Position numbers and translations under genes: made by a program
Origin: Chloroflexota bacterium
GTDB taxonomy: Bacteria; Chloroflexota; Anaerolineae; UBA4142
DNA length: 24,000 bases
Assembly (NCBI GenBank): GCA_016208315.1
Contig: JACQYF010000002.1
Coordinates: 39,820-63,819, forward strand
Direction: 5' to 3'
The notes under the pieces: model-generated
The model's input: the letters and a program-made list of their open reading frames with translations, nothing else
Told to the model about the DNA's origin: nothing
The model's database searches: none
Shown: one piece after another, positions 1 through 24,000 of the stretch
How the letters are laid out: each line of letters opens with the position of its first letter
Position numbering within the stretch: position 1 is the first letter of the stretch

Positions 1-358
1 CGAGCAGGTGACCGATCAGCCGCTCCAGGTCATGGCCGCGGAATTGATTCGCGAGCAAGTGCTCGTCCACACGCGGCAAGAAATCCCGCACTCGATCGCG
101 GTCGCGATTGACGAGTGGGTAGACCGCAGCCCGACCCTCACGCACATCGGCGCAACCATCTACGTGGAACGCGATTCGCAAAAGGGGATCGTCATCGGCG
201 CGCGGGGAGCGATGCTCAAAAAGATCGGCCAGCAGGCGCGGACGGCGATTGAGGGCTGGGTCGGTCACCAGGTCTATTTGGAGTTATGGGTCAAGGTGTG
301 GGACAAGTGGCGGGAGCGCGAGGCGAGCTTGCGCGAATTGGGATACGGTGGGCAATGA
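1..358 (+). CDS. era: GTPase Era, C-terminal KH-domain part; the 5' end lies upstream of the window
   Basis: The reading frame is open from base 2. Translation ...[28 protein letters not shown]...[26 protein letters not shown]...[14 protein letters not shown] matches the Era KH-domain C-terminus. TGA stop at 356-358. Confidence 0.9.
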
Positions 359-390
359 AAGAGGGCTGGGAAATGTTCCCAGCCCTCTTT
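358..390. terminator. Bidirectional intrinsic-terminator-like hairpin between convergent era and the MoCF-domain gene
   Basis: Perfect 15-bp inverted repeat AAAGAGGGCTGGGAA (358-372) / TTCCCAGCCCTCTTT (376-390) with a 3-nt loop. It starts at the last base of the era stop codon. On the minus strand the stem is followed by TTTCATT. It marks the end of the long minus-strand cluster. Confidence 0.6.
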
Positions 391-470
391 ACTCGCCACC
401 CAAACTTGCCTCTTCCGGCTCGATCACCTCGATGCCCATATCGCGCAGTTGCTGGGCCCGCCGGCTGTGT

Positions 471-1436
471 TCAGCCCACCAGCAGCCCGCCGTCGGCCAG
501 CGCGATCACGTCCGCACGCGAGACGCGTTCGCCCGCCAGCAGGCGCGGCAGGATCAAGTCCACCACATTCGTCTCGCGCGATTTGACGCACCCGGGCGCG
601 CCGATGACAGGAACCGCGCCGCAGTAGGCGAGCAACAGCAAGTTCCCCGGCTCGACCGGCGCGCCGTACAGCTCGATCTGGCCGCCCGCGCGTGCGATGC
701 CGCGCGGCGTAATATCGCTCGCGTCCATGATCGAAGTTTCGCCCGCGAGCATGACTATTTGCGCGCCGGCGCCCGTGGCGGCCCCAATCGCGTTCGCAAT
801 CGCGCCTTCCTCTTCCGCGACGTAATCCTCGACAATGACCTGCGCGCCCAATTCCTCCACGCGGGCGCGCAGCGGCGGCGCGAAAATCTCTTGCACCCGC
901 GCGCGCCCGTTCTCGCTCCCCGTCAGAACGATCGCGACCTTGTGATTACGGACCGGCGCAATGTTCATCACCGCGCCGATTTTTTCCGCCTCACGCAACG
1001 TGCTCTCCGGCAGCGCCAGCCCAATCGTTTTGAGGGTCGCAATCATCTTCTTCGGAGCCACCGGCGCAAATTTCGCAATGGTCGCGAGCGTTACCCCGCT
1101 CAATTCGTTTATTCGTTTCAAATTCGTCGAATTCGTCGTCAAAAAGCCGCTCTCGGCCGCATAGAAATTGACGCGCCCGCCGCTCGGCTTGCTGCGCTCG
1201 ATCTTGTCGCCCGCGACCATTTGCGCCAGCCGCGCCGCGGCCTCGTCCTCACGCACGTCGCCGGGTTCGAGGGCCGCGACGTAAACCGATTGCCGGCCCA
1301 GCGCGCGCAGTTTGTCCACATCTTCGGCGCGCACGAGCTTGCCTTTCGAGAGCGCCTTGCGTCCCTCGGCGTCCACGACGTTGTGAACGAGAATCGCGCC
1401 GACGGCATCGTTGACTAGAACATTCTTGAGTTGCAT
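471..1436 (-). CDS. Molybdopterin-binding (MoCF_biosynth / MoeA-domain-3-like) domain protein
   Basis: The C-terminal half (HKVAIVLTGSE...IVMLAGETSIMDASDITPRG...YGAPVEPGNLLLLAYCG...PVIGAPGCVKS) fits the MoCF-binding fold pattern. I chose the ATG at 1436 (MQLKNVLV) because AGGTG lies 5 nt upstream. The 22-codon extension in the ORF track (to 1502) is read out of a repeat element. Confidence 0.7.
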   Translation of the reverse strand: MQLKNVLVNDAVGAILVHNVVDAEGRKALSKGKLVRAEDVDKLRALGRQSVYVAALEPGDVREDEAAARLAQMVAGDKIERSKPSGGRVNFYAAESGFLTTNSTNLKRINELSGVTLATIAKFAPVAPKKMIATLKTIGLALPESTLREAEKIGAVMNIAPVRNHKVAIVLTGSENGRARVQEIFAPPLRARVEELGAQVIVEDYVAEEEGAIANAIGAATGAGAQIVMLAGETSIMDASDITPRGIARAGGQIELYGAPVEPGNLLLLAYCGAVPVIGAPGCVKSRETNVVDLILPRLLAGERVSRADVIALADGGLLVG

Positions 1437-1446
1437 ATTCACCTGT

Positions 1447-1501
1447 GTGGGAGTATGGGGGTATGGGAGTGACTCCCATACTCCCATACCTCCATACTCC
1501 A
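1447..1501. repeat. Tandem-octamer hairpin, unit GGGAGTAT (family A, copy 1)
   Basis: Left arm GGGAGTAT GGGGGTAT GGGAG, 3-nt loop (1470-1472), right arm CTCCCATA CTCCCATA CCTCCATA CTCC. The roughly 29-position stem has 2 G-T pairs and about 2 mismatches. It fills the gap between the rtcB stop (1502-1504) and the SD/start of the next gene (1436). Confidence 0.85.
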
Positions 1502-2953
1502 CTACCCCTTGATGACCGCCAATGGCTCCAGCCGCGCGATCTTTTTTGCGATTCCAGCGCGCGACACGACCTCGACCACACGCGATACGTCCTTGTACGC
1601 TTGCGGCGCTTCTTCGGCGAGGCCGGGCATCGAGCCGGCGCGAATGACGATGCCGCGCGCATTCAATTCATCGCGCAGTTTTTCGCCGCGCACTTGTTTC
1701 TTGGCTTGCGAACGGCTCATCACGCGGCCCGCGCCGTGGCACGTCGAGCCGAAGGTTTGCGCCATCGAGCCGGCGGTGCCAACGAGCACGTAGGACGCGG
1801 TGCCCATCGAGCCGGGAATCAGCACCGGCTGGCCGATGTCGCGCAAATCGTCCGGCAGTACGCTCGCGCCGGGGCCGAACGCCCGCGTCGCGCCTTTGCG
1901 ATGCACACACACCTTGACGCGTTGGCCCTCGATGTCGTGCTCCTCGACCTTGCCCATGTTGTGCGCAATGTCGTATACCTGGTGCAGATCGAAATCCTTG
2001 ACCACGCCCGCGAGCGCCTCTTCGAAAGAACGCCGGACGTGGTACGCCAGGATTTGGCGATTGGCAAACGCATAGTTCGCCGCGCACGCCATGGCCTTGA
2101 AATAATTCTGTCCCGCGTTGGAATCGAATGGCGCGCAAACGAGTTCGCGGTCGGGCAATTCGATCTTGTATTCGCGCACGGTCTGCTGAAAGCTGCCGAC
2201 GTAATCCGTGCAGATTTGATGTCCCAACCCGCGCGACCCGCAGTGGATTTGCGCGACGATCTGATCGGGGAACAGGCCGAGGCGGTCCGCAATGTCCGCG
2301 TCATAGACCTCGGCCACGCGGTCTACTTCGATAAAGTGATTGCCCGCGCCCAGCGTGCCGAGTTGGTCCTTGCCGCGTTCCTTGGCGCGCTTGGAGACGA
2401 GCGCCGCGTCGGCCCCGGGCAGCTTGCCGAACTCTTCGGTGCGCTCCAAGTCCGCGCGGCGCGCGTAGCCGTTCTTGACGGCCCATTCCGAACCCTGTTC
2501 CAATACGTCGTCCAGTTGCTTGGGATTCAACGGCACGCTGCCTTCCGAACCGACTCCGCTGGGGCAATTGCGGTAGAGCGCAGTTGCCAAATCCTTCATT
2601 TGCGGCGCCATCTCTTCCACGCGGACGTGCGAGGCGAGGAGGCGGACCCCACAATTGACGTCGTAGCCAATCGCGCCAGGCGAAATAACGCCGCCCGGCA
2701 ATTTGGTCGCGAACACACCTCCCACGGGCGCGCCATATCCTTGGTGTACATCCGGCATCGCAATGGCGTAGCGCACGATACCGGGCAGCGTCGCCGTGTT
2801 CACCAGTTGCTCGACGGACTTGTCTTCGAGCGCATCGTCAAGCAGGGCTTCGTCCGCGTAGATCCGCGCGGGCGCGCGCATGTCGCCGCGGAAATTCTGC
2901 GGCACCTGCCACACGACCTCGTTAATGCGTTCCAGGTCTTGTTTGCGGATCAT
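1502..2953 (-). CDS. rtcB: RNA 3'-phosphate/5'-OH ligase RtcB
   Basis: RtcB signature blocks are present: [78 protein letters not shown]. Start ATG at 2953 ([10 protein letters not shown]) has GAGGA 8 nt upstream. The ORF-track start at 3037 adds an implausible Gly/Arg-rich extension. Confidence 0.93.
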
Positions 2954-2966
2954 CGTACACATCCTC

Positions 2967-3010
2967 GTAGGACAATGCGGCGCCCGCGGCGCCGAGCCAA
3001 ATTGTCCTAC
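2967..3010 (-). promoter_or_regulatory. Compound intercistronic hairpin between archease and rtcB
   Basis: Outer 10-bp perfect stem GTAGGACAAT (2967-2976) / ATTGTCCTAC (3001-3010) encloses an inner 7-bp GC stem CGGCGCC (2978-2984) / GGCGCCG (2988-2994). The outer stem covers the archease stop codon (3007-3009). Its base abuts the rtcB SD (complement of 2962-2966). Confidence 0.5.
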
Positions 3011-3408
3011 ACGTCCACCACAACGACCGCCTCCCATCCCTCGGGCGTTTGCTCGATCTTCAAGTTGTGATACGTCACCGCTTTGACGAGCTTTTCGATT
3101 TTGCCGCCGGGCGAGCCGAAAACCGTCGCGCGCAAGGCGGCGGGAGTGATGGATTCGATTTGAAAACGGTGATACCTCTCGCGGTTGGATTCTTGCAGGT
3201 ACAGCAACTCGCTCAGCCAGTTCACGAGCAGCGCTTCATAGTCTATGCCGTCTACTTGTACCGGGCGCGCGATTTCAGGTTCGGATGCGGTCGCGCCTTC
3301 CATTGAAAACATCGCGAACGCGGCGTTCTCGAACAGGTCGCGCAGGTCGCGGCCGAACGCGCGGAACGACCAATCGGCAGTGTGGGAGATTTCTTCAAAT
3401 CTTTTCAT
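3007..3408 (-). CDS. Archease (RtcB activator/chaperone family)
   Basis: N-terminus [19 protein letters not shown] carries the conserved archease HTAD motif. The size is about 133 aa and the gene lies immediately upstream of rtcB. ATG at 3408 has AAGGA 7 nt upstream; GTG at 3411 is an alternative start. Confidence 0.85.
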
Positions 3409-3424
3409 CACTCATCCTTCATCC

Positions 3425-4348
3425 CTAATCCTTCTTGAGCACTTGGCGCGTTTCGGCCACGTCCTGCCGCATCTGCGCGATGAGCGCCTGGACGTTGTCG
3501 AATTTCATTTCCGGGCGCAGGCGTTTGATGAACTGCACTTCGATGACCTGATCGTACAAGTCGCCGTCAAAGTCCAGCACATACACCTCGACCGTGCGGT
3601 GCCCGCCGCCAAATGTCGGACGGATGCCGATGCTGGCCGCGCCGCCGAACCACTGCTCGCCGATTTTTACGCGCACCGCGTAAATCCCATCCGCGGGAAC
3701 CAACCGCCGTTCGGCCACGGCGAGATTGGCCGTGGGAAATCCGAGTTGGCGGCCGCGCTCGTCGCCTTTGATGACACGCCCGCGCAAAGACGGATAGCGG
3801 CCCAACGAACGCGTCGCGCTCTCCAGGTCTCCTTCCGCGATAGATTGGCGGATGCGCGTAGACGACATGATCTCGCCGTCGAATTTCTGCGGTTCGACGA
3901 CGGTCACGCTGAACCCTTTCTCTTTGCCGAGCGCGCGGAGAAACTCCACGTTGCCCTCGCGCTTATAGCCCATCGCAAAATCCGCGCCGCAAAAGATTTC
4001 TCTCATGTTCAGATGGTCGAGCAAGAGTTGAACGAAATCGCGCGCGCGAATCTGCGACAGTTCGAGACTGAACGGAAAGACGACCGCGTAGTCGAGGCCG
4101 AGCGGGCCCAGAAGGTCGAGCCGCTCTTCGATCGTGCTGAGGTATTGCAGCGGGGAATCGGGACGCAGGACGACTTTGGGATGCGGGTGTAGCGTGACGA
4201 GCGCGCTGGCCGCGCCGGTCTCTTTGGCGCGATGGACGACGCGGCCGATAAGATATTGATGGCCGCGATGAATGCCATCGAAAGAGCCAATCGTAAGCAC
4301 GGTAGGTCGAGTCAGATTAACAGTGGTGAGGTCGCGGATGATTTCCAT
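3425..4348 (-). CDS. ribF: Bifunctional riboflavin kinase / FMN adenylyltransferase
   Basis: The N-terminal block TIGSFDGIHRGHQYLI and a C-terminal riboflavin-kinase region (GDERGRQLGFPTANL...GIYAVRV...GAASIGIRPTF...VEVYVLDF) are present. It sits in the conserved position after truB. Confidence 0.92.
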   Translation of the reverse strand: MEIIRDLTTVNLTRPTVLTIGSFDGIHRGHQYLIGRVVHRAKETGAASALVTLHPHPKVVLRPDSPLQYLSTIEERLDLLGPLGLDYAVVFPFSLELSQIRARDFVQLLLDHLNMREIFCGADFAMGYKREGNVEFLRALGKEKGFSVTVVEPQKFDGEIMSSTRIRQSIAEGDLESATRSLGRYPSLRGRVIKGDERGRQLGFPTANLAVAERRLVPADGIYAVRVKIGEQWFGGAASIGIRPTFGGGHRTVEVYVLDFDGDLYDQVIEVQFIKRLRPEMKFDNVQALIAQMRQDVAETRQVLKKD

Positions 4349-4363
4349 AGGTTCAGCGAGCTG

Positions 4364-4396
4364 CCATGAGTTCCCTTGAGCCGAAGGAACTCATGG
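4364..4396 (-). promoter_or_regulatory. Intercistronic hairpin in the truB-ribF spacer
   Basis: Perfect 11-bp inverted repeat CCATGAGTTCC (4364-4374) / GGAACTCATGG (4386-4396) with an 11-nt loop, inside the 62-nt gap between the truB stop (4411) and ribF start (4348). It has no U-tract and is not periodic. Confidence 0.55.
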
Positions 4397-4410
4397 GAAC
4401 CCAGGGGGAT

Positions 4411-5298
4411 TTACAACAGAAATACCTTTTTCGGCTTCCACACTTTGGGCGCGTCGCCGCGCTCCATCAAGGCGATGAGTTCGCCGCGCGTGGAATAGAC
4501 CCGCAGGAGAGGCGTCGCGTATCCGCGTTCGCACGGTAGGGGATTGCCTTGCTGGATGCGCTTGACAATGCCCGGCTCGACGACGACGGCTTCGAACTGG
4601 AGCAGCGCTTCGTCCAAAGGACTGAGGAATTGCTCGACGTAATTACCCAGAAACGCATCGCGCAACTGGTCGAGCGTGAGCGCGGTATCGAGCGAGAATT
4701 GGCCGCTCATGGTACGCGTCAGTGCGGTGATGTGCGCGCCTGTGCCGAGTTTCGCTCCGAGGTCGTGCGCGAGCGAGCGAATGTACGTGCCCTTGCTGCA
4801 ATGGACTTGGACTTCAAGATCGGGCGGCGTGAATTCGGTCAAAGCTATCGAGTGGATGACGATTTGGCGCGGCTCGGTTTCCACCTCGACGCCTTGGCGC
4901 GCGAGCTTGTAGAGCGGCGTGCCTTGCTGCTTGATCGCGGAATACGCGGGCGGCATTTGCGAGATTGAACCGACGAAACTCTGCAACGCCTCTTCAACTT
5001 GCTCAAGCGACACGCTTACTTCATGCTCGGAAACGACGGTCCCCTGCGCGTCGTATGTATCCGTTTCAATGCCGAGGCGCACGCGGGCGCGATATTTCTT
5101 GTCGTGGTCGGTGAGGTATTCAGCCACACGCGTCGCCTGCCCGATGCAAACGAGCAACACGCCGGTCGCCAGCGGATCGAGCGTGCCGGCATGGCCCACG
5201 CGCGACTCGCGGGACATCTTGCGGACAATCGCGACCACGTCATGCGAGGTCATGCCCGCGGGCTTGTTGATGTTGAGAATGCCATTGATTCCCGGCAT
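4411..5298 (-). CDS. truB: tRNA pseudouridine(55) synthase TruB
   Basis: GILNINKPAGMTSHDVVAIVRK...GHAGTLDPLATGVLLVCIGQATRV contains the catalytic-Asp motif. Start ATG at 5298 (MPGINGIL) was chosen; the 33 upstream codons in the ORF track have no TruB counterpart. Confidence 0.92.
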   Translation of the reverse strand: MPGINGILNINKPAGMTSHDVVAIVRKMSRESRVGHAGTLDPLATGVLLVCIGQATRVAEYLTDHDKKYRARVRLGIETDTYDAQGTVVSEHEVSVSLEQVEEALQSFVGSISQMPPAYSAIKQQGTPLYKLARQGVEVETEPRQIVIHSIALTEFTPPDLEVQVHCSKGTYIRSLAHDLGAKLGTGAHITALTRTMSGQFSLDTALTLDQLRDAFLGNYVEQFLSPLDEALLQFEAVVVEPGIVKRIQQGNPLPCERGYATPLLRVYSTRGELIALMERGDAPKVWKPKKVFLL

Positions 5299-5382
5299 AG
5301 CGCAACCTTGAAAATGGGATTGGGAGATGGATCGCAGCGGACAGTTCTGCGCTCCGCCGCAAGTTGGGCAACTCATGTCAAT

Positions 5383-5478
5383 GAAACAATTATCCAATGA
5401 ACCAATGAGCCAAATTGACTCCGCTGTGGGGAACTTGTTTGGCTCATTGGCTCATTGGCATATTGGACAATTGTTTTC
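5383..5478. repeat. Tandem-octamer hairpin, units CCAATGAR / GGCTCATT (family F)
   Basis: The core is a 13-bp perfect stem, 5402-5414 (CCAATGAGCCAAA) with 5438-5450 (TTTGGCTCATTGG). Further pairing extends out to 5383/5478, with one extra 8-nt unit bulged on the right arm. The right arm reads GGCTCATT GGCTCATT GGCATATT GGACAATT. It overlaps the last 10 codons and the stop of nrnA. Confidence 0.85.
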
Positions 5479-6424
5479 TGATCTCCGCGAGCACGCGCTC
5501 GCGCGCGGCGGCCAAAGGCCCATCAATCAACGCGCCGGATGCTTGCTTGTGTCCGCCGCCGCCCAAGTTGCGCGCGACCGTGGCAACGTCATAACCGACG
5601 CGCGAGCGCATGCCTACGTCAATTTTGCCGTTTTCCTTTTCGGTAAACAGGACGGCGATCTTGGCGGCTTGTACGCTGAGGAGTTGATTGACGATGCCGC
5701 CCGTCCCATTGCCGTTGACGCCCAGCTCACGGATCAGCGATTGGGGGACCTGCGCCCACAACACCATCCCGTCTAACTGCGCGTCGCACAACACCTTGCC
5801 GCGCAGGCGCAGACTGGACAGCGGGACACGGTTAAAGACATTCTCGATGATCTCTGGAATGGAACCGCCTGCCTGGATCAAGGCCGTGGCGGTTTGCAGT
5901 GTCTCGACGGTCGTGTTGGACGTTCGAAAGCCGAGAGTATCGGTGACGACGCCGGTCAGCAAGCATTGAGCAATCGTCGGGTCGAGCGGAATTTCCAGCG
6001 CCCGCGTAAAGCGATAAATGATCTCGGCGGTCGAGGCCGCGCGCGGATCCACATAGTTGAGGGGCGCAAAGTTGTCGTTGGTGACGTGATGGTCAATTTC
6101 CAGCGCCGGGCGGCCGTCGAAGAACTTGGCATCAAACGCCGCGCCGAAACGGTCGTTGGAACTGCCATCCACGTAGACCAGAAATTCCTCGTCGGTTGGC
6201 AGTTTGGAGGTTAGTTCGGCAAAGCCGGGCAAAAAATCGAACGTATTCGATACGTGATCGTTGCAGGTCACGTTGACGGTCTTACCCATTTTTCGCAGCG
6301 CCCACGTCAGCCCCAGCGCCGAACCGATGGCATCGCCATCGGGCATGATGTGCGCGGCGACGAAAATCTTGTTGTATCGTCTAAAAAGCTGAACGGCGTG
6401 TTCGAAGGTGTTTGGATGTTCCAC
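5444..6424 (-). CDS. nrnA: DHH/DHHA1 phosphoesterase, NrnA-like (oligoribonuclease / pAp phosphatase)
   Basis: Motifs AAHIMPDGDAIGS, EIDHHVTN and a C-terminal GGGGHKQASGA are present, and the gene sits between rbfA and truB. I chose the GTG at 6424 just after the rbfA stop. The ATG at 6562 would overlap rbfA by 128 nt and adds an Arg/Ser-rich sequence. Confidence 0.82.
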   Translation of the reverse strand: MEHPNTFEHAVQLFRRYNKIFVAAHIMPDGDAIGSALGLTWALRKMGKTVNVTCNDHVSNTFDFLPGFAELTSKLPTDEEFLVYVDGSSNDRFGAAFDAKFFDGRPALEIDHHVTNDNFAPLNYVDPRAASTAEIIYRFTRALEIPLDPTIAQCLLTGVVTDTLGFRTSNTTVETLQTATALIQAGGSIPEIIENVFNRVPLSSLRLRGKVLCDAQLDGMVLWAQVPQSLIRELGVNGNGTGGIVNQLLSVQAAKIAVLFTEKENGKIDVGMRSRVGYDVATVARNLGGGGHKQASGALIDGPLAAARERVLAEIRKQLSNMPMSQ

Positions 6425-6434
6425 TGATTGACTT

Positions 6435-6818
6435 TTACTTTCCCCAGCGGTCGCGTTTAGGCGCGGGCGCGCGTTCCTCGGCTTGGACCTTTTCGAGGAC
6501 TTTGCAAAATCGCTCGCCAGCCTCGATGGCGCGGTCCTTGTAGAAACGCAGCTCTGGCGCAAGGTGCAGGTCGAGCGCTCGCGCGAGCTGCCGGCGAATG
6601 TAGCCCGACGCGTGCGCTAGCCCGTCGAGCATTTCTTTTTCATCCCCATCGGCGGCGCGCGGCGTGACGTAGACCTTGGCCAGCCGCAAATCGCCGGTGA
6701 CCTCGACCCGCGTGACGTTGACGTTCGCCAAGCGCGGGTCGGCCAATTCCCGGTCGAGCATGAGACTGATTTCCTGGTGAATGCGCTCGCCCACGCGTTC
6801 AGAGCGATGCCCCGCCAT
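6435..6818 (-). CDS. rbfA: Ribosome-binding factor A
   Basis: RSERVGERIHQEISLMLDRELADPRL...VTRVEVTGDLRLAKVYV matches the RbfA pattern. The gene lies directly downstream of infB. Confidence 0.92.
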   Translation of the reverse strand: MAGHRSERVGERIHQEISLMLDRELADPRLANVNVTRVEVTGDLRLAKVYVTPRAADGDEKEMLDGLAHASGYIRRQLARALDLHLAPELRFYKDRAIEAGERFCKVLEKVQAEERAPAPKRDRWGK

Positions 6819-6821
6819 TCG

Positions 6822-8987
6822 CTAACTCACTTTCACCTTTTGATAGAATTCGAGTTGATCGCCTTCGTGAAAATCGTTAAAGCGTTCCAGGGTCAAGCCG
6901 CACTCATAGCCCTCGGCGACTTCTTTCACGTCGTCGGTAAAACGCTTGAGCGACGAGATCGGGCCCTTGAACACCTCGGCGCCGCCGCGCATGACCACGG
7001 CGGTCGCGTTGCGCGCGATCTTGCCTTGCGTCACGCGCAGGCCCGCGGCCGCGGCGCGTTTCATGTGAAAGACCTGCAAGACCTGCGCGCGGCCGGTGAG
7101 CATATCTTTGTAGACCGGTTCGAGCATGCCTTTCAGCGCCTTGTCAATGTCTTCGATGAGTTTGTAAATGATATTGTAACGGCGAATGTCAATGCCTTCG
7201 CTCTCGGCCAACGATTCCGCCGCGGACTCGGCGCCGACATTGAACGCGATGACGATCGCTTGCGACGCCACCGCCAGCATGACATCCGAGCGGGTGATGG
7301 TGCCGATGCCTTCGTGGATGATCTTGACCTTGATCTTTTCGTCGCCCAACTTTTCGAGCGACGAAACGATCGGTTCGAGCGAGCCGCTGACGTCGGCTTT
7401 GACGATCAGGTTCAGTTCCTTGACGTTGCCCGCTTGGAATTGCGCGAACAGGTCATTAAGATTAACGGCGCGCGACGGTTTTTGTTCGGCCTGGCGCTTG
7501 GCGAGCGCGCGTTCCTCCGCGCGGCTGCGCGCCATCCGCTCGTCCATCAGGACGATAAACTCTTGGCCGGCCTCGGGCATATTCGATAGGCCCGTGACGG
7601 CCACCGGAGTCCCGGGCACGGCTTCGCGCAGCGCGTCGCCGTGATCGTCGAACATGGCCCGAATCTTGCCCCACACGCCGGCAATCTGGATAGCATCGCC
7701 GACGTGGAGCGTGCCGTCGTTCACGAGCAGCGTCGCCATCGGCCCTTGCTGCTTGTCGAGCTTGGACTCGATGACGCTGCCCGTCGCGGGTTTCTTGGGA
7801 TTGGCGCGCAAATCGGCGAGTTCGGCGACGAGGACGATGTTCTCCAAAAGTTCGTCTATGCCGGTCTTTTGCTTGGCCGAAATCGGCACGACCGTGACCT
7901 CGTCCTTGCCGCCCCAGACGGCCAGGCCCAGCTCGGCCAGTTGCTGCTTGACGAATTCGGGATTGGCGTTCGCCTTGTCAATCTTGTTCAGCGCGATGAT
8001 GATCGGAACGTGCGCCGCGCGCGCGTGGTCAATCGCTTCGCGCGTCTGCGGCATCACGCCGTCGTCGGCGGCGACGACGATGATCGCGATGTCGGTGGCC
8101 TTGGCGCCGCGGGCGCGCATCGCCGTAAAGGCCTCGTGGCCAGGCGTATCGAGAAAGGTGATCTTTTTGTTATTGTGCAAAACTTGATACGCGCCGATGT
8201 GCTGGGTGATGCCGCCCGCTTCGCCTTCGGCGACGTGCGCGTGCCGGATCACATCCAGCACCGACGTTTTGCCGTGGTCTACGTGGCCCATCACGGTGAC
8301 GACCGGCGGGCGCAATTCGAGATGCGCGGCTTCCGCTTCGGTGTATTCGCGTTTCTTGGGAATGCTCGTCAGAGTCGTTACCTCGGGTTCGATAATGACT
8401 GGCTTTCGCTCTTTCACTTCGAAACCGAGTTCGCCGGCAACCAACGCGGCGGTATCAAAATCAATCGGCTGATTGATGTTGGCCATGACCCCGTTCGCCA
8501 TCAGCTTGCGGATAATGTCTATTGGACTGACTTTAAGTTCGGCGGCGAGATCGCGCACGGTCAGGTTATCGGGCAACTCGACCACTTTGGGTGGCGGGGG
8601 CGGCGCGACAGGCGCAGCCGCCACCGGTCGCATCGCCGGTCGGGCCGATGGAACGGGATGCGCGGCGGTCGCGGGGCGGCTGCCGGCTGGACGCATGGGA
8701 GCTCCCGGTCGAGCCGGAGCATGGGCCGGTTTCGGCGCGGCGGTGTGCGGTCGGGGCGCTGGCGGTCTCGGCGCGGTGGATGCGGGCGGGGCGGTCTTGA
8801 CGGGCGCAGCCGGGCGCGCAGAGACGCCAGGCCGTGGCGCAGGACGCGCGGGACTGCTCGCAGCCGGGCGCGGGGCGCTTTGGGTTGTTGGTTTGCGGGC
8901 TGGTGGCTGGTTGGCAGGTGTTGCGCTCGACGCCGGCTTGGTCTTTTTCGGCTCACTCCGCTTGACAGGATTCTGGTTCTCAGCCAT
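6822..8987 (-). CDS. infB: Translation initiation factor IF-2
   Basis: G-domain motifs VVTVMGHVDHGKTSVLD, DTPGHEAF and NKID are present, preceded by a Pro/Ala-rich N-terminal region. AAGGAG lies 7 nt upstream of the ATG at 8987. Confidence 0.97.
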   Translation of the reverse strand: MAENQNPVKRSEPKKTKPASSATPANQPPARKPTTQSAPRPAASSPARPAPRPGVSARPAAPVKTAPPASTAPRPPAPRPHTAAPKPAHAPARPGAPMRPAGSRPATAAHPVPSARPAMRPVAAAPVAPPPPPKVVELPDNLTVRDLAAELKVSPIDIIRKLMANGVMANINQPIDFDTAALVAGELGFEVKERKPVIIEPEVTTLTSIPKKREYTEAEAAHLELRPPVVTVMGHVDHGKTSVLDVIRHAHVAEGEAGGITQHIGAYQVLHNNKKITFLDTPGHEAFTAMRARGAKATDIAIIVVAADDGVMPQTREAIDHARAAHVPIIIALNKIDKANANPEFVKQQLAELGLAVWGGKDEVTVVPISAKQKTGIDELLENIVLVAELADLRANPKKPATGSVIESKLDKQQGPMATLLVNDGTLHVGDAIQIAGVWGKIRAMFDDHGDALREAVPGTPVAVTGLSNMPEAGQEFIVLMDERMARSRAEERALAKRQAEQKPSRAVNLNDLFAQFQAGNVKELNLIVKADVSGSLEPIVSSLEKLGDEKIKVKIIHEGIGTITRSDVMLAVASQAIVIAFNVGAESAAESLAESEGIDIRRYNIIYKLIEDIDKALKGMLEPVYKDMLTGRAQVLQVFHMKRAAAAGLRVTQGKIARNATAVVMRGGAEVFKGPISSLKRFTDDVKEVAEGYECGLTLERFNDFHEGDQLEFYQKVKVS

Positions 8988-9095
8988 AGAAAAACTCCTT
9001 TCGTTCCCACATCCGATTCATCCTCGCGTAATACAAAATCGAATCAGGGATTCAAATATTCGGTTGGGCAATTCGCTTGGGGAAGGAGCAAGAGA

Positions 9096-9130
9096 GTAAT
9101 CAGTAATTAGTAATTACCAATTACTGACTA
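9096..9130. repeat. Tandem-heptamer hairpin, unit GTAATYA / CCAATTAC (family B, copy 1)
   Basis: Sequence reads GTAATCA GTAATTA GTAATTA CCAATTA CTGACTA. CAGTAATT (9101-9108) pairs perfectly with AATTACTG (9119-9126), and an alternative register is also possible. It lies in the 281-nt untranslated spacer upstream of infB. It shares 13-14-mers with the element at 12142-12189. Confidence 0.75.
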
Positions 9131-9268
9131 GCGGGCGGGAGAGAGTTGCGCGGCAAACGCGCGGGGAATGTTCAATGGACGCGCATTAGGCGTTCATCGT
9201 CTGACTCCCTTTGCTCTCACTCGCTTGACCCTGCCTCGCATCCGTTGCGAAGCCAGTGTTGATTGCCC

Positions 9269-9583
9269 TCATTCTGTTTTGTTTTGTGGCGCGGTCGTTT
9301 CATGCGCGCGCGGCGGCAGCGTCGCGGTGAACTCGCGCAACCGCGTCAAGTCTTGCTGATCCAGCGGCGTTTCCATCTTCAGGGCGTGTTCGAGACGCCC
9401 GCGACTGCTCAGCGCCTCTTCCCAACACTCGCGCTGGCGGCATAGATACGCGCCGCGTCCGGATTTCTTGCCGGTCGCGTCCGCCTCAACCTTATTGTCC
9501 GCCGTCCGCACGACGCGCACAAGTTCGCGTTTTGCCCGCACCGTGCGACAGGCGATGCACGTGCGCTGGGGAATATGTTTCAT
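9269..9583 (-). CDS. ylxR: YlxR/RnpM-family (DUF448) RNA-binding protein
   Basis: MKHIPQRTCIACRTVRAKRELVRVV...GRGAYLC is the DUF448 signature. It sits in the conserved position between nusA and infB. Confidence 0.85.
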   Translation of the reverse strand: MKHIPQRTCIACRTVRAKRELVRVVRTADNKVEADATGKKSGRGAYLCRQRECWEEALSSRGRLEHALKMETPLDQQDLTRLREFTATLPPRAHETTAPQNKTE

Positions 9584-9659
9584 AGTTGGATAGTTTGCTA
9601 GTTGAATAGTTTCATAGTGTCGTAACTATCAAACTATGAAACTATCCAACTATTCAACT
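9584..9659. repeat. Tandem-octamer hairpin, unit AGTTNNAT (family E)
   Basis: Left arm AGTTGGAT AGTTTGCT AGTTGAAT AGTTTCAT AGT, loop GTCGTA, right arm ACT ATCAAACT ATGAAACT ATCCAACT ATTCAACT. The roughly 35-position stem has about 6 mismatches or wobbles. It occupies the whole spacer from the ylxR start codon (9583) to the nusA stop (9658-9660). Confidence 0.85.
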
Positions 9660-11226
9660 AACCCTCTTCATCGTTCAGAAAGTCGCGCGCCCGGCCGGCT
9701 TTGCGCTTGCGCTTGGCAACCACCTTGCCCAGTTTCTCGTCAAAGACGAGCATTTGGCGCTTGCGGCGGTCTTCCTTGCGCTTTTTCAATTCTTCTGCCG
9801 ATAACTCTTCATCCCCGGCTTCGGCCTCGAACTCTTCCCAGGCCTCTTCAAAGGTTTGCTCGGGTATCTCTTCGACCGGCGCGGCTACGGCGGGCGCCTG
9901 TGGCGGCGCGACGGCTTCCGGTTCGACGACGGTTGGAGCGGCCGCCTCGGGCGCTTTAGTTTCCGCAACCGCTTCCGGCGCGGCGGGCGCTTGGGCGACC
10001 GCTTGGGCCGGTTCCACGGAAGCCGGCTCTTCGGCTGCCACGGGTTGAGGTTCTGGCGCGGCGACGGGCGCGGCTTGCTCGGCAACAACCGGCGCCTCTT
10101 TGCTCACGGCTTCTGCCACAATTTCTTCTGGCGCTACGGCGGCCGGTTCTTCCAATTCGACGGGCGGCGCGGGCACGACCGCTTCTGCGACCTGGGTCTC
10201 GCTCTTGATATCAATGCGCCAGCCCGTTAGCTTGGCCGCGAGCCGCGCGTTCTGGCCCTCTTTGCCGATCGCCAGCGAAAGCTGCCGGTCCTGCACGACG
10301 ACGTTCGCGACCTTGTCGCCGTTCGCGTCCTCGGCCAAACGAACCGAAATGACTTTGGCCGGGCTGAGCGCGTTCGCGACGAAAGCGCCCGGATCGGAAC
10401 TCCATTCGACGACGTCAATTTTCTCACCATTCAATTCGTTGACGATGGCCTGGATGCGCACGCCGCGCTGCCCCACGCACGCGCCCACCGGATCAATGCC
10501 ATCCTGCCGCGCGACGACCGCGATCTTGGAGCGCGATCCGGATTCGCGGGCGATGGCTTTGATCTCGACCAAGCCGTTGAAAATCTCGGGCACTTCGAGT
10601 TCGAACAAGCGCCGCAGCATATTGCGGTGCGTGCGCGATAGAATCACCTGCGGGCCGCGCGACGTCTTGTTGACTTCGCTGATATAGGCGCGAATCTTTT
10701 GGTTGTGCCGGTAACGCTCGGTCGGAATCTGCTCCGAGCGCGGCAGGACCGCTTCGATCTTGCCCAGACTCACCGTGATATTTTGCGCGTCCACGTTGTG
10801 GACGGTCCCGTGAACGATCTCGCCCTCGCGCTCGGCGTACGACGTATACAACGCATCCCGTTCGGCTTCGCGAATCCGCTGGAGGATCACCTGCTTGGCG
10901 GTTTGCGCGGCAATGCGCCCAAAATCGTCCGGGGTCGCTTCGATTTGAATCGTCCCGCCGATTTGGGCCATCGGGTCGAAGGTCTTGGCGTCGGCCAAAG
11001 AAATCTCGGCGCGGCGATCATGCACCTCGTCCACAATGGCTTTGTGGGCGAAAATTTTCACCTTGCCGCTGGTCGGCTCGATGGTGGCCGAAATATCCTG
11101 TCCTCCGCCAAAGTTGCGCTTGTACGCAGAAACGAGGGCTTGCTCGACGGCCTGAATGACGACCTCTTTAGGCAGACTGCGTTCGCTGCAAAGCTGCGTA
11201 ATGGCGACGAGGAAATCGTTCTTCAT
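9658..11226 (-). CDS. nusA: Transcription termination/antitermination factor NusA with a long Ala/Pro/Glu-rich C-terminal extension
   Basis: The N-terminus [37 protein letters not shown] is followed by S1 and KH regions (GEIVHGTV..., [34 protein letters not shown]). ATG at 11226 has GAGGT upstream; the ORF-track start at 11271 adds 15 unsupported codons. Confidence 0.95.
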
Positions 11227-11307
11227 CTTAAAATTACCTCGAACAAATAGTGGGGCAAATTGACTCGGCACCGACGGTGCCGCTTTGCCCTACCCTCCGA
11301 TAAACAA

Positions 11308-11332
11308 GAAAAGTGGGGGATGCCCACTTTTC
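11308..11332 (-). terminator. Terminator-like hairpin in the nusA 5' leader (possible attenuator)
   Basis: Perfect 10-bp stem GAAAAGTGGG (11308-11317) / CCCACTTTTC (11323-11332) with a 5-nt loop. On the minus strand it is followed by TTGTTTAT. It lies between the predicted promoter (11364-11392) and the nusA start (11226). Confidence 0.45.
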
Positions 11333-11363
11333 AAAAGGGTCGTACGGAGGTTGAACGGCTGCT

Positions 11364-11392
11364 AGTATAGCATATTCCGCGAAATGTTGCAA
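11364..11392 (-). promoter_or_regulatory. Sigma-70-type promoter for the nusA cluster
   Basis: The minus strand reads TTGCAA (11392-11387), a 17-nt spacer, then TATACT (11369-11364). This is near-consensus and about 130 nt upstream of the nusA ATG. Confidence 0.55.
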
Positions 11393-11423
11393 ATTGCGTA
11401 CGCATGCCGTTCACGCCGCAGTG

Positions 11424-11432
11424 TGGTATAAT
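11424..11432 (+). promoter_or_regulatory. Extended -10 promoter element for the divergent ydcF-like gene
   Basis: TGGTATAAT (TG at 11424-11425, TATAAT at 11427-11432) lies 36 nt upstream of the ATG at 11468. I found no good -35. Confidence 0.45.
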
Positions 11433-11467
11433 CGGGACAAAATGGACAACTCCTGGAAATTGATTCG

Positions 11468-12142
11468 ATGTTTGCCAACGTGATTATAGCCGTCGTCAAA
11501 ACGAGCGTCAGGCGACGGATCTGGATACTCCCGCTTTGCGCGCTCGTCGCCCTCTTGGTTGTCGTCGGCGTTCTATACCAACGCGTGGATGCCCAAGCGC
11601 AAATTGACCAAGCGCAACCCGTGGATGCCATCATCGTGCTCGGGTCGGCGGTTCGGCCCAGCGGCCGGGCCAGTCCGTCTCTCAACGCGCGCATACAACA
11701 TGGCATCGCGCTCTACAAGGCGGGTTACGCCTCACACTTGATTCTGACCGGCGGCTTGGGTCAGTATCCGCCGACCGAAGCCGAAGTGATGCGCCGGCTG
11801 GCCGCGGCCGCGGGCGTGCCCGCCGAAGCGATCGTCCTCGAAGACACGTCGCACTCGACGGAGGAACAGCTCACGAATGTCAAGCAGATCATGGGCGCGC
11901 GCGGTTGGCGCAGCGCGTTGATCGTCAGCGATCCCTTCCATCTCTATCGCGCCGACATGATGGCGCGCGACCTGGGCCTCGTGGCCTACGGCTCGCCGGC
12001 GAGCAACAGCCCGACCTACACGGCCCCGCACCTCCGCGTGTGGTACACGACGCGGGAAGCCATCGCCATCCTCTGGTATCAGGCCACGCGCGCGTTCGGT
12101 GAGCCGGCGTGGCTGTACGCGTTGTTGAAAGGTAAAGTGTGA
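11468..12142 (+). CDS. YdcF/ElyC-like DUF218 family protein with an N-terminal membrane anchor
   Basis: AIIVLGSAV...RIQHGIALYKAGYASHLILTGG...TEAEVM...GVPAEAIVLEDTSHSTEEQ...ALIVSDPFHLYRA shows the DUF218 pattern. Confidence 0.8.
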   Translation: MFANVIIAVVKTSVRRRIWILPLCALVALLVVVGVLYQRVDAQAQIDQAQPVDAIIVLGSAVRPSGRASPSLNARIQHGIALYKAGYASHLILTGGLGQYPPTEAEVMRRLAAAAGVPAEAIVLEDTSHSTEEQLTNVKQIMGARGWRSALIVSDPFHLYRADMMARDLGLVAYGSPASNSPTYTAPHLRVWYTTREAIAILWYQATRAFGEPAWLYALLKGKV

Positions 12143-12189
12143 ATTACAGATTACCAATTACTCCTATGGGTAATTAGTAATTGGTAATT
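12142..12189. repeat. Tandem-heptamer hairpin, unit AATTACM / GTAATTR (family B, copy 2)
   Basis: AATTACAGATTACCAATTAC (12142-12161), loop TCCTATGG, then GTAATTAGTAATTGGTAATT (12170-12189). This gives about 20 pairing positions with 2 mismatches and 1 G-T. It starts at the last base of the ydcF-like stop and ends at the SD (GGAGA, 12190-12194) of the next gene. Confidence 0.85.
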
Positions 12190-12198
12190 GGAGATTGT

Positions 12199-13914
12199 AT
12201 GGATCGCGCCATTCCGTTTTCGGCCAGTGAAGAGATCGAACTGTATCAGCGGACGTATTATTCGCTGCTGCGGTCGAGCGGCGAAATTCAGATCAAGTCG
12301 CTGATCGAGACTCACGCGCAGATGGATTCGTCCCTACACATCCACGCGCGCGCCGAGTTTCCCGACATGGCCGCGTTCGTCTATTCCACGCTGCGCCTGC
12401 CCGATTGCATTAAGTCGGTGCGCCTCGTCGTGCTCGGACAGTCGGACGAGGTGTTTCTCAAAGCCGGCTTGACCGACGTGGAGCATTGGCAAGAGGTCAG
12501 CGCGCCCGGGCGACGGCGCAAATACTATTACGACGGCCGCGAAACGCTGGCGGCCTTTATCGCCAGCGCGTCGGACATTGACGATCTCATTCCCATCTTG
12601 ACCGCGTACGAGATCGAATGGAACAAACTTAACGATCTGCTCGAGCGCTCCGGCGCGGCGGCTCGCCTCCGCCAATACTCTGAACGCGGCGCGCCAACGT
12701 CGTCGGGCGAACGCGAGCAACTGGCGAACGACCTGCGGATCAGCTTGAGCGATTGGGCGACTCTGGAGAACATCTGGGGCGCGGCGCTTGCGCCCAATTT
12801 ACTCACCATCGCCGCCGGGCGGAAACACTTTGCGCTGCGGCTGCTCGCCGGGTCGCTGGTGGATTACCACAAGGCCACGCAGCGGTGGTGGAACCATATT
12901 GCGCGCGAGGCGGGCACCGTCATCGGCAATCGGCCGGTCTATTTCGTATCATCGAACACGCACAGTTTCGTCAATTTGGTTTCGGGTTATGCGTTGGAGC
13001 ACGAGCGCGAGTTGATTGACTATATCGGGGAAATGCCACATCAAGACTTGCTGCGGGAGTACCAGGCGATTCAGGCGGAAGAGGTCAAGAGCAGCAAAGA
13101 AAATTTCTTGTACTATGTTTTGAAAAAATATTGCGCCGATCCGGAGAATGTCGCCGCCGGGCGCGAGAAAGAGCGCCGAGAAACCGAAGTGGGCATCACC
13201 TACGTCAAGAGCGATCGCTATTTGGACGTGGATGCCCAGGTCATCGAATTGAACAAACTGATCCCGGAACGGCTCGATCCGCGCCTGCCGCACGAGCACG
13301 TCAGGCGTTTGCAGAATAGCGACGCCGTGATTTTCAATATTGACTATCCCTTGGGCTTGGCGGCTTACCAGATTCTTTCTGAGGTTACGCAGAACGTAGA
13401 CCAGATCAAGGGCATTTACTCGCTCGGCAAAGCGGCGACGTTGAACGGTCGCATCGGCGATGTGATCATTCCGAATGTCGTGTACGACGAGCATTCGCAG
13501 AATACGTACTTGTTCAACAACTGCTTTACGGCACGCGACATTGCGCCGTACCTCGTCTACGGTTCGGTGCTCGACAACCAAAAGGCCATCAGCGTCAAAG
13601 GGACGTTCTTGCAAAATCGCCGGTTCATGGAGCTATTTTATCGCGAGGGTTATACCGATATCGAGATGGAGGCCGGGCCGTATCTCTCGGCCATTTACGA
13701 GATCAGTTACCCGCGACGCTATCCGGTCAACGAAATCGTGCGCTTGTACCATGTGGATTTGGATGCGGGGTTTCTCCACTATGCGACGGATACGCCGTAC
13801 AGCAAGGGGAAAAATCTCGGGACGGTCCACCCATCCTACTACGGCATGGACCCCACCTATGCGACCGCGCTCGCGGTGTTGCAGCGGATTTTGAAACGGG
13901 AGACGCGTGGGTGA
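12199..13914 (+). CDS. Uncharacterised 571-aa protein; the C-terminal part resembles the PNP/UDP-1 (nucleoside phosphorylase / AMP nucleosidase) fold
   Basis: A long ORF with GGAGA 4 nt upstream of the ATG at 12199. C-terminal motif order AVIFNIDYPLGLAAYQIL ... GDVIIPNVVYDEHS ... TDIEMEAGPY parallels AMP nucleosidase and PNP-family catalytic domains (the E-M-E motif). I do not recognise the N-terminal ~340 aa. Confidence 0.55.
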   Translation: MDRAIPFSASEEIELYQRTYYSLLRSSGEIQIKSLIETHAQMDSSLHIHARAEFPDMAAFVYSTLRLPDCIKSVRLVVLGQSDEVFLKAGLTDVEHWQEVSAPGRRRKYYYDGRETLAAFIASASDIDDLIPILTAYEIEWNKLNDLLERSGAAARLRQYSERGAPTSSGEREQLANDLRISLSDWATLENIWGAALAPNLLTIAAGRKHFALRLLAGSLVDYHKATQRWWNHIAREAGTVIGNRPVYFVSSNTHSFVNLVSGYALEHERELIDYIGEMPHQDLLREYQAIQAEEVKSSKENFLYYVLKKYCADPENVAAGREKERRETEVGITYVKSDRYLDVDAQVIELNKLIPERLDPRLPHEHVRRLQNSDAVIFNIDYPLGLAAYQILSEVTQNVDQIKGIYSLGKAATLNGRIGDVIIPNVVYDEHSQNTYLFNNCFTARDIAPYLVYGSVLDNQKAISVKGTFLQNRRFMELFYREGYTDIEMEAGPYLSAIYEISYPRRYPVNEIVRLYHVDLDAGFLHYATDTPYSKGKNLGTVHPSYYGMDPTYATALAVLQRILKRETRG

Positions 13915-13969
13915 GTATGGGGGTGTGGGAGTATGGGAGCGCCCCCCACACTCCCACACTCCCATACTC
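13913..13969. repeat. Tandem-octamer hairpin, unit GGGAGTAT/GGGGGTGT (family A, copy 2)
   Basis: 13913-13939 pairs with 13943-13969 over 27 positions (24 Watson-Crick, 1 G-T, 2 mismatches) with loop CGC. It overlaps the TGA of the upstream gene and sits between convergent genes (stops at 13912-13914 and 13979-13981). Confidence 0.88.
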
Positions 13970-13978
13970 ATCACTCCC

Positions 13979-14881
13979 TCACCTGATGTTGATGCTCCCC
14001 ACCCCGCCGTCCACCTCGATGTCAATCTTGTTCGTGGCGCTCGCATAATCCGCGCTCTGATAGATCTCACCCGACTTGGGAAAGCGCGCCTGATCTACAT
14101 TGATGCCGCCCAGTCCAGCGTCCACACGCACCCGCGCGGCGACGCCTGGCGGAATGGTGACGGTCGCCGAGCCAACGCCGCCGTTGAGCCGCATGGTCAC
14201 GCTGCCGGTTTTCGGCGTGGTCACGGCCAGCGAACCGATGCCGGTGTCCACGGAAAGCGCGGTAACGTTGAGCGCGGAAAGGTCCAGCATCGCGCGCCCG
14301 ATGCCGCCGTTGACGTTCAGCACGATGGGGACCGCCGGATTCAGTCCCAACTCCCAACGGCTCACGCTGCCGCCGCCCAAGATAAAGTTGACGCCTTCTG
14401 CTTTTAGCCCCAACCGCCCTTCGTTTCCAACCACGTTGTACGATTTGACGACCCGCGCGCCTTGGGCGTGAGCGAACGTCCCCTTCATTAGGTCGCCAGA
14501 ATCGGAACCGAGCGAATTCACCGTGGTATTGGAAAAGCCAATGTCGAGATTCACTCGGGCGCTCTGGATGTCTCCGAGGGGCTGGGCCAATTGCTCGGTG
14601 GTCGCCGGAGCGGTCGCCAGAAATCCGCCGCCCTGGGCATACGCAAGCCAGAGCACGCCGCCGATCAGCGCGACCCACAGCACGACCACGAGGAGCGCGC
14701 CCAGCGCGGATCGCCGTCCGAAAAGAATCTCCAGGCCCATCAAAATGAAAATCGTCGGCCAGAAGCGATAGGCGATTTCCCAGAACGAAAGCGGCAGCAG
14801 CCCCATGTTGGCGAGCAGGAAAAGCACGCCGATGGTGATCAGGATGAGCGGCCCAATCACGCCCGGACGTCGGTGTTCCAT
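13979..14881 (-). CDS. Membrane-anchored LiaF-like / toastrack (DUF2154/DUF4097-type) protein
   Basis: The ATG at 14881 is preceded by AAGGAGA. The N-terminal TM region (GPLILITIGVLFLLANMGLL) resembles LiaF-type TM domains. The C-terminus has repetitive beta-strand-like segments (VNGGIGRAMLDLS, VDTGIGSLAVT, LNGGVGSATVTIP, VDAGLGGINV, VDGGVGSINI). It lies 14 nt downstream of the mutL stop. Confidence 0.7.
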   Translation of the reverse strand: MEHRRPGVIGPLILITIGVLFLLANMGLLPLSFWEIAYRFWPTIFILMGLEILFGRRSALGALLVVVLWVALIGGVLWLAYAQGGGFLATAPATTEQLAQPLGDIQSARVNLDIGFSNTTVNSLGSDSGDLMKGTFAHAQGARVVKSYNVVGNEGRLGLKAEGVNFILGGGSVSRWELGLNPAVPIVLNVNGGIGRAMLDLSALNVTALSVDTGIGSLAVTTPKTGSVTMRLNGGVGSATVTIPPGVAARVRVDAGLGGINVDQARFPKSGEIYQSADYASATNKIDIEVDGGVGSINIR

Positions 14882-14895
14882 GTTGTCTCCTTTGA

Positions 14896-16647
14896 CTATT
14901 TCCGCCCGAACTCGCGTTCGAGTTGCGCGACGTTCAATTGGATGACGGTCGGGCGGCCGTGCGGGCAAGTACGCGGCGCAGTCGTCTGCTCCAAGCGACG
15001 GACCAACTCGCGCATCTCTTCGAGCGCCAAGACCTGGCCGCCTTTTACCGCGATGCTTTTGCACACGCTCGAAATCAGGCGCGCCTCTGACGTCTTTTCC
15101 AACGGCGCTTCTCCCTGCTCGATCTCATCCAGAATCGCGATGAGCGTTACACTCGGTTCGCCCCTTTTCAGCAGACCGGGCACCGCGCGCAGCAACATCG
15201 TTTGATTGCCGAACGGCTCGATCTTGAAGCCGACCGACGCCAGGGCCTCGCGATTGGCTTGCAGCATGGCGAATTGCGCCAGCGTAAGTTGGATCGGCGC
15301 GGGATCGAGCAGCTCTTGAATCGCAACCTGCGCGCCGGCGCGCTCCGCGGTCAGTTGCTCGTACAAGACGCGCTCGTGCGCGGCGTGTTGGTCAATGAGA
15401 TACAACCCATCGGGCCCTTCGGCGATGATGTAGGTGGAGGCGATTTGGCCGAGGACGCGGAGCATGGGGAGTTTGGGAGGTTGGGAGTATGGGAGTTGGG
15501 AGGTTGGAGGTTGGAAGTTGGAAGTTGGAATGGGGTGGTGGAGGTTGATGGCGAGTTGTGTTTCGCTTGGCGTGGGCGGGAAATCTTGGCGCGGGAAAGG
15601 CGCGCCGACGGTGATGGACGGAATCGGCGCGTTGGCGGTGAGCGCCGCGCGGACCGCGCGCTGCACGGCGTTGAATACCATGCTGGTGTCGCGAAAGCGG
15701 ACCTCGCTCTTTGTCGGATGAACGTTGACATCCACCATATCCGGCGGCACAATCACATCCAACGCGACAATCGGCGCGCGCCCCACCATCAGCGACGTGT
15801 GGTATGCTTCGATGACCGCGTGTTGGAGCGTGCGATCCTGAATCCAGCGATGGTTGACAAAAAAGAGCATGTACTTGCGGTTGCCGCGGTTGACGTTGGG
15901 AGGGGAGACAAAGCCGGTGACTTGGAGGTTAGAAGGTGGAAGTTGGAGGTTGGAATCACTATCCGATTTCCAATTTCCAACTTCCAACATCTGTTTGGCC
16001 GTTTCAATCCCAAACACCTTCACGAGCACGTCGAACATCTTGCCCGTGCCCGGCGATTGGAACGTGAGGCGGTCTTCGTTGACGAGGGAAAAACGCAGGT
16101 GCGGATATGCGAGGGCGTAGGCATTGAGCAGGTCGCCAATATGTCCGGCTTCGGTCGCGGGCATTTTCAGAAATTTGAGGCGCGCGGGGACGTGCCGGAA
16201 CAAATCCTCGACGGTGATGATTGTGCCCGCGGGCGCGCCTTGCGCGTGGTGCTCGGTGATCTTGCTGCCGTCCACCCGAATCTCGGAACCCGATTCTTCG
16301 TCGCGGTCGCGCGTAATCAGCGTGACGCGCGCAACCGCGGCAATCGAGGGCAGCGCCTCGCCGCGAAAGCCGAGCGTCTGGAGCCGAAACAAATCGTCGG
16401 CGGATTCGAGCTTGCTCGTCGCGTGGCGCGCGAACGCGGTCTCGACTTCGGCGGCGGGAATGCCGCAGCCGTTGTCCGCCACGCGGATGAGGCGCTGCCC
16501 GCCGCCGCGCACCTCCACTTTGATCTCAGTCGCGCCCGCGTCAATCGAGTTCTCGATCAGTTCCTTGACGACCGACGCCGGCCGCTCGATCACTTCGCCC
16601 GCGGCGATCTTGGCGGCCAGGTCGTCTGACAGAATATGGATTGCCAT
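14896..16647 (-). CDS. mutL: DNA mismatch repair protein MutL, carrying two internal periodic-repeat segments
   Basis: GHKL ATPase motifs (AAGEVIERPASVVKELIENSIDAGAT, DNGCGI, TLGFRGEALPSI), the transducer region (FVNHRWIQDR) and the C-terminal dimerisation/endonuclease region (LIDQHAAHERVLYE, CPHGRPT) are present. Start ATG at 16647 (MAIHILSDD). The 18 upstream codons of the ORF track come from repeat element C1. Confidence 0.93.
   Translation of the reverse strand: MAIHILSDDLAAKIAAGEVIERPASVVKELIENSIDAGATEIKVEVRGGGQRLIRVADNGCGIPAAEVETAFARHATSKLESADDLFRLQTLGFRGEALPSIAAVARVTLITRDRDEESGSEIRVDGSKITEHHAQGAPAGTIITVEDLFRHVPARLKFLKMPATEAGHIGDLLNAYALAYPHLRFSLVNEDRLTFQSPGTGKMFDVLVKVFGIETAKQMLEVGNWKSDSDSNLQLPPSNLQVTGFVSPPNVNRGNRKYMLFFVNHRWIQDRTLQHAVIEAYHTSLMVGRAPIVALDVIVPPDMVDVNVHPTKSEVRFRDTSMVFNAVQRAVRAALTANAPIPSITVGAPFPRQDFPPTPSETQLAINLHHPIPTSNFQPPTSQLPYSQPPKLPMLRVLGQIASTYIIAEGPDGLYLIDQHAAHERVLYEQLTAERAGAQVAIQELLDPAPIQLTLAQFAMLQANREALASVGFKIEPFGNQTMLLRAVPGLLKRGEPSVTLIAILDEIEQGEAPLEKTSEARLISSVCKSIAVKGGQVLALEEMRELVRRLEQTTAPRTCPHGRPTVIQLNVAQLEREFGRK
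15466..15548. repeat. One-armed heptamer array GTTGGAR/GGGAGTT (family D, copy 1) inside the mutL linker; G-rich on the + strand
   Basis: The + strand reads GGGGAGTTTGGGAGGTTGGGAGTATGGGAGTTGGGAGGTTGGAGGTTGGAAGTTGGAAGTTGGAATGG... It contains exact tandem copies GGTTGGA x2 and AGTTGGA x2 (15502-15529). It also contains the family-A unit GGGAGTAT. mutL translates it as INLHHPIPTSNFQPPTSQLPYSQPPKLP. Confidence 0.85.
15922..15992. repeat. Heptamer hairpin (family D, copy 2) inside the mutL N-terminal domain
   Basis: Left arm TTGGAGG TTAGAAG GTGGAAG TTGGAGG TTGGAA, 12-nt loop (15956-15967), right arm TTCCAAT TTCCAAC TTCCAAC. Positions 15931-15955 pair with 15968-15992 (21 Watson-Crick, 2 G-T, 2 mismatches). 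mutL reads it in frame as EVGNWKSDSDSNLQLPPSNLQ. Confidence 0.88.
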
Positions 16648-16654
16648 CACTGCT

Positions 16655-16663
16655 ATTGTATCA
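16655..16663 (-). promoter_or_regulatory. Possible extended -10 promoter giving a leaderless mutL mRNA
   Basis: The minus strand reads TGATACAAT (16663-16655), then 7 nt, then the mutL ATG (16647). There is no SD upstream of the ATG. The -35 position falls inside repeat element C1. Confidence 0.3.
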
Positions 16664-16664
16664 T

Positions 16665-16782
16665 AAAATTCAAAATTCGTAATTCGTAATTCGTAATTCA
16701 AACCTCTTGGCCTGGGATAGGAATTACGAATTACGAATTACGAATTACGAATTACGAATTACGAATTACGAATTTTGATTTT
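16665..16782. repeat. Large asymmetric heptamer hairpin, unit GTAATTC / GAATTAC (family C, copy 1)
   Basis: Left arm AAAATTC x2 plus GTAATTC x3 (16665-16699), 21-nt loop, right arm GAATTAC x7 plus GAATTTT GATTTT (16721-16782). That is 5 units against 9. It occupies most of the divergent mutL/dehydratase intergenic region. Confidence 0.92.
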
Positions 16783-16800
16783 GCTTTGACATCGTATAGA

Positions 16801-17784
16801 ATGCGTTCGATGATTACGATCCGGGAGATTCTCGAGGCGCAGCGACGGATTCGCCCGCACGTTTTTCGCACGCCGCTGCGCTATTCGTTTTTGCTGAGCG
16901 AACGTATTGGCGCGTCGGTCTTTTTAAAGCTGGAGAACTGGCAGGTGACCGGCTCGTTCAAGCCGCGCGGCGCGCTCAATATGATGGCAATGTTGGACGA
17001 TGCGGAACGCGCGCGCGGCGTGGTGACCGCCAGCGCGGGCAATCACGCGCTCGGCGTCGGCTATGCAGCGCGGCTTCTCAACATCTCGCCGGCGACGATC
17101 TTTGTGCCGCGCACTGCGCCGCGCGCCAAACTGGACAAGCTGCGCGAATTCCCGGTTGACGTGCGAACGGTCGGCGAAACCTACGACGACGCCCATCACG
17201 CGGCCGAAGCGCACCGGCGCGCGACCGGCGCGACGTTCGTGAACGCGTACGACGACCCGCGCACCGTCGCGGGGCAGGCGACGATTGGCTTGGAGATTCT
17301 GGAGGATTTGCCGGACGTGGACGCGATCCTCGTTCCGGTCGGCGGGGGCGGGATGATTGCCGGGATTGCGATTGCGGCCAAAGCGCTCGCGCCCGCGGTC
17401 AAGATCATCGCCGTGCAGCCCGTGGCCTCGCCCGCACTGCGCGATTCCTTGCGCGACGGCAAGTGCTACGAGGAGTATCCCGCTGCGCCGACCATCTGCG
17501 ACGGGCTGGCAGGCGGCATCGGCAAAATCTGTTTCGAGGTCGCGCAAAGGTTGGTGGACGATGTCGTGGTCGTCGAAGAAGACGAAACCAAAACGGCAAT
17601 TCGCGCGCTCGCCGAAACTGAGCAGTTGATCGCGGAGGGGTCGGGCGCGGTAGGCGTTGCGGCGCTGCTTTCGCAGAAGGCGGATTTGGCGGGCAAACTC
17701 GTGGCGGTCGTGCTCAGCGGCGGCAACATTGATCTGGCGCTGCTCGCGCAAATCCTAAATCAGAAATCAGAAATCCTAAATTGA
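16801..17784 (+). CDS. PLP-dependent threonine/serine dehydratase (threonine ammonia-lyase-like, no ACT domain)
   Basis: FLKLENWQVTGSFKPRGALN contains the PLP lysine motif, with ASAGNHALGVGYAA and a GGGGMIAG glycine loop. The start is ambiguous among ATG 16801, ATG 16810 and the TTG 16786 of the ORF track. The last 11 codons and the stop lie in a heptamer array. Confidence 0.85.
   Translation: MRSMITIREILEAQRRIRPHVFRTPLRYSFLLSERIGASVFLKLENWQVTGSFKPRGALNMMAMLDDAERARGVVTASAGNHALGVGYAARLLNISPATIFVPRTAPRAKLDKLREFPVDVRTVGETYDDAHHAAEAHRRATGATFVNAYDDPRTVAGQATIGLEILEDLPDVDAILVPVGGGGMIAGIAIAAKALAPAVKIIAVQPVASPALRDSLRDGKCYEEYPAAPTICDGLAGGIGKICFEVAQRLVDDVVVVEEDETKTAIRALAETEQLIAEGSGAVGVAALLSQKADLAGKLVAVVLSGGNIDLALLAQILNQKSEILN
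17750..17784. repeat. One-armed heptamer array AAATCCT AAATCAG AAATCAG AAATCCT AAATTGA (family H)
   Basis: Five direct 7-nt units with no complementary arm nearby. They encode QILNQKSEILN plus the TGA of the dehydratase. They also contain the overlapping TTG (17781) used as the eamA-family start. Confidence 0.8.
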
Positions 17785-18689
17785 GCACGCGCCCCTATCT
17801 CGTTCTCGCCCTCGGCATCGTCGCCGTCTCGTCGTCCGCGTTCCTGATCACGTTTGCGCGTCAGGAGGGCGTACCTGCCGTCGCGATTGCCGCGCTCCGG
17901 CTTTCGTTCGCCTCCCTCGTCCTCGCGCCGATCGCCGTCACGCGCGCGCGGGACGAATGGCGGCGGCTTGCGCCGCGCGACCTGGCGTTGGCGATTGCTT
18001 CGGGTTTTCTGCTCGCGCTTCATTTCGCCTTTTGGATCAGCTCGCTCGACTATACTTCTGTGATGAGTTCGATCGTCCTGGTCAGCACGAACCCATTTTT
18101 CGTCGCGCTAGCGTCGGTCTGGCTCCTGCGCGAGTCGTTACATCGCGGAACGGTCGTCGGGATTCTCATTGCAGTCGCCGGGGGCGCGCTGGTCGCGTTG
18201 ACGGATTTGGGCCAGGGCGGGACCGAGTCCCTGCAAGGCGATGCGCTGGCGGTCGCGGGCGCGGTGACCGTGTCCGGGTATTTGGTCATCGGACGCGTCT
18301 TGCGAAGGAAACTGTCGCTCGTCGGCTACATCGGCTTGGTCTATTCGACCGCGGCGATCGTGTTGCTCGTGTTGGCGTGGGTGATGAACGCGCGGCTCAC
18401 CGGTTATTCGACCAAGAGCTATGCGCTGATCGTCCTCCTCGCCGCAGGCCCCCAATTAATCGGCCATTCGGCGTATAATTGGGCGCTGAAATATGTCTCG
18501 GCCACCTTCGTCACGATCACGGTGCTCGCCGAACCGATTGGCGCGACGCTGCTCGCGATTCCCATTCTCGCTCAGGTGCCTCCGCCGATCAAACTCATCG
18601 GCGGCGCGCTGATTCTGGTGGGGATTTACTTTGCGGCGCGACAGGAAGCGGTAAGCAGTGAACAGTCAACAGTCAACAGTGGACAGTGA
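17781..18689 (+). CDS. EamA/DMT-family transporter
   Basis: A protein of about 10 predicted hydrophobic helices with two EamA-like halves (LALGIVAVSSSAFLI..., ...LAAGPQLIGHSAYNWALKYVSATFVTI). TTG at 17781 is the only start candidate and overlaps the upstream TGA (TTGA). The C-terminal SSEQSTVNSGQ plus stop is encoded by repeat element G. Confidence 0.8.
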   Translation: MSTRPYLVLALGIVAVSSSAFLITFARQEGVPAVAIAALRLSFASLVLAPIAVTRARDEWRRLAPRDLALAIASGFLLALHFAFWISSLDYTSVMSSIVLVSTNPFFVALASVWLLRESLHRGTVVGILIAVAGGALVALTDLGQGGTESLQGDALAVAGAVTVSGYLVIGRVLRRKLSLVGYIGLVYSTAAIVLLVLAWVMNARLTGYSTKSYALIVLLAAGPQLIGHSAYNWALKYVSATFVTITVLAEPIGATLLAIPILAQVPPPIKLIGGALILVGIYFAARQEAVSSEQSTVNSGQ

Positions 18690-18758
18690 ACAGTGAACAG
18701 TTAACGGCGAATACGGACCAGCGAATACTGTTTACTGTACACTGTTGACTGTTGACTG
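18656..18758. repeat. Asymmetric heptamer hairpin, unit CAGTSAA / CTGTTGA (family G)
   Basis: Left arm CAGTGAA CAGTCAA CAGTCAA CAGTGGA CAGTGAA CAGTGAA CAGTTAA (18656-18704). The spacer carries GCGAATA twice. Right arm CTGTTTA CTGTACA CTGTTGA CTGTTGA CTG (18728-18758). That is 7 units against 4. Best register is 18663-18694 with 18727-18758 (2 non-Watson-Crick positions). Confidence 0.9.
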
Positions 18759-19409
18759 ATGAGTACCATGCTCAAATATCTTCTCTTCGATCTAGACGAT
18801 ACGCTCTACTCGACGTCCGCGGGGCTGATGGAGGAAATCAGCGTGCGGATGAACGAGTACATGATGACGCGCGTCGGCGTGCCCGAGAGCGAGGTCGCGG
18901 AACTGCGGCAGTTCTATTGGCGCAAATACGGCACGACGCTGCGCGGTTTGTATATCGAACGGCAGATTGACGCGCAAGAGTTTTTGGAATTCGTTCACGA
19001 CATTGAGATCGCCAAGTACATTGCAACCGACCCGCGGCTCGACGCGATGCTGACGCAGCTCGCGCGGCACAAGTTCATATTCACCAACGCGCCGGCGAGT
19101 CACGCGCGCCGCGTCCTCGCCGCGCTCGGCATCGCCAAACATTTCGAGCGGATATTCGACATCAACTTTATCGCCTACGAGAGCAAGCCGACGCCGTCGG
19201 GCTATGCCAAAGTGTTGTCGGCTTTGGGCGCGCGCGGCGACGAATGCCTGATGATTGACGATACCGCGCGCAACCTCGTCCCCGCGAAAGCATTGGGCAT
19301 GCGCACGGTCTGGCTGGACGGCAACCATGATCCCCGCACGGCGGAAGGGTGCGAGAGCGCCGACGCGGTGATTCATACGATTTACGAGGTGGAGAAAATG
19401 TTCCATTGA
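18759..19409 (+). CDS. HAD-superfamily hydrolase, pyrimidine 5'-nucleotidase (SDT1-like) type
   Basis: HAD motif I LLFDLDDTLY is present, with FTNA and a distal IDD motif. The ATG at 18759 immediately follows repeat element G; ATG 18768 is an alternative. Confidence 0.82.
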   Translation: MSTMLKYLLFDLDDTLYSTSAGLMEEISVRMNEYMMTRVGVPESEVAELRQFYWRKYGTTLRGLYIERQIDAQEFLEFVHDIEIAKYIATDPRLDAMLTQLARHKFIFTNAPASHARRVLAALGIAKHFERIFDINFIAYESKPTPSGYAKVLSALGARGDECLMIDDTARNLVPAKALGMRTVWLDGNHDPRTAEGCESADAVIHTIYEVEKMFH

Positions 19410-19496
19410 CCTTCTAAACTAATCGAACGTCTCCGCGCCCAACGCGGCGCGGCGCTGTTTCTGTTCGCGCTCTACGGCGTCGAGTTACTCGACGAA

Positions 19497-20621
19497 TTGA
19501 TCTATGGTCTGCAGGGCGCGGTGCTGCCGCAGTTGAGAGATGACCTCGCTCTGAGCTATACGGAGGTCGGCTTACTGTTTACCGTGCCGGGACTGATCGG
19601 AATCGTCGGCGAGCCGTTCATCGGTCTCCTGGCCGACACGCGCCACCGCCGCGCGCTGGTCGTAGGCGGCATCACGGCGACTGCGTTCGGGCTGCTGCTC
19701 ACGGGCATCGGGCAATCGTTAGCGGTCATGCTGGTCGCGTTCAGCGTCTTGTACGTCGCGAGCGGCGCATACGTAACGCTCGCCCAAGCCACGCTGATTG
19801 ATCGCAACCCGACGCGGGCCGAACAGACGATGGCGCGTTGGACGCTGTTGGGCAGCATCGGCGTGACCGTCGCGCCGCTAGTCGTCACCGCGTTGTTTTT
19901 CTTGGGCTATGGCTGGCGCGGTTTGTATTTGGGTCTGGCGGGCGTCGCCGGAATTTACACCGCGCTATTGCTGCGCCAGCGTTTCGACGCGCACGCCGGC
20001 GCGGACAAACATATCGCCCCGCGCGAAATGTTCGCGAACCTGATCGCCGCGCTGAAAACGCGCGAGCTGCTGCGCTGGGTTGCGCTTACGGAACTTGCCG
20101 ACCTGATGCTCGACAAGTTGCTCGAAGTGACCGGGCTGTACTTTGCCGACGTGGTCGGCGTCGGCGTGGCCGCGGCCAGCGGCGCGATTGCGGTCCTGAC
20201 GATTGCCGGCCTTGTCGGCGATGCGCTGCTCGTGCCCGCGCTCGAACGCGTCAGTGGGCTGCGAATCCTGCGCGTGACCGCAGTGGTCGTGCTCGTCGGC
20301 TATGTCGCATTCTTGCTCGTGCCGGTCGTCTGGCTCAAGTTCGCTTTGATCGGCGCGATCGGCTTTTGTACGGCGGGGTGGTACGCCGTCCTGGCCGGCA
20401 GAACGTACGCGGTGTTGCCGAAGCAATCAGGTCTGATCGTGTCGGTTTCGGCGTTGGGCAACGTCTCGAGCGTCCTTGTGCCCTTCGTCATTGGTCGAAT
20501 TGCGGACACGTTTGGATTAGAGTGGGCGATGTGGCTGCTGGCGCTCGGACCAGTCGCGCTGATCGTCGGATTGCCGCGGGAAGGGAATGCGGAAAGGTGC
20601 GAAAACATCTCACCGTTCTAA
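19497..20621 (+). CDS. MFS transporter; the true start is probably upstream of the listed TTG
   Basis: The MFS loop motif GLLADTRHRR follows TM2, and multiple hydrophobic helices are present. The hydrophobic segment expected to be TM1 (AALFLFALYGVELLDELIYG) is encoded in frame at 19446-19505, upstream of the TTG at 19497. No ATG, GTG or TTG occurs between 19410 and 19496. Confidence 0.75.
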   Translation: MIYGLQGAVLPQLRDDLALSYTEVGLLFTVPGLIGIVGEPFIGLLADTRHRRALVVGGITATAFGLLLTGIGQSLAVMLVAFSVLYVASGAYVTLAQATLIDRNPTRAEQTMARWTLLGSIGVTVAPLVVTALFFLGYGWRGLYLGLAGVAGIYTALLLRQRFDAHAGADKHIAPREMFANLIAALKTRELLRWVALTELADLMLDKLLEVTGLYFADVVGVGVAAASGAIAVLTIAGLVGDALLVPALERVSGLRILRVTAVVVLVGYVAFLLVPVVWLKFALIGAIGFCTAGWYAVLAGRTYAVLPKQSGLIVSVSALGNVSSVLVPFVIGRIADTFGLEWAMWLLALGPVALIVGLPREGNAERCENISPF

Positions 20622-22945
20622 CGCTATACATCCTCATCGCACTCGTCCTGTCGTGGCCGCTGGCGCTGAATTTCGCGTCGGCGATTCCGGGCGTGGAGGG
20701 CGACGCGGCGAGTTTCGTGTGGGCGATGGGCTGGGCCAAGACCGCGCTTGCGGATCTGCGCGTCAACCCATTCCACACCGACTATGTTTTCTATCCGCTC
20801 GGCGGCGCGACGCAACTGCTCTGGGCGACGTCGCTTGTCGGCTTGGTCTCGATTCCGCTGCAATACGTCTTCGGCTTGATCGTCACCTACAACCTTTTGT
20901 ACCTCGCGGCGACGGTGCTGACGGCGTATGGGACGTTTCTACTTGCGGAATTCGTAATTCGTAATTCGGAATTCAGAATTATGAATTATGAATTCGATCA
21001 AACGCCACTGCCACCGCTTGCCACCGTTCTCCTGACGCAGTTCATAACGCAGAACCGCAAACTCGCCACCCGACACTCGTCACTTGGCCCTTTTGTTGCG
21101 GGACTCGTATTTGCGTTTGCGCCGCTGCGGCAGGGGTATGGGCTGGCGTTCTTCAATCTGTTCCATACCGAGCTGATTCCATTCTACTTGCTCTTTTTGC
21201 TCCGCGCCGCGCATGAGAAATCGTGGCGGTTGGCGATTCTGGCAGGCGTGTTTCTCGGTTTGAATACGTACATTGATTTCCAGATCGCCGCGTTTTTGAT
21301 CTTGTTGACGGGCGTGTTCGTGGCTAAAGACCCGAAGGGTTTACCAAAAACCCGTCGGGTCTGGGCGACCACGGCGCTTACCTCGCTGATGATCGCCATC
21401 CCCATCCTCCTCGCCGTTGCGAACGATTTTGCGGTTGAAGGCGGCAACTACATTCGCGTGTACAAGCTCGATTATTCTGCGGCGCGCTCTTACGATCTGC
21501 TGTCGTTCTTTGTGCCCAATGCGCGGAGCACGCTCTATGCCGATTCGCCGCTCAAGATTGCGAACGTCAACGCGGCGGTCCAAGCCCAGGATGAAAGTGC
21601 GCTCTCACCCGACCGCCAACCGTTTGTCGGCTATATCGTGCTCGCGCTGGCGGCGTTCGCCGTTGCCCGGCGGTGGCGGCAAGCGCGGTTCTGGCTTGTC
21701 GTGGCTGGCTTGTTCGCGCTTTTCAGTTTGGGCCCGTCGCTCCACATTTTCGGACGCGAGACTGGAATTCCGCTCCCGTTTCTCGCGCTGCACGAAATCC
21801 CCATCGTCAACCACATTCGCATTCCGATGCGGTATGGCATCATCGTGCCGCTCGCGCTGGCGATGCTGGTGGCGATGGCAATTGACAACTTGCAACGGAC
21901 AATTGACAAGTGGAGGTTGGAAGTTAGAAGTTGGAGGTTGGAAGCTGGACGTTGGAAATGGCGTGACGTGCTGCGGATTCGCTTGGCGAGTTTGGCGCTG
22001 GCGCTCGTTCCCGTTGGCATCTTGGTCGAATTTGCGGTGCTGCCGTATCCGGCGCAGCCGGTGACGATTCCGCGCGTGTATGCGGCGATTGCGCGCGAGC
22101 CGGGCGATTTTACTATCTTGGAGATTCCCACCTTCCATTGGCGCGGCGCGGCGGCCGCAGAACTCTATCAGCCGATCCATGGCAAGCGCATCTTGCGCGC
22201 CTACACCAATCGCATCGCGCCGGGACTCGCGGAGTATTTCGGCTATCGCGGCACGCCGATTGTCGTCCGGTCGCTCCGCGTGCTGGAGGGCGCGGAGCAG
22301 GGCGAGCTGGCGCCGGACGACATTGCCGAGGACAAGCGCGTCCGCGATCAAGTCGTTCAATTCTTCAATCTGCGCTACGCGCTCCTCCACCGTTCGTACC
22401 TCAAGCCGAACGAGGTCGGCGCGATTGACCGCTACCTGCGCGACGTTCTCGGCGCGCGGCTGATTGACGACGACGGTCAAGTCATCGCGTACCAAATTCC
22501 GCCGACGACGAGCGTTCCGGAGGTCATCGCGATTGATCTGCGCGAGAACATTGGACAGATGTACGCGGGGCGCGGCTGGCAGTTCGAATACCCGCCCGCG
22601 AACTGGAACGACGAATTCAATTTCGTGTGGGCGCGCGGCGCGCGGTCGGAGATCTATTTTGTCGCGGGCGACGCGGCGGAACGCGTGGTGACGCTGCACG
22701 CGCGCGCCGAATCGCCGCAGCGCGTGAATGTCTATCTGAACGATCAGCCGGTCGGCGAAATCGCTCTGACGACCGAATGGCGAGACCACGAGATCGCGCT
22801 GCCCGCGCGCGCGGTTGTATCGGGCATGAACCGGTTGACGTTGGATTACGGAGGCGAGTTCGAGGAGACGGTCGCGGTAACGATCATCCAGATTCGGCAA
22901 ATTGACATTCGGCGAGGAAATCATGGAACCCAAACCAGTCGTTGA
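20597..22945 (+). CDS. Large polytopic membrane protein, putative GT-C-type glycosyltransferase (YfhO/ArnT-like), with a C-terminal soluble domain and three internal repeat/hairpin segments
   Basis: A continuous 782-codon frame begins at the in-frame GTG at 20597 (VRKHLTVLTLYILIALVLSWPL), with GGGAAGGGA upstream. It has many hydrophobic helices and a beta-rich C-terminus. The upstream 253 codons of the 1035-aa ORF overlap the MFS gene in another frame and look spurious. The function call is from general architecture only. Confidence 0.7.
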   Translation: MRKHLTVLTLYILIALVLSWPLALNFASAIPGVEGDAASFVWAMGWAKTALADLRVNPFHTDYVFYPLGGATQLLWATSLVGLVSIPLQYVFGLIVTYNLLYLAATVLTAYGTFLLAEFVIRNSEFRIMNYEFDQTPLPPLATVLLTQFITQNRKLATRHSSLGPFVAGLVFAFAPLRQGYGLAFFNLFHTELIPFYLLFLLRAAHEKSWRLAILAGVFLGLNTYIDFQIAAFLILLTGVFVAKDPKGLPKTRRVWATTALTSLMIAIPILLAVANDFAVEGGNYIRVYKLDYSAARSYDLLSFFVPNARSTLYADSPLKIANVNAAVQAQDESALSPDRQPFVGYIVLALAAFAVARRWRQARFWLVVAGLFALFSLGPSLHIFGRETGIPLPFLALHEIPIVNHIRIPMRYGIIVPLALAMLVAMAIDNLQRTIDKWRLEVRSWRLEAGRWKWRDVLRIRLASLALALVPVGILVEFAVLPYPAQPVTIPRVYAAIAREPGDFTILEIPTFHWRGAAAAELYQPIHGKRILRAYTNRIAPGLAEYFGYRGTPIVVRSLRVLEGAEQGELAPDDIAEDKRVRDQVVQFFNLRYALLHRSYLKPNEVGAIDRYLRDVLGARLIDDDGQVIAYQIPPTTSVPEVIAIDLRENIGQMYAGRGWQFEYPPANWNDEFNFVWARGARSEIYFVAGDAAERVVTLHARAESPQRVNVYLNDQPVGEIALTTEWRDHEIALPARAVVSGMNRLTLDYGGEFEETVAVTIIQIRQIDIRRGNHGTQTSR
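20948..20995. repeat. 48-nt heptamer hairpin (family C, copy 2) exactly in frame inside the membrane-protein CDS
   Basis: Sequence reads GAATTCG TAATTCG TAATTCG GAATTCA GAATTAT GAATTAT GAATTC. Positions 20948-20967 pair with 20976-20995 over 20 bp (18 Watson-Crick plus 2 G-T on the sense strand) with an 8-nt loop. It starts at codon position 1 and encodes 16 aa, EFVIRNSEFRIMNYEF. Confidence 0.9.
21328..21362. repeat. Non-periodic 15-bp hairpin inside the membrane-protein CDS
   Basis: AGACCCGAAGGGTTT (21328-21342) / AAACCCGTCGGGTCT (21348-21362) pair at 14 of 15 positions with a 5-nt loop. It is translated as KDPKGLPKTRRV in a predicted loop between hydrophobic segments. Confidence 0.75.
21910..21958. 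repeat. One-armed heptamer array TTGGARG (family D, copy 3) inside the membrane-protein CDS
   Basis: Sequence reads GTGGAGG TTGGAAG TTAGAAG TTGGAGG TTGGAAG CTGGACG TTGGAAA. It is translated as KWRLEVRSWRLEAGRWKW. It is near-identical in unit content to 15922-15955 in mutL. It is preceded by a 10-nt direct repeat of CAATTGACAA (21880-21889 and 21900-21909). Confidence 0.85.
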
Positions 22946-23330
22946 AACCACCTTCCGCGTGCGGTATGCTGAAACGGACGCGAGCGGCATTGTGTATCAC
23001 GCCAATTACCTCGTTTGGTTCGAGGTCGCGCGCGGCGAGTTTTTCTGGCAGCAGGGACGCGATTACCATCGCGATGTCGAGTTGCGCGGCTTTTATTGGC
23101 CGGTCACCGAAGCATCGGTCCGGTATTTGGTGTCGGCGCGCTATGGCGAATTGGTAACGGTGCGCGCGTGGGTAGAAGAAGTGCAGAGCCGAAGTCTGAA
23201 AATCGCGTACGAGGTTGTCAACGCGGAGAGTAGGCAAACGCTGTGTTCCGGCTGGACGAAACATTTGAACGTAGATCAGCAAGGCCGCGTGCGAACGATT
23301 CCAGCGGAGATTCGCGCATTTCTAGTTTGA
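22923..23330 (+). CDS. Acyl-CoA thioesterase, 4HBT/YbgC family
   Basis: FRVRYAETDASGIVYHANYLVWFEVARGEFF is the hot-dog 4HBT signature. The ATG at 22923 has GAGGA upstream; TTG 22902 is an alternative. The gene overlaps the upstream gene's end by 23 nt. Confidence 0.85.
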   Translation: MEPKPVVETTFRVRYAETDASGIVYHANYLVWFEVARGEFFWQQGRDYHRDVELRGFYWPVTEASVRYLVSARYGELVTVRAWVEEVQSRSLKIAYEVVNAESRQTLCSGWTKHLNVDQQGRVRTIPAEIRAFLV

Positions 23331-24000
23331 TTGCACCGGCATCCCGAGCACGCTCCAGATCGCGGGGTCTTCGCCGCCCGGTCGCCACATGACGATGCCG
23401 CCGAGCTGCAGATCCTTGACAATGTCCCACGCTAGTGCGACGTACTTGCTGTCCACGAACCAGACGGTGTGTTTTTCTCCGGGCGCGGGTTCGCATTCGA
23501 CGGTATGGCGCGGGCAGCGCGGTCCGGGAATGGTGTAGGTAAGGATACTTTCGCCGACCAGCCCGCGCGCGTCCGACTCGACAAAAGTGACCTCGCCGTT
23601 GTATTTTTTCTTCAAAGCCATTGCGTCGCTCCACCAATACGCGGGCGTCTCTTTTCCGCCCCAATCATACGCGTACAAGTGAATCCCCAGGACGACCTTT
23701 TCGCGCGGCACGCGGCTCACCGTATATTCCATCACCTGACGTATCCACCAGATCGGCGCGTTCGGCGCAGGCCCCCCGCTTTTGCCGTGATACTCGTACG
23801 CCATCACGCGAATCTGATCCGCCGCGACGCCCAGGGCCGCGTAATCGGCGAACTTGCAGATCACGCACGAATCGTCGTCGCGCACCTTGGCGGGAACCGT
23901 AACGGCGAGCGTTTTCCCTTCGCGATGCAGCAAGCCCGCGAGAGTCGTCACAAAGTCCGTGTAGACCTGGCGCGTATCGGGCGGGAGATTTTCATAGTCG
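23322..24000 (-). CDS. Glycoside hydrolase family 18-like protein, C-terminal part; the 5' end lies beyond the window
   Basis: The frame stays open to base 24000 and reads D-Y-E-N at the window edge, consistent with the end of the GH18 DxxDxDxE motif. Downstream are VMAYEYHG and a TIM-barrel-like remainder. The GTG at 23951 in the ORF track is not the real start. The 3' end overlaps the convergent thioesterase by 9 nt. Confidence 0.7.
   Translation of the reverse strand, partial: DYENLPPDTRQVYTDFVTTLAGLLHREGKTLAVTVPAKVRDDDSCVICKFADYAALGVAADQIRVMAYEYHGKSGGPAPNAPIWWIRQVMEYTVSRVPREKVVLGIHLYAYDWGGKETPAYWWSDAMALKKKYNGEVTFVESDARGLVGESILTYTIPGPRCPRHTVECEPAPGEKHTVWFVDSKYVALAWDIVKDLQLGGIVMWRPGGEDPAIWSVLGMPVQSN

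Follow-up and report, generated by a model that had tools for sequence, protein, structure and literature searches.

Tandem arrays of 7-8-nt units, mostly folded as hairpins, at gene junctions and within genes of an uncultured Anaerolineae-like Chloroflexota bacterium

Arrays and genes of the window

The window, by which we mean the whole 24,000-nt stretch of DNA analysed here, carries a co-directional run of essential genes from nusA to rtcB and, beyond it, genes for DUF218 and DUF6909 proteins, a LiaF-like protein, MutL, a PALP enzyme, EamA, a HAD protein and a large membrane protein. At many sites its sequence passes into a tandem array of a 7-8-nt unit, usually continued by an array of the reverse-complement unit and forming, as DNA or RNA, a 20-35-bp stem with periodic arms. 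We hold this description with high confidence. Counted at a period of 6-9 and at least 2.5 copies, arrays number 25 in the window against 0.82 per shuffle in 50 block shuffles of it, which is an approximately 30-fold enrichment, and strict inverted pairs number six against none. Merged, the arrays make 14 clusters (Table 1), which occupy 953 nt in all (4.0% of the window). Tandem Repeats Finder (TRF) registered period-7/8 arrays at all sites listed in an earlier, sequence-only reading of this DNA and two that it had missed, TTCATCC (3404-3434) and CAATTGA (21879-21909, adjoining the listed 21910 site). The claim of tandem-oligomer hairpins at many sites is thus confirmed by TRF, shuffling and folding, while the "15 sites" announced there correspond to only 13 listed intervals and to 14 merged clusters in our count.

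Table 1. Arrays of the window and the two genes that host in-frame arrays (dG in kcal/mol)
Feature	Position	Strand	Basis
Hairpin, ~3 GGGAGTAT units in 5' arm, ~3 ATACTCCC units in 3' arm	1448..1500	.	TRF; dG -41.7, z -5.7; GC3
Single-arm TTCATCC array over ribF stop (3425)	3404..3434	.	TRF; z -1.5, no structure
Hairpin CCAATGAR / YTCATTGG, 8-nt unit	5379..5478	.	dG -42.8, z -5.9
Short hairpin GTAATYA / CCAATTAC	9096..9130	.	Weak fold, dG -8.8, z -2.1
Hairpin, AGTTNNAT units (8-nt)	9577..9659	.	dG -32.1, z -7.3
Hairpin AATTACN / GTAATTR	12142..12191	.	dG -17, z -3.7
Hairpin GGGAGTRT / AYACTCCC	13913..13969	.	dG -52, z -8.8
mutL, host of two in-frame arrays	14896..16647	-	Pfam; identical to P0001; alignments
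Single-arm mixed array GGGAGTT, GGGAGGTT, GGGAGTAT, GGAGGTT, GGAAGTT (plus-strand reading)	15467..15548	-	TRF; unstructured
In-frame hairpin TTGGARG / YTTCCAA in mutL	15922..15992	-	dG -34.3, z -5.7
Largest hairpin, 5 GTAATTC-type vs 10 GAATTAC units	16665..16782	.	dG -45, z -9.1
Single-arm AAATCMK array	17750..17784	+	TRF; unstructured; conserved in L081
Hairpin CAGTSAA / ACTGTTN	18656..18762	.	dG -54.5, z -8.5
Membrane-protein gene, 811-aa type, host of two in-frame arrays	20597..22945	+	tblastn, GC3 signature
Self-complementary GAATTCG/GAATTAT array, in frame (EFVIRNSEFRIMNYEF)	20946..20996	+	dG -24.9, z -6.2
CAATTGA then GTTGGAR array, in frame (...NLQRTIDKWRLEVRSWRLEAGRWKW...)	21879..21958	+	TRF; weak hairpin, dG -22.5, z -3.4

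Intergenic and gene-end sequence makes up 7.4% of the window and holds ten of the 14 clusters, mostly close to stop or start signals. Where junctions were read closely, with reading frames assigned by GC3 (rtcB/next gene, nusA/ylxR, DUF218/DUF6909 and DUF6909/LiaF-like), the stems adjoin a stop codon, a Shine-Dalgarno sequence or a start codon. Five arrays, four of them hairpins, belong to the nusA-to-rtcB run. The first one separates the rtcB stop (1502-1504, minus strand) from the start signals of the following minus-strand gene (Shine-Dalgarno AGGTG, ATG at 1436); where the DHH-family gene meets truB, one hairpin arm contains the DHH stop (5444); the short ylxR-infB hairpin is embedded in conserved leader-like sequence, and the nusA/ylxR hairpin takes up the entire stretch from the nusA stop (9658) to the ylxR ATG (9583). 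Further on, a hairpin lies between the DUF218 stop (12142) and the start signals of the DUF6909 gene, a GGAG Shine-Dalgarno sequence and an ATG (~12199). The next one occupies a terminator slot, between the stops with which DUF6909 (13914) and the LiaF-like gene (13979) converge. The largest hairpin fills the gap between the divergent core promoters of mutL and the PALP-enzyme gene, and the -35-like TTGATT of the latter is in its last degenerate units. The PALP enzyme has its C-terminus encoded by the AAATCMK array, which also overlaps the start of EamA; the following hairpin contains the EamA stop (18689) in its 5' arm, and directly after its 3' arm the HAD gene starts (ATG 18759 or 18768).

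The other four clusters are in frame within mutL, whose real start is the ATG at 16647, and the membrane-protein gene. In MutL the single-arm array codes for a portion of the linker that joins the N- and C-terminal domains, a Pro/Thr/Ser/Asn/Gln-rich region with PTSNLQ/NYPTTQ-type repeats in 45 homologues, and the hairpin encodes a surface-loop insert (...GNWKSDSDSNLQLPPSNLQ) after the conserved QMLEV. The membrane protein gave no Pfam match and is 78% identical over 810 aa to its orthologue in locus L081 (tblastn), which has (TTGGAAG)9 at the place of the second array. Its first array (20948-20995) folds because the GAATTC core is self-complementary, and variant units sit precisely where a pure GTAATTC array would yield an in-frame TAA. 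According to translation and stop-codon analysis, intragenic hairpins are built solely from units open on both strands.

Folding, composition and polarity of the units

Fold stability was scored as z against 200 shuffles, and 11 of the 14 clusters fold as hairpins. In ten of them z lies between -3.4 and -9.1 and dG between -17 and -54.5 kcal/mol, and none of the 200 shuffles folds as well; the weakest is 9096-9130 (z -2.1). The remaining three clusters (3404-3434, 15466-15548 and 17750-17784) are single-arm and unstructured. Arms may be of unequal size, as at the 16665 site (5 vs 10 units), and both here and at the 5383 site the outer units are degenerate and the inner ones perfect.

Pooled GC content of the arrays is 0.41 versus 0.605 for the window, in agreement with the earlier statement that most units are more AT-rich than their surroundings. 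The reported lack of U-tracts was also reproduced: none follows any hairpin of the window on either strand. The window shows no enrichment of canonical terminators (16 against 26.6 expected). We found no transposase domain in any Pfam-scanned window ORF, no RAYT or reverse transcriptase within the window, and no transposase or RAYT among the genes tabulated for ~170 kb of related loci. Flanking direct repeats or target duplications at the window arrays do not exceed chance, and GTAG/CGTC end tags are missing at the arrays, so that the Pfam scan and flank comparison bear out the previously noted lack of target duplications and of a nearby transposase. Loops and flanks of same-unit hairpins differ from copy to copy, with no conserved loop, core or termini.

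The repertoire of the window includes GTAATTN at four sites, GTTGGAR at three and GGGAGTAT at three. The GTTGGAA class is present in five loci, and GGGAGTAT in more than 120 metagenome stretches, including Armatimonadota and Bacteroidota-type contigs. The sequence-only reading regarded the unit types as unrelated sequences sharing one architecture, rather than one mobile sequence. The shared architecture stands, given the differing loops and flanks and the lack of transposase; the unrelatedness does not, because the array 15466-15548 passes through GGGAGTTT, GGGAGGTT, GGGAGTAT, GGGAGTT, GGAGGTT and GGAAGTT, so that single-nucleotide steps, including a switch of period between 7 and 8, join the GGGAGTAT type to GTTGGAR. 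The GTAATTC, GTAATTR and CAGTAAT types are linked likewise.

Each unit has a fixed polarity, a new and unexpected rule that for GGGAGTAT holds in at least three phyla. The G-rich arm was 5' in all 36 GGGAGTAT hairpins (Chloroflexota, Armatimonadota and Bacteroidota-type contigs), and 21 of 22 further members of other classes matched the polarity of their class, though orthologous contigs of related strains may inflate both counts. G exceeds C in the 5' arm of 15 of the 18 non-neutral classes. Such constancy could also stem from selection or sense-specific synthesis, not inheritance.

Turnover of arrays among relatives

Chloroflexota genomes were sampled at mutL-centred regions, and "genome-wide" is an extrapolation from these. 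Array density is 4.6-7.9 per 10 kb in the window and in L081, L083, L085 and L002; L086 is also array-rich (13 arrays in 21.8 kb in the TRF listing). L084 has less than one array per 10 kb, L087 and L088 have 3-4 arrays each, and 58 of 85 loci have none. Enrichment is therefore not a peculiarity of this window, as the earlier reading had allowed it might be: it was seen in sister genomes and other Anaerolineae and, for one unit, in two other phyla.

In genomes that are 99.9% identical the arrays are unchanged, whereas those with 87-89% identical MutL have a different unit at most shared junctions, and one window hairpin faces a 9-nt gap there. The same unit turns up at non-orthologous junctions of relatives (CCAATGAR, for instance, with its polarity kept, at another junction in L081 and in L088), and orthologous junctions hold arrays of different units, lack an array or have terminator hairpins of the ordinary kind. 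Arrays recur at orthologous positions in independent projects, and often have a common core there (ATTGG at DUF218/DUF6909, CAGT at EamA/HAD) with a different unit and period.

At LiaF/DUF6909, DUF6909/DUF218 and ylxR/infB the array-poor relatives carry ordinary hairpins, some with U-tracts. Canonical terminators complete with U-tracts stand between the convergent DUF6909 and LiaF-like genes in L085 and L087, and a plain hairpin in L084; at DUF218/DUF6909 there are CAATGAGC 8-mers in L081, ordinary hairpins in L085 and L088 and gaps of 8-10 nt in L086 and L087; the same ylxR-infB point, with conserved flanks, is taken by a CAGTWWT hairpin in L081 and an ordinary GC hairpin in L084. The nusA/ylxR gap is merely 9-25 nt in L081, L084 and L087, and L086 gained a different, 199-nt nested hairpin; the L081 spacer AGTTAGTTGACTTGT resembles a proto-repeat of the window unit AGTTNNAT. 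The mutL/PALP gap holds GTAATTC-type units in L085 too, other units in L081 and L083, and little or nothing in L084, L087 and L088. At EamA/HAD we found CAGTAWT-type arrays in L081, TTCCYTCA in L085, a non-periodic palindrome in L083 and a 4-nt gene overlap in L084. The MutL loop insert is clade-wide and varies in copy number. It folds with z from -4.7 to -11 in array-rich lineages despite differing units and even period, and does not fold in array-poor L084 and L087; the arms stay complementary as the unit drifts, and this in a coding context. The same loop and several junctions were also struck by an unrelated palindromic element. Altogether, the arrays are a lineage-specific, fast-turning-over component of this uncultured Anaerolineae-like Chloroflexota clade.

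Possible origin, role and known analogues

Most likely, the arrays act as structured filler taking over the slots of ordinary junction stem-loops. The three-step mechanism that we propose for this (seeding, local dynamics and a generic stem-loop effect) is tentative, its chances as a whole being a little short of even. A limited repertoire of units, each in its fixed polarity, would be copied into places where a hairpin is tolerated or already present: the few bases from a stop to the next Shine-Dalgarno sequence or start, terminator positions of convergent genes, the stretch separating divergent core promoters, and protein surface loops or linkers. The putative copying agent would leave no target duplication and carry no conserved loop. 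Slippage would then alter copy number, point changes and 1-nt indels would shift the unit, including its period between 7 and 8, and arm-to-arm templated correction may keep the arms complementary; where sites were read closely, degeneracy seems lowest in the units next to the loop. Once the maintaining process is lost, arrays would decay. The resulting element would be a generic, very stable stem-loop able to replace an ordinary junction hairpin or terminator, probably tolerated in operons because its folding out rejoins the stop codon with the Shine-Dalgarno sequence or start; within genes only units stop-free on both strands would survive, to be read as flexible loop or linker peptides. Unrelated loops and flanks of same-unit hairpins are unexpected if whole hairpins are copied.

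Punctuation of polycistronic mRNAs, suggested earlier, cannot be the general role, because four sites lie in frame within genes and another occupies the region of divergent promoters. It is a plausible candidate role for those junction hairpins that lie inside operons. A selected RNA function for the whole set, as U-tract-independent and possibly bidirectional terminators or pause sites, RNase III sites, or 3'-protective stem-loops setting the stability of operon segments, is possible but on balance unlikely. It agrees with the use of slots held by ordinary terminators and hairpins in relatives, with 20-35-bp stems of -32 to -54 kcal/mol adjoining stop codons, with the low number of canonical terminators and with structure kept as sequence changes; the nusA-infB operon of E. 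coli is, moreover, processed by RNase III. However, strong termination would be harmful in the nusA-to-rtcB run, three close relatives lack the nusA/ylxR hairpin, single-arm, intragenic and promoter-region arrays exist, and array-poor sister lineages manage without.

Also unlikely, and rather more so, is a purely local origin, in which a short seed slips in place, often within or beside a junction hairpin that is already there, and template switching gives the inverted pair. There would be no transfer between sites, and shared units would reflect mutational or compositional preference for AT-rich or G-rich 7-8-mers with loop-outs too long for mismatch repair. The proto-repeat AGTTAGTTGA in the "empty" L081 nusA/ylxR spacer and the common cores of orthologous arrays favour this over import, and unique loops and flanks, lack of target duplications and gradual drift in mixed-unit arrays are in line with it; over-representation of heptamers has been ascribed to polymerase slippage (PMC4692102). 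Symmetric processes, however, should yield both polarities, the identical 8-mer GGGAGTAT occurs in three phyla and at several sites within 24 kb, and sister lineages similar in GC and gene content are more than 5-fold apart in array density.

Fixed polarity looks as though inherited, and this would suit non-autonomous mobile hairpins of REP/REPIN, MITE or RPE type, each unit class being a family of copies mobilised in trans by a structure-specific enzyme whose gene lies elsewhere in the genome. Hairpins that share a unit and have similar arm lengths at unlinked sites, presence in several phyla with lineage-specific density, the unrelated palindromic element and the nested hairpins in L086 point the same way. 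Yet the missing termini, tags, target duplications and enzymes described above, together with continuous drift of unit, period and copy number in place, make such mobility improbable.

We consider it very improbable that the arrays are a binding platform on DNA or RNA regulating their neighbours, be it for a nucleoid or UP-element-like factor or for a cold-shock/S1-type single-strand binder with a 7-nt footprint. AT-rich arrays do lie immediately upstream of two divergent core promoters, and protein binding has been speculated in print for the heptamers of Nostoc and Beggiatoaceae, but many different units occupy equivalent positions, close relatives swap units with gene order and flanks constant, arrays occur in coding loops too, and a binding array needs no hairpin arrangement. 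Finally, assembly artefact or chance low complexity, conceivable for a metagenome-assembled source whose short repeats can mislead assemblers, is effectively refuted by the enrichment over shuffles, by the recurrence in independent projects, by the base-for-base equality of arrays in L081 and L082, two independent assemblies of one relative, and by the long conserved frames of mutL and the membrane-protein gene that intragenic arrays leave open.

As structured filler of junction slots or otherwise, the arrays are the same kind of sequence as the STRR of cyanobacteria and the heptamer arrays known from Xanthomonas and Beggiatoaceae. The analogy with STRR drawn by the sequence-only reading holds: CAGTCAA results from circular permutation of CAACAGT, reportedly described as an STRR unit by Mazel et al. 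in 1990, and three of six published heptamer classes recur among the loci of this clade. The elements did not prove to belong to a catalogued family with a known transposase, as that reading had considered; those of the window are a variant of the STRR-type heptamer arrays that uses many units and consists mainly of hairpins. Their closest documented analogue are the inverted pairs of Xanthomonas, where this architecture is already documented for one unit, GGGAATC (PMC4692102), whereas here it is shared by many.

Periodic arrays and the gene map

Periodic-arm hairpins and single-arm arrays in the window are a real, lineage-specific and fast-turnover class of elements, which draws on a limited unit repertoire and occupies protein loops and linkers as well as slots where a stem-loop is tolerated or already present. 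Every site listed by the sequence-only reading of this DNA was registered by Tandem Repeats Finder (TRF) as a period-7 or period-8 array. Across the window, arrays of these two periods contain from 2.6 to 8.3 copies, and for most of them an inverted-repeat finder located a reverse-complement partner array 1-56 nt away. When arrays of period 6-9 with 2.5 or more copies were counted by one criterion and block shuffles served as the control, the window had 25 versus 0.82 in the shuffled sequence, and 6 strict hairpin pairs versus 0. Merging gave 14 clusters of 953 nt in total, i.e. 4.0% of the window. Folding into hairpins was registered at 11 sites; in 10 of them z varied from -3.4 to -9.1 with dG down to -54.5 kcal/mol, and none of the shuffles folded as well as these 10 hairpins. 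The site at 9096 folds weakly (z -2.1).

Several other claims of the same reading held. Arrays are AT-rich (pooled GC 0.41 versus 0.605 for the window); the U-tract is missing, with no more than 5 T, usually 0-4, in the 10 nt past any hairpin on either strand; target duplications are not seen (the best flanking direct repeat is 1.2 nt on average versus 1.7 nt at random positions); and Pfam detected no transposase domain among window ORFs. A search of both strands of the 24 kb against Rfam at the gathering threshold gave 0 matches. The concern that the arrays might be assembly artefacts is removed by two 99.9% identical assemblies of a related locus, L081 and L082, which differ by 5 SNPs and carry the same arrays with zero array indels. 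Arrays are, therefore, stable at the strain level, and strain-level hypermutability of the contingency-locus type is ruled out by the same pair.

The gene map was deduced from Pfam matches and the codon-position GC signature. By its MutL relatives the window is placed near Anaerolineae metagenome-assembled genomes in Chloroflexota (among the matches listed, MutL identity is at most 53%), and a protein annotated as 'MAG: Chloroflexi bacterium' has the same sequence as its MutL. Intergenic or gene-end sequence, which makes up 7.4% of the window, holds 10 of the 14 clusters, and inverted pairs account for 8 of the 10 arrays located there. In the junctions read in detail hairpins are flush with coding signals, and at the largest hairpin the last degenerate units supply a -35-like TTGATT.

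Features of the window and of related loci (L numbers) or MutL homologues (P numbers)
Feature	Location	Strand	Comment
TTCATCC array	3404-3434		single-arm, unstructured on folding; missing from the sequence-only reading
CAATTGA array	21879-21909		missing from the sequence-only reading
Single-arm array	15466-15548		unstructured on folding
Single-arm array	17750-17784		unstructured on folding
Largest hairpin	16665-16782		occupies the space between divergent mutL and PALP core promoters
mutL and PALP gene starts	16648-16670, 16783-16815		leaderless or nearly so in appearance
ylxR-infB spacer	8988-9268	minus	conserved blocks flank the 9096 hairpin
Spaced G tracts	15467-15514	plus	antisense to mutL
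Overextended ORF regions	16648-16701, 12181-12198, 15065-14882, 1437-1502		calls run into or across arrays
nusA, ylxR, infB, rbfA-like, DHH-family gene, truB, ribF, small ORF, rtcB, another ORF		minus	gene string
DUF218 and DUF6909 genes		plus	
LiaF-like gene, mutL		minus	
PALP enzyme, EamA, HAD, MFS genes, 811-aa-type membrane protein		plus	
rtcB junction			rtcB stop, hairpin, 6 nt, AGGTG, ATG
nusA/ylxR			nusA TAG, 74-nt hairpin, ylxR ATG
DUF218/DUF6909			DUF218 stop, hairpin, GGAG, ATG
DUF6909/LiaF-like			DUF6909 stop, hairpin, LiaF-like stop; convergent genes
Nested palindrome	L086:17240-17438		nusA/ylxR junction
Non-periodic palindrome	L083:7834-7952; L087 and L088:11807-11910; MutL loop of P0028, P0044, P0049, P0064		
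Retroelement-like cassette	L085:6220-8885		between PALP and EamA genes
mutS hairpin	L085:20393-20455		within mutS (18385-20979)

On both sides of the largest hairpin the genes appear to start with little or no leader: in mutL TGATACAAT is followed after 7 nt by ATG, and in the PALP gene TATAGAAT after about 8 nt. Relatives keep these -10 boxes and have arrays in place of the intervening sequence. In the ylxR-infB spacer, blocks such as GATGAACGCYTRA…GCGTCCAT and the Shine-Dalgarno region GAAAGGAG are conserved in the window and in the relatives L081, L084, L086 and L087; judged from this conservation, the spacer, which has no Rfam match, is a candidate infB leader or regulatory RNA. Consensus intrinsic terminators number 16 in window positions 1-20000 versus 26.6 ± 5.4 in shuffles, i.e. 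fewer, suggesting that the organism relies little on canonical hairpin-plus-U-tract termination. A mechanical ORF list overextends mutL, the DUF6909 gene, the LiaF-like gene and the ORF 471-1502, because several units are free of stop codons. Array elements lengthen ORF calls and give spurious N- and C-termini in the automatic annotation of metagenome-assembled genomes.

Turnover at junctions and arrays inside genes

Eight syntenic loci of the same clade, reached through a protein database and with MutL 73-87% identical to that of the window (BLASTP) and pairwise MutL identity of 75-89% in a MAFFT alignment of five of them, were compared. In the closest relative, L081, most shared junctions carry arrays of another unit (window first, then L081): CCAATGAR versus CAATTAGT between the DHH-family gene and the next one, CAGTSAA versus CAGTAWT between EamA and HAD, and GTAATTR (7 nt) versus CAATGAGC (8 nt) between DUF218 and DUF6909, the latter being the unit of the DHH junction in the window. 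In place of the nusA/ylxR hairpin L081 has a 9-nt gap, L084 and L087 have 10-25 nt, and L086 has gained a different, nested hairpin of 199 nt. Array-poor relatives contain ordinary hairpins in the same slots, and at LiaF/DUF6909 canonical U-tract terminators were found in L085 and L087. By these comparisons it is the slot that is conserved and not the sequence. They give direct evidence that the slot is kept as the unit turns over, and that ordinary terminators and periodic hairpins can replace each other.

Array density is 4.6-7.9 per 10 kb in the window, L081, L083, L085 and the more distant L002, and L086 is also array-rich (13 arrays in 21.8 kb by the TRF listing), whereas L084 has less than 1 array per 10 kb, and L087 and L088 only 3-4 arrays each. 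The array-poor L084, L087 and L088 are as closely related to the window as the array-rich loci. No arrays were found in 58 of the 85 loci.

The nested palindrome of L086 has periodic 8-mer arms outside and two more, unrelated hairpins within its loop, pointing to hairpin tips as places where new palindromic DNA builds up. A second palindromic element, non-periodic (GTCATTGCGAGC…AAGCAATC…GATTGC…CGCAATGAC), was registered in the same junction slots as periodic hairpins and also in the MutL loop, where it is translated as 'VIASEAKQSP' or 'LSAAKNL…LRSAQGD'. Since it shares slots with periodic hairpins, these slots are hot spots for several kinds of palindromic DNA. Between its PALP and EamA genes L085 has a cassette resembling a diversity-generating retroelement, with a reverse transcriptase (RVT_1), a bAvd accessory protein and a TIR/FGE-sulfatase protein; in the window, which lacks the cassette, these two genes share 4 nt.

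Four in-frame arrays lie inside genes, two in mutL and two in the membrane-protein gene. In dozens of MutL homologues the conserved QMLEV is followed by GNWKLE-type and then by PTSNLQ-type repeats, which are both arms of the TTGGAAG/CTTCCAA hairpin read in one frame. The copy number of this loop insert is variable; some homologues are without it, and some have a different palindromic element there. Because tandem repeats defy unambiguous alignment, folding was compared lineage by lineage. The insert DNA folds in the array-rich L081 (z -6.3), L083 (-4.7) and L085 (-6.0), as well as in the distant L002, where the unit is an 8-mer (z -11), and does not fold in the array-poor L084 and L087. Arms thus co-vary in the coding context, and complementarity is lost where arrays are scarce. 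The interdomain linker of MutL is a single-arm array encoding PTSNLQ/NYPTTQ-type repeats.

Intragenic hairpins are built only from units free of stop codons in all phases of both strands (GTTGGAR, GGGAGTT), and in the array at 20948 variant units stand exactly where pure GTAATTC would create an in-frame TAA. Loops and linkers of housekeeping proteins (MutL, the membrane protein and, in L085, MutS) are written by both arms of hairpins, and the arms co-vary. The idea that arrays serve as stop-codon traps was rejected, as GGGAGTAT and GTTGGAR contain no stop in any frame of either strand. Opposite the mutL linker at least five G3-4 tracts are spaced by 4-5 nt, so that the non-coding strand could form a G-quadruplex (compare PMC4692102). 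In L085 the mutS gene has a periodic hairpin, TGGTAAT/TTCCAAC, within its reading frame (z -4.6); together with the mutL inserts it indicates that both mismatch-repair genes carry such inserts in this clade.

Unit repertoire, polarity and origin

The unit types had been called sequence-unrelated, and this did not stand: the array starting at 15466 passes through GGGAGTTT, GGGAGGTT, GGGAGTAT, GGGAGTT, GGAGGTT and GGAAGTT. Units are also shared within the window (GTAATTN at four sites, GTTGGAR and GGGAGTAT at three each), and the GTTGGAA class is present in five loci. Hairpins of the same unit have only the repeat units in common, while flanks and loops differ, the loops at every copy (GAC, CGCCCC, AGCCTTTGC, ATCGC, GTGTTCTCT, with lengths reaching about 40 nt). 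The data set contains three of six published heptamer classes, namely CAACAGT in the window, GGGGATT in L003 and (TAACTGA)n in L047, versus about 0.3 expected by chance from 63 observed of 1172 possible classes. CCCCAGT and TTGGTCA were absent from the loci surveyed, and the GGGAATC class from every one of them. Most window units are unpublished in the sense that no paper with two of them, and none with GGGAGTAT or GTTGGAA arrays, was found in the literature searched; (GTTGGAA)4 had no match in a viral contig collection.

A metagenome scan with (GGGAGTAT)2.6 gave at least 120 stretches, on contigs that form two GC groups. One low-GC contig with this unit belongs to Chitinophagaceae, and one high-GC contig, in which a window-like hairpin separates pcrA from the next gene, to Armatimonadota. 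In the low-GC, Chitinophagaceae-type loci (L096, L091 and others in L089-L208) GGGAGTAT arrays are mostly single-arm, with both arms in 9 of 56; contigs of this type have further heptamer hairpins of their own (TTAATTG, TAACGCC and AAAGCCT classes) and 4.7 arrays per 10 kb overall.

Since the reverse complement of a G-first hairpin, i.e. one with the G-rich arm 5', is again G-first, G-first and C-first hairpins are physically different arrangements, and the scan of both strands would have detected them alike. Among the matches listed, the G-rich arm is 5' in 36 of 36 hairpins of the GGGAGTAT type (p about 3e-11), some of the metagenome contigs in this count possibly being orthologous loci of related strains. 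In other unit classes polarity is fixed as well, 21 of 22 further members matching their own class, and it may be fixed with the C-richer sense 5', as in TAACGCC (4 to 0) and CCAATGAG (3 to 0). Of 20 classes, 15 have more G than C in the 5' arm and 3 have more C than G (p 0.008). A purine-rich or keto-rich 5' arm as the rule describes polarity worse than G over C and is contradicted by classes such as CCAATGAG and TAACGCC, in which polarity is nevertheless fixed. Per-unit polarity is fixed across phyla, independently of the strand read, and must be accounted for by any model of origin.

We infer that arrays are seeded from a limited repertoire into permissive slots, leaving neither duplication nor conserved loop, and subsequently change in place through slippage, 1-nt shifts of the unit and correction of one arm by the other; they would decay once the maintaining process is lost. 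At junctions they may act as generic strong stem-loops able to replace ordinary hairpins, and inside operons they could be tolerated because folding would return the stop codon close to the Shine-Dalgarno sequence or the start codon. Arrays arising by local slippage only would leave the kind of traces seen as a proto-repeat in the empty nusA/ylxR site of L081 and as cores common to orthologous arrays, but neither the fixed polarity nor the same 8-mer in three phyla is predicted by such an origin. If the hairpins had instead a dedicated function at the RNA level, their presence in terminator slots would be natural; sites within genes, the site at the promoters and those missing in close relatives do not fit it. 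Classical mobile elements fail the tests on target duplications, end tags and a conserved core.

There is also a bolder reading, which we regard as unlikely: two repeat tracts would be synthesised outward-in onto the two 3' ends of a break or nick and joined head to head, as in a fused telomere. Behind it stand the fixed polarity, the G-rich arm being 5' on both strands, unrelated loops, unequal arms and the least degenerate units next to the loop. A trans-acting, sense-specific activity would then build and maintain hairpins, either a repeat-adding enzyme resembling a reverse transcriptase or primase-polymerase, or a nuclease-and-polymerase cycle specific for hairpins, present in array-rich and lost in array-poor sister lineages, and shared by or transferred between Chloroflexota, Armatimonadota, Bacteroidota, cyanobacteria and Xanthomonas. 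If true, it would explain bacterial heptamer repeats. As closely related array-rich and array-poor genomes are available in public assemblies, the origin of heptamer arrays can be tested by profiling gene presence and absence. On the array-rich side are the source genome of the window, ERZ13693045, GCA_016219275.1, GCA_041643115.1 and GCA_020723345.1, and on the array-poor side GCA_040961345.1, GCA_037440625.1 and GCA_037444225.1.

Relation to known repeats and palindromes

Heptamer arrays of bacteria, known since 1990, serve for strain typing. Recent papers (PMC4692102 among them) still call the question of their origin and function open, and no report linking them with Chloroflexi was found in the literature searched. 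Heptamer repeats are over-represented, and in Xanthomonas GGGAATC arrays are 89-93% intergenic and located near ORF ends; in 70-75 instances an array and the complement that follows it can form a stem-loop, and species share the single or paired type but differ in array length (Rehm et al. 2015, PMC4692102). The same arrangement was found here: an array with a nearby reverse complement, convergent and near an ORF end, with G-rich units G-first, the pairs termed 'convergent' by Rehm et al. having this geometry (PMC4692102). However, the Xanthomonas arrays have a single G-rich unit, which has been studied for G-quadruplex formation, whereas the window, from a different phylum, has at least eight types of 7 and 8 nt, mostly AT-rich within a GC-rich genome and none of them GGGAATC. 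Unit turnover between close relatives and in-frame hairpins in housekeeping genes are further differences.

STRR heptamers of heterocystous cyanobacteria were reportedly described by Mazel et al. in 1990. They are dispersed tandem heptamer arrays of several units, mostly intergenic; their definition comes from AT-rich genomes of Nostocales, and direct arrays are the form mainly described. STRR are used for fingerprinting (PMC5088731). In the window and related loci head-to-tail 7-nt repeats likewise form many dispersed, mainly intergenic arrays, and CAGTCAA at 18656 is indeed a permutation of CAACAGT, as the sequence-only reading stated. The host, however, is a member of Chloroflexota and not a heterocystous cyanobacterium; the hairpin form is usual in intergenic DNA, and 8-nt units, which extend the STRR definition, are as common as 7-nt ones. 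Direct TAACTGA repeats of Beggiatoaceae, cyanobacteria and Bacteroidetes are intergenic, end at or beside start codons and in a few cases are in frame in the stop-free orientation (MacGregor 2015, PMC4679880). Window arrays resemble them in patchy distribution across phyla and in being partly in frame, but a Beggiatoaceae genome has a single dominant unit in 169 direct sets with only one inverted (PMC4679880), whereas here many units are mostly in inverted pairs.

Stable stem-loops directly after stops are also typical of intrinsic terminators. The window hairpins differ from them in having no U-tract and much longer, AT-rich stems, several lying within an operon or genes, and the terminator scan picked up no periodic hairpin except the inner loop fragment 5419-5431. 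REP-type stem-loops stabilise upstream mRNA. REP, BIME and REPIN elements are accompanied by RAYT transposases in E. coli and Pseudomonas (compare PMC3116915 and PMC3733652). The hairpins of the window are REP-like as short extragenic palindromes at operon-internal junctions, strong without U-tract and of lineage-specific abundance, but REPs have a conserved sequence including loop and foot, a GTAG/CGTC tag and a cognate RAYT, whereas here arms are periodic, loops unrelated and the palindrome as a whole not conserved. A GTAG or CGTC end tetranucleotide was found in only 1 of 10 hairpins, and no RAYT (IS200/IS605-like TnpA) in the window or in gene tables of related loci. REP signatures are thus ruled out by the tag, loop and flank tests; MITEs are rejected too, terminal inverted repeats with target-site duplication being absent (flanking repeats no longer than at random positions).

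Rickettsia palindromic elements (RPE) are inserted in frame into conserved genes and translated as a surface segment; they are 100-150 nt long, share a family consensus, are described as specific to Rickettsia and are not known to be built of tandem oligomers. In-frame insertion of this type was found in the mutL loop, the mutL linker and two sites of the membrane-protein gene. By description, these tandem-oligomer inserts of Chloroflexota are set apart from RPE, and the analogy shows a likeness in how they seem to work, not in membership. What is already known, then, is the kind itself, i.e. heptamer arrays (STRR, Xanthomonas, TAACTGA). New, as far as the literature searched shows, are arrays in Chloroflexota as well as Armatimonadota, the coexistence of many 7- and 8-nt units with the hairpin form as a rule, unit turnover at conserved slots with interchange with ordinary terminators, hairpin-encoded and arm-co-varying inserts in MutL and also in MutS of L085, and the per-unit polarity rule across phyla.

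Follow-up and report, generated by a model that had tools for sequence, protein, structure and literature searches.

A hairpin built of tandem heptamers is translated in frame within the mutL gene of a Chloroflexota bacterium, and it is probably a stop-free piece of repeat DNA carried as a passenger in a permissive loop of MutL, with no dedicated role in mismatch repair. The gene belongs to the 24,000-nucleotide stretch of DNA analysed here (positions 39,820 to 63,819 of contig JACQYF010000002.1), hereafter the window, for which the map of open reading frames is approximate. The hairpin looks like an old, tolerated passenger of a whole clade and not like a repair switch; by analogy, its best reading is as an element comparable to the Rickettsia palindromic elements (RPEs). 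The relatives used for comparison are metagenome-assembled genomes of Anaerolineae/Chloroflexota, with orthologues grouped by average-linkage clustering. The features concerned are the following.

14896-16647, minus strand: mutL coding sequence, 583 aa from MAIHILSDD, endonuclease-type MutL
15467-15528, minus strand: heptamer array with a single arm, GGGAGTT x8, translated in frame (PTSNFQPPTSQLPYSQPPKLP) within the disordered linker of MutL
15916-15984, minus strand: variable-loop segment E222-T244, 23 aa here, 12 aa at baseline
15943-15975, minus strand: 11 extra codons N225-Q235 as placed by HMMER (gap in 9n2k, 7p8v and 5akb), their exact position within the loop being arbitrary
15922-15955, plus strand: heptamer array, TTGGAAG x4.9 (Tandem Repeats Finder)
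15962-15987, plus strand: heptamer array, TCCAATT x3.7 (Tandem Repeats Finder), complement family of the TTGGAAG array
15931-15955, no strand assigned: hairpin arm, 3' in the mRNA, AGAAGGTGGAAGTTGGAGGTTGGAA, codons D231-S239
15956-15967, no strand assigned: hairpin loop of 12 nt, codons ~227-231
15968-15992, no strand assigned: hairpin arm, 5' in the mRNA, TTCCAATTTCCAACTTCCAACATCT, codons Q219-K227 (direct reading and repeat finder)

The mutL product carries the Pfam domains HATPase_c_3 (PF13589/PF02518), DNA_mis_repair (PF01119) and MutL_C (PF08676), and matches the N-terminal domain of B. subtilis MutL in the PDB (9n2k, E = 6e-74). Its predicted N-terminal domain superposes with a TM of 0.85-0.87 on B. 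subtilis 9n2k and E. coli 1b63. The C-terminal motifs of endonuclease MutL proteins are DQHA(X)2E(X)4E and CPHGRP. In the translation DQHAAHE, CPHGRP and a clamp-like QELLDP are all legible, and the endonuclease motif stretch DQHAAHERVLYE and CPHGRP are both invariant in a 58-sequence alignment; outside the insert, the ATPase and endonuclease motifs are intact.

A pair-by-pair recount of the hairpin gave a stem of 25 positions (21 Watson-Crick pairs, 2 G-T pairs and 2 mismatches) and a 12-nt loop, exactly as the earlier note had described it; the repeat finder sets the complementarity of the arms at 84%. Read in the sense direction, the arm that is 5' in the mRNA runs (A)TGTTGG AAGTTGG AAATTGG and, since it spans codons Q219-K227, includes the native codons Q-M-L-E-V. 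Lying within an open reading frame, the arrays keep a period of 7, not divisible by 3, with 3.7-4.9 units per arm at 74-89% matches (Tandem Repeats Finder). Units of the TTGGARG/CYTCCAA family contain zero stop codons in all six frames, which makes read-through possible. The region is translated as EVGNWKSDSDSNLQLPPSNLQVT, followed by GFVSPP...FFVNHRW, and the peptide previously read through this part of the N-terminal (transducer) domain was correct.

Folded as DNA, the plus strand reaches -17.4 kcal/mol (z = -4.6), and the mRNA strand reaches -29.0 kcal/mol (z = -4.4), with 0 of 200 shuffles equally stable in each case (dinucleotide shuffles for the plus strand). The two G-T pairs of the plus strand were expected to become C-A mismatches in the mRNA, where they are indeed seen as a 2-nt internal loop of the fold. 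Over the 69-nt segment the antisense strand is more stable than the mRNA strand (-30.5 vs -20.8 kcal/mol), and the same order is found in six of seven lineages, a result that we counted against the passenger reading. No terminator-like site, meaning a G+C-rich stem and then a T-run, is present across 14800-16900, and a scan with Rfam 15 returned zero families at gathering score, the generic miRNA-like hairpins below threshold scoring 20-27 bits against cut-offs of 58-95.

The segment that contains the insert is 12 aa long in B. subtilis and E. coli and 23 aa long here, an excess of 11 aa. Twelve residues are also the mode of the MutL loci sampled (42 of 86), in a loop whose length varies naturally across bacteria from 9 to 52 aa. 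The proposed insertion is thus real, while its size, given earlier as 12-15 aa, comes down to 11 aa when measured against B. subtilis, E. coli and the mode of the 86 loci. The claim was to fall if close orthologues free of periodic DNA showed the same length, and in that comparison the excess stands: a close, syntenic orthologue (P0016, lineage L162) has the 12-aa baseline and no periodic hairpin in 13.7 kb. Among 120 close orthologues, which represent a large Anaerolineae clade, 117 have more than 12 aa at the site; the remaining three (P0016, P0020 and P0100) have exactly 12 aa, an intact mutL and no hairpin. In other Anaerolineae the loop is modestly longer, at 16-37 aa. Scans of contigs with generic MutL motifs yielded, among the matches listed, relatives of at most 53% identity, which were used as outgroups. 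The in-frame insert is found in more than 100 independent assemblies (NCBI, JGI, ENA, Logan) with conserved synteny and, to judge from these sequence comparisons, it is old and common to the whole clade.

The insert is predicted to sit at the turn end of a beta-hairpin on the protein surface, with ...QMLEV as the strand before it and QVTGFV as the strand after it, at a position that corresponds to H231/G232 of E. coli. Mapped onto an AlphaFold2 model, as had been suggested, the extra residues fall in a low-confidence coil between two transducer strands: coil extends over residues 224-241, with pLDDT below 50 at 227-238, and is flanked by strands at 221-223 and 242-247. In this model the 11 added residues would form a disordered stretch on a surface loop of the transducer subdomain. 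Their codon composition is foreign to mutL (GC3 of 0.39 in the insert segment vs 0.78 over the remainder of the gene), which supports the passenger reading.

Syntenic DNA of five other lineages has hairpins at the same mutL site, made of different heptamers that are matched in both arms. Same-site folds reach -62.2 kcal/mol in L164, -37.2 kcal/mol in L161 (z = -7.1), -32.6 kcal/mol in L166 (z = -7.4) and -29.3 kcal/mol in L163, and a weak one is present in L169 (-26.6 kcal/mol, z = -2.2); the arm-matched units, which differ by lineage, include GAAGTTG, GGAAGTG, GTTTCAA and AGGTCRC. In L170 (z = 0.3) and L167 (z = 0.0) the fold at the site is not significant, and in L168 an unrelated palindrome stands in place of the hairpin, with mutL intact in all three. 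Decay, replacement or absence of the hairpin beside an intact mutL (L169, L170, L167, L168 and L162) supports the passenger reading. In two distant Anaerolineae, L082 and L027, the same loop holds independent hairpins, that of L027 having a perfect stem of 15 bp. At the level of peptides, 39 of 120 inserts are significantly compatible with a DNA palindrome, a figure that is approximate because the test, which allows no bulges, misses gapped hairpins such as that of L168 and gives a false positive on the 12-aa P0016.

Between species, the insert peptide is hypervariable in both sequence and length (15-74 aa). Within species it changes at about five times the rate of the remaining domain: 18 of 421 insert columns vary, compared with 27 of 3187 elsewhere in the domain (Fisher p = 1e-6). 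Its length, in contrast, did not change in any of ten species-level clusters (90% identity), which comprise some 46 full-length members.

The loops handled by bacterial MutS measure about 1-4 nt, and slippage loops of 7 nt should therefore largely escape mismatch repair. The special relation between the element and mismatch repair that the earlier note had implied is not supported, given the natural range of loop length, the clade-wide presence of the insert and its stable length within species, together with in-frame inserts of the same type at two sites in a membrane-protein gene of the window. A contingency locus, in which heptamer slippage would throw mutL out of frame and give rise to reversible mutator subpopulations, the loss of repair raising the rate of reversion, is highly unlikely, although tandem arrays of a 7-nt unit would suit it and repair-gene switches by mobile elements or repeats are already known (PMC8875331). 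Also in its favour is an allele of lineage L165 in which mutL is divided into two open reading frames exactly within the hairpin; of the 14 differences between this contig and its sister, 5 are confined to the 100 nt of the hairpin. That split is, however, due to a nonsense point substitution, AGA to TGA, and to no 7-nt slip, and the contig, which has a coverage of 4.7x and carries another array of this family 700 nt further upstream, is possibly a chimeric assembly. Length does not vary within the clusters, inserts of the same kind occur in an unrelated membrane-protein gene, and the 3-5 imperfect units per arm contrast with the ~8 to 38 perfect copies of phase-variable heptanucleotide tracts in their expressed or switching state (PMC2651432).

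Since the pairing survives when the unit changes, as it has in several lineages, selection for structure could also be conceived. A selected cis-acting structure in mutL RNA or DNA that tunes the amount of MutL (e.g. by pausing translation once the ATPase domain has been made, as a target of RNase III, as an antisense element, or as a signal of the replication or cruciform type) would account for this, for the clade-wide occupation of the site, for the consistently higher antisense stability and for the independent hairpins of L027 and L082. We consider it unlikely, because the fold is weak or not significant in L169, L170 and L167, unrelated in L168 and lacking in P0016, P0020 and P0100, with mutL intact in all, because just 39 of the 120 insert peptides are palindrome-compatible, and because the mRNA form is weakened by its C-A mismatches and neither a terminator-like site nor an Rfam family at threshold was found. 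Both insert sites of the membrane-protein gene are likewise occupied, by different sequence, in the L161 and L164 orthologues, so that retention is general and not specific to mutL. Decidedly unlikely is a hairpin under selection as a device that acts in cis and links mismatch repair with the instability of repeats, yielding mutator subpopulations in filamentous Chloroflexota; it would act as a mutational hot spot or as a structural brake that lowers MutL or intermittently abolishes it, as the L165 nonsense allele would. Somewhat likelier than such a device is a repeat class of periodic hairpins as yet undescribed, which would form in situ out of native heptamers and have co-evolving arms. Adaptation at the protein level, in which a functional extension of the transducer domain was selected and the DNA palindrome is incidental, would fit a loop that is longer in nearly the whole clade and modestly so in other Anaerolineae; a hypervariable, fast-evolving peptide with predicted disorder and foreign codons speaks against it, and protein selection leaves the dyad symmetry and 7-nt periodicity of the DNA unexplained, which makes it very improbable indeed. 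Assemblies do break or become N-filled at such hairpins, yet an artefact of assembly or sequencing has next to no probability with the insert in so many independent, syntenic assemblies.

Under the preferred passenger reading, the array would have started from, or been drawn to, the native L-E-V codons (TTG-GAR-GT) in an ancestor of the clade. Its turnover since then may have combined slippage of units within each arm with arm-to-arm correction, for instance by quasi-palindrome template switching. It would have persisted because a deletion is viable only if it is precise and in frame, and because the loop tolerates extra length.

RPEs are dispersed copies of about 150 bp in ten families, with a conserved peptide per element (work of 2000 and 2002, as summarised in PMC10969869). 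The mutL element resembles RPEs as hairpin-forming repeat DNA that is inserted in frame in a housekeeping gene, translated, tolerated by the fold and kept across related species; it differs in consisting of 60-180 bp of tandem 7-nt units with no consensus beyond the unit, in its Chloroflexota host and in varying between loci and between lineages. Hairpin-capable DNA, an in-frame position relative to insert-free L162 and a tolerant loop (by prediction only) are found here, and a dispersed family with a consensus of ~100-150 bp and a conserved peptide is not.

Cyanobacterial STRR arrays are built of the units CCCCAGT, TTGGTCA and CAACAGT, from which the units seen here differ, as does the host, which belongs to the Anaerolineae and not to the cyanobacteria. 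PARCELs are also coding repeats with DNA dyad symmetry tolerated inside open reading frames, but they encode a defined amphipathic motif of 25 residues, in proteins whose function is unknown, and spread horizontally, whereas the present element has no peptide motif and lies in a core repair enzyme. Heptanucleotide repeats include the STRR arrays and TAACTGA of Beggiatoaceae, and heptamers are the commonest class of long-unit repeats in many genomes (PMC4679880, citing Mrazek 2007). Like those repeats, the arrays of this lineage are tandem 7-nt units, abundant and mostly intergenic; unlike the direct arrays of the published descriptions found, they are joined to an inverted complement to give a long hairpin, in some cases in frame. 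Unstable or mobile DNA in a repair gene is shared with the S. pyogenes mutS-mutL prophage, a Vibrio mutS element and the H. pylori mutY homopolymer (PMC8875331), for which on/off switching is demonstrated; here the frame is kept, and neither length polymorphism nor switching was seen. A literature search found no description of heptamer hairpins in Chloroflexi or Anaerolineae, a weak negative since most subscription journals lay outside its coverage.

The clade amounts to a natural experiment on a core repair enzyme, whose transducer loop accepts from 0 to at least 60 extra, near-arbitrary residues across more than 100 orthologues. Repeat hairpins that are intergenic in this Anaerolineae lineage also enter genes if their unit is stop-free, and so affect protein evolution; should one of the minority readings be true, a new route to the modulation of mutation rate would be at hand. 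For annotation, peptides such as NWKLE, PTSNLQ and VIASEAKQSP, as well as false N-terminal extensions, derive from repeat DNA, and metagenome assembly is affected because contigs break at the hairpins. MutL gene calls that start at MLFFVNHRW were considered as frameshift alleles and rejected, the nonsense substitution of L165 being the only real split. The truncated MutL of P0142 is not a frameshift and lies on a contig that ends 25 nt upstream, and those of P0160 and P0161 are both on contigs of just 1.0-1.2 kb.

Elsewhere in mutL, the GGGAGTT array of the linker belongs to the same unit family as the hairpin arrays; it does not fold (-1.1 kcal/mol), and linker residues 348-389 have pLDDT below 50 (AlphaFold2). 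In sampled relatives the mutL hairpin is present and most intergenic hairpins of the window are absent, which was likewise counted against the passenger reading. Hairpin absence from the intergenic DNA of relatives is to be weighed against the breaking or N-masking of assemblies at hairpins. The unit, of 7 or 8 nt, is a different one for each hairpin of the window, only short families such as TTGGARG and GTAATTC recur, and tandem heptanucleotide arrays are dispersed in its intergenic DNA.

The mutL gene begins at MAIHILSDD (16647, minus strand) and encodes a complete MutL of the endonuclease type (583 aa) with the Pfam domains HATPase_c_3, DNA_mis_repair and MutL_C and the motifs DQHAAHE and CPHGRP; the protein matches the N-terminal domain of Bacillus subtilis MutL (9n2k) at E = 6e-74 and Escherichia coli MutL at about 1e-63. 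A mechanical ORF call adds 18 codons upstream of this true start (16648-16701), reading through an unrelated GTAATTC hairpin of the intergenic region as far as a TTG at 16701. Within the gene, the insert described here is best read as repeat or palindromic DNA tolerated in frame. An earlier note had described a stem of 25 positions with a 12-nt loop at 15922-15992, and the sequence, a repeat finder and a manual pair count all bear this out. The 25-nt arms (15931-15955 and 15968-15992; repeat-finder pair I20) are 84% complementary, lie 12 nt apart and form 21 Watson-Crick pairs, 2 G-T pairs and 2 mismatches. Tandem Repeats Finder resolves two period-7 arrays, TTGGAAG x4.9 at 15922-15955 and TCCAATT x3.7 at 15962-15987. 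Folded as DNA, the + strand reaches -17.4 kcal/mol (z = -4.6), and the mRNA strand as RNA -29.0 kcal/mol (z = -4.4), with none of 200 dinucleotide shuffles equally stable in either case. The mRNA-strand fold agrees with the note that the two G-T pairs belong to the + strand, antisense to mutL, and become C-A mismatches in the mRNA.

The note had further proposed an insertion of 12-15 aa. The insertion itself is confirmed, at a measured size of +11 aa, close to that proposed. In HMMER alignments, 9n2k, 7p8v and 5akb each show a gap of 11 residues opposite the hairpin (query evgNWKSDSDSNLQlppsnlqvtgfv). In 42 of the 86 genomic and metagenomic MutL loci measured among the matches listed, the loop segment from the L of QML to the G of GF spans 12 aa (range over all 86, 9-52 aa); here it spans 23 aa. 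In an AlphaFold2 model built from a 58-sequence alignment (mean pLDDT 75), whose N-terminal domain superimposes on those of B. subtilis and E. coli MutL with TM 0.85-0.87, the insert is predicted to lengthen the tip of a beta-hairpin of the transducer subdomain and to interrupt no secondary-structure element, since coil 224-241 (pLDDT <50 at 227-238) joins strands 221-223 and 242-247 and the insertion point aligns with the H231/G232 turn of E. coli MutL.

The 120 closest proteins, from metagenome-assembled genomes of Anaerolineae/Chloroflexota (56-87% full-length identity), are strongly conserved throughout except at the loop site and the linker. The loop exceeds 12 aa in 117 of them (15-74 aa) and is exactly 12 aa in P0016, P0020 and P0100. 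Paired peptide motifs in the inserts are mutual reverse-complement translations (GNWKLE/PTSNLQ, SSFKFQV/NLKPET, SPKSQV/GDVRPAT), and palindrome compatibility is significant in 39 of 120 inserts against about 2 by chance, an approximate figure from degenerate back-translation, which disallows bulges, misses gapped hairpins and gave one false positive. DNA was compared at the mutL site of ten relatives, which share the synteny PALP-EamA-HAD / mutL / LiaF-like wherever the contig is long enough.

The mutL loop site in ten relatives (locus, state, fold energy, z)
L161, heptamer hairpin, -37.2 kcal/mol, z -7.1
L166, heptamer hairpin, -32.6 kcal/mol, z -7.4
L164, heptamer hairpin, -62.2 kcal/mol, z -4.6
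L163, heptamer hairpin, -29.3 kcal/mol, z -4.3
L169, weak hairpin, -26.6 kcal/mol, z -2.2
L168, different palindrome (GTCATTGCGAGCGAAGCGAAGCAATC...), -48.6 kcal/mol, z -5.4
L170, insert, hairpin not significant, -15.0 kcal/mol, z 0.3
L167, insert, hairpin not significant, -25.8 kcal/mol, z 0.0
L162, baseline 12 aa, insert-free, -5.3 kcal/mol, z 1.3
L165, same species as L166, with the hairpin of L166 and a nonsense change

The length excess holds against an orthologue lacking periodic DNA, the comparison by which the note would have been refuted, because the 12-aa locus L162 contains no periodic hairpin across 13.7 kb. The palindrome of L168 (6664-6783; GTCATTGCGAGCGAAGCGAAGCAATC...GATTGCTTCG...CTCGCAATGA, translated VIASEAKQSP...LAMT) appears to be nested within heptamer-array remnants, and palindromes of this type occupy the same loop in P0044, P0049, P0064, P0072, P0077, P0087 and P0094. 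Independent hairpins also occur in this loop in distant Anaerolineae (~50% identity), at L027:3652-3708, a perfect 15-bp stem (AGACCTGACAGGTCT gag AGACCTGTCAGGTCT), and at L082:3664-3759; these are as compatible with a permissive landing site as with a function.

The consensus unit is GAAGTTG or GAAATTG in the window, L166 and L164, GGAAGTG in L161, GTTTCAA in L163 and AGGTCRC in L169. Since units are lineage-specific yet matched between the arms of each hairpin, the two arms evolve in concert. The array begins at the conserved E/Q-V codons in each lineage. The 5' arm of the window's mRNA, ATG TTG GAA GTT GGA AAT TGG, divides into (A)TGTTGG AAGTTGG AAATTGG, and its first unit is made up of mutL's own M-L-E-V codons, because insert-free L162 carries ATG TTG GAG GTG at the equivalent position. 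This suggests, without proving it, that a native TTGGARG either seeded the array or was the site to which it was recruited.

A second, one-armed array of the same unit family (GGGAGTT x8, 15467-15528) encodes PTSNFQPPTSQLPYSQPPKLP within the disordered linker of MutL, and a large membrane-protein gene reads through two more.

Membrane-protein gene and its arrays
19802-22945, + strand, stop-to-stop ORF of the membrane-protein gene
20948-20995, + strand, array 1, in frame, AEFVIRNSEFRIMNYEF
21879-21957, + strand, array 2, in frame, KWRLEVRSWRLEAGRWKW

Its orthologues at L161 and L164 carry inserts of different sequence at the same two positions, and distant L167 has none. That in-frame repeat inserts are kept at fixed sites while their sequence turns over rapidly is thus a general property of this lineage. 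In the array at 20948-20995, the sole unit in which TAA would fall in frame has GGAATTC in place of GTAATTC.

The insert has a GC content of 0.45 and GC3 of 0.39, against 0.62 and 0.78 in the remainder of mutL. Within species (ten clusters at 90% identity), the insert varies at 18 of 421 columns and the remaining N-terminal domain at 27 of 3187, so that insert columns vary five times as often (Fisher p = 1e-6). Several lineages show a decayed or replaced hairpin, and three orthologues with intact mutL lack it. The TTGGARG family has a stop codon in none of six frames; 7 of 10 intergenic units of the window have one on one strand. Composition, fast variation, decay and the stop-free unit are signs of a passenger rather than of a selected feature. 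The antisense strand is more stable than the mRNA strand in six of seven lineages (15916-15984 and orthologous segments, L161-L169), which at n = 7 is not statistically significant; in L166, for example, the values are -57.0 versus -32.6 kcal/mol. Positions that mismatch as C-A in the sense strand are G-T in the antisense strand. In the + strand membrane gene, the sense strand of the in-gene hairpins folds better. No terminator-like site was found in the hairpin region (14800-16900), and no Rfam family matched at threshold.

The significance that the note attached to a repair-gene location is not supported, given the similar in-frame inserts of the membrane-protein gene and the lack of within-species length polymorphism. 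Bacterial MutS recognises insertion loops of ~1-4 nt. Loops of 7 nt formed by slippage would mostly evade mismatch repair, and the premise that the element's stability depends on MutL is weakened accordingly. Slippage of the heptamer arrays as a switch of mutL is likewise unsupported: members of the ten clusters show no length differences at the site, and each arm holds only 3-5 imperfect units, whereas known phase-variable tracts of heptanucleotides, when expressed or switching, have about 8-38 perfect copies (PMC2651432). In L165, mutL is split into two ORFs exactly in the hairpin by AGA -> TGA, and 5 of the 14 differences between the L165 and L166 contigs (4.7 kb) fall within the 100-nt hairpin (L165:2851-2955, L166:3664-3768). 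Such clustering suggests that mutations concentrate locally here and that L165 carries a natural mutL-null allele; a chimeric assembly is an equally good explanation, as coverage of the L165 contig is 4.7x and a second TTGGAAG-family hairpin lies 700 nt upstream in the PALP-mutL intergenic region (L165:2045-2165), where L166 has a 100-N gap (2884-2983). Heptamer hairpins fragment metagenome assemblies, so that some MutL gene calls come out truncated, with MLFFVNHRW as their start; contigs such as L171 (1-25) end at the mutL palindrome.

The closest functional analogue is the Rickettsia palindromic element, likewise hairpin DNA in frame at fold-compatible positions of housekeeping genes (PMC10969869); the mutL element lacks its defining feature, a dispersed family with conserved consensus and peptide. 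PARCELs, another class of coding palindromes, encode a defined motif (PMC2996958), unlike the mutL insert. Heptanucleotide repeats occur in cyanobacteria, in Beggiatoaceae and in many further genomes (PMC4679880); the 7-nt unit is common to both, whereas the pairing of an array with its inverted complement is particular to the hairpins described here. We found no published description of heptamer hairpins in Chloroflexota, which is weak evidence given incomplete literature coverage. The mutL case is of value chiefly for two things: it demonstrates the permissiveness of this MutL loop, and it draws attention to heptamer hairpins that are very dense in this lineage and apparently undescribed.

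The window contains about ten periodic hairpins, all with units of their own of 7 or 8 nt. They occupy almost every intergenic region, mostly at gene 3' ends.

Intergenic hairpins (tandem 7-/8-nt units with inverted complement)
1445-1497
5383-5477
9583-9660
12142-12196
13910-13972
16667-16767
18663-18758

Six of these seven lie at gene 3' ends; as a group the hairpins are AT-rich, with GC 0.29-0.62 against 60.5% for the genome. A few unit families recur, among them GTAATTC, TTGGARG and GGGAGTAT. Where arms extend ORFs (16648-16701, 18663-18694), gene starts and ends may be mis-annotated. The stop of the EamA-like gene (17781-18689) falls within the first arm (18663-18694) of a CAGTGAA hairpin, and its C-terminal tail is encoded by the repeat.

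Follow-up and report, generated by a model that had tools for sequence, protein, structure and literature searches.

The 48-nt palindromic segment at positions 20948-20995 of the window (the whole 24,000-nt stretch of Chloroflexota DNA analyzed here) is best explained as an in-frame heptanucleotide simple-sequence repeat that is resident in its gene and evolves in concert, and not as a discrete insertion; we put the probability of this reading at roughly 0.75. A 7-nt periodic segment at exactly this position predates the divergence of the sampled Anaerolineae/Chloroflexota orthologues, which share 45-78% protein identity, and in the window's own clade it is invariably 48 nt long and keeps one register. 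The features discussed below are as follows, with gene calls in the window taken from ORF/GC3 heuristics and Pfam.

20597..22945, + strand: host gene, 782 aa, likely start GTG at 20597, polytopic membrane protein
20948..20995, + strand: in-frame heptanucleotide array, 6.9 units, 16 codons, peptide EFVIRNSEFRIMNYEF; left arm 20948-20967 ((G/T)AATTCG units), loop 20968-20975, right arm 20976-20995 (GAATTAT units)
21879..21957, + strand: second in-frame heptamer array of the host gene, TGGAAGT/TTGGAGG units, peptide ...DKWRLEVRSWRLEAGRWKW...
16665..16782, no strand: intergenic hairpin with the shared unit in the divergent MutL/PLP-enzyme spacer, -46 kcal/mol, z -8.2; left arm AAAATTC x2 plus GTAATTC x3, centre of 21 nt non-repetitive, right arm GAATTAC x7.7 (perfect)
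15932..15991, - strand: in-frame heptamer hairpin in mutL, TTGGAAG / TCCAATT, encoding ...LEVGNWKSDSDSNLQLPPSNLQV..., -28.2 kcal/mol, z -5.6
15465..15532, - strand: in-frame direct 7/8-nt array (GGGAGTT) in the MutL interdomain linker, ...PIPTSNFQPPTSQLPYSQPP...

Host gene and its product

The gene is real; its product is 100% identical to 'MAG: hypothetical protein HY782_00640 [Chloroflexi bacterium]' and has 188 homologues (top E = 0). The host is annotated as Chloroflexi and has relatives in Anaerolineae. The first 25 nt of the gene overlap the 3' end of an upstream MFS gene. Comparison with Pfam and NCBIfam gave no family, and the placement of the protein comes from fold search only. Its AlphaFold model, which is of moderate confidence (pLDDT 72.7, pTM 0.72), has a GT-C glycosyltransferase-like fold with a C-terminal beta-sandwich, and Foldseek matched it to AftD (6wby, E 3e-8), EmbB, PglB and ArnT, with E values from 3e-8 to 5e-5 and TM scores of about 0.4. 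G35-D36 is invariant in the first loop among the homologues. As modeled, the protein has what a GT-C fold should show, namely a polytopic N-terminal membrane domain and an acidic residue in the first extracytoplasmic loop.

Residues 118-133, encoded by the element, are predicted to form the end of helix 94-123 and then a loop with pLDDT below 50, and the middle of this segment is hypervariable across homologues. What the array codes for is the last, cytoplasmic part of a transmembrane helix together with the beginning of the low-constraint loop after it. The low-confidence loop and the hypervariable peptide support an earlier suggestion that the protein tolerates the segment; almost any sequence is accepted here. 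Nothing points to the protein exploiting it, as had also been suggested, and conservation of the hairpin already fails at 78% protein identity. The effect of the array on the protein is most likely neutral. Selection at the protein level for a heptad peptide was considered and rejected, as the periodicity is one of 7 nt and not merely of 21 nt, and unrelated units replace each other.

Sequence and predicted fold of the array

The segment reads GAATTCG, TAATTCG, TAATTCG, GAATTCA, GAATTAT, GAATTAT, GAATTC; TRF calls it as 20946-20996 (period 7, 7.3 copies), and its period-7 autocorrelation is 0.85. It is AT-rich, with 29% GC in a host gene of about 60% GC. It begins at codon position 1 in the frame of ORF 19838..22945 (20948-19838 = 1110 = 370 x 3), and its peptide is bounded by ...TFLLA and DQTPLPP. 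The sense RNA is predicted to fold into 20 unbroken base pairs capped by a loop of 8 nt (z -5.9 to -6.7; MFE -24.9 kcal/mol), a fold equaled in stability by none of 200 dinucleotide shuffles, and two G-U pairs are the only non-Watson-Crick pairs in the stem. On the antisense strand these become two internal mismatches, and the fold reaches only -15.5 kcal/mol. Frame arithmetic, TRF and RNA folding thus confirm what the original prediction had said of the element itself: seven heptamers forming a 20-bp stem with two G-U pairs, an in-frame length of 48 nt between the two flanking peptides, and, by folding, a strong mRNA hairpin.

Much of this hairpin potential is due to the palindromic GAATTC core, since a homogeneous (GAATTCG)7 array alone folds at -23.2 kcal/mol, nearly matching the real array. 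Arrays built from the unit of a single arm fold poorly (-4.8 and -6.4 kcal/mol), and the real unit order is among the best-folding 2.8% of 180 permutations.

The array in homologous genes

Among about 100 homologues, none has a loop that is 16 aa shorter, that is, none lacks exactly these 16 codons, and in 36 of them, the window included, the loop is 54 aa long. At the DNA level, the stretch between TAYGTFLLA and FAFAPLRLGYG measures 162 nt for the window as well as for 15 DNA loci. The nearest relatives have 48 nt at the site, with identical length and heptamer register and diverged units, as can be seen when the window and two of these loci, L033 and L035, are written in the same register:

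Window: GAATTC GTAATTC GTAATTC GGAATTC AGAATTA TGAATTA TGAATTC
L033: GATGAA GTAATTC GTAAAGC GAGATTA GAGATTA GAGAATC GAGATTC
L035: GAGTAC GTGATTC GAGATTC GAGATTC GGGATTC GGGATTC GCGGTTC

The periodicity extends well beyond these three: the median period-7 autocorrelation at the site is 0.49 (27 loci), against 0.28 for background coding sequence (95th percentile 0.41). The original prediction had held that a homologous peptide encoded by non-periodic DNA in distant orthologues would point to an ancestral loop rather than to an insertion. A positional homologue is indeed present, but the DNA that encodes it is periodic. The segment thus fits neither description, and is instead a repeat array that has long been resident at the site.

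The sequence of the unit is lineage-specific, and one change is seen in several units simultaneously. Identity between the window and L033 is 0.58 in the array and 0.79 in the flanks. Units within an array share an identity of 0.55, compared with 0.46 for units at the same position across orthologues and 0.39 for units at different positions; we regard the first contrast (0.55 vs 0.46) as moderate, not overwhelming, sequence evidence for concerted evolution. Some orthologous arrays have units unrelated to AATTC, such as CAGCGGT in L013 and AAATGAC in L002, and these could reflect replacement instead of gradual turnover. The hairpin is missing in the three nearest relatives, with z values of -0.15 (L033), +0.29 (L035) and -0.5 (L036), and in most other orthologues as well.

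Length variation and a possible mechanism

Whole-unit changes in copy number are found at the orthologous site in other lineages. At site 1 of the host gene, P0060 and P0192/P0193, which are separated by 0-1 substitutions, differ by one 7-aa unit, as do P0036 and P0189; at site 2, that of the second array (21879..21957), the near-identical alleles P0016 and P0128/P0129 of another lineage differ in length by 7 aa (21 nt). All of these 21-nt (three-unit) differences, between alleles 0-4 substitutions apart, come from lineages other than that of the window, whose protein cluster has a single member. That near-identical alleles lie three units apart suggests an active simple-sequence repeat filtered by the reading frame. 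Expanded arrays are known too: L038 has 17 units with a 21-nt super-period (matches of 93% at period 21 vs 90% at period 7), and L032 has about 190 nt at the same site, made up of three heptamer arrays in succession.

A plausible mechanism is that slipped-strand mispairing gains and loses 7-nt units, of which, within the gene, only three-unit changes (21 nt, 7 aa) would survive. Selection on loop length might then trim the excess, and recurrent gain and loss would homogenize the units at constant length, which amounts to concerted evolution. The hairpin in the window is largely a byproduct of the palindromic core; translating ribosomes probably unwind it, and it probably has no conserved role. 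Beyond that, the different yet complementary variants in its arms (left TAATTC, right GAATTA) might stem from intrastrand template switching, or from copying of the like-unit spacer element 4.2 kb upstream. Two observations fit pure slippage poorly. It does not obviously explain complementary variants in the two arms, and the unit of the coding array is that of the syntenic MutL/PLP-enzyme spacer in the window and in L033, unlike in L035.

Other arrays in the window and in related genomes

Matches to GAATTCGTAATTCG with at most two mismatches number 13, against 0.25 expected, and fall only in 16673-16775 and in the element itself, in agreement with the earlier claim that the element shares its unit with the intergenic element at 16665-16782. 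That intergenic hairpin adjoins a promoter-like TTGATT...TAGAAT. The second array of the host gene forms a weak hairpin (z -2.35) with a degenerate left arm, CAAyTTG. In mutL, the array at 15932..15991 inserts about 11 aa that solved MutL structures do not have (an alignment gap vs 9n2k and 7p8v), and the interdomain linker of MutL holds heptamer arrays in L033, L035 and L038 as well.

A strong excess of such arrays marks the lineage. In 313 kb of related genomes, 123 arrays of at least 21 nt have a period of 7 and 38 a period of 8, while the other periods (4-6, 9-12) give 1-13 arrays and shuffles about 0. The units are head-to-tail and diverse, with 86 canonical units among 149 arrays, mostly not G-rich. 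Arrays with a period of 7 or 8 nt fill most spacers, including those inside the nusA-infB operon, and similar arrays lie in MutL and in ORFs called as Mur ligase and PLP enzyme. The classification of arrays as coding or intergenic across loci is biased because the target gene is present in every locus, and it was used qualitatively only. No account of heptamer repeats from Chloroflexi or Anaerolineae turned up in literature searches.

Alternative explanations

The original prediction had compared the segment to a Rickettsia palindromic element, that is, a small mobile palindrome (RPE- or MITE-like) of the family of 16665-16782 that inserted in frame. The element's palindromy, frame and low GC content agree with this, as do the unit it shares with the spacer element, the insertion seen in MutL, and the occurrence of its exact 21-mer in more than 120 metagenome contigs (35-64% GC), about a quarter of them inside long ORFs. 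In-frame copies of this 21-mer in other organisms lie in LeuRS-like (L152), MiaB-like (L085) and cyclase (L068) sequences. An insertion should leave homologues that lack it, but such presence/absence polymorphism was not found, and relatives share the 48-nt length. There is no target-site duplication around the element, between flanks CTACTTGCG and GATCAAACG, and in the 24 kb of this genome the likeness to 16665-16782 is limited to the heptamer unit, with no whole-element consensus. Related arrays vary by multiples of the unit, which is the behavior of a repeat and not of transposition. Mobile insertion is thus largely refuted, and we consider it very improbable. More specifically, a MITE was rejected on the same flanks and because the whole element is one periodic array, and a REP/BIME-type extragenic palindrome because the element is intragenic and has no consensus beyond the unit.

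A role for the hairpin in the mRNA, in ribosome pausing after the transmembrane helix or in stabilizing or processing the transcript, might be suspected from the strength of the stem, from the G-U pairs that favor the sense strand (-24.9 vs -15.5 kcal/mol), and from its location just past a transmembrane helix. Its absence from the three nearest relatives and most orthologues, together with an Rfam search that gave no match, led us to reject a conserved structured RNA; the palindromy of the unit explains the fold, and of 23 spacer hairpins that are co-directional, 11 are more stable as the sense strand and 12 as the antisense, as the null would have it. We give selection on the RNA only the slightest chance. 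Scarcely more credible is a contingency locus, in which a surface-glycan enzyme would be turned off and on by frame shifts as one or two units come or go, with mutability as the reason for the array's retention. A non-triplet repeat within a glycosyltransferase-like gene is the classic architecture, the two arrays of the host gene are conserved across the lineage, and three of five frame-broken alleles (L032, L039 and L040) break inside arrays, which make up about 4% of the gene; the breaks in L025 and P0111 lie outside. The length changes in the broken alleles are, however, not +/-7 or +/-14 nt. They are +2 nt and +20 nt, the latter being three units with one T of a T-run missing. A single JGI metagenome sample (3300059600) is the source of both L039 and L040, L032 has a coverage of 1.4x, and sequencing or assembly error is at least as likely. 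The arrays are also short and imperfect, and those in MutL, Mur ligase and PLP enzyme ORFs are not in contingency genes.

The resident array might, moreover, have been overwritten with the MutL/PLP-enzyme spacer hairpin as the source, through short-patch gene conversion or ectopic template switching. Copying of this kind would yield a near-perfect hairpin, and it would add to residency, not replace it. There is agreement at 20 of 21 positions between the left arm and 16673-16693, and at 17 of 20 between the right arm and the GAATTAC array, with identical left/right differentiation; in L033 the coding unit GAGATTA is the reverse complement of the syntenic spacer unit (13 nt exact). Given the diverse repertoire of units, a chance match of units should be uncommon, but the unit abounds in metagenomes, so that more chance matches are to be expected, and the match was observed post hoc. 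Site 1 of L035 has no such match, and at other loci no same-locus match was found within +/-4 kb. Sharing of 11-mers between the coding array and the rest of the locus is clear only for L033 and the window, and differences in locus length confound this test. Both L033 and the window have GTAATTCGTAA at the site, suggesting that the left-arm unit is ancestral there. The match between coding and spacer units is suggestive only, and we hold conversion to be possible but doubtful.

It is rather unlikely, although not to the degree of mobility or contingency, that the arrays are an actively maintained, lineage-wide system of which the coding copies are collateral targets. Arrays with a period of 7 or 8 nt occupy most spacers and a few permissive loops (the GT-C loop, the MutL linker), often as inverted pairs, and orthologous positions are kept over deep divergence while the unit sequence is rewritten. 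Such a system could have a dedicated writer or a copying process (ectopic template switching between arrays), or a reader that recognizes nucleic acid by its 7-nt period, such as OB-fold proteins bound one to each heptamer, an idea that has been discussed for cold-shock proteins (PMC4679880).

Comparison with known repeats

The resident repeat favored here resembles Rickettsia palindromic elements in being palindromic DNA in frame inside a protein gene and tolerated in a surface or loop region. According to Ogata and colleagues in 2000, those elements reportedly have a dispersed consensus of about 100-150 bp and orthologues without the insert; here sharing is limited to the 7-nt unit and no orthologue lacks the segment. 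Cyanobacterial STRRs, said to have been defined by Mazel and colleagues in 1990 in heterocystous cyanobacteria, are likewise tandem heptanucleotides dispersed in the genome, but their host phylum and most of their units differ, and (G/T)AATTCG is presumably not an STRR unit. Membership in the STRRs was rejected, the host here being annotated as Chloroflexi, with relatives in Anaerolineae; a literature search for STRR unit sequences returned only irrelevant papers. In Borgs, in-ORF repeats reportedly have units whose length is a multiple of 3 nt. With the 7-nt unit of the present array, the peptide instead repeats every 7 aa, and the unit is read in each of its three frames. The two have in common that fast-evolving DNA repeats within ORFs create or remodel disordered segments (PMC9879509).

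Heptanucleotide long simple-sequence repeats (LSSRs) are over-represented in prokaryotes, mostly in intergenic positions, and are ascribed to polymerase slippage in the survey of Mrazek et al. as two other papers describe it (PMC4679880, PMC4692102). The arrays described here are similar in their head-to-tail 7-nt units and their strong excess over other unit lengths. They differ in that the array is intragenic and in frame over its total length despite a unit that is not a multiple of 3, in that one orthologous position persists over deep divergence while the unit turns over, and in that arrays are often inverted pairs and octamers are also enriched. The GGGAATC and GGGGA(C/T)T repeats of Xanthomonas and Nostoc, described in a paper that also mentions STRR heptamer repeats, are dispersed heptamer arrays near gene ends that vary in length and sequence among close relatives; some are inverted and give stem-loops or cruciforms, and a few are intragenic, much as here (PMC4692102). 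They have one dominant G-rich unit with G-quadruplex potential (PMC4692102), in contrast to the many, mostly not G-rich units of the present lineage. The TAACTGA direct repeats of Beggiatoaceae, Cyanobacteria and Bacteroidetes, are also a heptamer array family that crosses phyla, and the paper on them discusses how such arrays, when they fall within ORFs, are translated in all three frames to give 7-aa peptide repeats (PMC4679880). These have a single favored unit with stop codons in one orientation, a regulatory role in the 5' UTR has been proposed, and no site-specific persistence in coding sequence is described for them (PMC4679880).

Implications

For this membrane protein, the analogy with a selfish palindrome gives way to a long-lived intragenic microsatellite with a non-triplet unit, through which a stretch of peptide is rewritten at constant length. 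It is a clean natural example of a mutational bias at the DNA level dictating the sequence of a protein loop. Arrays of this kind also matter for annotation, as they lengthen ORFs, break assemblies and produce apparent frameshifts. A Chloroflexota lineage with hairpins of 7- and 8-nt period in most of its spacers makes the long-noted and unexplained excess of heptamers in bacteria testable in one clade.

The element and its host gene

The 48-nt element at 20948-20995 reads GAATTCG TAATTCG TAATTCG GAATTCA GAATTAT GAATTAT GAATTC and is detected by Tandem Repeats Finder as a period-7 array of 7.3 copies (20946-20996). It begins at codon position 1 in the frame of the open reading frame 19838..22945 and encodes EFVIRNSEFRIMNYEF, flanked by ...TFLLA and DQTPLPP. 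The sense-strand RNA is predicted to form an unbroken 20-bp stem with an 8-nt loop (-24.9 kcal/mol, z -5.9 to -6.7; none of 200 dinucleotide shuffles is as stable), in which two G-U pairs are the sole non-Watson-Crick pairs; on the antisense strand these become mismatches, and the energy is only -15.5 kcal/mol. Elsewhere in the window the unit occurs only at 16665-16782, in the spacer between the divergent MutL and PLP-enzyme genes, where it forms a 114-nt hairpin of -46 kcal/mol; a window search with GAATTCGTAATTCG at up to two mismatches gave 13 matches against 0.25 expected. In sequence, fold, frame and shared unit, the element is thus as originally described.

The host gene likely starts at GTG 20597, giving a protein of 782 aa that opens with MRKH and a hydrophobic helix, and a 25-nt overlap with the upstream MFS transporter gene. 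The latter (19497-20621) is missing from the otherwise syntenic related loci L033, L035 and L038. The protein matches a hypothetical protein from a Chloroflexi MAG at 100% identity; 188 homologues were found (best E = 0), and Pfam and NCBIfam searches assigned the protein no family. In the first loop, G35-D36 is invariant. An AlphaFold2 model built with 36 homologues as input (pLDDT 72.7, pTM 0.72) matches GT-C glycosyltransferases, led by AftD (6wby, E 3e-8) and followed by EmbB, PglB and ArnT, and has a C-terminal beta-sandwich similar to carbohydrate-binding modules. Residues 118-133, encoded by the element, comprise the last part of helix 94-123 and a loop whose pLDDT is below 50; GT-C topology and the positive-inside rule place this loop probably in the cytoplasm.

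The site in orthologues

The original prediction took the element for an in-frame insertion, and this was not borne out. The loop delimited by the conserved anchors TAYGTFLLA and FAFAPLRLGYG measures 54 aa in the window protein; of about 100 homologues, 36 have the same length, seven have 53 aa, and none has the 38 aa expected if exactly these 16 codons were absent. At the DNA level, the anchors are exactly 162 nt apart in 16 loci, the window among them. Even distant orthologues (45-49% identity), whose loop lacks the ensuing stretch of about 30 aa ('PLPPFQTFLL...'), nonetheless have about 16 aa encoded by repeats.

The periodicity itself is shared: the median period-7 autocorrelation at the orthologous site is 0.49 over 27 loci, against 0.28 for background coding sequence (95th percentile 0.41), the window being the most regular at 0.85. 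The units are lineage-specific.

Heptamer units at the element's site (site 1) in related loci
L013: CAGCGGT x4
L001: AAATTCA x4
L002, L031: AAATGAC
L008, L028: CAATTCC-like
L015: GGAATTC x4
L020: TTGGAAG x many
L038, 3380-3532: (G/A)AAATTC x17, then GCGGAAA x3.6, all in frame (IRNSKFEIQNSKFKIQ...); distant orthologue, 47% identity
L032, 1730-1925: about 190 nt, three arrays in succession (GTGTTCA x3, GTCAGCG x11, TTCACGC x11)

The flanks of the L032 arrays are out of frame, and coverage there is only 1.4x. Peptides such as IRNS(E/K)F, from AATTC-type units, are seen in both close and distant orthologues, and this type is plausibly ancestral at the site. AATTC also lies within the conserved codons that flank the array, E-E-I-L-R (GAAGAAATTCT...) and K-F-D (AAATTCGAY), from which the array could have originated.

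L033 and L035 share 78% protein identity with the window and the gene order MutL, PLP enzyme, EamA, HAD, host gene, thioesterase. Both have 48 nt at the site, in the same heptamer register.

Register of the site in the window and two syntenic loci
Window: GAATTC GTAATTC GTAATTC GGAATTC AGAATTA TGAATTA TGAATTC
L033: GATGAA GTAATTC GTAAAGC GAGATTA GAGATTA GAGAATC GAGATTC
L035: GAGTAC GTGATTC GAGATTC GAGATTC GGGATTC GGGATTC GCGGTTC

Between the window and its nearest relatives, array identity is 0.58-0.69 and flank identity 0.78-0.91, and the identical change is found in several units together. Over 16 loci, unit identity is 0.55 within arrays, 0.46 between orthologues at the same position and 0.39 at different positions. 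The unit identities and parallel changes provide moderate evidence for concerted evolution of the units.

Length change

Near-identical alleles from protein clusters of 90% identity, separated by 0-4 substitutions in about 800 aa, show length differences of exactly 7 aa, that is, 21 nt or three units. At site 1, the homologous protein P0060 has QRSEVRG twice and P0192/P0193 once, and EVRGQRS is present twice in P0036 and three times in P0189; at site 2, a second array in the host gene, P0016 and P0128/P0129 likewise differ by 7 aa. Such allele differences, though from other lineages, are direct sequence evidence of ongoing repeat activity at the site. A 21-nt super-period in the 17-unit L038 array fits the expectation that a gene retains only three-unit steps. 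Of five alleles with a broken frame, three (L032, L039, L040) are broken within arrays, with indels of +2 nt and +20 nt; their source is a single metagenome sample or sequence of 1.4x coverage, and they may be biology or error. At a contig end (L037, 1-150), an MFS-transporter-like fragment is directly followed by the latter half of the site-1 loop (...LTLLRAIPPFIAGLVFAFAPLRLG), through either a real deletion/fusion or chimeric assembly at the repeat.

Arrays elsewhere in the window and lineage

Arrays of at least 21 nt were counted over 313 kb (the window plus related loci).

Arrays by period, 313 kb
Period 7: 123
Period 8: 38
Periods 4, 5, 6: 1, 1, 7
Periods 9, 10, 11, 12: 8, 1, 2, 13
Any period, shuffled sequence: about 0

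The units are diverse (86 canonical heptamers in 149 arrays), and about half of all array elements are hairpin-like. In the majority of window spacers there is an array of period 7 or 8, each built from a unit of its own. Many of these arrays are inverted pairs, with folding energies of -32 to -59 kcal/mol, and several lie within the nusA-infB-truB-ribF gene string.

Further arrays in the window
1445-1500: inverted pair
3404-3434: shorter array
5379-5476: inverted pair
9094-9130: shorter array
9571-9663: inverted pair
12169-12197: shorter array
13912-13970: inverted pair
15465-15532, minus strand: in-frame 7/8-nt array, mutL linker
15932-15991, minus strand: in-frame hairpin array in mutL, -28 kcal/mol
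16665-16782: inverted pair
17750-17781: spacer array
18654-18764: inverted pair
21879-21957: site 2, host gene, in frame; TGGAAGT/TTGGAGG units, peptide DKWRLEVRSWRLEAGRWKW

The mismatch-repair gene mutL itself bears two in-frame arrays; compared with solved MutL structures, that at 15932-15991 accounts for about 11 extra aa, and linker heptamer arrays are also present in L033, L035 and L038. Site 2 has a degenerate CAAyTTG left arm and hence a weak hairpin (z -2.35), and orthologues have variable-length arrays or a gap there. Several spacer arrays overlap the ends of ORFs, which are artificially lengthened. Of 23 co-directional spacers, 11 fold more stably on the sense strand and 12 on the antisense, which leaves no RNA-strand signature; an Rfam search of the window found nothing. 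The units at 18654-18764 (CAACAGT / ACTGTTG) presumably equal the STRR3 heptamer reported for cyanobacteria by Mazel et al. 1990.

More than 120 metagenome contigs, with 35-64% GC, contain the exact 21-mer GAATTCGTAATTCGTAATTCG. About a quarter of these copies are inside long ORFs, including those of LeuRS-like, MiaB-like and adenylate cyclase-like proteins, and the 21-mer is in frame in unrelated proteins of organisms with 35-67% GC, on contigs L152, L085, L068, L051/L142 and L127. It encodes 'ITNYELRITNS' in the MiaB-like and cyclase-like ORFs, and 'TNYELRIP' right before the VFTTRPDT motif in the LeuRS-like ORF. The equivalent E. coli LeuRS loop is apparently equally long, a hint of equal-length overwriting rather than insertion.

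Interpretation

We consider the element, with a probability of roughly 0.75, to be a resident coding heptanucleotide simple-sequence repeat: selection would hold the array in frame at fixed length, and unit gain and loss would rewrite its sequence. The element shows the defining properties of a heptamer repeat. A palindromic element of the Rickettsia type, to which it had been likened, is very unlikely, as none of the roughly 100 homologues has an empty site and the window shows no family consensus; a MITE is likewise very unlikely, there being no target-site duplication. Of the original interpretation, tolerance of the segment and the hairpin stand, and insertion does not. For the suggestion that the protein or mRNA exploits the element we found no evidence, and the hairpin is absent from the three nearest relatives (z -0.15, +0.29 and -0.5).

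The hairpin is mainly a by-product of the palindrome GAATTC in the unit: a uniform (GAATTCG)7 array already folds at -23.2 kcal/mol. The arms are nevertheless differentiated yet complementary (left TAATTCG, right GAATTAT), either unit by itself folds poorly, and when 180 permutations are ranked by fold, the actual unit order falls in the top 2.8%. Template switching within the array, or copying between arrays, might account for this arm differentiation, seen also at 16665-16782, and for the shared coding and spacer units; in L033, too, the coding unit (10374-10404) is the reverse complement of that in the syntenic MutL/PLP-enzyme spacer (6982-7149), the shared unit being GAGATTA there and TAATTCG in the window. 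The L033 spacer resembles a direct array split by a roughly 100-nt segment with the inverted repeat GGGTGGGCGTC...GACGCCCACCC at its ends. Yet L035 shows no such site-1 match, its spacer unit matching that of site 2 instead, and because the 21-mer is common in metagenomes, coincidental sharing becomes more likely; we regard switching or copying as unproven and rather improbable.

Returning to the resident repeat, an excess of heptamer repeats, inverted heptamer arrays and translated arrays have already been described in bacteria in general (PMC4692102, PMC4679880). Our literature search found no description of heptamer repeats in Chloroflexota, nor of a coding heptamer array kept at one site with unit turnover.
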